Part shown: in pieces, positions 1 through 64,000 of the stretch
How the letters are laid out: the number at the start of each line of letters is the position of its first letter
Position numbering within the stretch: the stretch's first letter is position 1
NCBI GenBank assembly: GCA_028282585.1
Contig: JANQHR010000046.1
Span: 1-64,000 of the forward strand
Reading direction: 5' to 3'
DNA length: 64,000 nucleotides
Source: Bacteroidales bacterium
Lineage (GTDB): Bacteria > Bacteroidota > Bacteroidia > Bacteroidales > UBA12077
Translations under genes and position numbers: made by a program
The notes under the pieces: model-generated
What the model saw: only the letters and a program-made list of their open reading frames with translations
What the model was told of the DNA's origin: nothing
Databases searched by the model: none

Positions 1-109
1 AAAGAAGAATGGCAATGGAAGTGCGTAATCTCGCAATTGCAATTATCGTAACTCAGTGTGGTGGTAATCCTGATCTGATGTTTAAAACTTGACCGAAACC
101 GCAAGAAAA

Positions 110-131
110 TGGTCGGAATTTCTTCCGACCA
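110..131. terminator. Hairpin downstream of nifJ (possible terminator)
   Basis: tggtcggaa-tttc-ttccgacca inverted repeat about 45 nt past the nifJ stop; preceded by aaaa (a short U-tract on the minus strand). Confidence 0.4.
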
Positions 132-176
132 CAAGTGGGTAAAAACCCTGCTTTTTAATCAGTTATATTTATAAGA

Positions 177-3100
177 TTAATTAGAAGCTAACCTTTTATA
201 ACTATCGTATCTCCATTTAGCATCCTTCTCAGCTTGTTCGAATAAGATTTCTGCATCTTCCGGGAATGATTTCTGAAGTGAAGTGTAACGAACCTCGCTT
301 TTCAAGAAGTCTTGGAATTTACTCCAATCTGGTTCTTTAGAGTCCATTTCAAATGGGTTTTTACCTTCAGCTTCTAATAATGGATTATAACGGTAATTGT
401 GCCAGTAACCAGCTTCAACAGCTAATTTAGTTTCATACTGTGATGTTCCCATACCGCCTTTTAAACCATGGTTAATACATGGAGAATAAGCAATAATTAA
501 CGATGGTCCCGGATAAGCTTCGGCTTCTTTCAATGCTTTGAAAAATTGATTATAGCTAGCTCCCATTGCAACTTGTGCAACATAAACATATCCATAAGAC
601 ATAGCCATCATACCTAAGTCTTTCTTTCTGATTCTCATTCCCGCAGCAGCAAATTTGGCAACAGCTCCAACCGGCGTAGCTTTTGATGCTTGTCCGCCTG
701 TATTTGAATATACCTCAGTATCCATAACAAGAACATTCACATCTTCGCCTGAACCTAATACGTGATCTAAGCCTCCGTATCCGATATCGTAAGCCCAGCC
801 ATCACCACCAAAGATCCATACAGATTTCTTGATTAAGTATTGTTCAAGAGCTAAAATTTCTTTTGCTACTTCATGTTTATCTTTCTTACAAGCTCCAACT
901 ACTTTTGCAGATGCTTCTTTAGAACCTTCTGCATCATACATTTTTTCAATCCACTCTTTGAACGCAGCCTGAGTTTCAACAGAAACATCATTCATAGCTT
1001 CATTCATTTTTTCTCCTATACGAGTACGTAATTTTTCAACACCAATATGCATACCGAAACCATACTCAGCATTATCTTCGAATAATGAATTAGCCCAAGC
1101 AGGACCTTTACCTTCTTTATTTGCACAATATGGGGTTGCTGGTGCAGAACCACCATAAATCGAAGAACAACCGGTTGCATTTGCAATCATCATACGGTCA
1201 CCGTACAATTGTGTAATTGTTTTAATGTATGGAGTTTCACCACAACCAGCACATGCACCACTAAACTCGAATAATGGTTGAGCAAACTGGCTATTTTTAA
1301 CACTCTTTTCTTTTGGAAGAATGGTATCCTTATAACCAACTTTTTTATGCATATAATCCCAACGTTCGTCTTCTACTAATTGAGTATCAAGCGGCTTCAT
1401 TTCTAGAGCTTTTGTCTTTGCAGGGCAAATATCAGCACAGTTTCCACAACCTGAACAATCAAGTGGACTAACCTGCATCCTAAATTTGTATTCTTTGGTT
1501 CCGCCAGTACCTTGAAGAAGTTCAGTTCCTTCAGGTGCATTAGCAGCTTCTTCTTCTGTTAATAAGAATGGGCGTATTACTGCATGCGGGCAAACGTAAG
1601 CACACTGGTTACATTGAATACAATTTTCGGAAATCCATTCAGGAACATTAACTGCTATACCACGTTTTTCATACTCAGTAGTACCGGCTGGAAAAGTACC
1701 ATCTTCTCTTCCAACAAAAGCACTTACAGGTAAATCGTCACCTTTTTGAGCATTGATTGGTTCAACAATATTTTTAATGAAATCAGGAATGTCTCTATCG
1801 TCCGTTTTAACTTTAACTTCGATATTTTTCCATTCAGCAGGAATTTTAACTTCTTCAACATTGCCACCACGGTCAACCGCAGCTTTGTTCATATTAACAA
1901 TATCCTCTCCTTTTCTACCGTATGATTTTACAATCGCTTTCTTCATTTCTTCAACTGCTTTTTCATAAGGAATTACATTTGAGATTTTGAAGAATGCAGA
2001 TTGCAATATTGTATTTGTCCTGCTTCCTAACCCTAATTCATCAGCAATCTTAGTTGCATTGATAATATATACTTTGATATTCTTTTCCGCTAGAACTTTC
2101 TTCATTTCATCAGGGAAGTGATTTTTAGTTTCTTCAGCATCCCAAATACTATTTAATAAGAAAGTACCTCCTTCTTTAATTCCTTTCAACATATCGTATT
2201 TATTCAGGTATGAAGGAACATGGCAGGCAACGAAATCCGGTGTTCCAACCAAATATGGCGAACGAATTGGAGAATCACCAAAACGCAGGTGAGATGTTGT
2301 TATACCACCTGATTTTTTAGAATCGTATGCAAAGTAAGCCTGAGCGTATTTATCCGTTGTATCACCTATTATTATGATTGAATTTTTATTTGCGCCTACT
2401 GTGCCATCAGCGCCTAAACCATAGAACTTACCTTCGAAAGTTCCCTTTGGCACAACACTAATTTCTGGCAACAATGGCAATGAAGTAAATTTAACATCAT
2501 CAACAATACCTACAGTGAAACCATTTTTAGGTTCAGTCATTGCAAGATTGTCATAAACAGACATTATCATTGCAGGAGTTGTATCCTTAGAACTTAATCC
2601 GTAACGGCCTCCAATAACCATAGGAGCATTTTCTTTACCGTAAAATAATTCTCTTACGTCAAGATATAATGGTTCTCCATTAGCACCAGGTTCTTTAGTT
2701 CTATCTAAAACAGCAATACGTTTAACCGATTTAGGAAGAACATTCATAAAATATTTTTCTGAGAATGGTCTGTATAAATGAACAGAAATTAAACCTACCT
2801 TCTCACCTTGAGCTATTTTATAATCAATTGTTTCCTTTATTGTAGCCGTTATAGAACCCATTGCTACGATGATATTCTCCGCTTCTTCATGCCCGTAATA
2901 AGTAAATGGATGATATTCACGACCAGTCATCTTAGTGATTTCCTGCATATATTCCTCTACCATATCAGGAATTGGATCATAAAATTTATTAGCGGCTTCA
3001 CGTGCCTGGAAATAAATATCAGGATTCTGGGCTGTACCTCTTGTCACAGGGTGCTCAGGATTTAATGCATTATCCCTAAATTTTTGTAAAGCATCTAAAT

Positions 3101-3692
3101 CAAGTAATTTAGCCATATCTTCATTTTCGAAATATTCAACTTTTTGAATTTCGTGCGAAGTTCTGAAACCATCGAAGAAATGTAAGAAAGGAATTCTTGA
3201 TTTGATTGAAGCTAAGTGAGCAATACCTGCAATATCCATAATTTCCTGAACACTGCCTGTTGCTATCATAGCAAAACCGGTGTGACGTGTACTCATAACA
3301 TCACTATGGTCGCCGAAAATTGATAAAGCCTGAGCTGCTAAACTTCTTGCACTTACGTGAAATACTCCTGGTAATAACTCACCGGAAATTTTATACATGT
3401 TAGGAATCATTAATAATAATCCCTGTGAAGCTGTAAAAGTTGATGTTAATGCGCCAGCTTGTAATGAACCATGAACAGCACCTGCTGCACCACCTTCTGA
3501 TTGCATTTCAACAACTTTTACCTGGTCTCCAAAGATATTTTTGCGTCCGAAAGATGCCCATTCATCAACGTATTCTGCCATAGTTGAAGACGGGGTAATC
3601 GGATAAATCGCTGCAACTTCACTAAACATATACGCAACATGGGCTGCTGCATAGTTACCGTCACAGGTTATAAATTTCTTGTTTTTTGACAT
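177..3692 (-). CDS. nifJ: Pyruvate:ferredoxin (flavodoxin) oxidoreductase
   Basis: 1171 aa; YPITPSS, EMQSEGGAAG, two ferredoxin motifs (CIQCNQCAYVCP, CSGCGNCADICP), FEFSGACAGCGE, GDGWAYDIG TPP motif. Confidence 0.97.
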   Translation of the reverse strand: MSKNKKFITCDGNYAAAHVAYMFSEVAAIYPITPSSTMAEYVDEWASFGRKNIFGDQVKVVEMQSEGGAAGAVHGSLQAGALTSTFTASQGLLLMIPNMYKISGELLPGVFHVSARSLAAQALSIFGDHSDVMSTRHTGFAMIATGSVQEIMDIAGIAHLASIKSRIPFLHFFDGFRTSHEIQKVEYFENEDMAKLLDLDALQKFRDNALNPEHPVTRGTAQNPDIYFQAREAANKFYDPIPDMVEEYMQEITKMTGREYHPFTYYGHEEAENIIVAMGSITATIKETIDYKIAQGEKVGLISVHLYRPFSEKYFMNVLPKSVKRIAVLDRTKEPGANGEPLYLDVRELFYGKENAPMVIGGRYGLSSKDTTPAMIMSVYDNLAMTEPKNGFTVGIVDDVKFTSLPLLPEISVVPKGTFEGKFYGLGADGTVGANKNSIIIIGDTTDKYAQAYFAYDSKKSGGITTSHLRFGDSPIRSPYLVGTPDFVACHVPSYLNKYDMLKGIKEGGTFLLNSIWDAEETKNHFPDEMKKVLAEKNIKVYIINATKIADELGLGSRTNTILQSAFFKISNVIPYEKAVEEMKKAIVKSYGRKGEDIVNMNKAAVDRGGNVEEVKIPAEWKNIEVKVKTDDRDIPDFIKNIVEPINAQKGDDLPVSAFVGREDGTFPAGTTEYEKRGIAVNVPEWISENCIQCNQCAYVCPHAVIRPFLLTEEEAANAPEGTELLQGTGGTKEYKFRMQVSPLDCSGCGNCADICPAKTKALEMKPLDTQLVEDERWDYMHKKVGYKDTILPKEKSVKNSQFAQPLFEFSGACAGCGETPYIKTITQLYGDRMMIANATGCSSIYGGSAPATPYCANKEGKGPAWANSLFEDNAEYGFGMHIGVEKLRTRIGEKMNEAMNDVSVETQAAFKEWIEKMYDAEGSKEASAKVVGACKKDKHEVAKEILALEQYLIKKSVWIFGGDGWAYDIGYGGLDHVLGSGEDVNVLVMDTEVYSNTGGQASKATPVGAVAKFAAAGMRIRKKDLGMMAMSYGYVYVAQVAMGASYNQFFKALKEAEAYPGPSLIIAYSPCINHGLKGGMGTSQYETKLAVEAGYWHNYRYNPLLEAEGKNPFEMDSKEPDWSKFQDFLKSEVRYTSLQKSFPEDAEILFEQAEKDAKWRYDSYKRLASN

Positions 3693-3858
3693 TTCTAACT
3701 CCTTAATTTATTTATTAAAAGATAATTAACTTTATTTTTTAGGAATTACAAAATTATAACAAAAATCTCATTTATTGCAGTCTTACAATGGAAAATAACC
3801 TTATGTTAAACTTATTCATTTTAATTTCAAATAAGGTTATATAGTACTAATAACCAAT

Positions 3859-3886
3859 AAAAAATGCGGATAAAAATCCGCATTTT
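3859..3886 (-). terminator. Intrinsic terminator after rho
   Basis: aaaatgcggat-aaaa-atccgcatttt stem with an A-run on the plus strand (U-tract on minus), 30 nt after the rho stop. Confidence 0.75.
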
Positions 3887-3915
3887 CTTAATGTATTGTG
3901 TTGTGCAACATTCTT

Positions 3916-5508
3916 TTAGTCATTCATGGAAATTATAAATTCTTCGTTCGTTTTTGTTTTTAGCAAACGATCCCGCAAAAATTCCATAGCCTCCACCGAA
4001 TTCATATCTGTTAGATAATTTCTTAATATCCAAATCTTATTTAACATTTCCTGATCAATTAATAAGTCCTCACGACGTGTACTTGAAGCAGTAATATCAA
4101 CTGCAGGATAAATTCTTTTATTGGAAAGCTTACGATCAAGCTGTAATTCCATGTTACCTGTACCTTTAAATTCTTCAAAGATAACATCATCCATTTTAGA
4201 TCCTGTTTCAGTTAAAGCAGTTGATATAATGGTTAATGAACCACCTTCTTCAATATTTCTTGCGGCTCCAAAGAATCTTTTAGGCTTATGCAATGCATTA
4301 GCGTCAACACCACCAGAAAGTACCTTACCCGAAGCCGGAGATACTGTATTAAATGCACGAGCCAAACGAGTAATTGAATCTAATAAAATAACTACATCGT
4401 GCCCGCACTCTACCATGCGTTTAGCTTTCTCAAGAACAATATTTGCTACTCTAACATGGCGTTCTGCAGGTTCATCAAATGTTGAGGAAATAACTTCCGC
4501 ATTTACGCTACGAGCCATATCGGTAACCTCTTCAGGACGCTCATCAATTAAAAGAACAATCATATATACTTCCGGATGATTAGCAGCTATGGCATTAGCT
4601 ATCTCTTTTAATAAAACAGTTTTTCCGGTCTTAGGTTGCGCAACAATTAATCCGCGCTGTCCTTTTCCTATAGGTGCAAACATATCAACCACACGAGTTG
4701 ATAATTTATCATTTTGATTATTATTAATTGTAAATTTCTCTTCCGGAAACAATGGTGTTAAATAATCAAACGGTACTCGGTCACGAATATAATCCGGACT
4801 TCTTCCATTAATTTTTTCAACCTTTATTAATGGGAAGTATTTCTCGCCTTCTTTTGGCGGTCTGATGGATCCCTCAACTGTATCACCTGTTTTTAATCCA
4901 AACAATTTAATTTGAGATTGAGATACATAAATATCATCCGGTGAGTTTAAGTAATTATATTCAGATGATCTTAAGAAACCATAACCATCAGGCATTATCT
5001 CCAAAACGCCTGAATTTGTAATAATCCCATCAAACTCATAAGAAGCTTTATGGTCATTTCTTTTTTCATGTTGTCTTTTATGGAAATTATTATCTTTTTG
5101 AGGTCTCTGAGAAATTCTTTTTCTATGCGAATCTCCTTTCTCAGCAGAAGAGTGTTGCTCTTTCCTATCAACAAGTTCCTCTCTTTTTTCAGTTACCTTA
5201 GACTCTGGTTTTTTTTCAATGACAGGCTCTTTTTTTTGAGATTTTTCTTCTTTTGGTTTTTCTTCCGATTTAGATTCAACCTTATTTACTTTTGTTGTAG
5301 TCTTTGGTTTTTCTGATATGCGTTTTCTACCCGTAGGTTTTTTTTCTGATTTACTTTCGGTTGTGGTAGCATTAATTGCTTGTTGGTCTAAGATTTTATA
5401 AATTAAATCTTGTTTTTTTAACGACTCAACCTTCTTAATTTGCAATTCTTTGGCTATTTCTCTTAATTCAGAAACTAGTTTCTTATTCAATTCAAGAATG
5501 TCGTACAT
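3916..5508 (-). CDS. rho: Transcription termination factor Rho
   Basis: GYGFLR RNA-binding motif, [20 protein letters not shown]-loop, [11 protein letters not shown]; charged low-complexity N-terminal insertion typical of Bacteroidota Rho. Confidence 0.98.
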
Positions 5509-5832
5509 TGTTTATTTTATAAAGGAAATTAAATTATATTGTTAAATTATATGAACTTTATTTACTGATAAGTAAGTAAATTTTGATTGATTTTTACTTC
5601 AGGAGAAAATATTTCCTTTTCGGAAAATCAATGCAATAATAAAGATTTCCTGAGAATTAGCAAAAAAAAAATAAACTTTTTTAAAAAAATCCTTAATTTC
5701 ATTTAATTATTTAGCCTGACATATTCAATAAATATTAAATTTCCAATATTTATGATATAGTACAGGTTAACCGTAACAAGAAATAATAAATAATATGAAA
5801 TCAACAGACCATTTATTATTTCTTCGTTACAA

Positions 5833-5861
5833 GATTAATTCATAAATTTTATGAATTAATC
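5833..5861. repeat. Perfect 14-bp inverted repeat with a 1-nt spacer in the rho/sigma70 divergent intergenic region
   Basis: gattaattcataaa-t-tttatgaattaatc. Confidence 0.85.
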
Positions 5862-5991
5862 AGGTTAAATTAATAACTAAAAAAATTTTATTGTAAAGAT
5901 TTTTATTTACATATTTGACGGGATCAATTGAAACAATCGTTATTAAAATAACGTATTATTATAGCTAACATTCATTCACCGGGCCAACACA

Positions 5992-6855
5992 ATGAGACAG
6001 TTAAAAATTATTAAGCAAGTAACTAACCGGGAAACTGCCTCGTTAGATAAATATCTTCACGAAATTGGAAAAGTTGACCTTTTATCAGCAGATGAAGAGG
6101 TTGAACTTGCCCGAAAAGTTCGTAATGGAGATAATGTTGCTCTGGAAAAGCTAATCAAAGCAAACTTGCGATTTGTAGTTTCTGTATCAAAACAATATCA
6201 AAACCAAGGATTAAGTCTACCTGACCTTATAAACGAAGGAAATCTGGGTCTTATTAAAGCAGCTAAGCGATTTGACGAAACACGTGGTTTCAAATTTATA
6301 TCATATGCTGTTTGGTGGATTCGCCAATCTATTCTTCAGGCTTTGGCGGAACAAGCAAGAATTGTACGTCTTCCTTTAAACAAAATTGGTTCTATAAATA
6401 AGATTAATAAAGCCTTATCAGAGCTTGAGCAGAAATTTGAGCGAGAACCTTCAATTGATGAAATCGCAAAAGCAATCGAAATAGCTCCTAATGATATAAA
6501 AGATGCCATGCGTAGTGCAGGACGCCATGTTTCTATGGATGCTCCATTAACTGACGGTGAGGATGGTGATATGTACGAAGTCCTTTTAAGTAAAGATAAT
6601 CCTAGCCCCGATGGAAGTTTATTAAATGATTCGTTAAGAAAAGAAATTGAAAGAGCTTTATCCTCTTTAACAGAAAGAGAAGCAAGTATTATTCGGCTCT
6701 ATTTTGGTTTGAATGGAAAGCATCCTTATACTTTGGAAGAAATTGGCGAGGAGTTTAACCTGACAAGAGAAAGGGTACGTCAAATAAAGGAAAAGGCCAT
6801 TAAAAGATTAAAGCATACAACACGCAGTAAGATATTAAAAACCTACCTTGGTTAA
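5992..6855 (+). CDS. rpoD: RNA polymerase sigma70 factor, RpoD/SigA family (short Bacteroidota type)
   Basis: 287 aa, MRQLKI..QVTNRE start, [46 protein letters not shown]. Confidence 0.85.
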
Positions 6856-6858
6856 GAC

Positions 6859-6885
6859 AAAAGGAAACATTCGTTTCCTTTTTTT
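6859..6885 (+). terminator. Intrinsic terminator after the sigma70 gene
   Basis: aaaaggaaac-attc-gtttcc followed by a T-run. Confidence 0.75.
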
Positions 6886-6912
6886 ATTTATTTTTGCAGC
6901 AAAACAATAAAT

Positions 6913-7566
6913 ATGGCTCATTTAGTATCACCTTCTTTATTATCAGCTGATTTTGGAAATTTACAGCGCGACATTGAAATGGTAAATAATAGTGAAGCAG
7001 ATTGGTTTCACTTAGACATTATGGATGGAGTGTTTGTTCCTAACATATCTTATGGTATCCCAGTTATAAAAGCAGTTAAAAAACACGCTAAAAAACCCCT
7101 TGATGTCCATTTAATGATTGTCGATCCTGACAGGTATATTCATGATTTTCAAAAAGCAGGTGCGGATATTCTAACAGTACACTATGAAGCATGCAATCAT
7201 TTGCATCGTACCGTTCAAAATATAAAGTCGAAAGGAATGAAGGCCGGAGTAAGCTTAAACCCTCATACCCCAGTACATTTATTAAAAGATCTTATTACAG
7301 ACCTGGATTTAGTTTTAATCATGTCAGTAAATCCAGGATTTGGAGGACAAAAATTTATATCTAACACAATTGAAAAAATTAAAGAATTAAAACAGTTAAT
7401 TATAGAAAAGAAATCAAATGCGTTAATAGAAGTAGACGGAGGAGTTGACAATACTAATTCTAAATTACTAATTGATGCTGGTTGTGATGTTTTAGTTGCC
7501 GGGAGTTATATTTTTGGTGCAGTGGATCAAATGGGAACTATAATGGGGTTAAAACTGCTTCAATAA
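6913..7566 (+). CDS. rpe: Ribulose-phosphate 3-epimerase
   Basis: SPSLLSADF, HLDIMDGVFVPN, DVHLM, MSVNPGFGGQ, EVDGG. Confidence 0.97.
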   Translation: MAHLVSPSLLSADFGNLQRDIEMVNNSEADWFHLDIMDGVFVPNISYGIPVIKAVKKHAKKPLDVHLMIVDPDRYIHDFQKAGADILTVHYEACNHLHRTVQNIKSKGMKAGVSLNPHTPVHLLKDLITDLDLVLIMSVNPGFGGQKFISNTIEKIKELKQLIIEKKSNALIEVDGGVDNTNSKLLIDAGCDVLVAGSYIFGAVDQMGTIMGLKLLQ

Positions 7567-7849
7567 CTTAGATAATTAACAGTAATAGATTTAATGATTA
7601 CATCTTAATTATATTTTTATGCATTTCTGAATCTAATAAGTATTAATGATATTTTATTGCGTAAACTATTTTTAAGGTTACCGTATAATAATTTTATACA
7701 TTAAACTACTTAGCTGCTTCTCCGAAAAATCAGCTTATCTTTTACTGGATAATATATTTGAAAAGCCTTGAATAGGATACAAATAAAAAGGGCTGTGAAA
7801 AAGTTTCGGGTAGCCATCGCTACTTTTACAATAAGTTTAAAGCATTTGG

Positions 7850-8611
7850 TTAGAATGTTATTTCGATTAACCAAGAACCTTTTTCACTAATTTTAAAAGT
7901 TAAATAACAATTATGATTTGCAGTATAAAATTCATTTGGTGCTGTAAATTCTATTTTACCTTCAAAAGGCATTACAATATTTTCAAATGCAGAATAAGTT
8001 ATTGAAGTAGCAACGGAACCAGAACTTCCAATTAATCTAAGGTCATCCATTTCTTTATAAATTCTACCACTTCTTTTAAAGATGATCTCAATTTTGTCTG
8101 GCCCAGCTGAAGGTGATCTAGATATTCTAACATTTTTTATATTATTTTTACTTAATATTTTATACACATTAACGCTCTCAATACCCTCTCCAACGTATTC
8201 ATCTTTATACCATTTACCTGCTATAATCTCTCCATTCTTTGTTAGCTTACCGATTCCGTTTTTAACATTAAATAAAAACTTACCTTCAAAAACATTTCCA
8301 TTTGCCCAAATATATAAACCTTGTCCGTGGAACAATCCATTTTTAAAATCTCCCTTATAAATGTCACCATTACTATATTTATATTCACCATAACCATGAG
8401 GTAATCCTTTTTTAAAATAGCCTTCATATTCGTCTACCCCCTTTGCTAAACCTTTGCCATGTGCTTTACCTTTTTTGCATTCACCCTTATACGCGCCAAT
8501 GAGTTCTGTTTTTAGTACGTTGCAACCTGACTTCTCTTGAGAAAAACTCATAAAACATATACTCAAAATTACATAAGTAAAAATTGCTCGACTCATATTT
8601 TTTTTTCTCAT
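7850..8611 (-). CDS. Secreted MORN-repeat protein
   Basis: Signal-peptide-like N-terminus; repeated YxGxFKxGxxHGxG units. Confidence 0.8.
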   Translation of the reverse strand: MRKKNMSRAIFTYVILSICFMSFSQEKSGCNVLKTELIGAYKGECKKGKAHGKGLAKGVDEYEGYFKKGLPHGYGEYKYSNGDIYKGDFKNGLFHGQGLYIWANGNVFEGKFLFNVKNGIGKLTKNGEIIAGKWYKDEYVGEGIESVNVYKILSKNNIKNVRISRSPSAGPDKIEIIFKRSGRIYKEMDDLRLIGSSGSVATSITYSAFENIVMPFEGKIEFTAPNEFYTANHNCYLTFKISEKGSWLIEITF

Positions 8612-8686
8612 AATTTAATAAATGTTATATTGCTATAAATATTTTTTATTCAAAACCTTAATAGTCCATAATTGATATTTAACCTC

Positions 8687-9316
8687 TTATCTTAAAAATC
8701 CATAAGAAAGATCCATTCTAATTCCAAAATCAATAAGATTTTGATTATCAGCTTTATCCTTAAATGCTATTACCGAATATACTTTGACAATTGGTGATAT
8801 TCCAATATAAATGTTCTCCGAGATGCGAAAAGCTTTTCCTGCTGATACATAAAAACCTATACCATCCTGACTATCAACTTCTAAATACGTCCATTCATTT
8901 AGCTCCAAATTGATATGGCTGCCAACTGACAAAAAGAAGCCTCCTCTAAAACTTCGTTGAATTCCTACTGGAAATGAAAGTATATTGTGTTGTTCAGTGC
9001 GAGATATGTACTCATTATCGAGTTTTATTTCCTCTGTTAAGTAAACATATATTTTTGAATAATTTACTCCTGACTCTAATTGGTATTTTTTATTTATAAA
9101 TCTTAAGTATTTAAATCCTATATTAAATCCATACTCACCATTTATGCGATTGTCTTTTTTAAATGACTTGTTAGATTTTCTGTAACATTCTGTATATACA
9201 GGTAGTAAAGTTATGCCAATATGATTATTATTTAGATCTTGCTCCTGACCTTTTAAATAACTTCCTGTTAATATCATTAATATTAAGAGAATACCTCTTC
9301 TCATTCTTTCTTTCAT
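8687..9316 (-). CDS. Putative outer-membrane beta-barrel protein
   Basis: Signal peptide, alternating amphipathic beta strands, aromatic C-terminal strand (GIRMDLSYGF). Confidence 0.6.
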   Translation of the reverse strand: MKERMRRGILLILMILTGSYLKGQEQDLNNNHIGITLLPVYTECYRKSNKSFKKDNRINGEYGFNIGFKYLRFINKKYQLESGVNYSKIYVYLTEEIKLDNEYISRTEQHNILSFPVGIQRSFRGGFFLSVGSHINLELNEWTYLEVDSQDGIGFYVSAGKAFRISENIYIGISPIVKVYSVIAFKDKADNQNLIDFGIRMDLSYGFLR

Positions 9317-9497
9317 AAAATTGATATTTAAATTCGGATTAGAAATAATCTATTGAATAAACATCTTCAAATCATTTCTTCTTTTTCTCAATTGAGATTC
9401 CAATCTAACATTTGAAAAATCATATGTATGCGTATGACCTACTGGTTAATACCTATAAAATCTTAAATGAACTTTAAAATTCAGTTTAGTATGCTAT

Positions 9498-9527
9498 TGA
9501 AGGGCTAACTAAAAAGATAGCCCTTCA
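9498..9527 (-). terminator. Terminator-like hairpin after susD
   Basis: tgaagggcta...tagcccttca inverted repeat 30 nt after the stop. Confidence 0.6.
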
Positions 9528-9555
9528 CAAAATATAAATTAATAAGTTTTTATTA

Positions 9556-10989
9556 TTACAATGCCCACCAAACCTTATCTGAATATATATCCACATCAGG
9601 AACATTGTCTCCATTATTAGATTCCTCACTTAACGCATAAGGGAATCTGTTAACAAAACCTACTGTGGCATTATTAGGATTTTCCATTTCTGGGAAACCA
9701 GTTCTTCTATAATCATTATAACTCTCTATACATTCTGCTTCAAAAAGACCAATGTATTTTTGGGTAATAATTTCTTCTAACTCATTTCCTGATGTTAACC
9801 TAGGTAGTACATTATTTGTAAAATAAGCACTTGCATCAGCAGGACTTTTTTCATAGACATTAACAAACCAATTAAAATTCTCAGTAATTGCCTGTTCTAA
9901 TGTATTTTGCCAAGTAGCAGCGCCAGTTCTAAATTCAGCTTCAGCTTTAATAAATAATAGTTCATGATAGGTCATTAAAGGTGTCGGTGCTGACCATCTT
10001 GAAGTAAAATAGCCTGTTGAAAGCTGTGATTGAGGGTAACCACCCTGAGTTTGTTCAGCCTCACCAATAAGGGCACAATCTGCCAAGGTTACACCTGCAC
10101 CGGCAAACCATTCCCTTCTTGGATCATTTCTTACATCCATTTTTCTGAAAAAAGATGACGAAATAGATAAATGATCTCTTTCAAACCAAAAAGCTGACCA
10201 TGGATTAGGATTATTTAAAGATACACCTTCATAGTGGTCAAAAAGCATAGCATCATCAGCACTCGTAAATCCAAGTGCTATTTCAGTTAAAGCATCATTT
10301 GCTGCAGTAGCATTAACATTTGTTAACCGCATATAATAACGGGCCTTTAATGAATGTGCAGCTTTTATCCATGCATTTATATCTCCACCATATATTAAAT
10401 CCTGATTTTCAGGTAAACTAGCTCCATCCATTTCAAAATTTACAATTGCATCGTCCAGTAATTGAAAGATTACTGGATATAAATCTGATTGTGAATCATA
10501 TGAAGGCTGCAAGTTTTCAACCCCCTTAAATGCTTCTGTATAGGGAACTTCCCCCCACATGTCAGTTGCCACAGCTAAATTATAAGCCATTAAAATCTGG
10601 GCAACACCTCTACCTCCATAATTTGATGGTTCTCTTCCTGATACAGGATCAGTGATATTAATTACGTCTGCGCAAATATTCATAACATCGTACAAAGCGT
10701 TCCAGTTGTTATTAAATAAGGAGGACGACTCTTGTCCTATTCTTCTATCTGCAGTACTACTTTGACCCCATGTCCCAGCATTATGTTCAATATAAACAGT
10801 ACACCACCAGGCAATATCAAACCCAACAGTTTCTACTGCTGTTTTCAGGCACATATCAGGCATTATATTCTCAACAGTTTGTACTGCTGTATCGTTATGA
10901 TTTTCATTAATTTCATCCATTAGGTCTTCACTACATCCTAGTAGCAATAAACCAATGAAAAAACTAAATATAATTTTATATCTCTTCAT
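9556..10989 (-). CDS. SusD/RagB-like outer-membrane lipoprotein
   Basis: Lipobox (LLLLGC), DMWGEVPYTEA, IITQKY, YNDYRRTGFP, C-terminal KVWW; directly follows susC. Confidence 0.92.
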   Translation of the reverse strand: MKRYKIIFSFFIGLLLLGCSEDLMDEINENHNDTAVQTVENIMPDMCLKTAVETVGFDIAWWCTVYIEHNAGTWGQSSTADRRIGQESSSLFNNNWNALYDVMNICADVINITDPVSGREPSNYGGRGVAQILMAYNLAVATDMWGEVPYTEAFKGVENLQPSYDSQSDLYPVIFQLLDDAIVNFEMDGASLPENQDLIYGGDINAWIKAAHSLKARYYMRLTNVNATAANDALTEIALGFTSADDAMLFDHYEGVSLNNPNPWSAFWFERDHLSISSSFFRKMDVRNDPRREWFAGAGVTLADCALIGEAEQTQGGYPQSQLSTGYFTSRWSAPTPLMTYHELLFIKAEAEFRTGAATWQNTLEQAITENFNWFVNVYEKSPADASAYFTNNVLPRLTSGNELEEIITQKYIGLFEAECIESYNDYRRTGFPEMENPNNATVGFVNRFPYALSEESNNGDNVPDVDIYSDKVWWAL

Positions 10990-11009
10990 ATTTTTAAATT
11001 TTATTGTTC

Positions 11010-14000
11010 TTAAAAGGTTAGATTTAAGTTAAATCCATAAGATATTGTTTGCGGAAGCGACATATAGTCAAGACCTCCTTGCATGTTGCCCTGACCTTGA
11101 GAAGATTCAGGATCAAAATTTGGTAACTCAGACCATAAAGTAATATTACGGGTTACAAACGCTAAGCTTGCTCTAGACAATTTTACTGGTTCAATCCATT
11201 TTTTGGGTAATTCAAAACTTAATGCAACTTCTCTCAATTTAACAAATGATGTACCATAAACACCTGCTTCATCAATGTTACTTAAAATATCATCATAGTA
11301 ATATTTATAAGCACTTTCATCTCCTGCTCCACCTCTTTCAATGTTGTTCTTACTTCCATCTGACAAGTAACCATCTGCGATAAATGGAGTTATGCGATCT
11401 TCTGTTTCTGCTGCAGATCCATACAGTTTAATTAATCTATTTGATCCTGATGATATCTGCCCGCCCTGTTTCCAATCAATTTGAGCAGAAAGTGTTACAT
11501 ATCTATACACTGTAAATAAATTAGTAAAACCAAGAATAAAGTCTGGAGAAACTTCTCCAATTTTTCCAAACTCTCCTATCATTGGCATGCCATATCCCGG
11601 ATCATTAGGGTCTTCATTAATTAGAATTCTTCCCTGTTCATCTTTTACATACTGATCACCATAAATTGCCGGATAAGTATCACCTGCAGAAGCTCTTATA
11701 TTAGGTGTAACATACCCACCAAGGTTAATATTTTCTACACCTTCAGCCAATTCTTTTACTGTACTTACTGATTTTGTGAAATTTAAGTTAATATCCCAGT
11801 TAAAGTTTCTCGTTTTTACAGGATTTGCATATAACATTAATTCATGGCCAACAGAATGTAAATGTCCTGCGTTTGTCATAAAACTACTATATCCGGTTGA
11901 ACCAGCTAATGGAACAGGAAAAATTTGATCTTTAGAATTGGCCTCATAATAAGTATAATCTAACCCTAATTTATTGTTAAAAAACTTCAAATCAATTCCA
12001 AGTTCAACTGTTCCTGTATTTTGAGGTTTTAAGCCTGTGTCATAAACCAAAGAAGACAATTTAAATCCTGTAACTTCATTAAAAGGATAGTTATAACCAG
12101 CTCTGCTTAACATTCCACTATCAGCTCCTCCGGTTACATAAACAGGGTAGGGATTATATGTTAGCGCTGCTTGACCAACTTCAGCATAAGATGCTCTAAT
12201 TTTACCAAAGCTAAGAAAGCTTAAACTTTCTAAGACGCCTAATTCTGTAAATATAAATCCTAACGATGCAGAAGGGTAAAAGAAGCCTCTGTTTCCATTT
12301 GGCATGGAAGAAATAACATCATAGCGCCCTGTTGCTCCGAAATATAACATATTGTTATAATCAATATTAAGATTTCCAAAAAAACCAACAGCTCTTCTAT
12401 GGAAAATATTATAATCTGCAAACTGATCAGAGCAATTATCTAAATTGTTATATCCCGGTACTGAGAAACCAGATCCTTGAGCATAGTAAAACTCACTCTT
12501 ATTATCGTCTACCTCATTTCCTAGCATAAGGGCAGCCGATAGTGCATCAGTAAGATCATGGCTTAGATTAACTGTAAGTAATGAATTAAGCCTTTTTCTT
12601 GTAACTCCATAATTATCAATACTACCACCTGTTGGTTGAACAAAAGCATAAACAGGATTATTAGGCGTGGGGTATTCACTTGCAGTTGGTAGATCTCCGT
12701 CTCCCATTTCAATATAATCTTCATTATCTGTTGTATAAGCATCCATACCGATTTGGTATTTGATCAATGCCCAATCTGCTGGATTATAGTTTATAGCCAT
12801 ATTCCCAAAAAACCTTGTCGTAGCCTCAAGAAAATGATTATTCTTAATTGACCACAATGCATTGGACCCTAATCCTCTTCGATATGATATCTGGCGATAT
12901 TCACCAAAAGCTCCTTCCTGATGATATGGAGTACCCATTAAGTCATAAGAAGCAGGTGAACCATAAATCTGGAATAAATAACTATCATTTCCTGAAGGCA
13001 GTTTTTGTATTTCACTATTTGAATAATTTGCTGAAAAATCTACAGACCAACTTTCCGTTAAATTAACGTTACCGCCTGCCTTGGCTGTATATCTTGTCAT
13101 TCCTGTTTCATCTACGATACCGGATTGATTGGTATTTCCAAAACCCAAAGCAAAATTTCCAAAGTCGCCTGCATTACTTATATTAATACTATTGGTGAAA
13201 GTATTTCCGTTATTAAAAAATACCTTAGCATTATTATACGCTTTTGGCATTACCCACTCACCTTTATAAGGGTCAAAAAATTCTCCTGCACGTCCCGGGT
13301 AATTATTGCCTCCATATACCGGATCATCAGGTAAGTCTTCTATTCTTGGCCCCCAAGAAAATGAACTTGTAGGTTCAAAATTGCCACCCGTACCTTGAGC
13401 ATATGTCTGTTGAAGATCTGGTAATAATGATATTTTATCAATAGTGTAGCTTGAAGAGAAACTAACAACAGGTTTCCCTTTCTGAGATTTAGATCCTTTT
13501 TTCGTAGTAATAACAATTACTCCATTGGAAGCTCTCATACCATATAGTGCTGCTGCAGCCTGACCTTTTAATACATTGATAGTTTCAATATCGTTCGGAT
13601 TAATATCCAGTGCTCTTGTTGAGTAAGCGGATCCGGTCACATTTGACACGAAATCATTCTCACTATTAATTGGCAGTCCATCAACCACATATAATGGTGT
13701 ATTCGTTCCACTAAATGCTCTTGCACCACGAATAAAAACCTGCGCAGGTGCTCCCGGCATACCGGATGATTGCCTTATCTCCACACCTGCTATTTTTCCT
13801 GACATAGCTGTCATTACATTGGGGTTTGCTGCTTTCACAAGTTGATCTCCTTGAACATCCTGTACAGTATAACCTAATGATTTCCTTTCTTTTGAAATAC
13901 CCAGAGCGGTTACAACTACTTCATCCATTTCTAAAACTTCCGATTCTAAGGCAACGTTAACAACTGACTGTCCGGCAATTGCAACTTCTTTAGTTTTCAT

Positions 14001-14231
14001 ACCTACGAAACTAAACATCAGTGCTTCAGCATCACTTGGCACTGTTATTGAATATTGCCCGTCCAAGTTAGTTGTAGTACCAATAGTTGCATTACCTTTC
14101 ACTACAACAGATACTCCAGGGATTGATAAACCATCTTCAACGCTGGTTACCGTACCCGTAATTTGCATTTGCGCTAATGCATGAAAACCTACAAATAGCA
14201 GAAATGCAAGAAAGATCGTTAATTTTTTCAT
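11010..14231 (-). CDS. SusC/RagA TonB-dependent receptor
   Basis: EVVVTALGI, PLYVVDG, DINPNDIETINVLKG.AAAALYG.RASNGVI, terminal F. Confidence 0.96.
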   Translation of the reverse strand: MKKLTIFLAFLLFVGFHALAQMQITGTVTSVEDGLSIPGVSVVVKGNATIGTTTNLDGQYSITVPSDAEALMFSFVGMKTKEVAIAGQSVVNVALESEVLEMDEVVVTALGISKERKSLGYTVQDVQGDQLVKAANPNVMTAMSGKIAGVEIRQSSGMPGAPAQVFIRGARAFSGTNTPLYVVDGLPINSENDFVSNVTGSAYSTRALDINPNDIETINVLKGQAAAALYGMRASNGVIVITTKKGSKSQKGKPVVSFSSSYTIDKISLLPDLQQTYAQGTGGNFEPTSSFSWGPRIEDLPDDPVYGGNNYPGRAGEFFDPYKGEWVMPKAYNNAKVFFNNGNTFTNSINISNAGDFGNFALGFGNTNQSGIVDETGMTRYTAKAGGNVNLTESWSVDFSANYSNSEIQKLPSGNDSYLFQIYGSPASYDLMGTPYHQEGAFGEYRQISYRRGLGSNALWSIKNNHFLEATTRFFGNMAINYNPADWALIKYQIGMDAYTTDNEDYIEMGDGDLPTASEYPTPNNPVYAFVQPTGGSIDNYGVTRKRLNSLLTVNLSHDLTDALSAALMLGNEVDDNKSEFYYAQGSGFSVPGYNNLDNCSDQFADYNIFHRRAVGFFGNLNIDYNNMLYFGATGRYDVISSMPNGNRGFFYPSASLGFIFTELGVLESLSFLSFGKIRASYAEVGQAALTYNPYPVYVTGGADSGMLSRAGYNYPFNEVTGFKLSSLVYDTGLKPQNTGTVELGIDLKFFNNKLGLDYTYYEANSKDQIFPVPLAGSTGYSSFMTNAGHLHSVGHELMLYANPVKTRNFNWDINLNFTKSVSTVKELAEGVENINLGGYVTPNIRASAGDTYPAIYGDQYVKDEQGRILINEDPNDPGYGMPMIGEFGKIGEVSPDFILGFTNLFTVYRYVTLSAQIDWKQGGQISSGSNRLIKLYGSAAETEDRITPFIADGYLSDGSKNNIERGGAGDESAYKYYYDDILSNIDEAGVYGTSFVKLREVALSFELPKKWIEPVKLSRASLAFVTRNITLWSELPNFDPESSQGQGNMQGGLDYMSLPQTISYGFNLNLTF

Positions 14232-14639
14232 AAATCAAATTTTTAATGGTTAATTTTAGGGATAAGTAAAAAAGGTTGTATGATGACAATGTATAAAAGT
14301 GATATGAAGAATTATATTAATCGTTCAATTACGTACCTAAAATTTTATAATTTATCAGCCATACAGACCTTTATATTACCTTCAATGCTAAAGTATTCCT
14401 TGTTGGCAATACATAAAAATAAAATCAAGTGTCAACCTTTTTTTTCCTACAACCTGCCATCTCCAAACAATGTATTCCACTAAAAGATGGAAAAACTTCC
14501 TCAGGGCTAAATCAAACACTAAATATTATACGTAACCACCTATTAATTCAATTTATGGCATTCGTAGTGCTTTTTTGGTCATTCATATAATTTTTACTGT
14601 AATAAAATTGACCATTTTATTTCATTGGATTGTTTTAAT

Positions 14640-14647
14640 TACCTTTG
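14640..14647 (+). promoter_or_regulatory. Bacteroidota -7 promoter element (TAnnTTTG) upstream of the sensor kinase
   Basis: TACCTTTG 20 nt before the ATG at 14667. Confidence 0.55.
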
Positions 14648-14666
14648 ATAATTTAAGTAACTATAT

Positions 14667-15737
14667 ATGAGTCTAAAAAGAGCTATTTATCATATTATAT
14701 TTTGGATAATATTTGCTTTAATAATTCCTATTTGGTATGAAGTTCCATCTACTAATTATATTGACTCACTATTATCTGTTTTAATTGGACTTCCGACTTT
14801 TGTATTAGGAGTTTACTTTATAGTTTATTATCTTATTCCCAATCTTTTAGTTAGGAAAAGAAAGTATTTATTATTTTTTGCAGCATACCTTCTCTCTATT
14901 GTTATTATTACACTTCATGATACTTTAGTAACCAGATATATTTGTTTACCTCTGTTTTTGCCGGATAGTATTCATCGTTTCTCAAGCTTTATGTTTGATA
15001 AAAAGCATATATTTAGGTTTCTACTTACTGTTCAGTCACAAATACTCTTTTTTATCTCTATTAAATTTTTAAAAGATTATTTAAAAAGCTATTTTGAAAA
15101 GGAACAATTAAAAACAAAAATGGTAGAAACAGAACTAAGTTTATTGAAAGGACAGGTTCATCCTCATTTTTTATTTAATACTTTAAATAATATTTATACA
15201 TTGTCATTAAAAGGTGAAAAAGAACAAGTTACTGAATCCCTGGAAAAGCTATCTAATTTTTTGCATTATACAATCTATGAAAGTAAAAATAAATTCATTA
15301 GTGTAGAAAAAGAAATTGATATTATTAAGAATTATATAGGTATTGAAAAATTAAGGTATTCTAAACTTGACTTAAAAATATCCTTTCCTGAACACACTGA
15401 TCAACTTTATTTTATACCGTTAATCTATTTTACGTTTGTTGAGAATGCCTTTAAGCATGGCACGAGTAAATCTATAATGGACAAATGGATCGATATTAAG
15501 TTGGAAATTTCAAATGGTGATTTATTTTTTACGGTAAAAAACAGTAAAAGTAATAAACTACAAACTGATACTTTAAATTATTCTAAAGGAATAGGGCTTT
15601 TAAATGCAAGAAAAAGGCTTGATCTATACCTGGGTAAAGATAACTATAAATTGGAGATTAAAGACCAAATTAGTTTATATGAGGTAAAATTGCAACACAA
15701 AATTATTGACAATAATGATAAAATGCTTAATAATTGA
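14667..15737 (+). CDS. LytS/YehU-type sensor histidine kinase
   Basis: N-terminal TM helices, LKGQVHPHFLFNTLNNIY, ENAFKHG, GIGLLN. Confidence 0.93.
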   Translation: MSLKRAIYHIIFWIIFALIIPIWYEVPSTNYIDSLLSVLIGLPTFVLGVYFIVYYLIPNLLVRKRKYLLFFAAYLLSIVIITLHDTLVTRYICLPLFLPDSIHRFSSFMFDKKHIFRFLLTVQSQILFFISIKFLKDYLKSYFEKEQLKTKMVETELSLLKGQVHPHFLFNTLNNIYTLSLKGEKEQVTESLEKLSNFLHYTIYESKNKFISVEKEIDIIKNYIGIEKLRYSKLDLKISFPEHTDQLYFIPLIYFTFVENAFKHGTSKSIMDKWIDIKLEISNGDLFFTVKNSKSNKLQTDTLNYSKGIGLLNARKRLDLYLGKDNYKLEIKDQISLYEVKLQHKIIDNNDKMLNN

Positions 15738-16428
15738 TGATGAGCCATTAGCCAGGAAGCTTATCAAGAATCATTTAGAACATTTCAAACAATTTGAAAT
15801 TGTAAGTGAATGCGAGAACGCAATTGAAGCATCACTTGCACTGCAAAATAATTTTATAGATCTAATTTTTTTAGATATACAAATGCCTGAGATAAATGGC
15901 ATTGATTTTCTTAAATCTTTAACCCGAAAACCTAAAGTAATTATTACCTCAGCTTATAAAGAATTTGCAATTGATGGTTTTGATCTGGACGTATTAGATT
16001 TTCTATTAAAACCAATTACATTGGATCGATTTTTTAAGGCTATTAATAAATATTTTGATACAAATTTAACAAGGAGCTTTAGTAATGTTCAAAATAATTT
16101 AGCAATTGATAAGCTGCAAGATGATGATATTCTTATAAAGGATAATAACAAAACCTTTCGAATTAATCCGAATGATATTCTTTATATTGAAGGGATGAGG
16201 GAATATATAAAAGTTTATACGAAAAGCGAAAACATTGTCACCAAAACCAGCTTAACCAGGTTTTATAGCCAATTACCAAAAAGATCTTTTATAAGAGTTC
16301 ATAAATCGTTTATAGTTAACTTTAAAAAAGTAAAATCATTTACTTCAATATCTGTAGATATTAATGAAAAGAAGATTCCAATAGGAAGAAGTTATAAAAT
16401 TGCAACTTTGGAAGTATTAAATGCATAA
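15715..16428 (+). CDS. LytTR-family response regulator
   Basis: IIDDEPLA, FLDIQMP, LLKP receiver; FIRVHKSFIVN and IPIGRSY LytTR domain; ATG at 15715 preferred over the ORF-track start. Confidence 0.93.
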   Translation: MIKCLIIDDEPLARKLIKNHLEHFKQFEIVSECENAIEASLALQNNFIDLIFLDIQMPEINGIDFLKSLTRKPKVIITSAYKEFAIDGFDLDVLDFLLKPITLDRFFKAINKYFDTNLTRSFSNVQNNLAIDKLQDDDILIKDNNKTFRINPNDILYIEGMREYIKVYTKSENIVTKTSLTRFYSQLPKRSFIRVHKSFIVNFKKVKSFTSISVDINEKKIPIGRSYKIATLEVLNA

Positions 16429-16432
16429 GAAA

Positions 16433-16470
16433 GAGGCTTCTATGTTTAAAGCACGAGAAGCCTTCTTTTT
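16433..16470. terminator. Hairpin between convergent genes
   Basis: aggcttct...agaagcct stem followed by a T-run. Confidence 0.55.
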
Positions 16471-16471
16471 A

Positions 16472-17692
16472 TTACTCTTTTCCGTCTAAATAGTTTTGTA
16501 AATAGGCATATCGCTCTGTTAATTTCCCATTTTTTGCTATTGTGGCCCGCTCAATCATTCCGGTATCATCGTTACCAAATAGCGAAGGATAAACCTTATC
16601 CATTAAATTCATACCAAAATCAGATGAAGCATTGCGAGGTAATTCTCCGGGTAAATTATCGACCGCCATTACGCTAATATTTTTTGGACTCATAAAAGGT
16701 CTTTCATCCTTCCCTGTTTCCGGGTTATACCCATAAAAAGGATCAGCAATGGTTGATGCACGAACTGTAGATGCTATCGGACCATTTACATCACAACTTA
16801 CGTCAGCAATCACGGTAATCTTAAAATCCGTGTCTAAATAATTCTCTTTTTTAATAAATATTGGAGACTTAGGATCCCAGTAATGGCAAGCTATGAAAAT
16901 ATCCGTTACTTTAGTAAACGGTTTAAAAGTTGATTCATACTCTTCCGGATGTTTAAAAAAATGTTGTAGGTTGAATTCCATTCCGCCCCTATGTTTTACG
17001 TAATGCTCCGGATCAATACGACAAAGTACCGGTTCATTGAATTCTTTATTTAGAAATTCTTCTGGTGTAACTTCTCTTAAATTAAGCTGACTTAACGTTT
17101 CCATCGCTCCCATTGCAACGCGTCCACCTCCAGAGACAAGTATTTTTATGTTCTTTAATTTTATTTTTCTTAAGCCAGCGTACATCTCGTCCATATCAAT
17201 GCACTGATGCGCTGCCTTCAATTGAAAGTTATCAGTTCGTGTACCTCTTGCCCTTAAACCGTTATATGCTCCAACAATACCAGCCCATCGACCAAAGGCT
17301 ACAATTCTTTGTTCATTATAATCTGTTAAATACTCATAATCTACTAACCGAATTTTCTTCTTTATAATTTCTTGTAATAAACCCCTATTATAAGGTTGTT
17401 TTTTTGCAACGTGCGCAAAAAACATATATGTTTTATTGGCGATTAAGGTATGAGGGTCAACTTCTTTTACACCTAAAAGAATATTACAATCACTTAAATC
17501 CTCTTTTAGGTTTAGGTCAAGGTATTGATATTCTTCATCAGTATAGCACCTAATATCGCTAGGCTGTAAAAAAACCTCCGCATTTGGAAAGCGTTCCGTC
17601 AATTTTACAACTTGAGATGGAGTTATAGGAACTCGTTTGTCAGGTGGATTTTTAGTCTCACGTAAAATACCGATTTTTAATTTAGGTGTCAT
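16472..17692 (-). CDS. Saccharopine-dehydrogenase-like NAD(P)-dependent oxidoreductase (AlaDh/PNT fold)
   Basis: GILRETK.PPDKRVP, LLGVKEV, FFAHVAKKQPYN, MAVDNLPGELP. Confidence 0.82.
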   Translation of the reverse strand: MTPKLKIGILRETKNPPDKRVPITPSQVVKLTERFPNAEVFLQPSDIRCYTDEEYQYLDLNLKEDLSDCNILLGVKEVDPHTLIANKTYMFFAHVAKKQPYNRGLLQEIIKKKIRLVDYEYLTDYNEQRIVAFGRWAGIVGAYNGLRARGTRTDNFQLKAAHQCIDMDEMYAGLRKIKLKNIKILVSGGGRVAMGAMETLSQLNLREVTPEEFLNKEFNEPVLCRIDPEHYVKHRGGMEFNLQHFFKHPEEYESTFKPFTKVTDIFIACHYWDPKSPIFIKKENYLDTDFKITVIADVSCDVNGPIASTVRASTIADPFYGYNPETGKDERPFMSPKNISVMAVDNLPGELPRNASSDFGMNLMDKVYPSLFGNDDTGMIERATIAKNGKLTERYAYLQNYLDGKE

Positions 17693-17892
17693 AAAATATT
17701 TTTTAACAATTTGTAATTAAACTTCTGACGAAGAAATAATAAATAGACTTTGATTTTATATTATATTCTTATCAAAGTTAACCTGAACTATTCATTAATA
17801 ATTAAAAAAAATAATAAGAATAAAAACATCAGATTAAAGAGTCTAAAATTAATTTTTTTTATGAAAAAACCACGAAACAGGCAATCATTTTG

Positions 17893-17900
17893 TAAATTTG
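17893..17900 (+). promoter_or_regulatory. -7 promoter element of tmRNA
   Basis: TAAATTTG (TAnnTTTG) 11 nt upstream of the mature 5' end. Confidence 0.7.
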
Positions 17901-17911
17901 CAGTCTATTCT

Positions 17912-18308
17912 GGGGCTGCCTTGGTTTTGACGGTAAGGTAAACTGGAATGTAAGCATGTCGAGCTTTGTGTTTTGGCTCGTTAATCTCAATGCTCAGAAT
18001 TTTAAACGGCGAAAATAATTACGCGCTTGCTGCTTAATATCACTCAGTGAATTAAGCTTAATTCTGACGCTAGGCCGTCAGAACGAGCTGTCTCTCAAAA
18101 AGCGTTGTTTAACCGCATTTTGATATAGAGGCATCGTAAATGTTAAACTAGTTTGCTTAGCGCTTTGATAAGCAAACGAAACCTAAGAAGCTAAGGATTG
18201 GTTCGGCCGCTCTTTGCCAGGCTAATCACAAAAAATAACATAGAGATAAGCATGTAGAAAACATTTGGGTTCTTTATTCGGACGCGGGTTCGACTCCCGC
18301 CAGCTCCA
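17912..18308 (+). ncRNA. ssrA: tmRNA; tag peptide (A)GENNYALAA
   Basis: 5' GGGGCTG pairs with 3' CAGCTCC+A; T-arm GCGGG-TTCGACT-CCCGC; tag reading frame ggc gaa aat aat tac gcg ctt gct gct taa at 18008-18037; CCA not encoded. Confidence 0.97.
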
Positions 18309-18470
18309 CAAAATGAGTAATGAGTGTGAGTATTGAGCAAGAGCGAAAAAACGAAAGTTCAAAATTGATTTGTCCCACTAGGCTAAAACTGTTGTACAAA
18401 TTAATTCCGCATATAATCTGAATGTTAAGAAAGAGTTAGAACACTTGTTTTGTTTTCTAATTATAAAAAG

Positions 18471-18644
18471 ATGAAAAGCTTTACAATATTGTTGTTAATT
18501 GGAGTATCAATTAATTTTTATTCTTGCAGAAAATATAGAGATTCACCCTTTAATAAATGCATTTCAAAAAAAACACAACTAATAAAAAGATCTTCTGTAT
18601 TTATAAATAGTATTTTCAGATTTTATTCGTTTTTTAAATTATAA
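18471..18644 (+). pseudogene. Truncated lipoprotein gene remnant
   Basis: MKSFTILLLIGVSINFYSCRKY is a lipoprotein-type signal peptide, but the ORF is only 57 aa and runs into the tolC-like gene. Confidence 0.35.
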
Positions 18645-19933
18645 TCATCGATTACTCCGCCTGTTAACCTTAATAGAGTATGATAGCTCTGGATTAAATT
18701 GTACATGGCATTTTGATAACTTAGTGCAGTGTTGGAATAAAGTTGCTGAATATCTCTATAATTGAAGGAATTAATAGAGCCATTATCAAATTTTTGCTTA
18801 GATAATTCCAAATTCAGCTCAGCAGCTTTAAGGTTTTCTTCTGCCAGCGTTAAAAGTTCTTGCCTTACTTCGTATAGCTCAAATTCTTGTGCTAACTGGT
18901 TTTTAAGCTCCTGTTGCATTTCTGTTGTTTCAATTTCAGAGATTTCCTGCTCAATTTTAGATGCCTGTAATGCCCTTCTCCTGGAACCCCCTTCGTAAAT
19001 CGAATAGGAAACACTCATATTTAAACTGGTATTATATCCGCTTGACGAGATGTCAGGATTGGTATCATAATTAGTTTCCGAATCGGAATAGCCTCCTGAA
19101 GCTCCTACGGAAATAGTTGGATAATAGGCACTTTTGGATGATTTGACTTCTAATTTAGCCATTTCCAAATTTACATACTGATTCTTTAGGGTGTTATTAT
19201 TTTCAAGCATCTTTGATTCTAAATTCGTTAATTCAAAATCTTTTGCAGCTATATCAAACGATGATATGTAGATGTATTCTTTATTTAAATCTTCTGCCAT
19301 AAGGTTATTTAATTGCCTTTTGGCATTGTTGTAAGAAGACTTCGCTGATAAATAATTTGATTTATCTTCTAAAAAGGAATTCTGAGCTTGCAATAAATCA
19401 TACGTAACGGAAGTTCCTAGTTGTTTCTTTCTTTTCTCTTGCTCATACCGGTCTTCCGACAAACTCATTGATTTACCTGCAATTTCCATATTCTTTTCGG
19501 TTAAAAGAATGTTATAATAAGCCAGAATTACATCCACAATGGTATTTTCGACAGTAATCGCTAAATTCCCTTCAGACATTTTCTCTAACTCCTCCAGGCT
19601 TTGCTTCGTAATTCTGGCTCCAAACCCCCGGAATATTACCCAATTTAAGTCTACCGAACCACTTAATGTACTATTGGTATAATCATCATTATCATTATAG
19701 TTCCATGATTCACTTCCTACGCCTGTAAAACTTACGGTTGGCAGGGCTCCGGTATTACCCCAGGAATTAGTTAATTCACTTATTTCGTGAGATTTCTGTA
19801 CGGTAACAATCCCGTAGTTATTTTCCAAGGCTTTTTGTACAGCATCTTCAATACTTAACCGGTTTATATCTTGGCTAAATACTGGAAAACTTGCTATGTA
19901 AAGTGCTATACTCATTATAATTTTTGTTTTCAT
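18623..19933 (-). CDS. TolC-family outer-membrane efflux protein
   Basis: LSIEDAVQKALENN, ALPTV/YYPTIS repeats, coiled coils; in an operon with RND and MFP genes. Confidence 0.92.
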   Translation of the reverse strand: MKTKIIMSIALYIASFPVFSQDINRLSIEDAVQKALENNYGIVTVQKSHEISELTNSWGNTGALPTVSFTGVGSESWNYNDNDDYTNSTLSGSVDLNWVIFRGFGARITKQSLEELEKMSEGNLAITVENTIVDVILAYYNILLTEKNMEIAGKSMSLSEDRYEQEKRKKQLGTSVTYDLLQAQNSFLEDKSNYLSAKSSYNNAKRQLNNLMAEDLNKEYIYISSFDIAAKDFELTNLESKMLENNNTLKNQYVNLEMAKLEVKSSKSAYYPTISVGASGGYSDSETNYDTNPDISSSGYNTSLNMSVSYSIYEGGSRRRALQASKIEQEISEIETTEMQQELKNQLAQEFELYEVRQELLTLAEENLKAAELNLELSKQKFDNGSINSFNYRDIQQLYSNTALSYQNAMYNLIQSYHTLLRLTGGVIDDYNLKNE

Positions 19934-20005
19934 TTTTAATTAGCTTTTTGCCTTTAGCATTATTTATTCTTTTGTCTTTTTGCTTTTATCTTTATTCTTT
20001 ACAGC

Positions 20006-23000
20006 CTAAAACTCTTTGTCCATGGCTTCATTCAGGCTCATATCAATTTGATGGTTTATTACTGCTACCTCTACCGATTCCGGAGTAATTTCTTCTTTTT
20101 TGAATAATCTCTTCATTTTAACATTAAATGTATTTACTAGTACAATCAATAATGGAAAAACCAAAAGAATAAAGGTTGTTCCAAACAGAATTCCATAAGC
20201 CAATGCAATTGCCATTGGAATAAGGAATACTGCATCGGGGCTTCTTTCAAGAATCAGTGGCATTAATCCGGCAGTTGTGGTAATGGTTGTTAATTGAATA
20301 GCTCTGAATCGTAATTTGCCGGCATCAATTGATGCCTCAATCACGCTCATTCCTCTTATTAAATTCTGATTATATTTTGACAAAAAAATGATAGCATCGT
20401 TAATTATTGTCCCTGATAGGGTCACAAAACCCAACAAACTCATTACCGATATTGGTTCTCCATGGATTCCATGCCCCCATATGGCTCCGACAAACCCAAA
20501 AGGAATCATTACAAGAATCATTAATCCTTGTTGGAATGATTTAAAATAAATCATAATGATGAGAACAATAATTAGAAATGCAATCCCGAAATACTTGGCA
20601 AGATTTTCCATTTGTTCGGCCACATCCTTTTCTTGCCCTTGTTGTGTGTAGGTTACACCCTGGTGCTTTTCTAAAATATCTGGTAAAATATTTGATTCGA
20701 TGTATGCCAGGATTGGAGGTACTGCTTCGCTTTCGTCTTTTAAATAAGCATCTACACGTATTTCTTTTTTACCATTATAACGATTAATTTTACTCAAACT
20801 TCGCTCAGTTGAAAAGTCGGCAAGTTGTGTTAAGGGAAATTGTCCTTTAGGAGTATTAATCATCATATTTTCAAGCTGGCCCATGGTAGAACGATTGTCT
20901 TTCGGATAACGAACATAAATCCAGATTTCATCTTTCCCTTCCTGTATTCTTTGTGCTAATGCTCCAAAATACCCATTACGAACTTGTTGCATCAATGAAT
21001 TTTGAGTTAAACCTAGGATATAAGCATCTGGTTTAAGGGTAATTTGTATTTCCTGACTTCCGATCTGACTATTGTCAGTAATATTAAATAGTGATGGTAT
21101 TTTTTCGAGTTCTTCCTTAAATTGTTTTTTAGCTTTTTCTAACTCATCGATGTTATAACCTAACAGGCTTATTGAGACTGGAGCCCCAAATTGATTTGAT
21201 GCTCCTACTGCATATTTATATGCTTCAGGTATTTTACCGGTTTTTTGTAAAATAGAATTTTTAATTGTTTGGTCACTAACTTTAGTATCTTCTAACTGAT
21301 TTAGAAAAACAAGAATCATTCCTGCGTTAGTTCCAGATTCTGTGCCGCCAAAGGAATTTCCCATAGTAACTTCTGTTGCTAAAATATAGTCAATAGTATC
21401 CCCATATTCAGCCTTTAGTTCTTTGTTAACCTCCCATACCTGTGTTTCAATCCAAAAAAGTTTGTCTTTAGTAATTTCTTCGTTAATGCCAGGTTTTAAC
21501 GCTACATCAATGCTAAACATATCAGTTGGTTCAGGGGGGAAGAAGGTAAACGGAATCTTTCCACCCACAACCAAACCAATAGTTAAAATAACTATAGCGG
21601 TAATGGTTGCTAAACTTAAAGCTTTATGTTCTATAATTTTTGATACAAAAGGTATGTATACCTTATCTCTTACATGCATAAATGCACGATCGATTTTTTT
21701 TCGCAGTTTACCATATATCGATTTTTTTTCTGTTGGTTTTAAGACTTTAGGAGTTGCCAGGTGTCCCGGTAATACAAATATGCCCTCGACAAGAGAAAAT
21801 ATTAAGCAAGCTATTGCAACAAAAGCCATTTCATTCATCATTTTAAGACCACCTTCAATAAATAATAAAGGAGTAAATGCTATAACTGTTGTTGCTATTG
21901 ATGTAAATACAGCTGGTAATACTTCCATGGTTCCGTCAATTGCAGCACGCCGCGGACTTTTTCCCATTTCAAAATGCGAAAAAATATTTTCGCCTATTAC
22001 TACACCATCGTCGACCAATATTCCAATTATTAATATCATTCCGAATAAGGAAATAATATTTATTGTAACACCATTTAGTGCGGCAACGATAAACATTCCT
22101 AAAAATGAAGCCGGGATACCCCAGGCAACCCAAAGTGATAGCCTGAAGTTCAATAACAAAGAAAGCATAAGTATTACCAATATTACTCCTAAGAGACCAT
22201 TTTGGATCAAGATAGATTGTTGACTATCAACCACATCTAAGAAATCCATCAGGATTTCAATTTGTGTGCTTTCATGTATCGCATTATAGTTCTTTACATA
22301 TGCGTTTACAAACTCAGAAATTTCTTCCAGATCTTCTGTCTTTAATTTCTCAATCATAAAGGTTACACTTGGATTACCATTAACATAACTTCCGTTTGGA
22401 GTTTCTTCAAATTGAAGTTTTACATCGGCAACATCACCAATATTTACGGTTCTGCCATCAGAATTTGTTTTAATAACTATTTTTTCAATATCAATAGGAT
22501 TTACTGAACGGCTGCGGCTAGTGATCTTGATTTCCTCCCTGGGATTTTTAATTATCCCAGCATGAATGTCTAAATTATTTGTAGAAATTGCATTACTTAT
22601 ATCTGTAAAATTTAAGTTGAATCTTCTTAACTGCGTTTCGTTAATTTCTACAACAAGTTCCAGTATTTCTGGTATTCCAGTCATTGTTATCTGTGAAATT
22701 ACCCCTGATGTCAATAAGTCATCCTCAACACGATTTGCTGCCTTATTTAATTTGAGCAAATCGTTATCTTCAGCCGAAAGGGTAAAAAAAAGAGCCATGT
22801 CTTTTGATCTATTTTTAGACACAATAGGTTGTTCTGCTCCTGCAGGAAAATTTGAGATACCATCCACAACGTTTTTAACATCGGAAAGTAACTCATCCAT
22901 ATCGTAATTGCTCATTCCAATAATCAAAACCTGCGTAAAGTTTTCGCTCGAAGTAGAAGAAAACTCTTTTATTCCAGGGATACCACGTATTTCATTTTCA

Positions 23001-23203
23001 ATTAAGGTAGTAACACCCTCTTCCATTTCCTTAGGGGTAGCTCCTTGGTAACTAACCGTTACAGTTATAATCTTGGAGTCTATTATTGGAAATGTGGCTT
23101 TTCTCATAGACAAAAGGGAAATTGTACCAATAAGCAATAGAATTACAATAACTATTTTGCCATAGAAAGGATATTTTACAAATGCTGATAATATCTTTTT
23201 CAT
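20006..23203 (-). CDS. RND efflux permease (AcrB/CzcA family)
   Basis: 1065 aa, GILVDDGVVIGENI, RFRAIQLTTITT, 12-TM pattern. Confidence 0.94.
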   Translation of the reverse strand: MKKILSAFVKYPFYGKIVIVILLLIGTISLLSMRKATFPIIDSKIITVTVSYQGATPKEMEEGVTTLIENEIRGIPGIKEFSSTSSENFTQVLIIGMSNYDMDELLSDVKNVVDGISNFPAGAEQPIVSKNRSKDMALFFTLSAEDNDLLKLNKAANRVEDDLLTSGVISQITMTGIPEILELVVEINETQLRRFNLNFTDISNAISTNNLDIHAGIIKNPREEIKITSRSRSVNPIDIEKIVIKTNSDGRTVNIGDVADVKLQFEETPNGSYVNGNPSVTFMIEKLKTEDLEEISEFVNAYVKNYNAIHESTQIEILMDFLDVVDSQQSILIQNGLLGVILVILMLSLLLNFRLSLWVAWGIPASFLGMFIVAALNGVTINIISLFGMILIIGILVDDGVVIGENIFSHFEMGKSPRRAAIDGTMEVLPAVFTSIATTVIAFTPLLFIEGGLKMMNEMAFVAIACLIFSLVEGIFVLPGHLATPKVLKPTEKKSIYGKLRKKIDRAFMHVRDKVYIPFVSKIIEHKALSLATITAIVILTIGLVVGGKIPFTFFPPEPTDMFSIDVALKPGINEEITKDKLFWIETQVWEVNKELKAEYGDTIDYILATEVTMGNSFGGTESGTNAGMILVFLNQLEDTKVSDQTIKNSILQKTGKIPEAYKYAVGASNQFGAPVSISLLGYNIDELEKAKKQFKEELEKIPSLFNITDNSQIGSQEIQITLKPDAYILGLTQNSLMQQVRNGYFGALAQRIQEGKDEIWIYVRYPKDNRSTMGQLENMMINTPKGQFPLTQLADFSTERSLSKINRYNGKKEIRVDAYLKDESEAVPPILAYIESNILPDILEKHQGVTYTQQGQEKDVAEQMENLAKYFGIAFLIIVLIIMIYFKSFQQGLMILVMIPFGFVGAIWGHGIHGEPISVMSLLGFVTLSGTIINDAIIFLSKYNQNLIRGMSVIEASIDAGKLRFRAIQLTTITTTAGLMPLILERSPDAVFLIPMAIALAYGILFGTTFILLVFPLLIVLVNTFNVKMKRLFKKEEITPESVEVAVINHQIDMSLNEAMDKEF

Positions 23204-23224
23204 GATCTTCTTGTTTTAGTTTAA

Positions 23225-24340
23225 TTAAATTATTGCGTTTACCTTTGTTCCTTCAGGTACGTCAGCAAGAGATTCTGATACAATGATTTCGCCATTGGTA
23301 ATTCCAGAAATGATAAAGTAATCTTCCAGTGAACGCTCAATTACCACAGATTTAAGTGAAAGGGTATTGTTTTTAATTATAAATACCTGATTATCATCTA
23401 ACAAGGCTTCACGGGGTATTTTAATTCCTTCTATTTTTTTATTGTCTGAGAATTTCACATCGATAAATTCACCGATAAAAAAAGCCTGGCTTTCAGATGG
23501 ATAATAATTGACATATATATTTATAGACTGGGTAGATTGATCAACAAAACCAGCTATTCTGGCAACCTTACCTTTTTTTACTGAATCTTCTCCGATCAAA
23601 ATAACTTCATCATCATTTTTTATCCATTTAGCATCTTCGGGTAAAACGGGTACTACAATCTCCATTTTATCGGTTCTAATAATTGAAGCAAGTTCAGCAC
23701 CCATGTTAGCAACTGAACCAATTTCCCTGTTTACGATTTTAAAGCTTCCATTAAATGGGGCATGAATAGTATATTTTTTTAGATTAATTTCCTGTTGTTT
23801 TAATAAATAATACTCTGTTAGCACACCTTTTGATGCAAGATAAATTTGTTCCTGTTCACTATTTATTTGAGGTAATTCAGGCATTTTTTGATCCACCTTT
23901 AAATTATTGAAGAAAGTCTTCCATTTCTCATATTCTTCGGGAAAATCATAATTGATATCAGGCAAAATTGATGAAAGAGTTCGCAGAAAGTTACTTCTAC
24001 CCGACATTAAAGAAGCTTTAACATCATCGCTATATATATGAATAAGTAAATCGTTTTTTTTAAATTCTTGTCCTGCTTTAAATGGAATATCTCCCTGAAT
24101 AATTTTTCCGCTCACCTCAGCAGATAATGAAATGTTTTCAAAAGAATAAACACGGCCTCTGTATTTAATATTGGCTTCGTATTTTGAGTACTCAGCCTTT
24201 TGGGATTTCACATTTAACACATTTTCAGTTTTGTCGTTAGAATTTGGTACAGGTTTATTTTGTATTAACCTGCCAGTGAATAAAACAGAAATCAACAACA
24301 CTGCTATTACCGCAATTGTGTATAAAACTTTTGTTTTCAT
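23225..24340 (-). CDS. RND periplasmic adaptor (membrane fusion protein)
   Basis: N-terminal anchor, AEVSGKI, TIHAPFNG, IPREAL. Confidence 0.9.
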   Translation of the reverse strand: MKTKVLYTIAVIAVLLISVLFTGRLIQNKPVPNSNDKTENVLNVKSQKAEYSKYEANIKYRGRVYSFENISLSAEVSGKIIQGDIPFKAGQEFKKNDLLIHIYSDDVKASLMSGRSNFLRTLSSILPDINYDFPEEYEKWKTFFNNLKVDQKMPELPQINSEQEQIYLASKGVLTEYYLLKQQEINLKKYTIHAPFNGSFKIVNREIGSVANMGAELASIIRTDKMEIVVPVLPEDAKWIKNDDEVILIGEDSVKKGKVARIAGFVDQSTQSINIYVNYYPSESQAFFIGEFIDVKFSDNKKIEGIKIPREALLDDNQVFIIKNNTLSLKSVVIERSLEDYFIISGITNGEIIVSESLADVPEGTKVNAII

Positions 24341-24442
24341 AATAATGAAATTTTAATGATTATAAATTCTTTTTCTACAGGCAATCTTAAATATAACAAC
24401 ATCTGCATCAAAATGATTTGTCAGAGCTTTACTCAAAATTTT

Positions 24443-25714
24443 TTATTCATTATTATAAATTTCAACTTCTTTGAATGTCTGAACAAATCCGTACCAGCGC
24501 ATGAAAATTTGAGTCGGCTTTATACTATCTTTTGGAAAAATTGCTGTTGGGATTAAGATTTCTTCGTCAAATTGAATGCAAATTTCTACACCGTTTATAG
24601 TGTCTAGAATATTCTTTGCAGACTTAATGATAGGTAAAGGATAAAATTTTGCAATGTTAGCATGAACTACACCAAGCCCTAATTCTTTCTCAGGTCTTCT
24701 GTTATCTTCAAATTCAAATGATGCTTTAAAACCGGGAAAGAACTTTCCTTCAGGCACTTTTCGCCAGGTATGTCCGTTTTGCATTTTTGCTACCAGCTTT
24801 TGCCATAAGGTTAATTTGGGAACAGCAATTTGAATGTCATCTGTCGCATCTTTCTCGAAAATTATCTCGTGCGAACCCATATTCTCTAATTTTTCTCCCG
24901 CAAAAAAACCGTGCAAACATTCGCCGGTTATGTGGTCCCAATATGAATTGGTTTGTCTATCGGACATAATCATTGTACCTCTATATACCCCTGAAACATA
25001 AAAGTCTAATTTTGTATTATTAATAACAGGTGTGAAAATCATGCCTGAATTACACACAGGACAGAATGTGATTAGGAATTCTTGCTCATTTAATTTACCC
25101 TGTGCTAAATGATGATAAGCTAAATACCAGAGAGGAACTGCTACTTTTTTCTCTTTCAGGTTTATAAGAAATAGTTCTCTTTCTTCTTTTTTCATGAAAG
25201 CTTCACGAAATTGTTCCAGGTTTATCAAGTTTTTGCTTTCTACTTTGAAAGTGGTATAGAGACGAACAAATTTCTTGTCAGCTACCAGTTCGGGGCGAAA
25301 TCCTTTAATAGATTTTACTGGCAAATCGATATTGGCTTTAAGACTTAACTTATTTTTTTTAAACCATGTGTAGCATGATATCCCTGCTATTACTAATAAT
25401 ATTAACGGTGCAAAAGCTTCTAAAAATAAACCAGAAGACGCATAACTCAGTGCGGATGCTAACAATTCGAAGAAAACACCTGCATAAGCGAATGTTCTTA
25501 AATACCGATTAATTGGTAGAAAAATAAATGTAGCTCCAATAATTTTAGCTACTCCAAGCAAATAGTGAAAATAGTCGGGATAGCCTAACTGTTTAATGGC
25601 ATCTAGCATAAATTCAGCATTATTTAGCGCTCCAACTCCACCAGAGAACATCCATAAAACGGTAATAATAGTTGTAACCCAATAAATAAGTTTTAGTGTT
25701 CGCGAACTTTTCAT
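24443..25714 (-). CDS. DoxX-like membrane domain fused to a DUF3179-like CxxC domain
   Basis: Start probably MKSSRTLKLIYW (25714); LGYPDYF..LLGVAK DoxX-like motif; ITFCPVCNSG and DRQTNSYWDHITGE in the C-terminal domain. Confidence 0.65.
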   Translation of the reverse strand: MKSSRTLKLIYWVTTIITVLWMFSGGVGALNNAEFMLDAIKQLGYPDYFHYLLGVAKIIGATFIFLPINRYLRTFAYAGVFFELLASALSYASSGLFLEAFAPLILLVIAGISCYTWFKKNKLSLKANIDLPVKSIKGFRPELVADKKFVRLYTTFKVESKNLINLEQFREAFMKKEERELFLINLKEKKVAVPLWYLAYHHLAQGKLNEQEFLITFCPVCNSGMIFTPVINNTKLDFYVSGVYRGTMIMSDRQTNSYWDHITGECLHGFFAGEKLENMGSHEIIFEKDATDDIQIAVPKLTLWQKLVAKMQNGHTWRKVPEGKFFPGFKASFEFEDNRRPEKELGLGVVHANIAKFYPLPIIKSAKNILDTINGVEICIQFDEEILIPTAIFPKDSIKPTQIFMRWYGFVQTFKEVEIYNNE

Positions 25715-25742
25715 ATCATTCTTTTTTTGTGAATTTAAATTG

Positions 25743-26255
25743 TTACTGTTTTTTCTTCCATGGTCTAGCAACAGATATGTAGAAAACAAAAAGAATTAAT
25801 ACAATCTGAAATATCATAGAAATTATTAAATGTTGTTCTGTTTTTAAAAAGGTCTCATTATTTAATACATCTAAACCTGATACACTGGCTTTTTTAGCCA
25901 GTTCATCGACCCAAGGTCCAAGGAAGGCGCCACCAAAAATAATGTCCTCGAGATTTATAATATATTTAACCAATATCCATTTTTGCTTAAAAAAACCCCA
26001 ATTGGTAAATATTGAAAACACAAGTCCGCTTACAAAACATCCGAGCACCCCTGGAATTAAAATGATATCATCTATTAATTTAGCAGTTTCATAGATGGCC
26101 CTAATCTCACCATCGCTTTGAGGGTGTCCAATAATTACTCTTAAAAACACTGCTAATGTGCCACCTAACCACAAAGCAGCAAAAATTAAATGAGCAAACT
26201 TTAAAAAGCGATAACCTTTTTTACCTAAAGTAGGTGCTGATAACTTAACTTTCAT
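25743..26255 (-). CDS. DUF2269-like membrane protein
   Basis: HLIFAALWLGG, TNWGFFKQKWILVK, ISVARPW. Confidence 0.65.
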   Translation of the reverse strand: MKVKLSAPTLGKKGYRFLKFAHLIFAALWLGGTLAVFLRVIIGHPQSDGEIRAIYETAKLIDDIILIPGVLGCFVSGLVFSIFTNWGFFKQKWILVKYIINLEDIIFGGAFLGPWVDELAKKASVSGLDVLNNETFLKTEQHLIISMIFQIVLILFVFYISVARPWKKKQ

Positions 26256-26281
26256 ACTTTATTTAATTTAAAATAATAGTA

Positions 26282-26325
26282 CAAAACTACCAGCCTCGAA
26301 TATCAAAACACTTAACTATAGTTAA
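26282..26325 (-). promoter_or_regulatory. -7 element plus a palindromic Crp/Fnr-type operator
   Basis: TAGTTTTG on the minus strand at 26282-26289; palindrome TTAAC-TATA-GTTAA at 26312-26325, just downstream of the Crp/Fnr gene. Confidence 0.6.
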
Positions 26326-26338
26326 CTTTTTTGGTGGA

Positions 26339-26923
26339 TTAACTTTTAGATAGTCTTTTTCTTAATCTACTTAATGATTGCGGTTCAATTTCGAGATAAT
26401 CTGAGATGTATTTTAATGGAATTCTTTGAAATATATGTGGGTGTTTTTCAATAAGAAATTCATATCTATCCTTTGGGCTTCTAATCTTACTTTCAATTAG
26501 CTTGTCAAATAAAGATGAATACATTTTAACGGCACTCATTTCATACCATTGGTTTAATATTGGCATTTTTTTTTGAATAAGTTCAAAATTGTTTTTAGAG
26601 ATCACTAATAGCTCTGAATCTTCAATTGCTTCTATTGTAATTCTGCTTGGTTTATTAGAGTGATAACTTTCAATGTCACCAATCCAAGAACCTTCAAAGG
26701 AGAAGAATATTATGTTTTCTTTACCATTATGGTCGGTAAAATAAGTACGTGTACATCCTCTATTTACGAAACCTTTAATTGCTGCTCGTTTTCCCTGCTC
26801 TATGAAGCAATCCTTTTTTTTCAGAATTAACTTATCCATATTTTGTTTGAAGGTTTGTATCTCAGAATCAGTTAGTCCTAAATAATTTGCTAAAAATGTA
26901 TCTATATTTTGTAAAGTTTCCAA
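26339..26923 (-). CDS. Crp/Fnr-family transcriptional regulator
   Basis: cNMP-binding fold (GCTRTYF, IEAIEDSEL); RIPLKYISDYLEIEPQSLSRLRK HTH; TTG start. Confidence 0.9.
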   Translation of the reverse strand: METLQNIDTFLANYLGLTDSEIQTFKQNMDKLILKKKDCFIEQGKRAAIKGFVNRGCTRTYFTDHNGKENIIFFSFEGSWIGDIESYHSNKPSRITIEAIEDSELLVISKNNFELIQKKMPILNQWYEMSAVKMYSSLFDKLIESKIRSPKDRYEFLIEKHPHIFQRIPLKYISDYLEIEPQSLSRLRKRLSKS

Positions 26924-27118
26924 TTTTCTTAAATCTTGATTAATGTCAATTTTCGTTTATTTAATATTTTATCTTTAATTATCTATCAATTTAATGCAAT
27001 TTTTTTGTTTTTGTCGTAAAATCCTTCAAAATTTTACGTTTTATACGTATGATTTTCCTTCACGTAAGTCTTACTCGTCCTATTTTAAAGCAGTTTGAAC
27101 TGTTTTTATGATAAAAAA

Positions 27119-27861
27119 TTATTCATTTAAACCAAAAAGTTCCGCAACCTTTTGTTTATAGCTTTTTCCAATTGGTAGTCTTACATCTGCTATTTCAATT
27201 ATGTTTCCTTCAAGTAAATTAATTTTCTTTACAGATATGATTTATGAATACGAATAAACTGTTTTTCAGGTAGTTTCTCTTCTAGCTCCTTTAAGGATGC
27301 CAATGCAGTTACATTTTTCCTACCTTCTGAATGAAAAGTAACGTAAGCTTTCTGACCTTCGATATATATTAGATTATCGTAGTTAATTTTATAGTATTTT
27401 CTGTCTGCCCGGATAATAATATATTCGTCATGAAAATCAGTTTGGTTGTAATCTAATTTTGAATCCCTGTTAGCCGCACGGGTAGGTTCTTTTCTTTTTT
27501 TATTTTGAATAACCGAATTTGTTTTGTTAACTGCTTTTAAAAATCTTTCGAACGAAAATGGCTTTAATAGATAATCTGTTATATCTAGCTCGTAACCTTC
27601 CAAAGCGTATTCTTTAAAGGCTGTGGTTAATACAACAATGGGCTTGCGGTTTAAGCTTCGGAGGAAATCCAATCCGGTAATATCTGGCATTTGAATATCA
27701 AGGAACATTAAATCAACTTTTCCTTTTTCAAGCAGTTCGTTGGCCTTTAAAGGCGAATTATAATCGCCAACAAGTTCTAAAAAGGGAATTTTTGCAATGT
27801 ATTCTTTTAAATACTTTCGCGCTAAAGCTTCATCGTCTACTACAACAAATCATATTTTCAT
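27119..27861 (-). pseudogene. LytTR response regulator pseudogene
   Basis: ATG AAA ATA TGA (stop at codon 4, 27850-27852), then FVVVDDEALAR in frame; frameshift near 27235 after HKSY, with ...LPIGKSYKQKVAELFGLNE* in another frame. Confidence 0.85.
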
Positions 27862-28874
27862 GATGTTTTGATAATTAAATTCACTGAAAATATATTTTCA
27901 TTTTCTTCAGTTTTTAACTGAAATATATCTGGATATAAAATCTCCAACCTTTGACGTACATTCTTAATACCCAGGCAATTTACCGGTAATGCTTTTCCTT
28001 GGTGAGGTATTGAATTTATAATTTTAAAATACAATGAATCCCTTTTTGTATTTAAGATAATACTTACTTTGGCATCAACGTATTCTTCTATTTTGCTATA
28101 CTTAAAGCTATTTTCAATAAATGGAATAAAAAGCATTGGAGCAATTTCAATGTCTGATCTCGAATTCGATAAATTGAATTGTATATTTTGCTCGTGTTCT
28201 GATTTCATCTGCTGAAAGGCTATAAAGTTAGAAATGTATTCAACCTCAGCTCCAAGCTTAACATGGTCTTTACTGCAATCATAAAAAACGTACCTCAACA
28301 TTTCCGAGAGCTTTAGCACACTTTCTGTTTCAATGTCTGATTTAGTGTATGTTAATGAGTAAATGTTATTGAGGGCATTAAAAATAAAATGCGGATTTAT
28401 TTGAGCCTTTAGCAATTTAATTTCAGTACCCAGTTTTTCTTCTTTAAGAATCTTCTCACTTTCCGCTTTTCTTTTAAGTTCTAATGTTAAAAGAACAGTT
28501 ATGCTAAAAAAATTAGCTAATATAATCATGGCGAAAGAGCCCATTAAGGGGAAAAAATCTGGTAATTCAACAATATTTAATTTTAACTCTTTAGGTATAA
28601 ATGTTTTCTCAAATAATAAGTGAATAAATGTAAGTATCAGGACTACTATTAAATTTACAATTATAAATTTCTTTCGATTGGTTGTAAAATAAGCAAGGAA
28701 TAATCAGTATTCATTAATTAATAATACCAACAATAGCATTGATGAAGATACAATTGCTCTTGTAATCGAATATTTAATTTCAGAAAAATAACTGTCGGTA
28801 GCAAAAAAGAGTAAGGTAAATGCCAACCATATGATGAATTTAAACCAGTTGTTTAAATATTTTTTCTTAGTCAT
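27858..28874 (-). pseudogene. LytS-type histidine kinase pseudogene
   Basis: Frame open from MTKKKYLNNWFK (28874) with an in-frame TGA at 28704-28706; LKAQINPHFIFNALNNIY retained; G-box looks degenerate (NCLGIKNV). Confidence 0.8.
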
Positions 28875-29014
28875 TGCAATCATTTCTTATCAAAATTAGC
28901 GCCTGAATTAACTCACATCCAAAGATTCTGAACAAACTGAGACATTTCATTAACGAATCTACTGTTTTATCTAATCACTGTTAAATATTACCATTGTTTT
29001 GGCCATAGCACCTT

Positions 29015-29043
29015 TGGTTCAAAAAGGACAGGAGCTGGTTCAA
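29015..29043 (+). promoter_or_regulatory. TGGTTCAA direct repeat with a 21-bp period (LytTR-type site)
   Basis: Exact copies at 29015-29022 and 29036-29043. Confidence 0.5.
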
Positions 29044-29398
29044 TAAATTTTCATAGCGCACTTGTGGTTTACACTTTTGCATTTGCAGTATTTATAAAAT
29101 ACAATACCAGACTTTTTTAAATATGAGGATAGAAACTACTAAACCATGAGATAATGCAATAAAAAACTCCTAACGGGATAATTTTTTTGTACCAGGGGCG
29201 TCCCTCAGCAGCACCTATCTGTAAATATCAGCACCTGGGCAAATGTCTATTTTAAAATTATCACTTGGAATAAGACATTTCGATTAGTCGTTATAACTTA
29301 AAATTTCGTATATTTGACTCAACAAATGCCAAAACTTCGGAAAAAAATATCACACTTTCCTACCCGAAGTAATCCCTTCGAAAAAACAACAAATATTC

Positions 29399-29418
29399 AT
29401 GGTCACAATATGGTCACA
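29399..29418. repeat. Tandem ATGGTCACA repeats (candidate integrase arm-type sites)
   Basis: Copies at 29399-29407 and 29410-29418, about 35 nt from the att-like core. Confidence 0.55.
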
Positions 29419-29450
29419 GAATCTGTAAAGCACTGAAAATCAGAGGTTAA

Positions 29451-29471
29451 TTCGAGACCAATCAGCTCCAC
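29451..29471 (+). other. Degenerate tmRNA 3' fragment (attR-like)
   Basis: TTCGAgaCCaatCAGCTCCAC vs tmRNA TTCGActCCcgcCAGCTCCAC (16/21 identical, same spacing). Confidence 0.6.
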
Positions 29472-29481
29472 TTAAAATAAT

Positions 29482-29512
29482 AAAAAAACACTTCTGTAGA
29501 AGTGTTTTTTTT
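29482..29512. terminator. Bidirectional intrinsic terminator (end of the NRPS cluster; possibly the original ssrA terminator)
   Basis: aaaaaaacacttct-gt-agaagtgttttttt, with A-run and T-run flanks. Confidence 0.85.
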
Positions 29513-29529
29513 ATTATCAAGTAAGAATA

Positions 29530-30216
29530 TTAATTATATTTAAATGTGCTCAATAAGTCTTCTAAGCTTATATATATTGGATTTTTTGGGAAATTATCTT
29601 TTTCACCACATGCAGCTAATTTATATCCTTCTTCTATATTATATTGCTTAAAAAAAATATCATTTAATATCCTCTCTTCAGATTCTATTTTAATTCTATT
29701 TTCTTTCAAGTGCATTGTGAAGCTATCTAAAGGATGTGATAACCCTTTTCCTATAAATTTGATATAGCTCTCTTTTAATGACCACAGTGTAAAGAAATAA
29801 TCAAAAGGGTCATTACTTAACATTAAATCTTCGTGTTCTTTATTCGAAAAGAAGCTTTTGGATATATTAAGATCAACAGTGAAAATTTTCTCGATATCAA
29901 TACCCACAGGGCTTTTATCTATAGCGCAAATAACCCAATCACCTGAGTGAGACAAATTATAATGAAAGTCAGGTAAATTAACACAACGCGGTTTTCCAAA
30001 TTTATTATTAGTAAAGATTATTTTATCATTTCTGATATCAAAATCCTCGATAATCTTTTTTCTTAAAATTAAATCTCCATATAAGCTCCTAAGTAAATCT
30101 TTTCTAAATACGAACTTTTCTAGTCGTTTTCTTTTTTTAGAATCAATTTTAGTTAGAAGCAACTGTACTAACTCTTCATCAATAGCTTCATTAATATTTA
30201 TAGCATATAAATTCAT
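29530..30216 (-). CDS. Sfp-type 4'-phosphopantetheinyl transferase
   Basis: GKP, YNLSHSGDWV, VGIDIE, WSLKESYIK. Confidence 0.95.
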   Translation of the reverse strand: MNLYAININEAIDEELVQLLLTKIDSKKRKRLEKFVFRKDLLRSLYGDLILRKKIIEDFDIRNDKIIFTNNKFGKPRCVNLPDFHYNLSHSGDWVICAIDKSPVGIDIEKIFTVDLNISKSFFSNKEHEDLMLSNDPFDYFFTLWSLKESYIKFIGKGLSHPLDSFTMHLKENRIKIESEERILNDIFFKQYNIEEGYKLAACGEKDNFPKNPIYISLEDLLSTFKYN

Positions 30217-30227
30217 AATGTGCTTTG

Positions 30228-30947
30228 TTAATAGAATATAGGTGCATTTTCTAACTGAAGCTTATTGTTTATAATTTTAATAACATCTTTGTATTTGTTA
30301 TTAATAAAAAAATGACCGCCGTTGTAAAAGTGAATATTACACGTTTTGAATGTATACTTTTTCCAACTATCAATTTGTTCAGGTGTAAGCTCATCATCTT
30401 TACCTAAAAATACAGTTATATCAAAAGGTAAGGCCTTTATATTATCAGTTTTTTTTGATCGTTCAGATAATTTGAAATCATTTTTTAATAAGGGTAGAAA
30501 TACTTCTAATAATTCTGGATGTTCAAAAAACTCTTTAGGAGTACCTCCTAACTTCATTATTTCTTTTTTAAATTCATCATCGGGTAACTTATAATACTCT
30601 TTTTCATCCTTGCCTGAAATATAAGGTGCTCCTCTACCTGAAAAGAATATATGTTTAGGGATAGGCAAACCATCTTTAATAATTTTCTGGGTTAATTCAT
30701 AAGCTATTTTAGCTCCCATACTATGTCCAAAAAAAGCATAATTACTTTCTTTTTCTATTTCATTACTTATCTGGGAATATACATCTTCAATTACCTCACT
30801 AAAATCATTATAAAAGCTTTCATGTATTCTTTTACCTCTACCTGCTAATTCGACAGGAATTAAATCAATGCTTTTGTTCAATAAGGATTTCCAGTTATTA
30901 TATACTGCTGCTGAACCTCCAGCATATGGAAAACAAAATAACTTCAT
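30228..30947 (-). CDS. Type II thioesterase
   Basis: LFCFPYAGGSA, GHSMG, GGHFF. Confidence 0.95.
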   Translation of the reverse strand: MKLFCFPYAGGSAAVYNNWKSLLNKSIDLIPVELAGRGKRIHESFYNDFSEVIEDVYSQISNEIEKESNYAFFGHSMGAKIAYELTQKIIKDGLPIPKHIFFSGRGAPYISGKDEKEYYKLPDDEFKKEIMKLGGTPKEFFEHPELLEVFLPLLKNDFKLSERSKKTDNIKALPFDITVFLGKDDELTPEQIDSWKKYTFKTCNIHFYNGGHFFINNKYKDVIKIINNKLQLENAPIFY

Positions 30948-30960
30948 ACATTATTAAGAT

Positions 30961-31632
30961 TTAAAGTTCAAATATTTTAGATTTGCCCGGCGACAATATT
31001 TCTACTTCCGAATATTTATCCACCTGTTCTTTAAACTCAAAAGGATTTGTTTCAAGAATTGGAATAGTGTTAAAATGGCACGGAATAACAATTTTTGGCT
31101 TAACCTTCTCTACAGCCCATATTGCTTCAGTAACCCCCATCATGTAATTTGAACAAATCGGAATCATCATTATATCAATATTATAAAGTCTTGATAAATA
31201 TTCCATATCGCTATAAAAAGCAGTGTCACCTGTATGATAAAAAGTTACATCATGTAAGTTAACAATAAAACCACAGGGAGATGCAATATTAGATGAATGA
31301 ATAGCTTGCGTAAAAAATACTTTTATGTCATCTATTTGAATTTCTCCGCCAATATTTCCCCCATATGATTTACACGATTTTTTTCTAGCTAATTCTGCCA
31401 ATTCATATACACCAATAAATGCTGCATTAGTATTTTTGCATATTTTTAAAGCATCTTCAAATCCATGATCCTGATGATCATGCGTTACCAAAACAAAATC
31501 AACTTTTTCAATCTCCTTATAACTTTTAAGGGGACTTTTTGGATTACCTTTTACCCAAGGATCAATTAAAAAAGTATATTTAGACGCCTCAATTTTAAAT
31601 GCAGCATGTCCTAACCATGTTATCTTAACCAT
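30961..31632 (-). CDS. Metallo-beta-lactamase-fold hydrolase (UPF0173-like)
   Basis: WLGHA, IDPW, THDHQDH, YHTGDT, IPCHF. Confidence 0.88.
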   Translation of the reverse strand: MVKITWLGHAAFKIEASKYTFLIDPWVKGNPKSPLKSYKEIEKVDFVLVTHDHQDHGFEDALKICKNTNAAFIGVYELAELARKKSCKSYGGNIGGEIQIDDIKVFFTQAIHSSNIASPCGFIVNLHDVTFYHTGDTAFYSDMEYLSRLYNIDIMMIPICSNYMMGVTEAIWAVEKVKPKIVIPCHFNTIPILETNPFEFKEQVDKYSEVEILSPGKSKIFEL

Positions 31633-31649
31633 ATCGATAATATAATTAT

Positions 31650-31681
31650 GTGTAAGAGGTTATTTAAAATACCTCTTACAC
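31650..31681 (-). terminator. Stem-loop after the three small genes
   Basis: gtgtaagaggt...acctcttacac 11-bp stem. Confidence 0.55.
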
Positions 31682-31691
31682 TTTATTAAAA

Positions 31692-32138
31692 CTATACTTT
31701 CGCTTTTGGTGGATTAGCGTATTCTGATTTCATATTTCCATCATCATCATAGGGCCATTCGTAATTGTATTCAGGATATTCGCCATCTTCATTAACTCCA
31801 GGTTTATATTCATTTTTCCATGCTTTTTCTATTTTTTTTCTTTCCTGATCGTTTGTATTCGGAATTAATTCGAAGCACAACATTTGAATCCAAGGGCCTT
31901 GCATGAACTTCTTCAAGCCTTCTCCCTCAGGATTTTCAAACACATTTCGAACAGCTTTTCTTAAATTATCGGTTGAAGTAATAAACCTGGGATGTATTGG
32001 AGTCTCATGAATAATACCAAAAATACCAAACACAGCAGGTTCTTCTGGCAATTCATCAATATTATCTTTTTTATCCAGATTATAATCTTTATGATAAACT
32101 TCTTGTTTAACAACTCTTTCGTTAAATATTGGATTCAT
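31692..32138 (-). CDS. Hypothetical protein, degenerate GIY-YIG-like
   Basis: LPEEPAVFGIF...FITSTDNLRK resembles LPxxPGVY...YIGxTxNLR, with the catalytic tyrosines lost. Confidence 0.45.
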   Translation of the reverse strand: MNPIFNERVVKQEVYHKDYNLDKKDNIDELPEEPAVFGIFGIIHETPIHPRFITSTDNLRKAVRNVFENPEGEGLKKFMQGPWIQMLCFELIPNTNDQERKKIEKAWKNEYKPGVNEDGEYPEYNYEWPYDDDGNMKSEYANPPKAKV

Positions 32139-32166
32139 TGATTTAAATTTAATTGTTATTAATAAT

Positions 32167-32529
32167 CTATTTATCGCTCTGAGACATCATCTCTTTATAA
32201 TAGTCATCGCTAACCGGTTCCAGATAACCTTTACCCTCGCAAGTTGACAAATCTATTTCTGCCACACATTTTACCTTATCATAGTTTAAAGTTAAACCTC
32301 CTACTAAATAGACTTTCCCCTTTGCATTTTCAAAATCTGCCTCTTCAAATTTACAATATCTTCGATCTAATTGAATTCCTAGTTCAGTTCCCGTTTCTTT
32401 AAACATAACATGAACATAATCTCTGTCAATACATTCTTTCAATGCAGATGCTTTTTTTTCAGGGCGAACACATTCAATTAAATGTTCTTTTGTTAATCTT
32501 TCTACTAATTCGTTTAATTGTTTTTCCAT
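32167..32529 (-). CDS. NRPS-cluster-associated small protein (resembles the extension domain of 'MbtH-domain proteins')
   Basis: RPEK.A.ALKECIDRDYVHV.F.ETGTELG and LTLNYDKVKCVAEIDL motifs (from recall); lacks the MbtH SxWP...PxGW core. Confidence 0.5.
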   Translation of the reverse strand: MEKQLNELVERLTKEHLIECVRPEKKASALKECIDRDYVHVMFKETGTELGIQLDRRYCKFEEADFENAKGKVYLVGGLTLNYDKVKCVAEIDLSTCEGKGYLEPVSDDYYKEMMSQSDK

Positions 32530-32561
32530 TTTTTACAATTTTATTTTACATACTATAATTG

Positions 32562-32843
32562 TTATAATTCAAAACCTTTATTAAACTCTACTCTCCACTC
32601 TAACTCAGATAATTTCTTCTCTTCATTTAACCTGTACTGAAGCATTTTATGAGTTTCCAACTCTTTCCATATCTCATCTAATTGAGAATTGTCTGAAGGT
32701 GTTAAAAAGAATATAGCAGCTGTAAGACGTGTTAAAATATTTTCATACGGTAATTCCCAATTTGCTATAAGACCTTTTTCTTTTAATTCGTCTAAATGTT
32801 TTTTTACTGCTTTAATTTCCGGAACATTTCCTATCTGTACCAT
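32562..32843 (-). CDS. Hypothetical protein
   Basis: 93-aa ORF with ATG and an AT-rich leader, co-oriented in the operon; WELPYENILTRL. Confidence 0.7.
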   Translation of the reverse strand: MVQIGNVPEIKAVKKHLDELKEKGLIANWELPYENILTRLTAAIFFLTPSDNSQLDEIWKELETHKMLQYRLNEEKKLSELEWRVEFNKGFEL

Positions 32844-33064
32844 AGTAATTTAATTTTTAGGATTAGTAAATATTTGATTGTTTTTGGTATTTGCTATTGA
32901 TATAAATTTTTACAATTTTCATGCTTCAACAAAATAATCCGACTTTAAAAGTTTCATATAACTCTAACGTTTAGTTAGACTATGATTTTCAACTTCTATG
33001 CCATCAGATTGAACTCTTAAGACCCGCAATGTTTTGTCATTATAACATTATTGAGATAAGACTC

Positions 33065-33874
33065 TTAAACTATTTTTCTAAGATAGTACGACATATTTCT
33101 ATTCAGATCCCAATCGCGCGGGTAACCCAAAGAGACTTCTTCGTGCCGAATGCCATTAATTGTTTTTGTTGATCGAATATGTAAGTGTCCATATACAACT
33201 ATTTCTATATTAAAATCATCTAACCATTTTTCAGTTAATGTTGTACCACACCAAATTGAAAATCGGGGAAAAGTATATATTTTTCCTATCCGTTGTAATA
33301 ATGGGTAATGATTAATAAGAATAATTGATTTATCCTTTGGTATTAATTTAAGTCTTCCATTAGTATATTTATACCTTTTATGACACCAATCGGATATAGA
33401 ATTAAAGGGATCTACTTTTAATAAAGCCTCATCAGCACATATTATACCTGATTCTGCTGCCCATTCTTTTTCCTTTCCTCTTTTTACATGGCTAGGTTTA
33501 AAACTATGATCGTACAATACTAAAGTTGGTACAAGACAATAATCTTTCAAATCATTTTTATATATTATGTATTCATCTTCGGGTGTTGTAATGCCATTTT
33601 CCTGACATATTGACACCAAAGAATTGTATTTTTCAACTCCTTTAAGCCTATCTTCTTTAAGAGGAAACGTCCATAAATCATGATTTCCAGGAGTCCATAT
33701 AATTTTATCAAATTTTTTTTTTAATATTGAAATTGCAAATTTTAAATACTCTTCTGTTTCACCAATATCACCAGCTAAAATTAGCCAATCACCTGGGTAT
33801 TCAGGTAATTTCTCAAGAGCATTTCTGTTTATTGAATTTGCTAAATGCAAGTCACTTATAGCATAAATACTCAT
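33065..33874 (-). CDS. Calcineurin-like metallophosphoesterase, PptH (phosphopantetheinyl hydrolase)-like
   Basis: ISDLH, AGD, PGNHDLW, LYDHSF, WCGT, YGHLHI, EVSLGYPRDW. Confidence 0.75.
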   Translation of the reverse strand: MSIYAISDLHLANSINRNALEKLPEYPGDWLILAGDIGETEEYLKFAISILKKKFDKIIWTPGNHDLWTFPLKEDRLKGVEKYNSLVSICQENGITTPEDEYIIYKNDLKDYCLVPTLVLYDHSFKPSHVKRGKEKEWAAESGIICADEALLKVDPFNSISDWCHKRYKYTNGRLKLIPKDKSIILINHYPLLQRIGKIYTFPRFSIWCGTTLTEKWLDDFNIEIVVYGHLHIRSTKTINGIRHEEVSLGYPRDWDLNRNMSYYLRKIV

Positions 33875-33885
33875 TAATTTTTAAT

Positions 33886-34578
33886 TTAATAGATATTCTT
33901 AAGAATTTTACAATGTACTTTTTGATTTCGTTTTATTATCTGGAAACAAGGTTTTGCTACTGACTTTACCGATTTATCAGGGAAATAAACTATTCCTCCT
34001 CCAAAGGGGATACCAAATCCTTCAATATCAGAATTTTCTATATAAAACTGATTTTTAAACCTTTCCCAATTATCTTCTTCATGAACAGAAATTATATAAG
34101 GAACTACACCTAACGTATTAGAAAAGCTAACCTTTTCCGTTTCGTTATAATACAACTTTAAACCCAGTTGAATTGCTCCTGCAGAAATTCCTATTATAAC
34201 TGCACCTTCCTTATATCTATTAATAATTATCTTGTCCCAATGATTTTTATGAATTGTATCCCAACCTTTTTTTGTATCGCCTCCTGATAGTAAAATAATA
34301 TCCGCTTTTTCCATGAATTCTTTCTCATCATCAGATGAGCCTGAACAAATCATACAATAATGATTTATATCAATTTGCTTCATAGCAGCTTTAAAAATGT
34401 CATAAAATATAGGATTATTATCATTAGAGGCTCCAATATATGCAGCTTTTATATCATTTACCCTCTTAGGCTCATTTAATATTAATTTCTTAATTTTCTC
34501 CAAAAAGAGATTCTGATCTAATTTATAAAACAGTAATTGACTATCAGCAAATAAAAATATGGGTTTAATGTCACTCAT
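33886..34578 (-). CDS. Peptidase S51 / class I glutamine-amidotransferase-like serine hydrolase
   Basis: AYIGAS, LLSGGD, GISAGA nucleophile elbow. Confidence 0.8.
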   Translation of the reverse strand: MSDIKPIFLFADSQLLFYKLDQNLFLEKIKKLILNEPKRVNDIKAAYIGASNDNNPIFYDIFKAAMKQIDINHYCMICSGSSDDEKEFMEKADIILLSGGDTKKGWDTIHKNHWDKIIINRYKEGAVIIGISAGAIQLGLKLYYNETEKVSFSNTLGVVPYIISVHEEDNWERFKNQFYIENSDIEGFGIPFGGGIVYFPDKSVKSVAKPCFQIIKRNQKVHCKILKNIY

Positions 34579-34609
34579 TTTTATCCTTATTTTTGCTTAA
34601 GGCAACGAT

Positions 34610-37600
34610 TTAGTTTAATTCAACTTGTACTTTGTCAGAGATTTCATGGCCGTATTCATCCACAATCTTTCCACCATCCATTTTAATAATTCTATCTGCT
34701 ACATTAAAGTAATTATCGTCATGAGTTATTGCTATCACAATCTTTCCATTAGCCTTCATTTCTGGGAGAATCTCATTATAGAAAATTCTCTTATATTCCG
34801 GATCTTGGTCAGCTGCCCATTCATCAAATAAATAAATTTGAGAATCTTCTAAAAAGGTTTTCATTAATGATAATCGCTTTCGTTGTCCATTAGACAATTC
34901 AATTGTTGTAAATGAATCATTATCAACACTAACCTTTTCATCCAACCTTAAAGTTTTTAGGAGATATTCTATTTCCTTCTTTTTTGAGGATACATCTATA
35001 CCATATAATTTTTTAAAAATATGATTATTGCTAAAGATTGTTGAGTAATAATTACCTAAGTCATTACTCTTGGTCTTGACACCGTTAATTTCGATAGATC
35101 CTTGATCAAAAGTATATAGTCCAGTTAAAAGATTTGCTAATGTTGTTTTACCACTTCCGTTACCACCTATTATAAATAATATTTCTCCCTTTTCAATATT
35201 TAAATTGATCGGTCCAATTTTAAAATTTCTATCTTCGCTATTATTCTGATATTCAAAAACTAAGTCTTTAACTAATAATTTATCAACATTTACTTTTTGC
35301 TTTCTAAGTGTAAATATTTCTTTTATATTCAAATCTGGTTTTATTTCATTAATAAATCCTTTAATCCTATTCCACGAAATTTTAATTTGAACTATGTTTG
35401 GAATTGAATTAAGAACTCCATTAATTGGTCCAATTAAATATAAAACAATCATTATAAAAGTAAGTAGTTTATAATTAGGTATCTTTGGAAAAATAAAAGG
35501 GATAATAAATCCGATTGTCCCTAAAACCATTATAAGCAGAGTTTCGCCTACCAAGAATGCATTAACGAATTTAATTAATGCTAATCCGGTTTTATTCTTT
35601 AATTCCGAACAAGATACCTCAACTTCATCGGTATATTCTTTTTTCTTTAATCCCGATAAACTCAGTTCTTTAAAACCATATAAAAGACCATCAATTAAGC
35701 CTGAGAACTTATTGGCAGTATCGCGAGCCTGCTCAAAAAGAATATTAGTTTTACTACTTACAAAGAAATATATTGCAGCAACAAGCAGTATTATGCCTAA
35801 TATAAAACCTGTTGCTACTAATGATATCGAACCCAAATAAATAAAAACACCAACGATTGTAATCAAATTGGAGATCAAACCAATCAATATATTAACAGAA
35901 TTTGATATTGTTGCAGTGTCTTGATTTAAAGTTGCATACACTCTTCCATTATCAATCTTTTCAAATTTCTGAAATGTCGATAAGAAGACTTTGCGTATCA
36001 GTGTCATTCTTAGATCATAAACAATCAACTGTGAAATCTTAATAAGTTTTGTTTGAACAATTTTTCTACTTGCAATATAAAATATCAGTGCTAATCCAAA
36101 ATAATATAATATATATATTGTTTTAGTCTCATTACCAATTGCGTTAATTAACAATAAAATAATAATCATATTAGCTAATCCTGACATAATACCAAGAATA
36201 CTAATCATAGGTAATGATCTGTAATATTGGTTTTTAGTTGGTATCATAATAGAAATAACATTTAATCCCCAAATACCAAATACAGCCATTAAAAATAGTA
36301 GACATGCCCAGTAATAACTGTTAGGAGCCCATACTAATGTAGTTTCCCATGTTAATCCCATTAGAGCTTCTGGTAATAAGTAAATTCCATATATAAATGG
36401 TAAAGTAAGAATAGCACTTCCAAGAATTCTTAGAATTGAACTAAAACTAAAAGCAGCAAATTTTCTTTGTTTTCGAAACACTCCTTTTAACATCCATATT
36501 AGAAGTGATATAATCCCAATAACAAAAACGGCTACAATAAAGGTAATTAATGAAAAGACCTTATCAATAGAATAATCAGGTTCTGATATTTCTTTTATAT
36601 CTTCATTATTAAGCTGACTTAATAAAATGTCACCTAAATATGCCGTATAAGAACTATTCGAATTAGCCAAAATTGCGATACCAATACTCTTACTGGGGAT
36701 TAAACCAATATATGATGAAAAGTTTGGATTTAAACCACTATGAAATACCTTCTTGTCACCATAAGGTTCCACCTCCCATCCATAACCATAAGAAATTAAT
36801 CCTCTTGGATTTACAGTAAAATCGGGTTGATGAGATTTTTCAATAAGGTTTTCAAAATTACAAGAGTCTAATGCAAGTTGAAGCCTTAACCATTTTGCGA
36901 TATCTTCGGCATTAGAAATAACATAGCCTGCCGGATTATTACCTTTAAATCGTGGAGCATTAAATTTCCTAGGATTAAAGAAACTAATCTTAAACCCATC
37001 GGAAAGACTATCATTAATTGGTTTACCGACAGAGGTATATTTTAAACCTAACTGCATGAATAAACTATCTTTGACATATTTTTCAAATGAAAGTTTCGTA
37101 AGTTTTTCAATAATCAAGCCTAAAATATCATAATTTATATTTGAGTATTCATACTTAATTCCAGGTATATTATTAAGTTCTATGTTATTAATAATACGAA
37201 TAGTACTATCTAATAAATTATCTTTATCGCCTTGTGGTATATGTGTCATCGCTTCCCAAGGAATTCCTGATGTATGGCGTAACAGTTGATTAATTGTAAT
37301 ATCAGTTTTATTTTCTTCATAATATGCATTAAACCAAGGTAAATACTTGGAAATATTATCATTCAAATTTAAAAGATTTTGTTTCTCTAGATTCAGAATT
37401 GCTAGCGCAGTAAATGCTTTAGATGTTGATCCCAGTTCAAACAATGTTTTTGATGTAACTTTAGACTCTGATTTTAAGTCAGTATACCCCCAGTTTTTAA
37501 TTGCAATTTCATTCCCGGTCACAAGTATCAAGCTTAAACCTGGGATATCCGCTTTATTATATATTTTATTGCAGATACTATCTATATTTTCGGGAATTTT

Positions 37601-37684
37601 TTCATTATATCCTTGAACCTTACTTCCGTAAATTTGATTGACAAATAAGATAATCAGCAAGCTCTTTATTATTAAAGTTTTCAT
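34610..37684 (-). CDS. Beta-lactamase-fold peptidase fused to a cyclic-peptide ABC exporter (ZmaM/ClbP-type)
   Basis: Signal peptide; SxxK (STSK), YSN, HSGLNPNFSS; TM domain; GGNGSGKTT, LSNGQRKRL, FDEWAADQDP (SyrD/PvdE-type). Confidence 0.9.
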   Translation of the reverse strand: MKTLIIKSLLIILFVNQIYGSKVQGYNEKIPENIDSICNKIYNKADIPGLSLILVTGNEIAIKNWGYTDLKSESKVTSKTLFELGSTSKAFTALAILNLEKQNLLNLNDNISKYLPWFNAYYEENKTDITINQLLRHTSGIPWEAMTHIPQGDKDNLLDSTIRIINNIELNNIPGIKYEYSNINYDILGLIIEKLTKLSFEKYVKDSLFMQLGLKYTSVGKPINDSLSDGFKISFFNPRKFNAPRFKGNNPAGYVISNAEDIAKWLRLQLALDSCNFENLIEKSHQPDFTVNPRGLISYGYGWEVEPYGDKKVFHSGLNPNFSSYIGLIPSKSIGIAILANSNSSYTAYLGDILLSQLNNEDIKEISEPDYSIDKVFSLITFIVAVFVIGIISLLIWMLKGVFRKQRKFAAFSFSSILRILGSAILTLPFIYGIYLLPEALMGLTWETTLVWAPNSYYWACLLFLMAVFGIWGLNVISIMIPTKNQYYRSLPMISILGIMSGLANMIIILLLINAIGNETKTIYILYYFGLALIFYIASRKIVQTKLIKISQLIVYDLRMTLIRKVFLSTFQKFEKIDNGRVYATLNQDTATISNSVNILIGLISNLITIVGVFIYLGSISLVATGFILGIILLVAAIYFFVSSKTNILFEQARDTANKFSGLIDGLLYGFKELSLSGLKKKEYTDEVEVSCSELKNKTGLALIKFVNAFLVGETLLIMVLGTIGFIIPFIFPKIPNYKLLTFIMIVLYLIGPINGVLNSIPNIVQIKISWNRIKGFINEIKPDLNIKEIFTLRKQKVNVDKLLVKDLVFEYQNNSEDRNFKIGPINLNIEKGEILFIIGGNGSGKTTLANLLTGLYTFDQGSIEINGVKTKSNDLGNYYSTIFSNNHIFKKLYGIDVSSKKKEIEYLLKTLRLDEKVSVDNDSFTTIELSNGQRKRLSLMKTFLEDSQIYLFDEWAADQDPEYKRIFYNEILPEMKANGKIVIAITHDDNYFNVADRIIKMDGGKIVDEYGHEISDKVQVELN

Positions 37685-37749
37685 AATAATCCCAATTTTC
37701 GGTTAAATTTATTTTTAATATAATTTTTAGTCTCCTAAGAATATTATGT

Positions 37750-40122
37750 TTATTCATATCTCAATGAATGCACAGGGTTCTTACTAGCTGTAACATAAAC
37801 TTTGCCGCTTACAGTAATTCCAGCCAGAATAAAAATAAAAAATACAGGTAAAATAAAAGTTAATAAATTAATTTGTGTATAATAGGTAAATATACTTTCA
37901 ATTATTGAAATGCCTAGTAAATAACCTAAAATACATCCTGCAATAGCTGAAATAAGAAGGATTCGGATAAAATTCTTATTTATAACTAAAATATTATTTA
38001 TTACTGTTGCTCCAAGTACAGTTCTTATACCTAGTTCTTTTGTTCTGCGCACACAAGCTAAAGACACCTGTGCATATAATCCAATAAGTGAAAGAATTAA
38101 TGCAATAAAAGCAAAAAACATGAACATTTTTACCAAACCATTATTGAGTCTTTTTTGATTTAATGCAATATCTTCCTGATAAGAAGAAGTATAAAATATA
38201 TCTGGTTCAATAGAAGACCATTTTTCTTTTAAATAATGGTTAATAGTAACATCAACAGACCTAACCACTAAGTATCTATATTGATTTTCATCAATAATTC
38301 TAAAAGCAACTGGGCTTAAAAGAGTAGCTGTTCCATTAATATAAACATCTTTAATCACTCCTATAATGTTCATCTGAATGGAGTCATTCATGTAAACTCT
38401 ATTATTAATAACATCAGTTAGTCCAAAGTCTCTAACAAACTTTTCATTTACAATAATTGCATTTTCCTTTATATCAGAATTTCTATTAGATTCAGTAAAT
38501 GTTCTTCCTTTTAACAACTGAATTCCCATAGTTTCGAGATAATTTTCTCCAATTTCGTATACATCAACCTCATTTTTTTGATTTAAGTAAGTAATAACAA
38601 AAGATGGGGCATTGTATCCAAGGTGTTGTTTGCTTCCAGAAAAGCTTATGACATCATTATTATTGACAATTTCATTCTTTAATAAACTAAAGTTATTTGA
38701 GTTATTAAGGTTAACGACTACCAAGTCTTTATCATTATAACCTAAATCAAATTTATCTTGAAAGTATGCGTTTTGAAGAAATATACTACCAATAATGATA
38801 CTAATTATTGATAATATAAACTGGACCGTTAAAAGTATATTCGAAACTGCCTTTTTCGTACTAAGTTTGTATCTACTATCGAATATATTAACAGGGCTGT
38901 ACTTACTAACATGCAGTACAGGGTAAATACCAGCAATTATTGAAGTAAATAATATTAACAAAAACAAGAAAATCCATAAAGGAGCATTATCATTAAATGT
39001 TAATGTAAAATTAATTGCACCTTCAGTGATAATTGATTCGTAAAGTGGTAGTAGATAGTGTGTAAAAATTAAACCTAATAGCAAAGACAAAGCGCAAATT
39101 ATAAAATTCTCTAAAAAGAAATGAAAAATAATCTCTTTTCTCTGGCCTCCGAAAATCTTCCTAATACCGATCTCTCTAATTCTCTTCCCTAGTATTGATA
39201 TAGAGGTATTTACGAAATTAAAACAAGCAATCAAAAGAATAAAAATACTCATTGTTATAGATACTACTATAGCCGCTGGCGAAAAACTAACTTTTAAATA
39301 GTTACTTTGTATATACCTACCAGTTCTTGCAATATTTTTAAAAGGCTCAGTATAAAATCCTGATATTTTCCAGTCCTTATAACCTTCATTTTGCTCATTT
39401 ATGTAGTTATTTAAATGTTTTTCAATATAGGTAAGCCTTTCGGGATTTTTCACTTGTAAAAAAGTAGCAGCAGTAAAATAGTTCCAACTGGTTATATCAA
39501 TATCCCAAATATCAAAATAATCTTCAATACTAATTAATGCTTCAAAATTAAAACTAGAATTTAGAGGAATGTTTTCTAATATACCTCTAACAGTAAGAGG
39601 ATACTTTTTATCATTTTCGATTAATATTATGACTTCACCAATTGGATTTTTATTTCCAAATGTTAGGTTTGCCATTTTTTCTGAGATTAGTATCCCTCCT
39701 TTTTCATATAGCGCATTTTTGTCTCCATCTCTTAAATGAAAATCAAATACATCAAGAAAATTCTCATCAACATAGCCAATAGGTTGTGAAAACAGTTCAT
39801 TTTGCACTTTAAATAAGGATAAATTACTTTGAAATCTGATAACATTATCAACACCGGCAATATTATTTTTTATTTTATGTGCGAGGGTTAATGGTGTAAT
39901 TGAATGTTCTTGCTGGTATCCCTGAGCATTATGAGTTACATTAATTTTATAAATTTCATCCGATTTGCTGTGACTTGTATCCCAATCCCAGTGGAATTTA
40001 CAACTAACATAAGCAGTTATCGCAATTGCCATAGCAATTGCTAAACCAATTATATTAATTAAAATAAAAAAGGAATTTCGGAAAATATTCCTTGTAGCTA
40101 ATTTAAAATAACTTTTAATCAT
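37750..40122 (-). CDS. MacB/FtsX-type ABC permease (duplicated)
   Basis: INIIGLAI, IACFNFVN, REIGIRK, KELGIRTVLGA, NPVHSLRYE. Confidence 0.9.
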   Translation of the reverse strand: MIKSYFKLATRNIFRNSFFILINIIGLAIAMAIAITAYVSCKFHWDWDTSHSKSDEIYKINVTHNAQGYQQEHSITPLTLAHKIKNNIAGVDNVIRFQSNLSLFKVQNELFSQPIGYVDENFLDVFDFHLRDGDKNALYEKGGILISEKMANLTFGNKNPIGEVIILIENDKKYPLTVRGILENIPLNSSFNFEALISIEDYFDIWDIDITSWNYFTAATFLQVKNPERLTYIEKHLNNYINEQNEGYKDWKISGFYTEPFKNIARTGRYIQSNYLKVSFSPAAIVVSITMSIFILLIACFNFVNTSISILGKRIREIGIRKIFGGQRKEIIFHFFLENFIICALSLLLGLIFTHYLLPLYESIITEGAINFTLTFNDNAPLWIFLFLLILFTSIIAGIYPVLHVSKYSPVNIFDSRYKLSTKKAVSNILLTVQFILSIISIIIGSIFLQNAYFQDKFDLGYNDKDLVVVNLNNSNNFSLLKNEIVNNNDVISFSGSKQHLGYNAPSFVITYLNQKNEVDVYEIGENYLETMGIQLLKGRTFTESNRNSDIKENAIIVNEKFVRDFGLTDVINNRVYMNDSIQMNIIGVIKDVYINGTATLLSPVAFRIIDENQYRYLVVRSVDVTINHYLKEKWSSIEPDIFYTSSYQEDIALNQKRLNNGLVKMFMFFAFIALILSLIGLYAQVSLACVRRTKELGIRTVLGATVINNILVINKNFIRILLISAIAGCILGYLLGISIIESIFTYYTQINLLTFILPVFFIFILAGITVSGKVYVTASKNPVHSLRYE

Positions 40123-40142
40123 ATTACTTAATATTACAGTAT

Positions 40143-41969
40143 TTAAAACAATTCAAATTCATTATCTAAAGTAAAATCCATATTACTATTCCAGTCCTCT
40201 TCTACCAAGTCCAAATAAGTAGATTCAATTTCATTATCAAAATATAATTGAGTTGTTGGTTTAGAGATTACATCTACCCTATTGATATTTTCATATTCTT
40301 TTTGCAATACCTGAAATAATCTTTCTTCTGAAAAATTATGCTTTTTAAATCCGTTCTCCAGACATAACTTAATTGTTTCATTGGAAAAGCTGATTTCTTT
40401 CTCGTTGAATGTTGCATATTCTTCAATTATTGATAAAATAGTATCAAAACTATATTCAAGCTCAAAGAAGTAACAATACATCGAATTTCTATATATTGAA
40501 AATATTGAATTAAAGAGTGTTACAATTTTTGAGATAATTAGATCGTCCTTTTCAGAAATATCTTTAGGTTTAAACAATGTCATGTCCGCAGGTTGGTCAT
40601 TTTTATCTACATAATTATTTTTTAAATTTTGTAGATAATCATTGAAACTACTTACTTTCATATCCATGTTATGCTTTTTTGGATTAAAAAAAATCAGCGA
40701 TCCTGGATCTGTTGAAAAATTTGCATATTCAATTTCAACTAATCCTTTGTAATTAATCAATAAGTGTACAATAAATTTTAATGTATCGTAAATCGTTGAC
40801 TTTTTATCACCTACACAATAATATCCAAAAAAGAGTTGCGCTTTTACATTCTCTTTAGTCTTGATATAATCCAGAAAATCTATTATTTGATCATTTGAGT
40901 AAGAAATTCTTTTATCTTTATTAAGATATCTGACACTTTCCACGCCTGATTCTGGAGATACTTCAATAACTACTTGATTACAACTATCAGATAAAGCATC
41001 TATAAGTTCTTTAGAAGGTAAACGCCAACAACCATAACCATAATTAAACTCTAATTTTTCTAACTTGATTTTTTTTAATAATTCTATATACCACCTATCA
41101 CTGCCTTCTCTTTCCATACATGTATAGAATGTATTAAAACCAAGATTACATGCTTCTTTAATTGTTTTGATAACAGAATCTTGTGAACGAAATACAGTAG
41201 TAGTCCTATTATTCATTTTCTTTTGCGCAACTGAGTTTCCACCGCAAAATTTACATGCATACTGACAACCTCGACCAACTTCTAATAAAAACATAGGTTC
41301 TTGACTAATCGGCTGAAAATGTGAATAAAAAGTTGATGCGCTTCTATAGTATTCCCAGTTCCTTAATAATTCCACTTCAGTGAAATTTAAACAATTAAGA
41401 TTCTCCTCTTTTCCAACATATGTGATTTCACGATGAATTATTCTTCCCTCATTATTTTTCCAAGTAATGTTTTGTACTTTTTTAAGCTTCTTATCCAATA
41501 AAATTTTATCAAAATTACTTTTTAACTTTACTTCAGTAATTGCGTGTATAAGTTCTTTTATAGGTATTTCTCCATCACCTTTAATAACTGCATCAATAAA
41601 ATTAAATTCGTCAACAATTTCTTCAGCAAAAAGACTTGCCGAGAATCCACCTAAAAAACAAAAAAGATCTGGTTTTATTGATTTTAAATATTCTATAGTT
41701 TCAATTACTACAAGGCTTTCATTAATCCAATGACAATCAAACCCAACTGCATCCAGTGATTCAAAATTAAATATCTCTTCAATATTTTTACTAAATTCTA
41801 AATCGGTATGAATAATTTCTACTTCTACGCCATTATCCTTAAGGACAGATGCGAGTGGAAAGAGCCCCATAGGCATAAAGAATATATTTTTTTGATCCTG
41901 GTCATTTGAGTTTATTAAGCTTCTGTTCCCACAATGCACTAAATTAACACATAACTTATTATTGTTCAT
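40143..41969 (-). CDS. Cobalamin-binding-domain radical SAM enzyme
   Basis: PMGL...LGGFSAS...GDGE N-terminal domain; GRGCQYACKFCGG. Confidence 0.85.
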   Translation of the reverse strand: MNNNKLCVNLVHCGNRSLINSNDQDQKNIFFMPMGLFPLASVLKDNGVEVEIIHTDLEFSKNIEEIFNFESLDAVGFDCHWINESLVVIETIEYLKSIKPDLFCFLGGFSASLFAEEIVDEFNFIDAVIKGDGEIPIKELIHAITEVKLKSNFDKILLDKKLKKVQNITWKNNEGRIIHREITYVGKEENLNCLNFTEVELLRNWEYYRSASTFYSHFQPISQEPMFLLEVGRGCQYACKFCGGNSVAQKKMNNRTTTVFRSQDSVIKTIKEACNLGFNTFYTCMEREGSDRWYIELLKKIKLEKLEFNYGYGCWRLPSKELIDALSDSCNQVVIEVSPESGVESVRYLNKDKRISYSNDQIIDFLDYIKTKENVKAQLFFGYYCVGDKKSTIYDTLKFIVHLLINYKGLVEIEYANFSTDPGSLIFFNPKKHNMDMKVSSFNDYLQNLKNNYVDKNDQPADMTLFKPKDISEKDDLIISKIVTLFNSIFSIYRNSMYCYFFELEYSFDTILSIIEEYATFNEKEISFSNETIKLCLENGFKKHNFSEERLFQVLQKEYENINRVDVISKPTTQLYFDNEIESTYLDLVEEDWNSNMDFTLDNEFELF

Positions 41970-41995
41970 GTTATTATATTATTATGATTAACGGA

Positions 41996-44900
41996 TTAGT
42001 TATTTAAAATCAATTCTAAATTGCAATTAGAATATTTGTTTAAATAATTATTTATTTTTTCATCGGGATTATTCAATAGTTGATTAAGAAAATAAAAAAA
42101 CATTTTTTCAACTATTATCATTTTTTCTTTGGTATGAATATTTTCACAAAACCCCCATTCAATAACAATTCCATTCTTATATTCATGGCATAAGCAAAGA
42201 ATGTTTTTAACTTCTTCGCTTAGTTGTTTTGTTTTATTTCTGGAATTTATATTATATAAGCCTTTATATTCTGACTTATATTTATGGTGGTTCAAAGTTA
42301 AGATTGCCATATCATCTTTTAAATTATCATAGGATATCCCAAGATCATTGGCAAGAAGTAAACTTGGATACATTTGATAATTCATTGCTTCAGTAAAATC
42401 ACGACTAACTGTTTCCAAATAAGTGGCTCCCGTATGTGTATCATCTATATTCACAGGAAGAAATATCTCATTTGCAATGAATCCGATTATTTTATTAACA
42501 TCAATATTTTGTCTGCAAGCAACAGGACATCTTACTACAACTTCCTTTTCGTTCTGTAATTTAGACATTACCAGGTTCATTGCAGCTAATAATACTGTAT
42601 ATACATTGTAATTTTTATCTATAGAACATTTTATTATATGCTCATAAATTTCAACAGGAATAGGACTATGATAAGTAATTAAGTTTCCTTTTTTCTTATT
42701 ATTATTTGAAGAATTACCTAACTTAAGTTTTAATTTTTCTGTTGCTTTAAATAATCCTTTAATCCAAAATCTCTTTAACTCTTCACCATATTGACTTTTT
42801 ATTAAATCATATAAGCGTTCAGAGTAGTCTTTATAGTTAATTTTTAATTGATTTAAATTTTGATTGTTTTTATTGCCAATACCTTGCTTATATAAACTTT
42901 GTAGTTCCTTGATAAGTAAATTAGACGACCATATATCGAACAAAATATGATGTATCACAAAATAAAAAACGTAATTATCATTTGGTAAACAGAACAGTTT
43001 CATTCTTATTAAACAATCTTTTTCCAGATTAAATGGTTTATTATAATCTGTTTTTATTTGTTGTTTCAATTCTGATATATAGTCCTTTTTATTTTCTATG
43101 ACAATTTCCTCAAGATTAAAGTTTAGTTCACTCAAGCTTCGTACTTTCTGTCTAAGTTCTCCATTAACTTTTATAAAATTCGTTCTTAAATTTTCGTGTT
43201 TATTTAATAAATTTTTAACTGCATTCTTTAAAGCAGGTTTATCAATTTTGCTTAAATTTATGGTTCCTTTCATATTTGGATTCACACCTTCCATTAAGGA
43301 TTTAATAAAGAAACTTTGTGAGTATGTTAATGGGTAATATTCCTTCTTCTCAATTGGCCTTAGTACGTAACTGTTTTCGCCTTTATTTGCACCCGATCTA
43401 TTAACGGTTTTAATGAACTTGCTTAAATCTGAAATAGTCGGATATTTCATCAAATCAGCCATAGTTACCTTAATATCAGATTTTTGGAGCTCTGCAGAAA
43501 GCTGCATTGCTTTTAAGGAATCTCCACCTATTTCAAAAAATCTATCGGTACTTTTAATCGTTTTCAAATTTAAAACCTTACTCCATGCATTATAAACCAA
43601 TTCTGACAGTTCATCTCTTTTTTCATCATTTCCGGAAACATCATCTTTAATAATATCCGGTAATGCATTTACATTAATCTTACCACCAGATGTTAAAGGT
43701 AATTTTTCGATAATTTCGACGTAATGCGGAATCATGTAGTAAGGTATTTCTTTTGACAGATAATTTCTTATTTCATCTTTTGTAATAAACTCGTTAGTAA
43801 CAACATAAGCACATAATACTTTATCTCCATTATCCTTAATTCTTACTAAAACCGCTGCATCTTTAATTCCATAAATTTTTAACAAGCACGTTTTTACTTC
43901 GCCAAGCTCAATCCTAAAACCTCGAATTTTTACTTGTTCATCTTTTCTTCCAGCAAATTCTATATTCCCATCAGGCAACCATTTTGCCAGATCACCAGTC
44001 TTATACATTATCTGATTTGGAGAATATGGATTTTTTATAAATTTTTCAGTAGTTAATTCTACGTTATTTAAATAGCCATCACTAACACAAGGTCCTCCAA
44101 TAAATATTTCCCCAATAATGCCAACCGGAAGCATTTTAAGATCTTCATCAAGAATATATATATTCTTATTAGCCACTGGTTTTCCAATTGGTATTTTTAC
44201 ATTTTTTTCGTATCCTTTAACCAGATGGCGTGTAGCTGTAACGGTAGTTTCCGTGGGTCCGTATTCGTTATAAAAATCTAACTGCTCATACAAACTTTTA
44301 ACATGATCTGATTTACATTCATCACCTCCCATAACAATTTTACCCAGATTTTTCAATCCTTTCAATTTCAAATTTTGTAAGTAAGCTGGCACCATATACA
44401 AGCAAGTCACCGCCTTTTTATTTATGTAATCTTCAAATTCTATTTTATCGAGCATTAAGGATTTTTCAATCGAAATAAGTTCCCCTCCAGTCAATAATGG
44501 TAGCCAAAACTGTTCTACTGATGCATCAAAAGACATTGGAGAAAATAACAATACTTTATCACTACTATCTATATTTATATCATTAATTAATGGTATTAAA
44601 TGATTTAACACTTTCCCGTGAGTGATAACTACTCCTTTTGGTATACCTGTAGAACCTGAAGTATAAATTATTTGCGATATATCATAGGATGATATCTCAC
44701 ATAACTCATTATATTTTGTAATGTTTTCTGAATAATCATTGTCACTTAGATTAACAATATTCAAATCAAGATCTAAACTATCTTTTAGTTCCTCTGCTGT
44801 AAGGATTATCTTAGACGAACTATCTTTGATATAATACTTTATTCTTTCGACAGGTGTTTCAGAATCAATAGGTAGATAGGCAGCGCCTGTCTTCAAAATA

Positions 44901-46669
44901 CCTAATATACCAATAACGGAGTTTATTGATCTATTGTCTAATATGCATACAATATCTGATTTTTTTACGCCTTTTTTATCTAACTGATTTGCTACAATAC
45001 AAACCATCTTATATAAACCACCATATGTAATAGATTTGTCTTTAGCTACTAAAGCTATCTTATCGGGAAATTTCTTAACAGTTGTTTCAAAAAAATCAAT
45101 TAGCGATTTTTGTCCTGTATAATCATTATTTTTATTATTAAACTTTTGAAGTAATTCACGTTTCTTATTTTCTTCTAAAATTTCAATATCTGAAATCAAC
45201 CGATCTGGGCAATCATTCAATTGATCTACTATTTTTAGAAAAGATTCTATATATCGTTCGATTGTTTCAGGCTTAAATAACTTAGAGCTATACTCTATTG
45301 TAATTAATATTTGTTCCCCACAATCACAAACTATTAATCCTAAATCAAATTTTGATATACTATACTCATGAGTATATTCACCTTTCCTCAATGATGATAA
45401 ATCTATGATTGTTTCGCTTTGATTTTGAACATTAAACATAACGTCAAACAATGGATTTCTACTAGCATCTCTTTCAATTGCTAATTTATTAACCAGTTCT
45501 TCGAAATGATATTCTTGATTATCTAAATCTTTTAATGTTTTTAATTTGACCTCTTCAATAAACCTCCTAACTGATCGATTTTTATCAATTTTAGTTCTAA
45601 GGGCAAGAGAATTTACAAACATTCCCACAATATCATTAATATCAGAGTGTTTTCGACCTGCTGCCGGACAACCTACAACAATATCATCTTGACCACTAAG
45701 CTTTGATAATAATATATTAAACGCGGAGAAAAAAAACATAAACAACGTGATATCATGATCTTTCAAAGAAGCTTTCACTTTTTTAGTTTCTTCTTTTGTT
45801 AACGCAAAATTTACAATTGCTCCATTAAACTGTTGCTCTGATGCCCGCAAGAAGTCAGTTGGCAAGTTTAAAGCATCCGGATTGTCTTTGTATAAATTTA
45901 GCCAGTGCTCTTCTTGTTTTTTAATATTCGCTTTTTGGTTATTACTTTTTATTATCCACTCTGAGAAGTCTTTAAACTGTAGGGGAATTTTAGGTAAGTT
46001 ATCCCCATTGTAAAATCGATGGAAATTCTGTAACAGAACATTTTGAGATGTACCATCATTTATAATATGGTGCATATCTAACATTAAAATAGAATTACCA
46101 CCTTTAACTTTAAATAAATTAGCCCTAAAAAGCGGGGCCTTATTTAGATCAAATGGTTTTACAAATTCTTTTCTATTTTTTTCTATTGCTTTAGCATCAA
46201 TTTCAAACTCTTCAATATTGAATTCAACAGTATCATGAATTCTTTGTGCAGGTATTCCATCCACTAATTCAAACGAAGTTCTAAGGCTATCATGATGCTC
46301 AATAAGTTTTTTAAAAGTATTTTCAAGATGTTTTACGTCAACGTTTTTGTTAAGTGTAATTTCAAATGGCAAATTATATGCAACACTTTCCGGATTCTTT
46401 TTCTGTAAAAGATATAATCCTTTCTGAGCAGAAAAAATATTATAGTAATCTTTCTTTTCGGAATTTTTAATTTTTTCAAAAATTCTTTTATATTTCTTTT
46501 GCTCTTCAATAAAATAAGCTATTATTTCATTTTTAAATTTTCTAATTTTCTCAGTAAGGTGTATTGGGATATCCTGCTTTTTTAATGAGATTAACTGTAT
46601 CTTATCATCTTTAACAGATATTTTTATGCCTGATTCATATAATTCATTTAACAAATCTGAAATTTTCAT
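41996..46669 (-). CDS. NRPS: docking domain-C-A-T-C (terminal)
   Basis: TubC-type N-terminus; HHIINDG; YTSGSTGIPKG, YGPTE, YKTGD; GGDSL; terminal C with HHILFDIW. Confidence 0.93.
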   Translation of the reverse strand: MKISDLLNELYESGIKISVKDDKIQLISLKKQDIPIHLTEKIRKFKNEIIAYFIEEQKKYKRIFEKIKNSEKKDYYNIFSAQKGLYLLQKKNPESVAYNLPFEITLNKNVDVKHLENTFKKLIEHHDSLRTSFELVDGIPAQRIHDTVEFNIEEFEIDAKAIEKNRKEFVKPFDLNKAPLFRANLFKVKGGNSILMLDMHHIINDGTSQNVLLQNFHRFYNGDNLPKIPLQFKDFSEWIIKSNNQKANIKKQEEHWLNLYKDNPDALNLPTDFLRASEQQFNGAIVNFALTKEETKKVKASLKDHDITLFMFFFSAFNILLSKLSGQDDIVVGCPAAGRKHSDINDIVGMFVNSLALRTKIDKNRSVRRFIEEVKLKTLKDLDNQEYHFEELVNKLAIERDASRNPLFDVMFNVQNQSETIIDLSSLRKGEYTHEYSISKFDLGLIVCDCGEQILITIEYSSKLFKPETIERYIESFLKIVDQLNDCPDRLISDIEILEENKKRELLQKFNNKNNDYTGQKSLIDFFETTVKKFPDKIALVAKDKSITYGGLYKMVCIVANQLDKKGVKKSDIVCILDNRSINSVIGILGILKTGAAYLPIDSETPVERIKYYIKDSSSKIILTAEELKDSLDLDLNIVNLSDNDYSENITKYNELCEISSYDISQIIYTSGSTGIPKGVVITHGKVLNHLIPLINDINIDSSDKVLLFSPMSFDASVEQFWLPLLTGGELISIEKSLMLDKIEFEDYINKKAVTCLYMVPAYLQNLKLKGLKNLGKIVMGGDECKSDHVKSLYEQLDFYNEYGPTETTVTATRHLVKGYEKNVKIPIGKPVANKNIYILDEDLKMLPVGIIGEIFIGGPCVSDGYLNNVELTTEKFIKNPYSPNQIMYKTGDLAKWLPDGNIEFAGRKDEQVKIRGFRIELGEVKTCLLKIYGIKDAAVLVRIKDNGDKVLCAYVVTNEFITKDEIRNYLSKEIPYYMIPHYVEIIEKLPLTSGGKINVNALPDIIKDDVSGNDEKRDELSELVYNAWSKVLNLKTIKSTDRFFEIGGDSLKAMQLSAELQKSDIKVTMADLMKYPTISDLSKFIKTVNRSGANKGENSYVLRPIEKKEYYPLTYSQSFFIKSLMEGVNPNMKGTINLSKIDKPALKNAVKNLLNKHENLRTNFIKVNGELRQKVRSLSELNFNLEEIVIENKKDYISELKQQIKTDYNKPFNLEKDCLIRMKLFCLPNDNYVFYFVIHHILFDIWSSNLLIKELQSLYKQGIGNKNNQNLNQLKINYKDYSERLYDLIKSQYGEELKRFWIKGLFKATEKLKLKLGNSSNNNKKKGNLITYHSPIPVEIYEHIIKCSIDKNYNVYTVLLAAMNLVMSKLQNEKEVVVRCPVACRQNIDVNKIIGFIANEIFLPVNIDDTHTGATYLETVSRDFTEAMNYQMYPSLLLANDLGISYDNLKDDMAILTLNHHKYKSEYKGLYNINSRNKTKQLSEEVKNILCLCHEYKNGIVIEWGFCENIHTKEKMIIVEKMFFYFLNQLLNNPDEKINNYLNKYSNCNLELILNN

Positions 46670-46727
46670 ATTTTAATTTTTTATCATTTTAACAACTTAT
46701 AATCAACTTTTTACAATATGTTGTGTA

Positions 46728-48389
46728 TTAAAAGTCAAGCTCCGGAATCCCAAGTTCCCAGTTAACTTCGCTATGATTTTTTTTATCTATAAGTTCTAGC
46801 TTACTTATCATTTCGATAATCTCATCGCTTGCTTCAGATATGTTTTTATTTAATATTTTCTCTCTTACACCCTCATTAAATGCAATTAGAAATGTTTTTA
46901 ATTGCTGTTTAGTCATACCCTTATATTGCAATTGAACCAAGAATTCATAATCAAAGTAATACTGTGGAACTCTAATTGGATCGTTTACTTCGATTATAAG
47001 TTTTTCAATCATATCACAAGCTTTTTCTGAATTGAGAGTTGAATGGGACCATTCAAATCCTTTTCCTTGTATGTTATATTTTTCTCTTTCTCTCCATATT
47101 GGGGTTATAAACTCATAGTACCACAATTGAGCTCTGTAGAAATCGAGCGCACTGTTTTTAATAAAATTGTATGTTTCCTGAAATGTTTTTTCGGTCTCTC
47201 CTGGAAAACCTATAATAAAACTACCATAAGTTTGGATACCTGCATCAGACAATATCTCTATACCCTTAAGATATTGTTTAGCAGTTACCTGTTTATTCAT
47301 GTTTTTTAAAATAGTGTCACTTCCTGATTCAATTCCTAAAAAAACACTTTCGCAACCGCTTTCCTTCATCATAGATGCTATTTCTTTATCTATATATTGA
47401 GATCTTATAAATGAATGCCAGTTAAACTTATCTTTTCGTTTAATCATCATATTCAAGATCTCTTTGAAACGTTTAGGCGGCACATTAAATGTATCATCCA
47501 AGAAAAATATATTCTTTATACCATCAATATTTTTTAATGTGTTTAGCTCTTTCTCAATATCACAGGTTTTAATTGCCTGATATTTGCCAGCATGTTCAGG
47601 AAAGCCACAAAACGAACATTTAAACGGACAGGAAATACTTGTTCTAATATTAATAAAATTACCTACGTTATTAGAAACTAAATCCCAATTCACCAAATTA
47701 TCTTGTAGTTTATTATTTTCTTCACTTGTTTTATTAAAAATATACTCACCATTAGATTTGTAAATAACATTATCAATACTTCCAATATCTTTGTCTGTAT
47801 TTTTAATCATTGATAGAAGATCAACTAACGCCTTCTCTCCTTGCGAACTATTTACATAATAATCTGCATCTAATTTGTTAAACAAATTCTTTTGTTCTTC
47901 AATAGATGAAATTCTCATTTGAGTTGCAATAAAATGACCTCCGATTATAATTTTAGATCCTTTATTATACTTTTTCACAACGTCAAGAACTTCGAATAGA
48001 GGTGTTGATATAACATATAAAGTTGTTGAAATTGCGATAGCATTAATCTCACACGTTTGTAGTAATTCAATCAGGTTATCTTTTTCTTCTTGAAAAGAAT
48101 GGATATACTCGTAAGTAAAACCTCTTTTATTTAAATAAGTCACTAAATAAGAAATAGTTGTACTAAATGTTTCGATATAATTTATATGTTCTAAACTTTG
48201 ATTAGGTTTTACGCAAAAATCATTATATATATCAGTTGCATTATATTTTCTTGATTTATGAGTTAAAAAATTCATGTTTAAATCTCTATATGTAGAAGTA
48301 TCTTTACCAATACGTTCAATGAGATCTATAAATTCATCATATTTTATTTGATTATGTCCAACAATCAAACAATCAATTTTCTTTTTCAT
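46728..48389 (-). CDS. PhpK-family (P-methyltransferase-like) cobalamin radical SAM enzyme
   Basis: 553 aa; DCLIVGHN, YRDL, IIIGG, RTSISCPFKCSFCGFP, DDTFNVP, GIESGS, GFEWSH; radical SAM call is firm, PhpK subfamily is from recalled motifs. Confidence 0.72.
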   Translation of the reverse strand: MKKKIDCLIVGHNQIKYDEFIDLIERIGKDTSTYRDLNMNFLTHKSRKYNATDIYNDFCVKPNQSLEHINYIETFSTTISYLVTYLNKRGFTYEYIHSFQEEKDNLIELLQTCEINAIAISTTLYVISTPLFEVLDVVKKYNKGSKIIIGGHFIATQMRISSIEEQKNLFNKLDADYYVNSSQGEKALVDLLSMIKNTDKDIGSIDNVIYKSNGEYIFNKTSEENNKLQDNLVNWDLVSNNVGNFINIRTSISCPFKCSFCGFPEHAGKYQAIKTCDIEKELNTLKNIDGIKNIFFLDDTFNVPPKRFKEILNMMIKRKDKFNWHSFIRSQYIDKEIASMMKESGCESVFLGIESGSDTILKNMNKQVTAKQYLKGIEILSDAGIQTYGSFIIGFPGETEKTFQETYNFIKNSALDFYRAQLWYYEFITPIWREREKYNIQGKGFEWSHSTLNSEKACDMIEKLIIEVNDPIRVPQYYFDYEFLVQLQYKGMTKQQLKTFLIAFNEGVREKILNKNISEASDEIIEMISKLELIDKKNHSEVNWELGIPELDF

Positions 48390-48492
48390 TTTCTATTAAA
48401 TGGAGATTTATTAAGGCCTAGAAAAAGTTTTAGTCTGCTATTTTTAAACTAAATTGTAAAAGAAGATCTAACAGAGTCTTAGATATTATTCA

Positions 48493-51400
48493 TTAAATTT
48501 CTATTACTTGCGTTTCTTCTTCAAATTCCTCTAAATTAAATAACATAACCGCTATATCTTTTACCGTATGCTTTTCAAATAACTCAGCCAAAGGAATGCT
48601 AACTCCAAATTCTTTACTTATTCTAGATTGTAGAAGTATTGCTTTTAGTGAGTGACCTCCAAGGTCGAAAAAGCTTGAACTTGTGCTAATCAGGTTATGA
48701 GGAATATTCAATACTTCCGCCCATATTTTTATAATTTTTTCCTCTATTTTATTTCCAGGTAATATAAATTCTGCTTCCAACTTAATTTCAGGATCAGGTA
48801 AACGACTATAATCAATTTTCCCGCTTGTATTTAGTGGAATCTCATCAATTTCAACATAAAAAGAGGGAATCATATACTCCGGTAATTCACTGGATAAGAA
48901 ATCTTTAAAATCTCTATCACTACATTTTTCTGAAATTTTCACTTTATCTCCCGGAAATATTTCCTGGTAAAATGGTATCTTTTTGAACGAGTCAGGAGTG
49001 TTCATTGAAATATATTCAAATTTCTCAATTTTATTGTTATCTAAATATAATTCTCCTTGTATCAAATAATCCGGATTTAATCCATTTTCAGAAAGCTTTC
49101 TTGTTATCTTTGCTTTTAAATAATTTCCTTTACTAACTTTAATTCCTTGGTAAAAAATAGGGAAGTAAACCGGTAACCAAATAGACTTTTCCTCAATAGT
49201 ATCAATTACTTCTTGTTCGTCGCAATATAAAACTAACCAAACAATCAAACCATTAAACACAGAATCCTTTTTGAATTTTAAAGTAATATTCTGTTCCGCT
49301 TCCAGGTCAATTAGTTGATTAAAATTTAAATCTTCAAATACTCCAATATCAGAGATGATGTTTTTCTTTTTAAATGAAGATAAAACCAATCTTAAATCAA
49401 ATTTCCGACCTATATTATCAAATATTTTATCTACATAATAAGCAGCTACTTCATCAAAAGAAGCATCAAAATCGTTTTTTGGTAAAGTAACAGCGGCAAC
49501 CTTTGAAATACTTCTTGAAGGAATCATTGAGAAATTTTCATCCATTTTAGGATGTATCTCATTAATAATCTTGGCAGCACCCTCTGCTCCACCTATTGAT
49601 CCTACAATTTCAGATATACAACAATCAATCTTTTCTGGTAACTCAATTTGCGTCGCATCACCATGTATTACAATAATCTTATCTTCAAGTCCTAAGGTTT
49701 TTATTTTATTAAATGCTTTTTGATAGGCTTCTTCTATTATTTCAACTGCATAAATTCTTTTTGCACTTTCTTCCAAACAAATCAGTGATAATATACACTC
49801 ACTTCCCGGTCCAATTTCTAAAACCACTTTGTCTTTAACAACTTTTTGTATTGCTTTTCTATACTTTTCATTTCTTAATTCATCGTTAGCAAAGTGTTTA
49901 TATATTCTATCATCATATACATAATACTCGGCAAGAGAAGGCCATAATCCAATTTTCTCCTTTTGCTTAAAATAAGCTATTAATTGATCTTCATTATATA
50001 TATTATGTTTTCTAATGACTGCATTTTCTATACAATTATGATTAGTCAGGCATTTTTCAATTTCTTTCAGTTCTATTCTATACCCACGAAGCTTTATTTG
50101 ATCATCTAAACGACCTTTGAATTCTATCTCACCATTAGACAACCACCTTCCACAATCTCCTGATTTATACATTATTTCTCCGGGATTAAATGGATCCGGA
50201 ATAAAACTTTTCCGAGTTAATTCGGCTTTCCCGAGATAACCTCTTCCGACACCAATACCAGAAATATAAATATCTCCTATAACACCTATAGCTTGTGGTC
50301 TTAATTTTTTATCTAAAATATAAACTTGAGTATTATTAATAGGCTTACCAATTGTTATTATTCCTAAGGAATTATAGTTTTTAGTATCCCATGCTGTTGC
50401 ACATATAGAAGTTTCAGTGGGACCATATGCATTAATATATGTTATTTCTTGATTATACTTTTTAATTAAAGTTTCACTTGTTTCTGAGCCTGCAGTTATT
50501 AATACTTTTAACTTCTTTATTACATTATCTGAAACATTAGATGCAAAAACCGGCGGTAAAGTAACTATTGATATTATTTTTTTAAAAATATCATTCTCAA
50601 ATGAAATCAAACTTACCTTATTTTCTTTATTAGGAATAAATAGTTTGGCACCATTAAAAAGTGTCATAAAAATTTCGGAAACAGAAGCATCAAATGATGG
50701 GCTGGAATAAAACATAATATGATCATTAGGAGTTACTTTAAAAGTATCTATCCATAAATTGTTTTCACTCACAATTCCTTTATGTTCTAATAAAGTTCCT
50801 TTCGGTTTTCCTGATGTTCCTGAAGTATAAATAACATATGCAAGATCGTTTGGTTGATTGCTTAATTCATTTTCGTTAAGGTCAATATTATTACTTTTTG
50901 ATAATTCAGTTTCATTCAACAAAATTACCTTACCATCAAACTCAAAATCAATGTCATCTGCATCAGTAGCTACAATATACTTAATTTTACTATCATTAAC
51001 TATGAACTGTTTTCTTTCCTTTGGGTAATTCATGTCTATTGGTAAATAAGCACCACCAGACTTTAAAATTCCCAATATGCCTATAATAAGTTCAAATGAT
51101 TTTTCAATTGCAATTCCAACTATCACATCTGATGTTACGCCGTTTTTCCGTAGCAAATTAGCAAGGCAGTTAGATCTCTTATTAAGCTCATTGTAAGTCA
51201 AACTTAGATCATCGTTAACAAGAGCAATTTTGTAAGGATTCTTTTCTGCCTGAATTTCAAACATCCGATGAATTGTTTTATTATCAGGAGTAATAGTTTT
51301 AGAATTATTAAATTCATATAATACCAGTTCCTTTTCTTCTTCAGACAGAATTGTAAACTCGTCTAATTTTTTGTAAGGGTATTGAAGGCAATCACCAATT

Positions 51401-52098
51401 AAAGTTTCAAGTTTAGTAGCTATATTACATATATCAGACCGAGTATACTTTACAGAGTTATATTCAATATTAACTGAAATATTATCATCATTATTTTCTA
51501 CAATTAATAATAGATTATAAGCAATACCAAAAATGTATTCCTTTTTATGTAATTTTTTATTCAATACAAAAATATCGAATAGCTCATTTTTATTTTTATT
51601 ACATTCAATCCCGGATTTATGAATCAGAGTTTTTATTGGAAAATTCTGGTTTTCAGTTGAATCTTTTATAGACTGCCCGACTTTTAGTAAAAGATCCTTA
51701 AAGCTATCATGTATATCAATATTTACGTATAATAACAATAAGGTATTGATGAAATCAACGTCTTGTTTTTGTTTAAAAATCGGAGCTCCAAGCAAAATAT
51801 TATTATTATTACTCATTTTTTGTAACAATAAAAATATATTAGACAATAATACGGTATAAACTTTCACCTCCGAATTTCCACAAAGCTTAAGAATTCTATT
51901 TGTAGTTTCTTTTTTCAATTTAATTATGAAATTTTCATATACTGTATCATCTGTATAATTTCTATTTTTCTCATATGGAAATGAGGAATATGAAATATTG
52001 GATGATAATAACTTTTCCCAATACAGTTTTTCATTTCTTCTAGATTCATCAGTAGAATTCATAATCATTATGTATTTATTATATTTTAAAAATTCCAA
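48493..52098 (-). CDS. NRPS: half-C (interface-like)-A(Tyr-like, methyltransferase-interrupted)-T
   Basis: No HHxxxDG; by-eye code DASTIAAICK; VLEIGPG methyltransferase inserted between A8 and A9; GGHSL; true start may be a slightly later Met. Confidence 0.9.
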   Translation of the reverse strand: MEFLKYNKYIMIMNSTDESRRNEKLYWEKLLSSNISYSSFPYEKNRNYTDDTVYENFIIKLKKETTNRILKLCGNSEVKVYTVLLSNIFLLLQKMSNNNNILLGAPIFKQKQDVDFINTLLLLYVNIDIHDSFKDLLLKVGQSIKDSTENQNFPIKTLIHKSGIECNKNKNELFDIFVLNKKLHKKEYIFGIAYNLLLIVENNDDNISVNIEYNSVKYTRSDICNIATKLETLIGDCLQYPYKKLDEFTILSEEEKELVLYEFNNSKTITPDNKTIHRMFEIQAEKNPYKIALVNDDLSLTYNELNKRSNCLANLLRKNGVTSDVIVGIAIEKSFELIIGILGILKSGGAYLPIDMNYPKERKQFIVNDSKIKYIVATDADDIDFEFDGKVILLNETELSKSNNIDLNENELSNQPNDLAYVIYTSGTSGKPKGTLLEHKGIVSENNLWIDTFKVTPNDHIMFYSSPSFDASVSEIFMTLFNGAKLFIPNKENKVSLISFENDIFKKIISIVTLPPVFASNVSDNVIKKLKVLITAGSETSETLIKKYNQEITYINAYGPTETSICATAWDTKNYNSLGIITIGKPINNTQVYILDKKLRPQAIGVIGDIYISGIGVGRGYLGKAELTRKSFIPDPFNPGEIMYKSGDCGRWLSNGEIEFKGRLDDQIKLRGYRIELKEIEKCLTNHNCIENAVIRKHNIYNEDQLIAYFKQKEKIGLWPSLAEYYVYDDRIYKHFANDELRNEKYRKAIQKVVKDKVVLEIGPGSECILSLICLEESAKRIYAVEIIEEAYQKAFNKIKTLGLEDKIIVIHGDATQIELPEKIDCCISEIVGSIGGAEGAAKIINEIHPKMDENFSMIPSRSISKVAAVTLPKNDFDASFDEVAAYYVDKIFDNIGRKFDLRLVLSSFKKKNIISDIGVFEDLNFNQLIDLEAEQNITLKFKKDSVFNGLIVWLVLYCDEQEVIDTIEEKSIWLPVYFPIFYQGIKVSKGNYLKAKITRKLSENGLNPDYLIQGELYLDNNKIEKFEYISMNTPDSFKKIPFYQEIFPGDKVKISEKCSDRDFKDFLSSELPEYMIPSFYVEIDEIPLNTSGKIDYSRLPDPEIKLEAEFILPGNKIEEKIIKIWAEVLNIPHNLISTSSSFFDLGGHSLKAILLQSRISKEFGVSIPLAELFEKHTVKDIAVMLFNLEEFEEETQVIEI

Positions 52099-53813
52099 TT
52101 ATTTATATCCAAATCAATATTAGTAACCTCTGCTTCGATAGTCTCCTTAACCAAATATCTTTCATCAATTGCAATATTATTTTCATCAAAATCCACTAGG
52201 CCTGGAACAGCATTTTCATGAAGGTTTTTCCATCGAATATCTGCCAGATATGTTTCCTTTAAAGAATATGAATTTGGTACTCCAAGTGATTTACAAAATT
52301 TAATAAACCTATTTACCCTACTATAAGCTTCTTCTCTACTAGGATAATAGTTCAGTTTCCATTTTTGAATAATTAAGGAATTATTATATTCTTCCGGGTA
52401 TAATGTTTCCCTATACTTTCCCCATTTATTGGAGTCAACTTGACCTGAAAAATAGTATATAAAAGGATTACAATCTGCTTCATAGATATAATCCTGTAAC
52501 TCCTCAATTAAATTCAAAGTAGCAAGGAAATCCTCTTCTGTTTCTTCAGGGTGTCCAACCACCCACATAGTTGTAGTCTTAATTCCTGCCTTTGCCAGAT
52601 TAATAACTGCATCTTTGATTTCCAAAGGAGATATCTTTTTATTCATTAAATCAAGAATCTTCTCTGATCCACTTTCAATACCTAACCTAGCTCTATAGAA
52701 TCCCCCTTCTCTCCAGGACAATGTATTTTCTATCCTACCCGACTTTTTATCTATTCTAAGATATCCATCAAAATAAACTGCAAGTTTATTCTCAGAAAGT
52801 TCTTTTGTTAAATCATCAATCAAAGGATTTAACAATGAATCACACATATAAAAGAGTTGCTTCTTGTTTTTATTGTATAAAGTTTTTAATTCCGTAATTA
52901 CGTTTTTAATATTTCTTTTCCTGTAATCTCCCCAGAAAACTGTTTCGGAACAAAAACTACATTGGAAAGGACAACTTCTTGACGCAAAGTTCGCTTGATA
53001 TAAATAATAATTTAAATCAAAATCTGAAAAATCTGGTTTATACTCATTTATTGTATCTAGATTGTTAATTAAATCATCTTTTGTATAAACCTTTTGGTTA
53101 GATTTTAATTTGCCCCGAATTAAATTCAGCAACAGTTGTTCTCCTTCTCCAATTATTATTTTATCAATATTTTTAGAAACCTTGATAAATCTATTATAGT
53201 TCGGAGTATCTACTTTTAAATCTGATGAGAATATTGGCCCTCCAAATATTGTTTCAATATGAGAAAACCTTTCTTTTATTATATTACAAACAAACATAGA
53301 GGCCGCAAAGGATCCTTTATTAACTGATAATCCAACTTTTGAAGGGTTATATTTTTTAACTAAAGCTAAAATATACTCTAATAGCTTATTAAAAAACTCT
53401 CCAATGATTTCATTAAATAGTTCAACATCATTCGCTGATATATCATAATAGAAAGTATTATAAAATATTGTATAAATAATTTTATTCAGTTCTTCTTGTG
53501 TTTTACTAAAAGCAAACGCCATCATATGTTCTGAAAGAACATCCATTCCAATATTATAAAGATGTAACCTTTTATCCTCCGGTATTACTTTTTCAATATT
53601 GAAGAAGTATTTTTTTTTGCAGTTATAAAAGTCTATATTGGTATTAGCATCAATATTTTTTACCTTAAATAAACTATTCCTCTCAATATAACTCTTAAGG
53701 CAAGCAATGCCTAAAGGAGGTATCTGCTGATCCCAATATGGCAACATTATTAAAAGGATAATTTTATTTTTTTTTAGATTTTCTCTCTCTCTCATTCTAA
53801 ATTGCAAAATCAT
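52086..53813 (-). CDS. Cobalamin-dependent (class B) radical SAM methyltransferase-like enzyme
   Basis: PPLGIACLKSY, FGGP, GEGE, SRSCPFQCSFC, GIESGS, VGHPEET; true start may be near 53795. Confidence 0.88.
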   Translation of the reverse strand: MILQFRMRERENLKKNKIILLIMLPYWDQQIPPLGIACLKSYIERNSLFKVKNIDANTNIDFYNCKKKYFFNIEKVIPEDKRLHLYNIGMDVLSEHMMAFAFSKTQEELNKIIYTIFYNTFYYDISANDVELFNEIIGEFFNKLLEYILALVKKYNPSKVGLSVNKGSFAASMFVCNIIKERFSHIETIFGGPIFSSDLKVDTPNYNRFIKVSKNIDKIIIGEGEQLLLNLIRGKLKSNQKVYTKDDLINNLDTINEYKPDFSDFDLNYYLYQANFASRSCPFQCSFCSETVFWGDYRKRNIKNVITELKTLYNKNKKQLFYMCDSLLNPLIDDLTKELSENKLAVYFDGYLRIDKKSGRIENTLSWREGGFYRARLGIESGSEKILDLMNKKISPLEIKDAVINLAKAGIKTTTMWVVGHPEETEEDFLATLNLIEELQDYIYEADCNPFIYYFSGQVDSNKWGKYRETLYPEEYNNSLIIQKWKLNYYPSREEAYSRVNRFIKFCKSLGVPNSYSLKETYLADIRWKNLHENAVPGLVDFDENNIAIDERYLVKETIEAEVTNIDLDINNWNF

Positions 53814-56800
53814 TTAACTCATTTATAAAAGAATCAGAATCAGCTTGAGTCAGACCTATCTCCAACATTGAATTTTGATTATCCAATAATTCATTAGGAT
53901 TAACCACTACATATTCAAGGATATTTCTAAAATGATTTAAAACATTAGAAATCAATTCATCATCAAATAAATTTTTATTATACACTGTTATGATCTCAAA
54001 TTCTTCTCCTGGAGATATAATAATATTGAAGTTATAATTAGTTTGTTCCTCGTTATGTACTTTTTGGACTTTAAAACCAACATTTATATGTGTGCTACTT
54101 TTATTAAGCTCTTTAAAACCATCATTTATTGCAAAATTTTGAAATAGAAAAATATGGTCAATTAATTCAATTCCTTTATCTGTAAAAGATTGTATATCAG
54201 CCAGAGATGAGTATTCATATTTTTTTATTTCTAAGGTTTCATTTTTTATTCTATCTAAGAGTGTATTAAAAGTATCTGTTTCATTACGCTTTATTCTTAT
54301 TGGAACAGTATTTATAAAAAGCCCCACCATTTCTTCGACATTTTCGATTTCACTGGGTCGACCGGATGTAACTGATCCAAAAATAACATCATCAGTATCA
54401 TTATACAGTTGTAATATTAATCCCCAAACCGTTTGTAATAAAACATTTGGTGTTACTGCATTTCGGGATGCAAATTGAATTAATCTTTGCTTAACAGAAT
54501 CTTCAAGTTTTAAAGTTAACTTTCCTTTTTTAAATTCTGGTTCTTCTTTAATTTTCTTAGGCAAGCTATTAGCACCGTTAAAGTTCTGTAAATATTTTTT
54601 CCAAAAATCAAGTGACTTATCATTATCCTGAGATTGTAACCAGGTAATATAATTTCTAAATTTATTAGTTGGAGGCATTTTGTACGAAGCTCCATATTTT
54701 ACATTTCTATAAAATGTTAATAAATCCCTAAAAAGAATCGTTGTACACCATCCATCCATTAAAATATGATGAAAGCTCCAAATAAAAGTAAACTTTTGAT
54801 CTTCAGTTTTAAATAATGTCAATTTAGTTAAGTTATCCGAACTTAAATCAAAGCCTTTATATCTTTCTTCTGTTTTATATGTTTCAATACTTTTTTGTTG
54901 TTCAACATTATCTAAGTTTCTAATATCTTTAAAGTTTATTTTTACTTCACGTTTTGTTAAAACAATTTGAAGCGGCCTGTCTATATCTTCATAAACAAAT
55001 TTTGTTCTAAGAGTTTCATATCTATTTAGTACTTCGTTAAAGCTTTTTTCTAATATTTTACAATCTATATCTCCTTCAATGATAATCTCAGATTGCTCAA
55101 AATATTCTCCCGAATGTCTATCAACTAGTGAATGAAATAACATCCCATATTGCATTGGACTTAATTCATACATATCCTGAATGTTATTTCGATTAACACT
55201 AACTAATCTATTAAAGTCATTAAGAGTTATGTTTTTTAATCCAAAATCACTAGGTGTTAATTCGTTGTTTTCCTTTAACCTGCAGTGTTCAGTTATTTCA
55301 ATGAGGCTTTGCTTAAATTGATTTGTTAGTTTTTCTATTGTATTTTCATTATTCTCATGTTTGTTATATCTAAAAGTAAAACTTAATTGTCCTCCACTTG
55401 CCATTCCATTTACTTCAATTGCGTAAACAGATTCCATCAAATGGCTGATTGAATCACCAGCAGAATACTTTGAAAAACTATATAACTCTTCTTCTTCAAA
55501 GGAACTTATTCCACTACCTGTAAATTCTCCCAGATAGTTAAAGCATATTTCTGGTTTCAAATTGAATAGTTCGTTATTTTCATCGTTGCTATATTTTAAG
55601 ACCCCATATCCTATTCCTTTAAATGGTATATGTCTTAAATTTTCTTTAGTTTCTTTTATAAGTTCTGAAATATCTTCATAATTTTCTAAAACAATGGGAT
55701 ATTGAGTAGTAAACCAACCTATGGTTCGATTAATGTCAACATCATCAAATATTGCTTCTCTACCGTGTCCTTCTAATTCTACTGCAATTTTGCTAAGGTT
55801 TCCCCATTTACACACCGACTTTACAAGTGCAGATAATAGAATATCGTTTATTTCTGTATTATAAGCCTTATTTGATTTTTTTAAAATCTGCTCGGTCTGT
55901 GACTTATTAAAACTTACTGTTTTAATAATTTGATTTCCAATATTTTTACAATCACTTTTTACATTAAAATCTTTTGGAATGTTAGGAATTTCTCTTTCAA
56001 CAACTTTTTGCCAGTACAATTTCTCCTTTAATAGCTTAGAGCTTTTAGAATAATCATTTAATCTCTCTGACCAATATTTATAAGAATCTGTTTTTAAAGG
56101 AAAAATAGGCTTTTCATCTTTAAGAATTGAACTATAAGCTATGGAAAAATCCTCAAGTAATATTCGCCAGCTAATTCCGTCAATTATTAAATGATGTATT
56201 ACAAGTAAAAGGTGATCGCCTTCATTTGTGATAAAATGTCCTAATTTAACCAGTGGACCTTTCTCCAGGTCTATACTTCTCTGAATTATATTAGATTGTT
56301 TTTCTATAAAACTTGAAACTTCATTTTCTCCTTTCAAATTAAAAGTTTCAATCGAATAATTTTTATTCTCTAATCCATTATTATATTGGAAATATTCATT
56401 ATTTCTTTTATAAAAGACTGTTCTTAAGATATCATGATGTTCTACTAACTCTTTAAAAACGTTATTAATTATTGGTAGGTCAAATCCCTCTTTTTTATAC
56501 AGCATTACAGACTGATTATAATGATGTAAATCCATAAAGCCTGTATTTAACAACCATGACTGTATAGGGATTAATGGGATCTTTCCAGTTACCGGACTTT
56601 GACTTATCTCCCTTTCACATTTTAGGATTTTCTTACTTATTTGATCAATTTTTTGATATTTAAATATATCTGCTACAGATAATTTTAAACCATACATATT
56701 TAATCTTGATGCAATTTGAATTGTTTTAATGGAATCGCCACCTAACTCAAAGAAATTCGCATCAGTACTAATTTTATCTTTTGGAATTCCTAAAACCTCC

Positions 56801-59202
56801 GACCATACCTCAACCATTTTCTCCTCATTATCATTTGCAGGCAACTTACAGTCTAATGCATCTAACTCCGGCTCAGGCAATAATTTTCTATTAACTTTTC
56901 CGTTAGCATTTAAAGGAATTGTATCTATTTGAACAAAAAAGGAAGGAATCATATAGTCTGGAAGTGACTTTGATAGCTTATTCCTTATATTAAGATTTTC
57001 ACTATCGGTATCAGAAGTATAATAAACAACAATATATTTTTGACCTGTTTTATCATCAAAATTTATAACAACCGATTCTTTGATCTCTTGAATTTTATTT
57101 AATATCTTTTCAATCTCGCCTAATTCTACTCTAAATCCTCTAATTTTAACCTGGTGATCTATTCTACCCAAGAATTCAATATTTCCGTCGGGCAACCAGC
57201 ATCCTTGATCTCCTGTTTTATATAACAAATCTTTCATTGAACCGGCAAGCTTATTTACAATAAACTTACTATGAGTTAACTCTACTTTGTTTAAATATCC
57301 TCTAGCCAATCCTTCTCCTGCAATACATATCTCTCCAGGAACTCCTATTGGGCACAGCTCATTATATTTATTTGTAATAAAAATCCTCGTGTTACTTCGC
57401 GGTTTTCCAATTAATGAAATCTCATTATCTGATTTTCCCGAGAAATGATATGTAGTAGCTTCAACAGAAGCTTCGGCTGGTCCATAAGCATTTATTATCT
57501 TACCATTCCAATTTAGATATTTTCTGCTATTTTTAACAATTTCGATGGGTATATATTCGCTTCCTAAGGATAGGTGACTAAGATCTGGCAAAATTTCTCT
57601 ATTTGAATCTAACTCTATCATATTAAAAATTTCTTTCATCACAACTGGTACCTCATCAATATTATTAATATGATTATTTCTAAGATAATTAATATAGCTA
57701 CTGATATCTAGCCTCAATTCTTTTTTAATAAGATGTAAAGTTCCCCCTGAAATTAAAGGAGGGAATATTTGCTGAATAGCACCATCAGAAGCATAAGAGT
57801 TAGATAATAATACTTGAAAATCCTTTTTATGACCAAATTCCTTTATTGCCCATAAATTAAACTCTAAAAATGATTTATGTTCTATCAAAATTCCTTTAGG
57901 TACACCTGTAGTTCCAGAAGTGTACATGATATATGCAATGGAGGTTAACCATTCCTCATTTCCTTTACAATTAATGCCTTCCGATCGTAATTCCGTTTTT
58001 ATAATCTTATTTACATTAATTATCCTTTCCGATGGTAATTCTAATTCCTTGATTGTTAACCTATCAGTAATTAAGTATTTTGAATTACTATCTTTTAATA
58101 TAAAATTGATTCTCTCAACCGGATTTGAAATATCTATAGGTAAATATGCTGAACCTGCACGTAACACACCTAATATTGCTATAACCATTTCAATAGATGT
58201 ACTGCAAAGAATCGAAACAATATCATTGGACTTGATACCTTTTTTACATAAGTCAGAGACAACATTTGAAGATTTCTCAAATAATTCTTTATAAGTAATT
58301 TTTTTGTCTTCTAATATTAAAGCTGTACTATTAGGGGTTTTCGCTGCCTGCTCTTCAAAAAGTTGAGGAATTAGTTTAACCTTCGGGAACTCGGTTCTTG
58401 TATCATTAAACTCCTGTATTATAAGCTTTTGTTCTTCAAAACTTAAACTAGTTACTTCTTTTAATGATCTATTCAAATCATAACAAAAAATCTGCTCAAA
58501 AATATGTACTAAGTTTCTTGAAATTCTTTCTATTAAATCCAACGAATAACTAAAAGAATCATAATTGATATTACAATCTATATTTAAACCATCATTATTA
58601 AAATTAAATATTAAACCACAGTTGAAATCTGCAATAGATTCTGAATGATGGAAATCATTTAACATAACAACAACATCAAATAAAGAGCTTTGATTTCTAT
58701 TATTGAATTTACCTATTTGTTTTATCAGTATGTCAACAGGGTAATTCTGGTTACTTGTAGCTTCAATAATTGAATTTCTAATATTTGATAAAAAAGATCG
58801 TACGGAAAGACTTTTGCTAATCTCGATATATATTGGTAATACCGTATTTATCACATTCTTGGTATAACTTTCATTTTTTATAGGAATTCCAATAACCGTA
58901 TCTTTATTACCGGTATATGCCTGAAGTAGAAGAAAAATGCCAGATGTTAACATTACATGAAGCCTTTCTTTGTTACCTCTACTAAACTTTCTTATTGGTT
59001 CAGATATTTTTGTACTGAATTTAATATTATATGTATCATATTTGCAAACATTCCCACTATTTACTCTATTTTCTCTTTTATCAAAAGGAATACAACTAAT
59101 AGATTCAATATCAGAAAGTTTATTTAACCAATAAGATCTTTCCCTGAACTGCTGAAAGGCCCAGACTCTTTTATCCAGATCAGAAACACTCATGCTAATC
59201 AA
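53797..59202 (-). CDS. NRPS: half-C (interface-like)-A-T-E-C
   Basis: YTSGTTGVPKG; GGDSI T; E domain HHLIIDGISW/EGHGRE/RTIGWFT; DCL-type C HHILMDGWC. Confidence 0.94.
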   Translation of the reverse strand: MISMSVSDLDKRVWAFQQFRERSYWLNKLSDIESISCIPFDKRENRVNSGNVCKYDTYNIKFSTKISEPIRKFSRGNKERLHVMLTSGIFLLLQAYTGNKDTVIGIPIKNESYTKNVINTVLPIYIEISKSLSVRSFLSNIRNSIIEATSNQNYPVDILIKQIGKFNNRNQSSLFDVVVMLNDFHHSESIADFNCGLIFNFNNDGLNIDCNINYDSFSYSLDLIERISRNLVHIFEQIFCYDLNRSLKEVTSLSFEEQKLIIQEFNDTRTEFPKVKLIPQLFEEQAAKTPNSTALILEDKKITYKELFEKSSNVVSDLCKKGIKSNDIVSILCSTSIEMVIAILGVLRAGSAYLPIDISNPVERINFILKDSNSKYLITDRLTIKELELPSERIINVNKIIKTELRSEGINCKGNEEWLTSIAYIMYTSGTTGVPKGILIEHKSFLEFNLWAIKEFGHKKDFQVLLSNSYASDGAIQQIFPPLISGGTLHLIKKELRLDISSYINYLRNNHINNIDEVPVVMKEIFNMIELDSNREILPDLSHLSLGSEYIPIEIVKNSRKYLNWNGKIINAYGPAEASVEATTYHFSGKSDNEISLIGKPRSNTRIFITNKYNELCPIGVPGEICIAGEGLARGYLNKVELTHSKFIVNKLAGSMKDLLYKTGDQGCWLPDGNIEFLGRIDHQVKIRGFRVELGEIEKILNKIQEIKESVVINFDDKTGQKYIVVYYTSDTDSENLNIRNKLSKSLPDYMIPSFFVQIDTIPLNANGKVNRKLLPEPELDALDCKLPANDNEEKMVEVWSEVLGIPKDKISTDANFFELGGDSIKTIQIASRLNMYGLKLSVADIFKYQKIDQISKKILKCEREISQSPVTGKIPLIPIQSWLLNTGFMDLHHYNQSVMLYKKEGFDLPIINNVFKELVEHHDILRTVFYKRNNEYFQYNNGLENKNYSIETFNLKGENEVSSFIEKQSNIIQRSIDLEKGPLVKLGHFITNEGDHLLLVIHHLIIDGISWRILLEDFSIAYSSILKDEKPIFPLKTDSYKYWSERLNDYSKSSKLLKEKLYWQKVVEREIPNIPKDFNVKSDCKNIGNQIIKTVSFNKSQTEQILKKSNKAYNTEINDILLSALVKSVCKWGNLSKIAVELEGHGREAIFDDVDINRTIGWFTTQYPIVLENYEDISELIKETKENLRHIPFKGIGYGVLKYSNDENNELFNLKPEICFNYLGEFTGSGISSFEEEELYSFSKYSAGDSISHLMESVYAIEVNGMASGGQLSFTFRYNKHENNENTIEKLTNQFKQSLIEITEHCRLKENNELTPSDFGLKNITLNDFNRLVSVNRNNIQDMYELSPMQYGMLFHSLVDRHSGEYFEQSEIIIEGDIDCKILEKSFNEVLNRYETLRTKFVYEDIDRPLQIVLTKREVKINFKDIRNLDNVEQQKSIETYKTEERYKGFDLSSDNLTKLTLFKTEDQKFTFIWSFHHILMDGWCTTILFRDLLTFYRNVKYGASYKMPPTNKFRNYITWLQSQDNDKSLDFWKKYLQNFNGANSLPKKIKEEPEFKKGKLTLKLEDSVKQRLIQFASRNAVTPNVLLQTVWGLILQLYNDTDDVIFGSVTSGRPSEIENVEEMVGLFINTVPIRIKRNETDTFNTLLDRIKNETLEIKKYEYSSLADIQSFTDKGIELIDHIFLFQNFAINDGFKELNKSSTHINVGFKVQKVHNEEQTNYNFNIIISPGEEFEIITVYNKNLFDDELISNVLNHFRNILEYVVVNPNELLDNQNSMLEIGLTQADSDSFINELNDFAI

Positions 59203-59252
59203 TAATTAAAAGCTATTATTATACTTCTTAATTGCTTATCTTACTATGATGG

Positions 59253-60374
59253 TTAGTTTGAAACGAAACTCTCTAATAAATCAATTGCTTCATTGAATTT
59301 AATAGATTCTATTCCGTAATTTATTCTAAAGTGATTATTTTCACCAAAAACATTACCGGGGAGTAATGAAACATTTTTACTTTTTAAGAGTTTTTGGCAA
59401 AATTCATTTGAATTGATGTTACCTTTAATTTTTGGAAAAGCAACTAGTCCTCCCTGAGGTTCCACATACTCAAAAATATGACGATATTTATGCATAAAGC
59501 TATTTAATGTAGCTACATTACTTAATATTTGTTCTTTAATATGCAGTAATAACTTAGCTCTATTTCTCAAAATAATTAAAGCCAGATAATCACTAATAGG
59601 TGAGGTTACATGTGTTAAATAATGCTTATATTCTCTGCATTCTTCTATAATTTCCTGATCTGAAATTAACCAACCTATTCTTAAACCATTTACACCAAAA
59701 CATTTTGTAATTGATCCGGTTGCTGCAACTTTTTTATGAATTTTATAACATATATCAAATCCTGACAACATCAAATCAGTACCAGACTGCAATGGTAAAA
59801 ACTTATAATGTTCGTCAAATAATAAATAAATATTATGCTTCTTAGCCATATAAGAAATAGCTTTTACTAATTCAATATCAAGTTTAGAGCCAGTTGGATT
59901 GTGTGGGTTATTGATTATTAACAACTTTGTTTTAGGAGTAATTATCGATTCAAGGGTTTCTAAACAGGGTATATAATTTGATTTCTGTTTTAAATCTAAA
60001 TATTTAATTTCACAGCCTATGGCTTTTGGCAGTTCCGATAAAGTCTGAAACTCCGGATACTCTACTATTACTTCATCACCAGGATTTAATATTGAATTAA
60101 AAAAAGTAAATAATGCTTCAGTAACGCCAGTAGTAACTAATACGTTTTCCACATTGACATTTTCATAACAAGAAATTATTTCTTTTCTAAGTTCAATAGA
60201 TCCTCTAGTATCAGGGTTCATTAAATTAATTTTTTTGAGATTATTAATATCTTCATTACAAAGTTCTAATATTTCATTTAATGTAAAATCAACATACCCA
60301 CTTTCTGCCAAATTATATCTAATAAATTGATTATCAGCCAACCAGTCTTCCATAATTAATTTGTCAATTTTCAT
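59253..60374 (-). CDS. Fold-type I PLP enzyme (class I/II aminotransferase; VioD/capreomycidine-synthase-like N-terminus)
   Basis: MEDWL, YNLAESG, NNPHNPTG, DEHY, GSITKCFGVNGLRIGW. Confidence 0.85.
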   Translation of the reverse strand: MKIDKLIMEDWLADNQFIRYNLAESGYVDFTLNEILELCNEDINNLKKINLMNPDTRGSIELRKEIISCYENVNVENVLVTTGVTEALFTFFNSILNPGDEVIVEYPEFQTLSELPKAIGCEIKYLDLKQKSNYIPCLETLESIITPKTKLLIINNPHNPTGSKLDIELVKAISYMAKKHNIYLLFDEHYKFLPLQSGTDLMLSGFDICYKIHKKVAATGSITKCFGVNGLRIGWLISDQEIIEECREYKHYLTHVTSPISDYLALIILRNRAKLLLHIKEQILSNVATLNSFMHKYRHIFEYVEPQGGLVAFPKIKGNINSNEFCQKLLKSKNVSLLPGNVFGENNHFRINYGIESIKFNEAIDLLESFVSN

Positions 60375-61339
60375 ACAAGTGCTCCTTTCTTTTTACCGAT
60401 CAAATCTTTACACTCACAGAATAATCCTTTTAAACCTGATACATCTTGTGTCTTATTAAAAAATTCGATTTCCCGCCGAATATTTTCATCACATTTTGGA
60501 CAAGAATTAGGCATTCTATCTTTAGAAAGGTTTTCATCGCTTAAACCAACAAAAATACAACCTTCCTGATGTGTTTTTAATATTACTTCAACAACACTCC
60601 AAAGGTTTAGCATTCTATATTCGGATTGTAAATATAATTTCTCAAGGTTTGAATCTTCTGATATGAAAACCGGCTCAAATGCTACTCGCGCATTTATCTC
60701 GTACTTTTTAGCAACTGAAAATACATATTTTGCACTTTGAACCGCATCATCGACAGCTTCACTTTCTGTTAGAGTTGGTGGTTTAATTAAAAGATAAACC
60801 AATAATGTACAACCTGATTCTTTTAGTGTCATAACAGTTTTCTCAAAGTCCTCTTTTGATAAGTTTTTATTTATTACTGTGTTTCTTACATAATCGTTAG
60901 CACTTTCAAGTCCAATTCCAAAATCTAATATTTTATTTTTTAGAACTTTTTTACACTCAGCTAATTTTTCAATGGTAACATACTCAGCTCTCGACTCAAT
61001 AGAAACTCTCTTTATATGAGGAATATCTGCAATCATTTTAAGCAAAGTTACTCTTGTTTGGGGATTAACTTCACTATCATTCAAAAAAGATCCAAGTGTT
61101 AGTAAATCAATTTCACCAACATCGTTAAGATCATGTGTTTTTAATGTTCTTTCAAATTGCATTATAATATCATCTTGGGATATGTTGTTACCTGCATTCT
61201 TTATAAATCCACAAACAGTACAACCACCATGATTTTGTCGTGCATATTCACATCCTGTAGTTTTCAACACTACCATAAGTCTATTCGTGTTTATACCATT
61301 TATGTTAACAGGACTTATTCTACTAAAAGCTGGTTCCAT
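60371..61339 (-). CDS. Radical SAM protein, archaeosine RaSEA (TIGR01210)-like
   Basis: GC-X9-CTVCG, GSFL..EV, IESRAEY, GLESAND.VR..INK, YLLIKPP.LTE.EA, LWSVVEV, CPKCD...CEC. Confidence 0.8.
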   Translation of the reverse strand: MEPAFSRISPVNINGINTNRLMVVLKTTGCEYARQNHGGCTVCGFIKNAGNNISQDDIIMQFERTLKTHDLNDVGEIDLLTLGSFLNDSEVNPQTRVTLLKMIADIPHIKRVSIESRAEYVTIEKLAECKKVLKNKILDFGIGLESANDYVRNTVINKNLSKEDFEKTVMTLKESGCTLLVYLLIKPPTLTESEAVDDAVQSAKYVFSVAKKYEINARVAFEPVFISEDSNLEKLYLQSEYRMLNLWSVVEVILKTHQEGCIFVGLSDENLSKDRMPNSCPKCDENIRREIEFFNKTQDVSGLKGLFCECKDLIGKKKGALV

Positions 61340-61368
61340 AATTTCTCAATTTATTAAATTATATATTA

Positions 61369-62919
61369 TTAGAAGTTACCAAAGGAATCACCATACTGTG
61401 AGTCTATAAGGGAAACATTTTCTTTTGCCACAATTATTTCATTAATAGTGATACTAGTATTATTAATGACTTGATTGACAATCTCTTTAAAGTATGTTAT
61501 TATTTTATCAATTGTTTCAGACTTAAATAATCTGATACAGTAAACAAAGCTTATAACTATATCATCTTTTGTTTCAACTACGTCTAATATCAAATCAAAT
61601 TTCGCTACACTTTTAACATGAACTAAATCGTTCTGAGAATTTTGGAAATTATCTTGTAAATCACCTACATTCAAGACATTAAACATAGTATCAAAAATTG
61701 GATTTCTGCTAAAATCTCTAGTTATATTTAATTTCTCAACTAAGTCTTCAAACTGATAATCTTGATTTTCGTAAGCTGATAATGTTCTACTTACTAAATC
61801 CTTAAGAAAATCGTTAAAGCATAAGTCGTACTTTGGATAATTCCGTAATGGTATTGTATTTACGAATATTCCTATAATTTTTTCCAAATCCGGATGGCTT
61901 CGTCCTGCTATAGGTAATCCAACGACTATATCTTGCTGTCCGGTTATTTTTGAAAGTAAGATATTGTATAAGGCTAATAATGTCATGCTAATTGTTGAAT
62001 TAGACTTTTTACATAATTCTCTGATTTTGGATGTAATAGATTTACCTAATAAAAAACTTACAGTGGCTCCCTCATAGCTCTGTGTTTCTGGTCTAGGAAA
62101 GTCATATGGCAAATCAAGTGTAGGAATATTATTGCTAAAAATTTCTAGCCAGTAATCTTCCTGCTTTTTCGTTTCTATATCATTCAGTTTACTATTTTGC
62201 CATTCTGAATAATCTTTATATTGTAACCTAGAATATTTAATACTTTTTCTATTTAAAAGATTTATTAAATCTTTCCTTAAGAGCTCCATTGATATTCCAT
62301 CTGATATGATGTGATGCATATCAACTAATAAATAACATTTACCTTCCTTTTCTTTTATTAACGCAACTCGAAATAATGGAGCTTCATTTAATTTAAATGG
62401 CTTAACAAATTGTACGAAAACAGAATCAATTTCCTTGGTATTCTTAATTTCAAATAGATCTATGTCATAAGAAAGATTCTCTACAATTTTTTGCTTTGGA
62501 TTATCATTATACAATTCAAATGAAATTCTAAAGCTTTCGTGTTTTTGTATAATCTTTTCTACAACAACTTTTAATTCATCAATATTTATATCATTAATAG
62601 GAAGTAACTGAGGCATATTATAAGCAGTACTTGATATATCCATCTGTTGAAGAATATATATTCTCTTTTGTGAAGAAGATAAATTATAATATTCCTTTTT
62701 CTCAGCACAGGAAATACCAGTATGAACCTTTTTTACTACTTTCTTACTAAGAAAATTTAAAAGATCTCTTTTATTATATTTTATTTCTTCTAAAATATCC
62801 GCACTTAAAACACCTTTGGGAGCATTAATTTTTAACTGGCCATTTACATTTTCTATGTATACACCCAAATTATTAAGCTTAGTTACTAAACCTATTACAT
62901 TATTAATATCTGTTTTCAT
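61369..62919 (-). CDS. Stand-alone NRPS condensation protein with a TubC-type docking domain
   Basis: LNNLGVYIENVNGQLKINAPKGVL docking motif; LSSSQKR, HHIISDG, IGIFVNT, AKFDL. Confidence 0.92.
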   Translation of the reverse strand: MKTDINNVIGLVTKLNNLGVYIENVNGQLKINAPKGVLSADILEEIKYNKRDLLNFLSKKVVKKVHTGISCAEKKEYYNLSSSQKRIYILQQMDISSTAYNMPQLLPINDINIDELKVVVEKIIQKHESFRISFELYNDNPKQKIVENLSYDIDLFEIKNTKEIDSVFVQFVKPFKLNEAPLFRVALIKEKEGKCYLLVDMHHIISDGISMELLRKDLINLLNRKSIKYSRLQYKDYSEWQNSKLNDIETKKQEDYWLEIFSNNIPTLDLPYDFPRPETQSYEGATVSFLLGKSITSKIRELCKKSNSTISMTLLALYNILLSKITGQQDIVVGLPIAGRSHPDLEKIIGIFVNTIPLRNYPKYDLCFNDFLKDLVSRTLSAYENQDYQFEDLVEKLNITRDFSRNPIFDTMFNVLNVGDLQDNFQNSQNDLVHVKSVAKFDLILDVVETKDDIVISFVYCIRLFKSETIDKIITYFKEIVNQVINNTSITINEIIVAKENVSLIDSQYGDSFGNF

Positions 62920-63040
62920 GTATATATTCTAGCAGGAATTACTTGCCAAACGATTAAAATACTACTAATAAGACAACTAGATAATTACTATGTTTTATTA
63001 TTAGAAAGTATTTTAGTTTAAAATTTAACTGAGTTTGATA

Positions 63041-64000
63041 CTATATAATCACATTTTCGTACTCTAAATCTTCCAATAAATTATCAGAAGTTTTCATGTT
63101 ACTTATAATTACTGCAATCTCTTCAATTGTTGAAACTTGAAAAATATCCTTTAATGAAAAAGTAATATTAAATGTCTCATTAATCTTATTTATTAACATT
63201 GCGGCTTTAAGAGAATGCCCCCCTATTTCAAAGAAACTTACATTTACACCAATTTCTGTAGTGTTTAGATTTAATATTTCAGCCCAGATTTCGGTAAGTT
63301 TCCTTTCTGTATCATTTCTAGGATTAACTAACTTATTTTTAGGTTCTATCGTTATGTTAGGTAGTTGTGCTTTATCAACTTTCCCATTTTTTGTTAAAGG
63401 AATATGATCCACTTCCATATAATATGAAGGAACCATATAATCTGGCAACTTATTTAATAAAAATTCTCTTAAATGTAAATCAGCATCAACATTCTGAGAT
63501 TCCTTAACGTAATATGCACATAGAAACTTATCATCATCAATCTCCGCATCAACCACTACTATATCTTTTATCGAGTCATGTTTTAACAAGTTATTCTCTA
63601 TTTCTCTCAACTCTATTCTAAAACCTCTCAATTGAACCTGTGAATCTACCCTCCCAAGGTATTCTACTTCTCCATTAAAAAGTACTCTACCTATATCTCC
63701 TGTCTTATACATTCTTTCACCTGAATTGAAAGGATTTATAATGAATTTTTCATTGGTTAAATCTTCCCTTCCGATATATCCTAAACTAACACCATTTCCA
63801 GCTACATATATTTCACCAGGAATTCCGAATGGTTGAACATGCATGTCACGATTTAAAATATACATTCTTAATCCGGGAATTGGTTTTCCAATATTACATA
63901 TTCCATTTTTAACATCTTTAGAAGAAATCTTCTTAAATGTTACGTGAACTGTTGTTTCTGTTATCCCATACATATTAACTAATGAAGTACAAGGATATTT
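63041..64000 (-). CDS. NRPS, 3' part: A(Thr-type)-T (truncated by the window edge)
   Basis: Frame open to the edge; LVNMYGITETTVHVT (Thr signature), YKTGD, GGHSL. Confidence 0.92.
   Translation of the reverse strand, partial: KYPCTSLVNMYGITETTVHVTFKKISSKDVKNGICNIGKPIPGLRMYILNRDMHVQPFGIPGEIYVAGNGVSLGYIGREDLTNEKFIINPFNSGERMYKTGDIGRVLFNGEVEYLGRVDSQVQLRGFRIELREIENNLLKHDSIKDIVVVDAEIDDDKFLCAYYVKESQNVDADLHLREFLLNKLPDYMVPSYYMEVDHIPLTKNGKVDKAQLPNITIEPKNKLVNPRNDTERKLTEIWAEILNLNTTEIGVNVSFFEIGGHSLKAAMLINKINETFNITFSLKDIFQVSTIEEIAVIISNMKTSDNLLEDLEYENVII

What the first reader, a model, noticed from the sequence alone, without database searches (positions are those of the whole stretch)
29530..64000. Radical-SAM-rich, fragmented NRPS cluster in an anaerobic Bacteroidota genome
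Seen: more than 34 kb of co-oriented genes in the order A(Thr)-T | DD-C | rSAM | PLP | halfC-A-T-E-C | B12-rSAM | halfC-A(MT)-T | PhpK-like rSAM | DD-C-A-T-C | B12-rSAM | exporters, hydrolases, TEII, Sfp. There are four radical SAM enzymes for four visible modules, each placed at a protein junction. The region is visibly more AT-rich than nifJ/rho and abuts the tmRNA island end. Inference: a horizontally acquired pathway for a heavily modified peptide made with O2-independent radical chemistry. I do not recognise a characterised cluster with this layout.
Basis: partly seen in the sequence, partly recalled or inferred. Interest (0 to 1): 0.88.

Follow-up and report, generated by a model that had tools for sequence, protein, structure and literature searches.

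The report
Radical SAM-studded nonribosomal peptide cluster
A coral-associated anaerobic Bacteroidales bacterium carries an intact peptide-antibiotic-type assembly line of more than 91 kb whose tailoring steps all appear to need no oxygen, including radical enzymes built directly into the amino-acid-activating domains, an arrangement I could not find described in print.

Summary
The window shows only the tail of the cluster. On the same contig it runs on to at least 120751, where it is cut by the contig end. The visible part holds 13 A domains, one PKS module with a methoxymalonyl-ACP cassette, an in-line glycosyltransferase and nine rSAM units.

Three of the nine rSAM units lie inside A domains, between core motifs a2 and a3. 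Each is an rSAM barrel followed by a B12-binding domain, the reverse of the usual class B order. This interrupted A domain is widespread in metagenomes of anaerobes (1,061 cluster representatives at E<=1e-30) but rare in Bacteroidota (2 of 401 genomes). My ten paper searches and the 2020 catalogue of interrupted A domains did not turn it up.

My best reading is on-line radical C-methylation of carrier-bound amino acids. This is inferred, not shown. Composition and patchy distribution fit horizontal origin, but I found no integrase or att repeat, and the tmRNA gene lies 11 kb away. Other features are a ClbP-like peptidase-ABC fusion, a FAAL-C-A(Asn-like)-T-E module on another contig, and recurrent N-terminal half-C domains.

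The parts
63041..64000 (-). 3' part of g15 (gene 63041-66229): divergent C (HHLIIDT), A with code DFWSIGMVHK (Thr-like), T
   Evidence: Pfam; domain map; code
61369..62919 (-). g16: TubC_N-type docking domain + full C domain (HHIISDG)
   Evidence: Pfam; motif
60371..61339 (-). g17: RaSEA-family radical SAM enzyme with a Cx9Cx2C cysteine triad
   Evidence: TIGR01210, 229.2 bits against a cut-off of 212.15; cysteines at 30, 40 and 43; queuine lyase 6p78 at E 3.9e-5
59253..60374 (-). g18: PLP-dependent enzyme of the GntC/VioD (cyclic-guanidine amino acid) type
   Evidence: NF041364 GntC 326.6 bits (cut-off 415), TIGR03947 VioD 229.2 bits (cut-off 390.9), both below cut-off; Aminotran_1_2
53797..59202 (-). 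g19: half-C (C-terminal lobe only, no HHxxxD), A (DGQDSGAVEK), T, E, C
52086..53813 (-). g20: stand-alone B12-type rSAM (CPFQCSFC), paralog of g11 (81237-82895 on the contig)
   Evidence: (509.8 bits to g11); 1,504 relatives at E<=1e-20
48493..52098 (-). g21: half-C, A (DASTIAAICK, aromatic-type) interrupted between a8 and a9 by a PRMT5-like methyltransferase, T; the true start is probably Met11 or Met13
46728..48389 (-). g22: PhpK-family B12-rSAM
   Evidence: TIGR04479, 587.4 bits against a cut-off of 600, residues 5-506 on profile 1-502 of 504
41996..46669 (-). g23: DD, C, A (DAEYVGEVTK), T, divergent terminal C (HHILFDI)
40143..41969 (-). g24: B12-rSAM related to TIGR04190 (158 bits, below its cut-off of 500)
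37750..40122 (-). g25: MacB/FtsX-type ABC permease
   Evidence: Pfam; TM segments
34610..37684 (-). g26: signal peptide + S12 (ClbP/Flp-like) peptidase + about 9 TM segments + ABC ATPase
   Evidence: Pfam; PDB Flp E 3.6e-58, ClbP E 4.1e-41; hydropathy and SxxK motifs
33886..34578 (-). g27: S51 peptidase-like
   Evidence: Pfam
33065..33874 (-). g28: metallophosphoesterase
   Evidence: Pfam
30961..31632 (-). g31: MBL-fold hydrolase
   Evidence: Pfam
30228..30947 (-). g32: type II thioesterase
   Evidence: PF00975, 138.3 bits
29530..30216 (-). g33: Sfp-type 4'-phosphopantetheinyl transferase, last gene of the operon
   Evidence: PF01648 and PF22624
29482..29511 (-). terminator-like hairpin (13-bp stem + T run) 19 nt after the PPTase stop

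Best explanation
The region 29530-64000 is the 3' third of one intact, co-directional hybrid NRPS-PKS gene cluster of at least 91 kb (contig positions 29530-120751, cut by the contig end). It belongs to a coral-associated Bacteroidales bacterium that is probably anaerobic. The assembly line is split into many proteins by two kinds of junction: T | docking-domain-C, and full C | half-C-A. All its tailoring enzymes are of O2-independent kinds.

Shown: domain content, intact frames and intact catalytic motifs. The contig holds 13 A domains; one KS-AT-KR-DH module with an FkbGHIJK-like methoxymalonyl-ACP cassette; an in-line GT4 domain; six stand-alone rSAM enzymes (four B12-type, one MiaB/RimO-like, one RaSEA-like paired with a GntC/VioD-like PLP enzyme); and three rSAM-then-B12 didomains inserted in A domains between motifs a2 and a3.

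Inferred: the embedded didomains, and probably the stand-alone B12-rSAMs, use 5'-deoxyadenosyl radical chemistry and methylcobalamin to C-methylate unactivated side-chain carbons of aminoacyl or peptidyl thioesters held on the neighbouring T domain. This would be the NRPS counterpart of polytheonamide-type RiPP methylation and of the CysS and DscE reactions. Also inferred: g17 and g18 supply a cyclised basic amino acid to module g19; the product is exported by the MacB-type ABC system; and the periplasmic ClbP-like peptidase either removes an N-acyl-D-Asn prodrug cap or acts in self-protection.
For: Extent and integrity:
- 33 ORFs have no internal stop; 31 of the 33 gaps between neighbouring genes are 156 bp or less, the exceptions being 299 bp (holding an ACP ORF) and 535 bp.
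- A terminator-like hairpin follows the PPTase.
- An independent 47,954-bp contig from another sample is collinear over 44001-64000, with 507 substitutions. Its 7 indels are compensating pairs, intergenic, or upstream of the likely g21 start.

Domains: Pfam; domain map. HHxxxD is present in the full C domains, CxxxCxxC in 8 of the 9 rSAM units (g17 has Cx9Cx2C), and the serine is present in all 14 T domains.

Embedded didomain:
- The insertion lies after about residue 108 of the A domain, between the a2 and a3 motifs, in g02, g10 and g13.
- The KedN5 profile matches in permuted order: positions 158-388 on the N-terminal part and 17-157 on the C-terminal part.
- The AF2 model has pLDDT 87.3 and pTM 0.86. 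Residues 16-350 match rSAM cores (AprD4 Z 20.7, MgmA 17.3, TsrM 16.1, CysS 12.3). Residues 361-535 match cobalamin Rossmann domains (MetH 1bmt_B Z 11.2, MtaC 11.1).
- The A[rSAM-B12]-T model has pLDDT 86.7. Its two A pieces superpose on whole A domains (4d56, TMt 0.91 over 1,026 columns).

Conservation: 693 NRPS-length relatives at E<=1e-10, and 119 of the 120 listed carry NRPS Pfam families. There are 1,061 representatives at E<=1e-30.

Substrate breadth: 221 related interrupted A domains carry many different specificity codes, so the chemistry does not depend on one side chain.

Precedents: a2-a3 is the site of side-chain methyltransferases in TioN and MarQ (passages of PMC11355689). CysS works on pantetheinylated substrates (passages of PMC8950095 and PMC12846815). 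DscE C-methylates an NRPS product (passages of PMC12858407).

Export and peptidase. A FAAL-ACP-C-A(DLTKIGEVGK)-T-E module lies on contig C126.
Against: - No reaction was measured, and B12-type rSAM enzymes also catalyse non-methylating reactions.
- By sequence and fold, the nearest solved structure to the embedded domain is AprD4, a diol dehydratase. Its best NCBIfam hits (BchE, PhpK, ApyD) all lie far below their cut-offs, so no curated family assigns it a function.
- The cluster is incomplete at its 5' end, and five further NRPS contig fragments cannot be placed. Module order, product size, the release step (no in-line TE was seen) and the link of C126 to this cluster are all open.
- The genome (98.35% complete) gave no match to the CbiB (PF03186) or CbiG_C (PF01890) families, so the B12 cofactor would probably have to be imported.
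- No RNA run holding the region was listed, so expression is unknown.
- Assignments of specificity codes to amino acids are partly from recall.
Confidence: 0.6

Rival explanations
1. The embedded rSAM-B12 didomains, and some of the stand-alone rSAMs, are not methyltransferases. They would carry out another radical reaction on the tethered residue, such as dehydration or desaturation, C-C or C-S cross-linking, rearrangement or epimerisation.
For: The nearest solved structure is AprD4, a 1,2-diol dehydratase (E 1.2e-9; Z 20.7). The top NCBIfam hit for g10 is BchE, a cyclase. No curated methylase family reaches its cut-off. g08 is MiaB/RimO-like, which points to methylthiolation rather than methylation (185.2 bits).
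Against: The C-terminal Rossmann domain is conserved and matches true cobalamin binders. The a2-a3 site is where side-chain methyltransferases sit. Epimerisation is unlikely because 26 of the 170 evaluable embedded modules are followed by a normal E domain. Broad substrate codes fit a generic beta-carbon methylation as in polytheonamides; the polytheonamide comparison is from recall and from passages of PMC12858407.
Confidence: 0.25
2. The stand-alone rSAM enzymes and the PLP enzyme make free non-proteinogenic amino acids before loading, rather than acting on carrier-bound intermediates or on the finished peptide.
For: g17 and g18 resemble building-block enzymes: the GntC and VioD families act on free hydroxy-arginine (family descriptions). 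The A-domain codes of g19, g13, g14 and g23 are unusual.
Against: The genes are interleaved one by one with module genes. g20-type rSAMs share 10 contig lengths of 125 kb or less with A[rSAM-B12] NRPS proteins in the two top-120 lists. CysS prefers pantetheinylated substrates. DscE acts on the finished peptide.
Confidence: 0.3
3. The layout is an assembly chimera, or a decaying and silent cluster.
For: The genome is a 173-contig draft with 3.89% contamination. The NRPS repeats broke the assembly into at least five extra fragments. No RNA holder was listed.
Against: An independent contig from another sample is collinear over 20 kb at about 97.5% identity with frame-preserving indels. Short contigs from three further studies cover 27 to 30 of the 30 bins. 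All 33 ORFs are intact. All catalytic motifs are present.
Confidence: 0.03
4. The cluster is a close relative of an already characterised pathway that I could not recognise without MIBiG.
For: No MIBiG, BiG-FAM or antiSMASH tool was available. The paper library covers only open-access text, and supplements were closed.
Against: Ten full-text searches gave no paper on an rSAM inside an A domain. The 2020 catalogue of interrupted A domains has no occurrence of 'radical', 'B12', 'cobalamin' or 'rSAM'. A 2025 paper calls even NRPS plus a stand-alone rSAM methyltransferase 'an unusual enzyme combination'.
Confidence: 0.07

Closest known systems
Interrupted adenylation domains (TioN, MarQ, TioS, KtzH; families 1-7 of Lundy et al. 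2020)
   Same: A catalytic domain is inserted in a loop between A-domain core motifs while the A fold stays whole. The a2-a3 site is the one used by the side-chain methyltransferases of TioN and MarQ. Doubly interrupted A domains exist (abstract of PMC8341866).
   Different: The insert here is a 550-residue [4Fe-4S]/cobalamin radical enzyme, not a class I SAM methyltransferase. g02 combines it with a second insert at a8-a9 that is only weakly QueC/PP-loop-like (E 0.028). g13 has an a8-a9 insert of unknown family. The 2020 catalogue does not contain the words radical, B12 or cobalamin.
Class B (cobalamin-dependent) radical SAM methylases acting in NRPS pathways: CysS (cystobactamid) and DscE (discodermin)
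   Same: A CxxxCxxC rSAM core plus a B12 Rossmann domain. They are encoded in NRPS clusters. CysS works on pantetheinylated substrates, and DscE C-methylates Ala and Val positions of a nonribosomal peptide.
   Different: Both are single free-standing enzymes with the usual B12-then-rSAM order. Here up to seven B12-type units serve one assembly line, and three of them are fused into A domains with the reversed order. Sequence similarity to solved members is low (CysS Z 12.3, TokK Z 11.6).
Polytheonamide-type RiPP C-methylation (PoyB/PoyC)
   Same: Many radical C-methylations on chemically different residues of one peptide, made without O2. The related interrupted A domains carry codes typical of Thr, Leu, Ile/Val, Asn/Asp and Gln/Glu, much like the range of residues methylated in polytheonamides (recalled).
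   Different: That system is ribosomal and leader-dependent, whereas here the substrate would be a thioester on a carrier domain. The RiPP methyltransferase family TIGR03975 scores only 31.7-50.7 bits on the embedded domains and 77.7-93.6 bits on g20 and g11, against a cut-off of 281.85.
ClbP/XcnG/ZmaM prodrug-activating peptidases of NRPS pathways
   Same: g26 has a signal peptide, an S12 peptidase domain that matches ClbP (E 4.1e-41), membrane segments and an ABC ATPase. A FAAL-ACP-C-A(Asn-like)-T-E starter module exists in the genome. The ZmaM fusion and the N-acyl-D-Asn motif are recalled, not looked up.
   Different: The starter module lies on another contig and is not shown to belong to this cluster. 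The best PDB match is Flp (E 3.6e-58), not ClbP. A role as a D-stereospecific resistance peptidase is equally possible.
X domain / P450 recruitment in glycopeptide NRPS (resemblance from recall)
   Same: A catalytically dead C-type domain in the assembly line sits next to trans-acting tailoring enzymes. Three of the four half-C proteins are directly preceded by a tailoring gene (g08, g17-g18, g20).
   Different: The half-C is only the C-terminal lobe and sits N-terminal to an A domain, always after a protein that ends in a full C. No binding was tested.

Membership tests
Modular (type I) NRPS-PKS assembly line | A, T and C domains with their core motifs, in repeated C-A-T order | tested here: met
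   Pfam; 13 A domains with all ten code positions aligned; HHxxxD in the full C domains; the serine in 14 of 14 T domains
Modular (type I) NRPS-PKS assembly line | Dedicated PPTase and a chain-release domain | tested here: inconclusive
   An Sfp-type PPTase and a type II TE are present. No in-line TE or R domain was seen on the contig. The last module ends in a divergent C (HHILFDI). The 5' part of the cluster is missing.
Interrupted adenylation domain | Foreign catalytic domain inserted between two A-domain core motifs, with both A parts retained | tested here: met
   A roughly 550-aa insertion after about residue 108, between the a2 and a3 motifs, in g02, g10 and g13. In the model the two A pieces form a whole A fold (4d56, TMt 0.91).
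Interrupted adenylation domain | Insert is a class I SAM-dependent M domain (families 1-7), a KR or an Ox domain | tested here: not met
   The insert is Radical_SAM + B12-binding. It is therefore not a member of any described family.
Class B cobalamin-dependent radical SAM enzymes | CxxxCxxC [4Fe-4S] motif in a partial TIM barrel | tested here: met
   CPYKCLYC, CPFKCAYC and CPYKCAYC in the embedded units; CPFQCSFC, CPFKCSFC and CQYACKFC in g11/g20, g22 and g24; rSAM cores at Z 15-21
Class B cobalamin-dependent radical SAM enzymes | Rossmann-type cobalamin-binding domain | tested here: met
   PF02310 at 39.5-47.5 bits against a cut-off of 32.1 in the three embedded units; model residues 361-535 match MetH, MtaC and corrinoid-protein B12 domains at Z 10.9-11.8. 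Cobalamin binding itself is not testable here.
Class B cobalamin-dependent radical SAM enzymes | B12 domain N-terminal to the rSAM core | tested here: not met
   Not met for the embedded units: rSAM at 681-844 and B12 at 1020-1131 in g10, and the KedN5 profile matches in permuted order. Met for g11, g20, g22 and g24.
Class B cobalamin-dependent radical SAM enzymes | Methyl transfer via methylcobalamin to an unactivated carbon | not testable with these tools
   Needs anaerobic biochemistry
PhpK family (TIGR04479) | Full-length match above the curated cut-off | tested here: inconclusive
   g22 scores 587.4 bits against a cut-off of 600, over 502 of 504 profile positions: a near member whose substrate is unknown
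ClbP-type prodrug activation | Periplasmic, membrane-anchored S12 peptidase encoded in the cluster | tested here: met
ClbP-type prodrug activation | Starter module that builds N-acyl-D-Asn | tested here: inconclusive
   FAAL-ACP-C-A(DLTKIGEVGK)-T-E lies on contig C126. Its linkage to this cluster is not shown, and the Asn assignment is recalled.
Methoxymalonyl-ACP (FkbGHIJK) cassette | HAD-like FkbH, acyl-CoA dehydrogenase, 3-hydroxyacyl-CoA dehydrogenase, O-methyltransferase and a free ACP beside a PKS module | tested here: met
   Pfam; 81-aa ACP-like ORF at 108712-108957. Met at the level of domain type only; the naming of the cassette is from recall.
tmRNA-targeted genomic island | Integrase next to the tmRNA gene, and a direct repeat of its 3' end at the far border | tested here: not met
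   No integrase family among the ten ORFs between 14667 and 27708. No repeat of 14 nt or more of the last 60 nt of the tmRNA in the assembly. The far end of the cluster is outside the contig.

The most novel reading that the evidence does not exclude
The A[rSAM then B12] module is an undescribed and widespread eighth family of interrupted adenylation domains. It would be a circularly permuted cobalamin radical SAM enzyme, built into the A domain, that carries out C-H functionalisation (most likely beta-C-methylation) of whatever amino acid that A domain has just loaded on its carrier. Together with a recurrent family of trans-acting B12-rSAMs and conserved N-terminal half-C lobes, it would define an 'anaerobic NRPS toolkit' that does with radicals what aerobic pathways do with P450s and Fe/2OG enzymes. 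This coral-associated Bacteroidales cluster would be its richest example seen here, with 9 rSAM units.
Probability: 0.4. Interest if true: 0.9.

Novelty: new variant of a known kind. Interest (0 to 1): 0.8.

Why it matters
NRPS tailoring is understood almost entirely from aerobes, where unactivated carbons are functionalised with O2-dependent enzymes. This cluster shows a whole assembly line that has replaced them with radical SAM chemistry. It also leads to a conserved fusion, a permuted B12-rSAM inside the A domain, that occurs in hundreds of NRPS proteins from uncultured anaerobes and that I could not find in print. If the fusion is an on-line C-methylase with broad substrate scope, three things follow. 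It gives a portable part for making tert-leucine-like and beta-methyl residues in engineered NRPSs. It explains a blind spot of genome-mining software, which would mis-predict these products. And it extends the 'RiPP-like modification in NRPS' idea, reported in 2025 for one free-standing enzyme, to a large family. The coral origin, and the failure to find two cobalamin-synthesis marker families, also hint at a product whose synthesis depends on corrinoids from the community.

Tried and rejected
- tmRNA island: rejected. There is no integrase among the ten ORFs scanned and no att-like repeat.
- Promoter scan: uninformative. It found 44 sites against 41.8 expected.
- Epimerase role for the embedded rSAM: judged unlikely, because E domains follow 26 of the 170 evaluable modules.
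- Half-C as a recent truncation remnant: rejected. The four half-C lobes are more similar to each other than to the full C domains, and 116 of 177 related proteins start the same way.
- Identity of the two other A-domain inserts: only sub-threshold hints (QueC E 0.028; Acetyltransf_15 E 0.086). They stay unassigned.
- The search for related loci with a single protein found only the near-identical MAG, so it gave no picture of distribution.
- Sequencing runs: no RNA holder was listed. Runs with small shares (X8-X12) were not interpreted.
- Cobalamin synthesis: not found with PF03186 and PF01890 in a genome that is 98.35% complete. These are two families only, so this is not a claim of absence.
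- Complex prediction was not used, so no binding claim is made for the half-C lobes or the trans rSAMs.
- No antiSMASH, MIBiG or BiG-FAM comparison was possible. Supplements of papers were closed; the supplementary tables of PMC8341866 and PMC12858407 might list architectures that I could not see.

Full report
**Where the window lies.** The window is positions 1-64000 of contig C124, which is 121,020 bp long. The draft genome is 4.89 Mb in 173 contigs, has GC 31.9%, and is 98.35% complete with 3.89% contamination. The left part of the window holds a PFOR (nifJ-type) gene, rho, a sigma-70 gene and a SusC/SusD pair. A 98%-identical protein lies on a record titled 'MAG: Bacteroidales bacterium'. 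The DNA occurs in coral and coral-reef metagenomes: 12 runs from 5 studies, one of which may be the source.

**Check of the observation.** Every ORF of 100 aa or more between 29530 and 64000 that belongs to the cluster is on the minus strand.
- A-T, the tail of a C-A-T gene that starts at 66229
- docking domain-C
- rSAM
- PLP enzyme
- half-C-A-T-E-C
- B12-rSAM
- half-C-A(MT)-T
- PhpK-family rSAM
- docking domain-C-A-T-C
- B12-rSAM
- MacB/FtsX permease
- beta-lactamase-fold + ABC ATPase
- S51 peptidase, metallophosphoesterase, two small ORFs, MBL hydrolase
- type II thioesterase and Sfp-type PPTase

The E domain carries EGHGRE and FNYLG motifs. NCBIfam refines the four rSAMs. g17 is a RaSEA-family enzyme (229.2 bits against a cut-off of 212.15). 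g22 is all but a PhpK-family member (587.4 against 600). g20 and g24 are B12-type enzymes without a curated family.

**The cluster is much larger than the window shows.** Beyond 64000 the same strand carries 15 more ORFs up to 120751. The first of them is open at the contig end, where the upstream frame still reads a T-domain motif. Pfam and the domain map give the following, in transcription order:
- g01: ..T-C-A-T-C
- g02: half-C-A-T, with two inserts in the A domain
- 3-hydroxyacyl-CoA dehydrogenase, HAD-like protein, an 81-aa ACP, methyltransferase and acyl-CoA dehydrogenase. I recognise this from recall as a methoxymalonyl-ACP cassette.
- g07: KS-AT-KR-DH-T-C-A-T-C
- g08: MiaB/RimO-like rSAM
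- g09: half-C-A-T-GT4-C-A-T
- g10: DD-C-A-T, with an insert in the A domain
- g11: B12-rSAM, a paralog of g20
- g12: alpha/beta hydrolase
- g13: C-A-T-C-A-T, with inserts in both A domains
- g14: DD-C-A-T-C
- g15: C-A-T

None of the 33 ORFs has an internal stop. Of the 33 gaps between neighbouring genes, 31 are 156 bp or less; the two larger are 299 bp (which holds the ACP ORF) and 535 bp. Five more small contigs carry NRPS pieces. One of them, C126, holds FAAL-ACP-C-A-T-E followed by C-A.

**The most unusual feature.** In g02, g10 and g13 the A domain is interrupted after about residue 108, between the a2 and a3 motifs, by roughly 550 residues. The insert consists of a Radical_SAM domain followed by a B12-binding domain. 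This is the reverse of the usual class B order. The KedN5 profile matches with its positions 158-388 on the N-terminal part of the insert and 17-157 on the C-terminal part.

An AlphaFold model of the insert is confident (pLDDT 87.3, pTM 0.86). Its residues 16-350 match rSAM cores: AprD4 Z 20.7, RimO 18.5, MgmA 17.3, TsrM 16.1, OxsB 15.5, CysS 12.3 and TokK 11.6. In the B12-type enzymes among these chains the match begins only after their own N-terminal B12 domain. Residues 361-535 match cobalamin Rossmann domains of MetH, MtaC and corrinoid proteins (Z 10.9-11.8).

A model of the whole A[rSAM-B12]-T unit is also confident (pLDDT 86.7). Its two A pieces together superpose on complete A domains (4d56, TMt 0.91 over 1,026 alignment columns). 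The CxxxCxxC motif is intact in all three inserts.

**How common the fusion is.** A word-indexed search with the insert found 693 proteins at E<=1e-10 among 8,000 scored candidates. Of the best 120, 119 carry NRPS Pfam families; the exception is a tandem of two rSAM-B12 units. Apart from one 98% twin, the 120 share 51-59% identity with the query. Those that carry names come from Candidatus Aminicenantes, Acidobacteriota, Clostridia (for example Clostridium tagluense), Kapabacteria and others. An exhaustive HMMER scan of 1.84 billion cluster representatives gave 1,061 proteins at E<=1e-30. The best 150 all score 618 bits or more and lie inside proteins of 725-7,548 residues.

Among 401 sampled Bacteroidota genomes only 2 have the fusion, this genome included. 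The other, G277, has an ordinary 32-kb NRPS-PKS with a single C-A[rSAM-B12]-T-C protein.

The stand-alone g20/g11 type is likewise a large family, with 1,504 proteins at E<=1e-20. Ten contig lengths of 125 kb or less recur in the two top-120 lists. This suggests that the free and the embedded enzymes travel together, although adjacency was not checked.

**What the embedded enzyme probably does.** I read specificity codes from 221 related interrupted A domains by aligning them to the window's own g21. They are very diverse: DFWNIGMVH 39 times, DAWFLGNVV 16, DGFFLGVVY 15, DLTKIGEVG 9, and many others. The Leu and Ile/Val codes agree with the table seen in passages of PMC7253712; the remaining assignments (Thr, Asn/Asp, Gln/Glu, Val, Pro, Ser) are from recall. 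The three copies in this cluster also differ from one another: DPFYFGTINK, DLTKVGEVGK and DAEHIGEVTK. The chemistry therefore does not depend on one side chain.

A normal E domain follows 26 of the 170 evaluable modules, out of 241 embedded domains examined, which argues against a role as epimerase. The a2-a3 loop is where the side-chain methyltransferases of TioN and MarQ are inserted, whereas backbone N-methyltransferases sit at a8-a9 (passages of PMC11355689). Class B rSAM enzymes most often methylate unactivated carbons. CysS does so on pantetheinylated substrates of an NRPS pathway (passages), and DscE C-methylates Ala and Val positions of discodermin (passages).

I therefore take on-line radical C-methylation of the carrier-bound residue as the most likely function. 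I put this at about one in two. The main rival is some other radical reaction, because AprD4 and BchE are the nearest named relatives and no curated family reaches its cut-off.

**Other parts of the mechanism (all inferred).**
- *g17 and g18.* g17 (RaSEA-like, with a Cx9Cx2C cysteine triad) and g18 (GntC/VioD-like, below both cut-offs) sit just before module g19. The code of g19, DGQDSGAVEK, has acidic pocket residues. An O2-independent route to a cyclised basic amino acid is a reasonable guess.
- *g08.* It resembles RimO/MiaB methylthiotransferases, at 185.2 bits against a subfamily cut-off of 251.
- *g21.* It carries a PRMT5-like methyltransferase at a8-a9.
- *Two further a8-a9 inserts.* The inserts in g02 and in the first A domain of g13 are unrelated to it and to each other, and have only sub-threshold hints.
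- *g26.* It has a signal peptide, an S12 peptidase that matches Flp (E 3.6e-58) and ClbP (E 4.1e-41), about nine membrane segments and an ABC ATPase. Together with the FAAL-ACP-C-A(DLTKIGEVGK)-T-E module on C126, this suggests a colibactin/xenocoumacin-style N-acyl-D-Asn prodrug cap. The linkage of C126 is not shown, and a resistance peptidase is an equal alternative.

**The half-C domains.** g02, g09, g19 and g21 each begin with about 250 residues that match only the C-terminal lobe of a C domain and lack HHxxxD. Each follows a protein that ends in a full C domain, directly for g02, and with one or two tailoring genes in between for g09, g19 and g21. In contrast, four of the five proteins that start with a full C and follow a T-ending protein carry a TubC_N docking domain; none was detected in g13.

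The four half-C lobes are each other's best matches (24-32% identity). Among 177 related proteins whose embedded domain lies within the first 700 residues, 116 start with such a lobe and no HHxxxD motif. So this is a conserved way of splitting a module between C and A, not decay. A truncated and probably inactive C at a loading module is known from passages on ThdA.

**Integrity and reality of the locus.** A 47,954-bp contig from another sample covers 44001-64000 collinearly, with 507 differences and 7 indels. The indels form compensating pairs (47371/47376 and 61447/61450), or lie between genes (46683, 63023), or at 52066 just upstream of Met13 of g21, which is probably near the true start. 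Short contigs from three other studies cover 27 to 30 of the 30 bins. This is what purifying selection on a real operon looks like.

**Origin.** The nine 10-kb windows of the cluster have GC 0.281-0.298, against a genome mean of 0.318 (sd 0.017). Only 4.7% of the other windows are at or below 0.29. The tetranucleotide distance is 0.135-0.156, against 0.070 (sd 0.018, maximum 0.137) for random 30-kb pieces. With the patchy distribution this fits acquisition from another phylum, but it does not prove it, and no mobility gene or att repeat was found. The region between the tmRNA gene and the cluster holds an RND efflux operon and LytTR/histidine-kinase regulators, which may or may not serve the pathway.

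**Literature.** Ten full-text searches found no paper on a radical SAM domain inside an A domain. For the systematic catalogue of interrupted A domains (PMC8341866) I saw the abstract and ran term searches: it lists seven families, all with M domains, and has no occurrence of radical, B12, cobalamin or rSAM. 'Not found in print' is therefore limited to these searches.

**Verdict.** It is unproven on horizontal transfer and wrong about the tmRNA. The cluster is a new variant of a known kind, and it points to a widespread fusion enzyme that I could not find described in print.

Noticed in passing
contig C124 72403-74067, 84271-85992 and 113465-115096 (beyond the window; loci L001, L002, L003): Three circularly permuted rSAM-then-B12 didomains are inserted between motifs a2 and a3 of A domains. 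This is the main lead of the report.
   Followed up: yes
contig C124 111365-112507 (g02) and 76123-76965 (g13): Two further inserts lie at the a8-a9 site of A domains. One of 322 aa is weakly QueC/PP-loop-like (E 0.028). One of 237 aa has a weak acetyltransferase hint (E 0.086). Neither is related to the methyltransferase insert of g21. g02 is thus a doubly interrupted A domain of a new composition.
   Followed up: partly
window 48493-52098 and 53797-59202; contig 88027-95223 and 110954-116254: N-terminal half-C lobes (C-terminal subdomain only, no HHxxxD) always follow a protein that ends in a full C. The same start is seen in 116 of 177 related NRPS proteins.
   Followed up: partly
contig C124 88027-95223 (g09, residues about 887-1198): A GT4 glycosyltransferase domain sits in line between a T domain and the next C domain of an NRPS protein.
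   Followed up: no
contig C126 (10,914 bp) of the same genome: FAAL-ACP-C-A(DLTKIGEVGK)-T-E followed by C-A(Val-like): a lipo-initiation module that could build an N-acyl-D-Asn cap. Its GC is 0.284, like that of the cluster.
   Followed up: partly
contig C25 (4,026 bp): A second RaSEA-like rSAM (29% identical to g17) lies next to a C-A gene. The contig ends at A-domain position 104, just before the site where the rSAM-B12 insert would begin, so a fourth embedded copy may have broken the assembly.
   Followed up: no
whole genome G000: No match was found to the CbiB/CobD (PF03186) or CbiG_C (PF01890) families in a genome that is 98.35% complete, although the cluster encodes seven B12-type rSAM units. 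The cofactor may be imported.
   Followed up: partly
window 32167-32529: A 120-aa ORF matches the eukaryotic Pfam family CBF_beta above its gathering score (29.9 bits against 25). The neighbouring 148-aa ORF (31692-32138) has no family. The 535-bp gap at 32530-33064 holds a 93-aa minus-strand ORF.
   Followed up: no
window 18623-24340 and 27229-28544: An RND efflux operon (OEP, AcrB, HlyD) and a LytTR response regulator / histidine-kinase-like pair lie between the tmRNA gene and the cluster. They are possible export and regulation genes.
   Followed up: no
window 17912-18309: A tmRNA gene with tag peptide GENNYALAA. There is no integrase beside it and no repeat of its 3' end.
   Followed up: yes
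protein P0001 (1,122 aa, named Candidatus Aminicenantes): A free-standing tandem of two rSAM-B12 units of the embedded type, without NRPS domains.
   Followed up: no

What the first reader, a model, noticed from the sequence alone, without database searches (positions are those of the whole stretch)
51300..59202. Catalytically dead half-C 'interface' domains paired with radical SAM genes
Seen: the 1801-aa and 1201-aa NRPSs each begin with about 260 aa that start at the C-domain 'YW..KL' motif (ERSYWLNKL; EKLYWEKLL) and lack HHxxxDG. The intact C that should feed each module sits at the C-terminus of the previous NRPS protein, with tailoring genes in between. Known: the layout C | tailoring enzyme | I-A-T defines the interface (I) domain associated with stand-alone Fe/alpha-KG beta-hydroxylases in siderophore NRPSs. 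Inference: here the same scaffold positions radical SAM (and PLP) enzymes on the T-bound residue, an anaerobic counterpart of that system.
Basis: partly seen in the sequence, partly recalled or inferred. Interest (0 to 1): 0.82.

Follow-up and report, generated by a model that had tools for sequence, protein, structure and literature searches.

The report
Half-condensation docking domains with tailed rSAM enzymes
Two peptide-synthetase proteins start with the back half of a condensation domain that belongs to a widespread, apparently undescribed docking-domain family, and the cobalamin radical SAM enzyme encoded beside one of them carries the same short tail as the upstream synthetase, so it is probably plugged onto the assembly line.

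Summary
Both NRPS proteins (1801 and 1201 aa) start with about 260 aa that match only the C-terminal lobe of a condensation domain and have no HHxxxDG. Each follows a protein that ends in an intact C, with tailoring genes in between.

The half-C is not a local oddity. The cluster runs to over 120 kb on the contig and has four of them, one with no gene in between. They belong to a monophyletic family (39 of 40, support 99) found in many phyla.

In 78 public loci, 74 of 76 resolvable half-C proteins follow a C-ending NRPS: 38 directly and 36 with one or two genes in between. Upstream proteins end in an acidic [FW]x[FWLI] tail in 50 of 74 cases when a half-C follows, and in 0 of 40 otherwise. Free B12 radical SAM enzymes of the family at window 52086-53813 carry the same tail in 24 of 25 cases.

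My reading is that the half-C is a docking platform for C|A-split modules, and that tailed rSAMs dock onto it. A complex prediction gave weak support only. The RaSEA-like rSAM and the GntC/VioD-like PLP enzyme at the other junction have no tail and probably make a free precursor.

I could not test membership in the published I-domain clade. This scan reached the same reading earlier on other DNA (four notes).

The parts
58393..59202 (-). Half-C (C-terminal lobe only) at the N-terminus of the 1801-aa NRPS
   Evidence: Pfam Condensation profile positions 193-455 of 456, E 4.1e-20. No HHxxxD motif. Inside the half-C clade, support 99.
53797..59202 (-). NRPS of 1801 aa: half-C, A, T, E-like domain (HHLIIDG), C (HHILMDG), then a tail ending ...NELNDFAI
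53800..53835 (-). C-terminal tail of the 1801-aa NRPS (last 12 residues, ends D-F-A-I)
   Evidence: This tail class co-occurs with a downstream half-C in public loci: 50 of 74 against 0 of 40.
52086..53813 (-). B12-binding radical SAM enzyme of 575 aa, ending ...DLDINNWNF
   Evidence: Pfam Radical_SAM 1.1e-17 and B12-binding 3.5e-06. C281, C285 and C288 are invariant in 20 family members. 24 of 25 family members carry the tail.
52089..52124 (-). Docking-type tail of the rSAM (last 12 residues, ends W-N-F)
   Evidence: Complex prediction with the half-C gave weak support: score 0.57, best control 0.01.
51289..52098 (-). Half-C at the N-terminus of the 1201-aa NRPS
   Evidence: Pfam Condensation profile positions 175-454 of 456, E 1.8e-27. 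The AF2 model has pLDDT 87.1 and pTM 0.85. It superposes on the C-lobe of LgrA and Txo1 C-A structures, TMq 0.75-0.77.
48493..52098 (-). NRPS of 1201 aa: half-C, A with an inserted methyltransferase, T, and a betaHD-type tail ...ETQVIEI
61369..62919 (-). Stand-alone TubC_N docking domain plus intact C (516 aa), ending ...DSFGNF. It is the upstream partner of the 1801-aa NRPS.
   Evidence: Pfam TubC_N 2e-12 and Condensation 3.1e-109. HHIISDG. Tail.
60371..61339 (-). RaSEA-like radical SAM of 322 aa, with no docking tail
   Evidence: TIGR01210 scores 229.2 bits against a cutoff of 212.15. Tail ...KKKGALV. Found in 1 of 400 other genomes of the phylum; a paralogue lies on contig C25.
59253..60374 (-). 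PLP enzyme of 373 aa, GntC/VioD-like, with no docking tail
   Evidence: NF041364 GntC 326.6 bits (cutoff 415). TIGR03947 VioD 229.2 bits (cutoff 390.9). Pfam Aminotran_1_2.
46728..48389 (-). PhpK-family-like B12 radical SAM of 553 aa, tail ...IPELDF. It lies after a T-ending subunit, not at a half-C junction.
   Evidence: TIGR04479 scores 587.4 bits against a cutoff of 600. Tail.
41996..46669 (-). NRPS of 1557 aa: TubC_N dock, C, A, T and a terminal C-like domain (HHILFDI)
40143..41969 (-). B12 radical SAM of 608 aa at the end of the cluster, tail ...NEFELF

Best explanation
The two N-terminal domains belong to a dedicated, non-catalytic 'half-C' family, a free-standing C-terminal lobe of a condensation domain. 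This family marks NRPS modules that are split between C and A. Inferred mechanism: the half-C keeps the C-lobe/A-domain platform of the downstream A-T protein and serves as its N-terminal docking receptor. The ligand is a short acidic tail ending in aromatic-x-hydrophobic (D-F-x-F type) on the upstream protein that ends in the catalytic C. Free cobalamin radical SAM enzymes, here the 575-aa enzyme at 52086-53813, have acquired the same tail. They would therefore be tethered to the same subunit, next to its A-T pair, where they can act on the carrier-bound residue before or around condensation. The chemistry is probably a B12-dependent C-methylation or a related radical reaction, but it is unknown. 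At the first junction the tail-less RaSEA-like rSAM and the GntC/VioD-like PLP enzyme most likely make a free, non-proteinogenic arginine-type building block for the A domain of the 1801-aa protein. Shown here: the domain anatomy, the monophyly of the family, the gene order and the tail statistics. Inferred: physical binding of tail to half-C, action on the T-bound substrate, and the chemistry.
For: (1) Anatomy: as given under the observation check.
(2) Distinct family. Of the best 150 hits in 1.84 billion representatives, 64 start with an N-terminal half-C; one of them, P0068, is this genome's own protein. On a tree of 40 half-Cs and 75 C-lobes of intact C domains, 39 of 40 half-Cs form one clade, including all 4 of this cluster. 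Support is SH-like 99 (FastTree) and SH-aLRT 99 (IQ-TREE quick).
(3) Loss of catalytic-lobe constraints. The Arg at model column 107 is present in 98% of 726 C-lobes but in 8% of 65 half-Cs. The RDxxR and KFD positions are also lost, while the family has conserved residues of its own.
(4) Context. Of 96 half-C ORFs in 78 genome loci from Aminicenantes, Clostridia, Halanaerobiales, Deferrimicrobium, Omnitrophota, Bacteroidales, cyanobacteria and others, 38 directly follow a C-ending ORF, 33 have one gene in between and 3 have two. In 2 cases the upstream NRPS does not end in C, and 20 are unresolved.
(5) Tail and half-C co-occur. C-ending ORFs followed by a half-C have the tail in 50 of 74 cases. 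Those followed by a full C have it in 0 of 33, those followed by another start in 0 of 7, and ORFs not ending in C in 1 of 50.
(6) rSAM tails. 24 of 25 free family members in those loci have the tail, against 1 of 168 other ORFs.
(7) Reverse test. In 14 metagenome loci picked through the rSAM alone, 6 of the 10 with a downstream ORF in view have a half-C NRPS next to it (two of these look like one sequence). 10 of 13 with an intact 3' end have the tail. One of the three rSAMs without the tail (L116) is followed by a full C.
(8) Within this cluster the tail class follows the receptor. All five T-ending subunits end in E-x-[IV]-x-I-type tails and are followed by betaHD N-termini, four of them with Pfam TubC_N hits. 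The rSAM at C124:81237-82895 carries that tail class (ELELSI), whereas 11 of 12 of its closest relatives elsewhere have the FxF tail.
(9) Complex prediction of the half-C with the last 60 aa of the rSAM gave weak support: score 0.57, best of 3 controls 0.01. That mark was reached by 58 of 80 solved complexes and 2 of 110 mismatched pairs. At 0.60 or under it was reached by only 7 of those 80 solved complexes, and by both mismatched pairs that passed. The runs agree in at least 52% of contacts and the partner's pLDDT is at least 44.
(10) The half-C folds on its own (pLDDT 87.1) like the C-lobe of C-A didomain structures.
Against: No binding was measured, and the complex score falls in the band that the tool calls more often wrong than right unless the guess was likely beforehand. 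It gave no contacts, so the binding site is unknown.
24 of 74 C-ending proteins upstream of a half-C lack the strict terminal motif. Some carry it a few residues from the end, and others not at all.
Where an rSAM is present, both it and the upstream subunit carry tails. One receptor would then face two ligands, and nothing here says whether they compete, alternate, or whether one tail binds elsewhere.
The class-III aminotransferases that occupy the same slot in cyanobacteria have no such tail.
The half-Cs on the tree were selected by similarity to this cluster's own profile, which favours clustering.
The genome loci were picked through the half-C itself, so the context counts are not unbiased. 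Only one search is free of that bias, and it is small.
The tail of the 516-aa C protein (F-G-N-F) does not fit the strict pattern.
Confidence: 0.58

Rival explanations
1. Structural helper only. The half-C is kept because an A domain cut away from its C domain needs the C-lobe to fold or adenylate, as with the C* domain of ACV synthetase and the ADA domain of Lys2-type reductases. Subunit docking uses something else, the tails have another role, and the rSAMs act on free substrates or on the finished peptide. They would lie there only because of operon order.
For: Passages of PMC7884236 report that deleting the C-lobe-only C* domain abolishes use of the first substrate, and that ADA-less reductases lose adenylation. 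Half of the junctions have no tailoring gene (38 of 76). The model superposes on the C-lobe of C-A didomain structures.
Against: This does not explain why the tail is found on upstream proteins only when a half-C follows (50 of 74 against 0 of 40). It also does not explain why 24 of 25 free rSAMs carry the same tail, or why one of the three rSAMs without the tail (L116) is followed by a full C. The two roles do not exclude each other, and my best explanation includes the platform role.
Confidence: 0.2
2. The half-C is an anaerobic counterpart of the interface (I) domain, and its main purpose is to position radical SAM and PLP enzymes on the T-bound residue.
For: It has the same position as the I domain, between the true C and A-T (passages of PMC13638107). 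36 of 76 junctions hold one or two genes in the slot: B12 rSAMs, class-III aminotransferases, and in one locus a JmjC/cupin hydroxylase. The rSAMs carry tails.
Against: 38 of 76 junctions, and one of the four in this cluster, have nothing in the slot. rSAM-associated and direct half-Cs are interspersed on the tree. The PLP enzyme, the 322-aa rSAM and the aminotransferases have no tail. The domain is a lobe, not a whole C-like domain. In one published system the I domain itself was dispensable (PMC13638107).
Confidence: 0.14
3. The tail's receptor is not the half-C. It could be the A or T domain of the downstream protein, or the upstream subunit's tail could bind the rSAM while the rSAM's tail binds the half-C, forming a relay.
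For: Both the upstream subunit and the rSAM carry tails at the same junction. The complex tool gave no contacts.
Against: The half-C is the only element that separates downstream proteins with tailed partners from those without. Direct junctions have the tail without any rSAM. In the one control that replaced the half-C with an unrelated protein, the tail scored 0.00.
Confidence: 0.08

Closest known systems
Interface (I) domain of siderophore and lipopeptide NRPSs (Reitz et al. 2019, not readable here; Chen et al. 2022 on glidomides, not readable here; myxoglucamide MxgB, PMC13638107, passages read)
   Same: A non-catalytic C-family domain at the N-terminus of the A-T protein, placed after an intact C on the preceding protein. 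A tailoring enzyme is encoded or fused in between and acts on the carrier-bound residue.
   Different: Here there is only the C-terminal lobe (about 260 aa), and the partners are oxygen-independent radical SAM enzymes, not Fe/alpha-KG hydroxylases. Half of the family's junctions have no enzyme at all. A shared C-terminal tail marks the partners. Clade membership was not tested. That published I domains are full-length is my recollection; the passages I read do not say so.
C* domain of ACV synthetase module 1 and ADA domain of fungal alpha-aminoadipate reductases (PMC7884236, abstract and passages read)
   Same: An isolated C-lobe without the N-lobe or HHxxxDG, directly N-terminal to an A domain, and needed for that module to work.
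   Different: Those sit in first modules with no upstream C and no known partner tail, and motifs C1-C5 are reported absent. Here they sit in elongation modules behind an intact C. C5- to C7-like stretches are partly kept (FINT.L.LR, NQNYP, LFD). They form their own widespread clade.
betaHD (TubC_N) docking domains with C-terminal short linear motifs; COM and PAX pairs (review PMC9113145, passages read)
   Same: A short C-terminal tail on the upstream subunit is paired with an N-terminal receptor on the downstream subunit. The same cluster uses betaHD pairs at its T|C junctions.
   Different: The receptor here would be a 260-aa C-lobe at a C|A junction inside a module, not a small domain at a T|C or E|C junction. 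The 2021 review lists only COM, PAX and betaHD for NRPSs. Free tailoring enzymes share the tail.
X domain of glycopeptide NRPSs, which recruits P450 Oxy enzymes (PDB 4tx3, listed; its function is recalled)
   Same: A dead C-family domain used to bring trans-acting tailoring enzymes to a carrier-bound substrate.
   Different: The X domain is a full C-like fold at the end of the line and binds the enzyme's body. It is distant in sequence (4tx2, E 9.7e-05, against 1.9e-27 for TycC).
Class B cobalamin radical SAM methylases acting on carrier- or pantetheine-linked substrates, for example CysS
   Same: A B12-binding domain plus a CxxxCxxC radical SAM core inside a thiotemplate pathway.
   Different: No curated NCBIfam model reaches its cutoff; the best is BchE at 96 bits against 481. 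The family carries a docking-type tail and a conserved ADxRWKxLHKNAVP block before it.

Membership tests
Interface (I) domain | Non-catalytic C-family domain between the true C and the A domain, at the N-terminus of the A-T protein | tested here: met
   Topology compared with passages of PMC13638107.
Interface (I) domain | Falls in the I-domain clade of a C-domain phylogeny, or passes the antiSMASH I-domain profile | not testable with these tools
   No I-domain sequence or profile was on hand. Reitz 2019 (PMC6778253) and Chen 2022 are not held. On my own tree the half-Cs are a separate clade among elongation-type C-lobes.
Interface (I) domain | Partner is an Fe(II)/alpha-ketoglutarate beta-hydroxylase | tested here: not met
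   The partners here are radical SAM and PLP enzymes. No TauD-type hit appeared among the cluster proteins scanned.
C*/ADA domain | Isolated C-lobe, no N-lobe and no HHxxxDG, fused N-terminally to an A domain | tested here: met
C*/ADA domain | Sits in a first (loading) module with no upstream condensation partner | tested here: not met
   All four half-Cs follow a protein that ends in an intact C. This holds for 74 of 76 resolvable cases elsewhere.
C*/ADA domain | Required for adenylation by the adjacent A domain | not testable with these tools
   Needs enzyme assays.
NRPS docking-domain pair | C-terminal tail on the upstream partner and N-terminal receptor on the downstream partner occur together | tested here: met
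   50 of 74 against 0 of 40 and 1 of 50.
NRPS docking-domain pair | The two elements bind each other | tested here: inconclusive
   Weak support only: score 0.57, best control 0.01, no contacts given.
Class B (cobalamin) radical SAM enzymes | B12-binding domain followed by a radical SAM core with CxxxCxxC | tested here: met
   Pfam PF02310 and PF04055. C281, C285 and C288 are invariant in 20 sequences.
Class B (cobalamin) radical SAM enzymes | Methyl transfer to an unactivated carbon or phosphorus | not testable with these tools
   No curated model reaches its cutoff.

The most novel reading that the evidence does not exclude
The half-C and the acidic F-x-F tail form a general, portable addressing code. 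Any enzyme that acquires the tail is delivered to the carrier-bound residue of one chosen module. Swapping the tail class re-addresses the enzyme to a different kind of junction, as the ELELSI-tailed rSAM of this cluster suggests for a betaHD junction. This would be how oxygen-independent tailoring is wired into assembly lines across anaerobic phyla, and a ready-made handle for engineering.
Probability: 0.35. Interest if true: 0.85.

Novelty: new variant of a known kind. Interest (0 to 1): 0.7.

Why it matters
Known NRPS docking systems join subunits between modules. This one would join them inside a module, at C|A, with a 260-aa receptor derived from the condensation domain itself.

The same tail on free radical SAM enzymes would explain how anaerobes bring difficult radical chemistry to a carrier-bound amino acid without oxygenases. 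The I and X domains do a similar job for hydroxylases and P450s.

The pairing is simple enough to test at the bench with tail peptides and an isolated half-C. If it holds, it gives two things:
- a small transferable tag for directing tailoring enzymes to chosen modules
- a rule for ordering subunits in uncultured-organism clusters, where many proteins both start with a half-C and end in C plus tail.

It also corrects annotation, since these N-termini are usually read as truncated or inactive C domains.

Tried and rejected
- The search for related loci with the four-sequence alignment A1 failed because it had no conserved stretch. I rebuilt the query from five closer family members (A2) and ran it.
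- A search of 400 other genomes of the window's own phylum found no close relative of the four half-Cs. 19 of those genomes matched at E <= 1e-20, the best at 2e-38, and many of these matches lie well inside long open frames.
- An I-domain phylogeny was not possible. The defining papers are not held, and the texts I could read do not give I-domain lengths or sequences.
- PDB entry 8z0q ('Special condensation domain') looked like a possible I domain but is HtmB2-CT.
- I looked for natural in-cis fusions of an intact C with a family half-C, to fold as a stand-in for the complex. None was found. P0048 has three low-scoring half-C-like stretches after full C domains (81-114 bits on the C-domain HMM and 88-108 bits on the half-C family HMM, where about 90% of the N-terminal half-Cs score 227 or more), so they are probably another kind.
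- Partial A-domain pocket codes, meant to show whether rSAM-linked modules share a substrate, were uninformative. The motif search failed for 58 of the 87 half-C ORFs grouped there, including 10 of the 24 beside g52086/g81237-family rSAMs, and the remaining codes are diverse.
- I briefly suspected that the full-length C at the start of the 1062-aa protein was a dead, I-like domain. It reads HHLIIDT, so both His and the Asp are kept.
- Literature searches for a described half-C/tail docking system or for docked rSAMs in NRPSs found nothing relevant: (listings and abstracts). Subscription papers and supplements were not visible.
Full report
OBSERVATION

All genes of the region lie on the minus strand. 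The 1801-aa ORF (53797..59202) and the 1201-aa ORF (48493..52098) contain the quoted strings ERSYWLNKL and EKLYWEKLL near their N-termini. Their first 270 residues match Pfam Condensation only over profile positions 193-455 and 175-454 of 456. The two stretches are 32% identical to each other. They contain no HHxxxD motif, whereas every full-length C-like domain of the cluster keeps HHxxxD.

One is a stand-alone TubC_N-C protein of 516 aa. The other is the C-terminal C of the 1801-aa protein itself. The genes in between are a 322-aa radical SAM plus a 373-aa PLP enzyme at the first junction, and a 575-aa B12-binding radical SAM at the second.

THE WIDER CLUSTER

The window is the first 64 kb of a 121-kb contig. 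The cluster runs on the minus strand from about 40 kb to beyond 120 kb. A local HMM scan shows four N-terminal half-Cs, not two.
- The third heads a 2398-aa NRPS. It lies behind a MiaB/RimO-like rSAM and a PKS-NRPS that ends in C.
- The fourth heads a 1766-aa NRPS whose A domain has a nested rSAM unit. It follows a C-ending NRPS after only 85 bases, with no gene in between.

The other subunit boundaries are of two kinds. Five are T|C junctions with betaHD (TubC_N) docking domains. One is C|C: the 1590-aa protein ends in a C-like domain and the 1062-aa protein begins with a full C.

TAILS

- The four proteins that precede a half-C end in ...EEDFTF, ...EEEFNF, ...DSFGNF and ...NELNDFAI.
- The MiaB-like rSAM ends in ...DSSFNF, and the 575-aa B12 rSAM in ...DINNWNF.
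- The T-ending subunits end in E-x-[IV]-x-I-type tails, the known ligand type of betaHD domains. One B12 rSAM (C124:81237-82895) ends in ELELSI, which is that class.
- The 322-aa rSAM and the PLP enzyme have neither kind of tail.

IS THE HALF-C A FAMILY?

A profile of the four half-Cs was searched against 1.84 billion representatives. It returned mostly giant NRPSs, but 64 of the best 150 begin with a half-C, and in these the best-scoring stretch is the N-terminal one.

On a tree of 40 half-Cs and 75 C-lobes cut from intact C domains of the same proteins and of this cluster, 39 of 40 half-Cs form one clade on a branch of 0.47. Support is 99 with FastTree and 99 SH-aLRT with IQ-TREE. The outlier, P0006, looks like an ordinary C-lobe at a truncated start. 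A caveat is that the half-Cs were chosen by similarity to the query profile.

Column statistics agree with a derived, non-catalytic domain:
- An Arg present in 98% of 726 C-lobes is kept in 8% of 65 half-Cs.
- The RDxxR and KFD positions are lost.
- Other positions are conserved only in the half-Cs.

The best solved relatives by sequence are ordinary elongation C domains: TycC 1.9e-27, bacitracin synthase and LgrA. The X domain is remote. The domain folds confidently on its own (pLDDT 87.1, pTM 0.85). It superposes on the C-lobe of C-A didomain structures.

CONTEXT IN OTHER GENOMES

A scan of one genome per species with a closer alignment gave 78 loci. They come from Aminicenantes, Clostridia (including a cultured Wukongibacter), Halanaerobiales, Deferrimicrobium, Omnitrophota, Bacteroidales, cyanobacteria, Blastocatellia and others. 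These loci hold 96 N-terminal half-C ORFs:
- 38 directly follow an ORF that ends in C.
- 33 have one gene in between, and 3 have two.
- 2 follow an NRPS that does not end in C.
- 20 cannot be resolved, mostly because the contig ends.

I sent 17 intervening ORFs and one ORF just downstream of an NRPS (L112) to Pfam:
- B12 and/or radical SAM proteins: 4 of about 570 aa, one of 614 aa, and the 563-aa L112 ORF, which hit Radical_SAM only.
- Class-III aminotransferases: 7, mostly in cyanobacteria.
- One cupin/JmjC hydroxylase and one U32 peptidase-like protein.
- Two with no family.
- One histidine kinase that is probably unrelated.

So the slot between C and half-C is often used for a trans enzyme, but as often it is empty.

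TAIL STATISTICS

Among NRPS ORFs of these loci with an intact 3' end, the tail [FWY]x[FWLIYM] at the very end was found as follows:
- 50 of 74 that end in C and are followed by a half-C
- 0 of 33 that end in a C-like domain and are followed by a full C
- 0 of 7 followed by another kind of start
- 1 of 50 that do not end in C.

Several of the 24 'misses' carry the motif a few residues from the end.

Free B12 rSAMs related to the 575-aa and 552-aa enzymes of this cluster have the acidic aromatic tail in 24 of 25 cases, against 1 of 168 other ORFs. The same association appears among the 150 representatives: 43 of 87 C-ending proteins have the tail, against 5 of 63 others.

REVERSE TEST

The loci above were picked through the half-C, so I also scanned metagenome contigs with the rSAM family alone. 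Of 14 close family members, 10 have a downstream ORF in view, and in 6 it is a half-C NRPS (two of the six look like one sequence). 10 of 13 with an intact end have the tail. One of the three rSAMs without the tail (L116) is followed by an NRPS that starts with a full C. The sample is small but points the same way.

ONE RECEPTOR TYPE

On a tree of the half-Cs of these loci, those beside an rSAM and those at direct junctions are interspersed, with 13 changes among 63 labelled rows. There is no special enzyme-recruiting subfamily.

BINDING

A complex prediction of the half-C (38-row alignment) with the last 60 residues of the rSAM (19 rows) gave weak support, with a score of 0.57 against a best control of 0.01.
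- That mark was reached by 58 of 80 solved complexes and 2 of 110 mismatched pairs.
- At 0.60 or under it was reached by only 7 of those 80 solved complexes, and by both mismatched pairs that passed.
- The runs agree in at least 52% of contacts, and the partner's pLDDT is at least 44.
- No contacts were given.

I count this as a weak pointer, not as evidence of binding.

THE FIRST JUNCTION

The PLP enzyme scores best against GntC (326.6 bits, below its cutoff of 415) and VioD. The 322-aa rSAM passes the RaSEA model (229.2 bits against a cutoff of 212.15). GntC and VioD cyclise free hydroxy-arginines; that is my recollection and comes from no call.

Neither protein has a tail. The rSAM is rare, found in 1 of 400 other genomes of the phylum. 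Its paralogue in this genome lies beside an NRPS that starts with a betaHD-like N-terminus and a full C. I therefore read this pair as suppliers of a free building block that happen to be encoded in the slot.

COMPARISON WITH WHAT IS KNOWN

The I domain shares the position and the idea of recruitment. In glidomide biosynthesis it is reported as indispensable, and in myxoglucamide biosynthesis as dispensable (PMC13638107, passages). I could not read the defining paper or obtain an I-domain sequence, so clade membership is open. The partner-enzyme criterion is not met.

The C* and ADA domains are also isolated C-lobes in front of an A domain and are needed for its activity (PMC7884236). However, they sit in first modules with no upstream C.

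The 2021 docking-domain review lists only COM, PAX and betaHD for NRPSs (PMC9113145, passages). My searches found no description of a half-C/tail pair or of docked rSAMs. Subscription papers and supplements could not be seen.

Four earlier notes of this scan, on other genomes, reached the same reading. I read them. They are AI notes and not independent evidence.

VERDICT

The half-C is best read as a docking and platform domain of C|A-split modules. Its partners are marked by an acidic aromatic tail, and B12 radical SAM enzymes use the same tail. This is an apparently undescribed variant of known docking and recruitment devices. Binding, the substrate and the chemistry remain to be shown.

Noticed in passing
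window 59253-61339 (minus strand); paralogue on G000:C25:430-1539: A RaSEA-like radical SAM (it passes TIGR01210, the archaeosine enzyme model) is paired with a GntC/VioD-like PLP enzyme inside an NRPS cluster. This could be an oxygen-independent route to a cyclic or amidino arginine-type residue. The rSAM was found in only 1 of 400 other genomes of the phylum.
   Followed up: partly
G000:C124:81237-82895 (L002:2237-3895, minus strand): This B12 rSAM belongs to the FxF-tailed family (11 of 12 closest relatives elsewhere have that tail) but here ends in ELELSI. That is the tail class of the T-ending subunits that dock on betaHD domains. It suggests the tail was swapped to re-address the enzyme.
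   Followed up: partly
G000:C124:63041-70988 (partly window 63041-64000): The 1590-aa NRPS ends in a C domain (HHIIGDG). The next protein, overlapping it by 14 bases, starts with another full C-like domain (HHLIIDT). This is a C|C junction with no half-C and no FxF tail.
   Followed up: partly
window 46728-48389 and 40143-41969 (minus strand): Two more B12 rSAMs, one just under the PhpK-family cutoff (587.4 against 600 bits), end in ...IPELDF and ...NEFELF. Neither is next to a half-C, so their docking partner, if any, is unclear.
   Followed up: no
L084-L086, L090, L094-L095, L098-L099, L104-L108, L110 (cyanobacteria, Blastocatellia): A stand-alone C protein of about 470 aa, then a class-III aminotransferase, then a half-C NRPS. 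In these cyanobacterial and Blastocatellia loci the same slot holds an aminotransferase without the tail. In L107 there is also a cupin/JmjC hydroxylase.
   Followed up: partly
P0048 residues 1384-1636, 2704-2955 and 4025-4275: One giant NRPS has three half-C-like stretches directly after full C domains in the same chain. They score well below the family (81-114 bits on the C-domain HMM, 88-108 on the family HMM) and may be a different, in-cis kind of extra C-lobe.
   Followed up: no
window 34610-40122 (minus strand): The cluster ends with a fused beta-lactamase-fold/ABC transporter protein (1024 aa) and a MacB/FtsX-type permease (790 aa). These are probably for export or self-protection.
   Followed up: no
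G000:C124:88027-95223 (L002:9027-16223, minus strand): The 2398-aa half-C NRPS has a GT4-type glycosyltransferase domain inserted between its first T and the next C.
   Followed up: no
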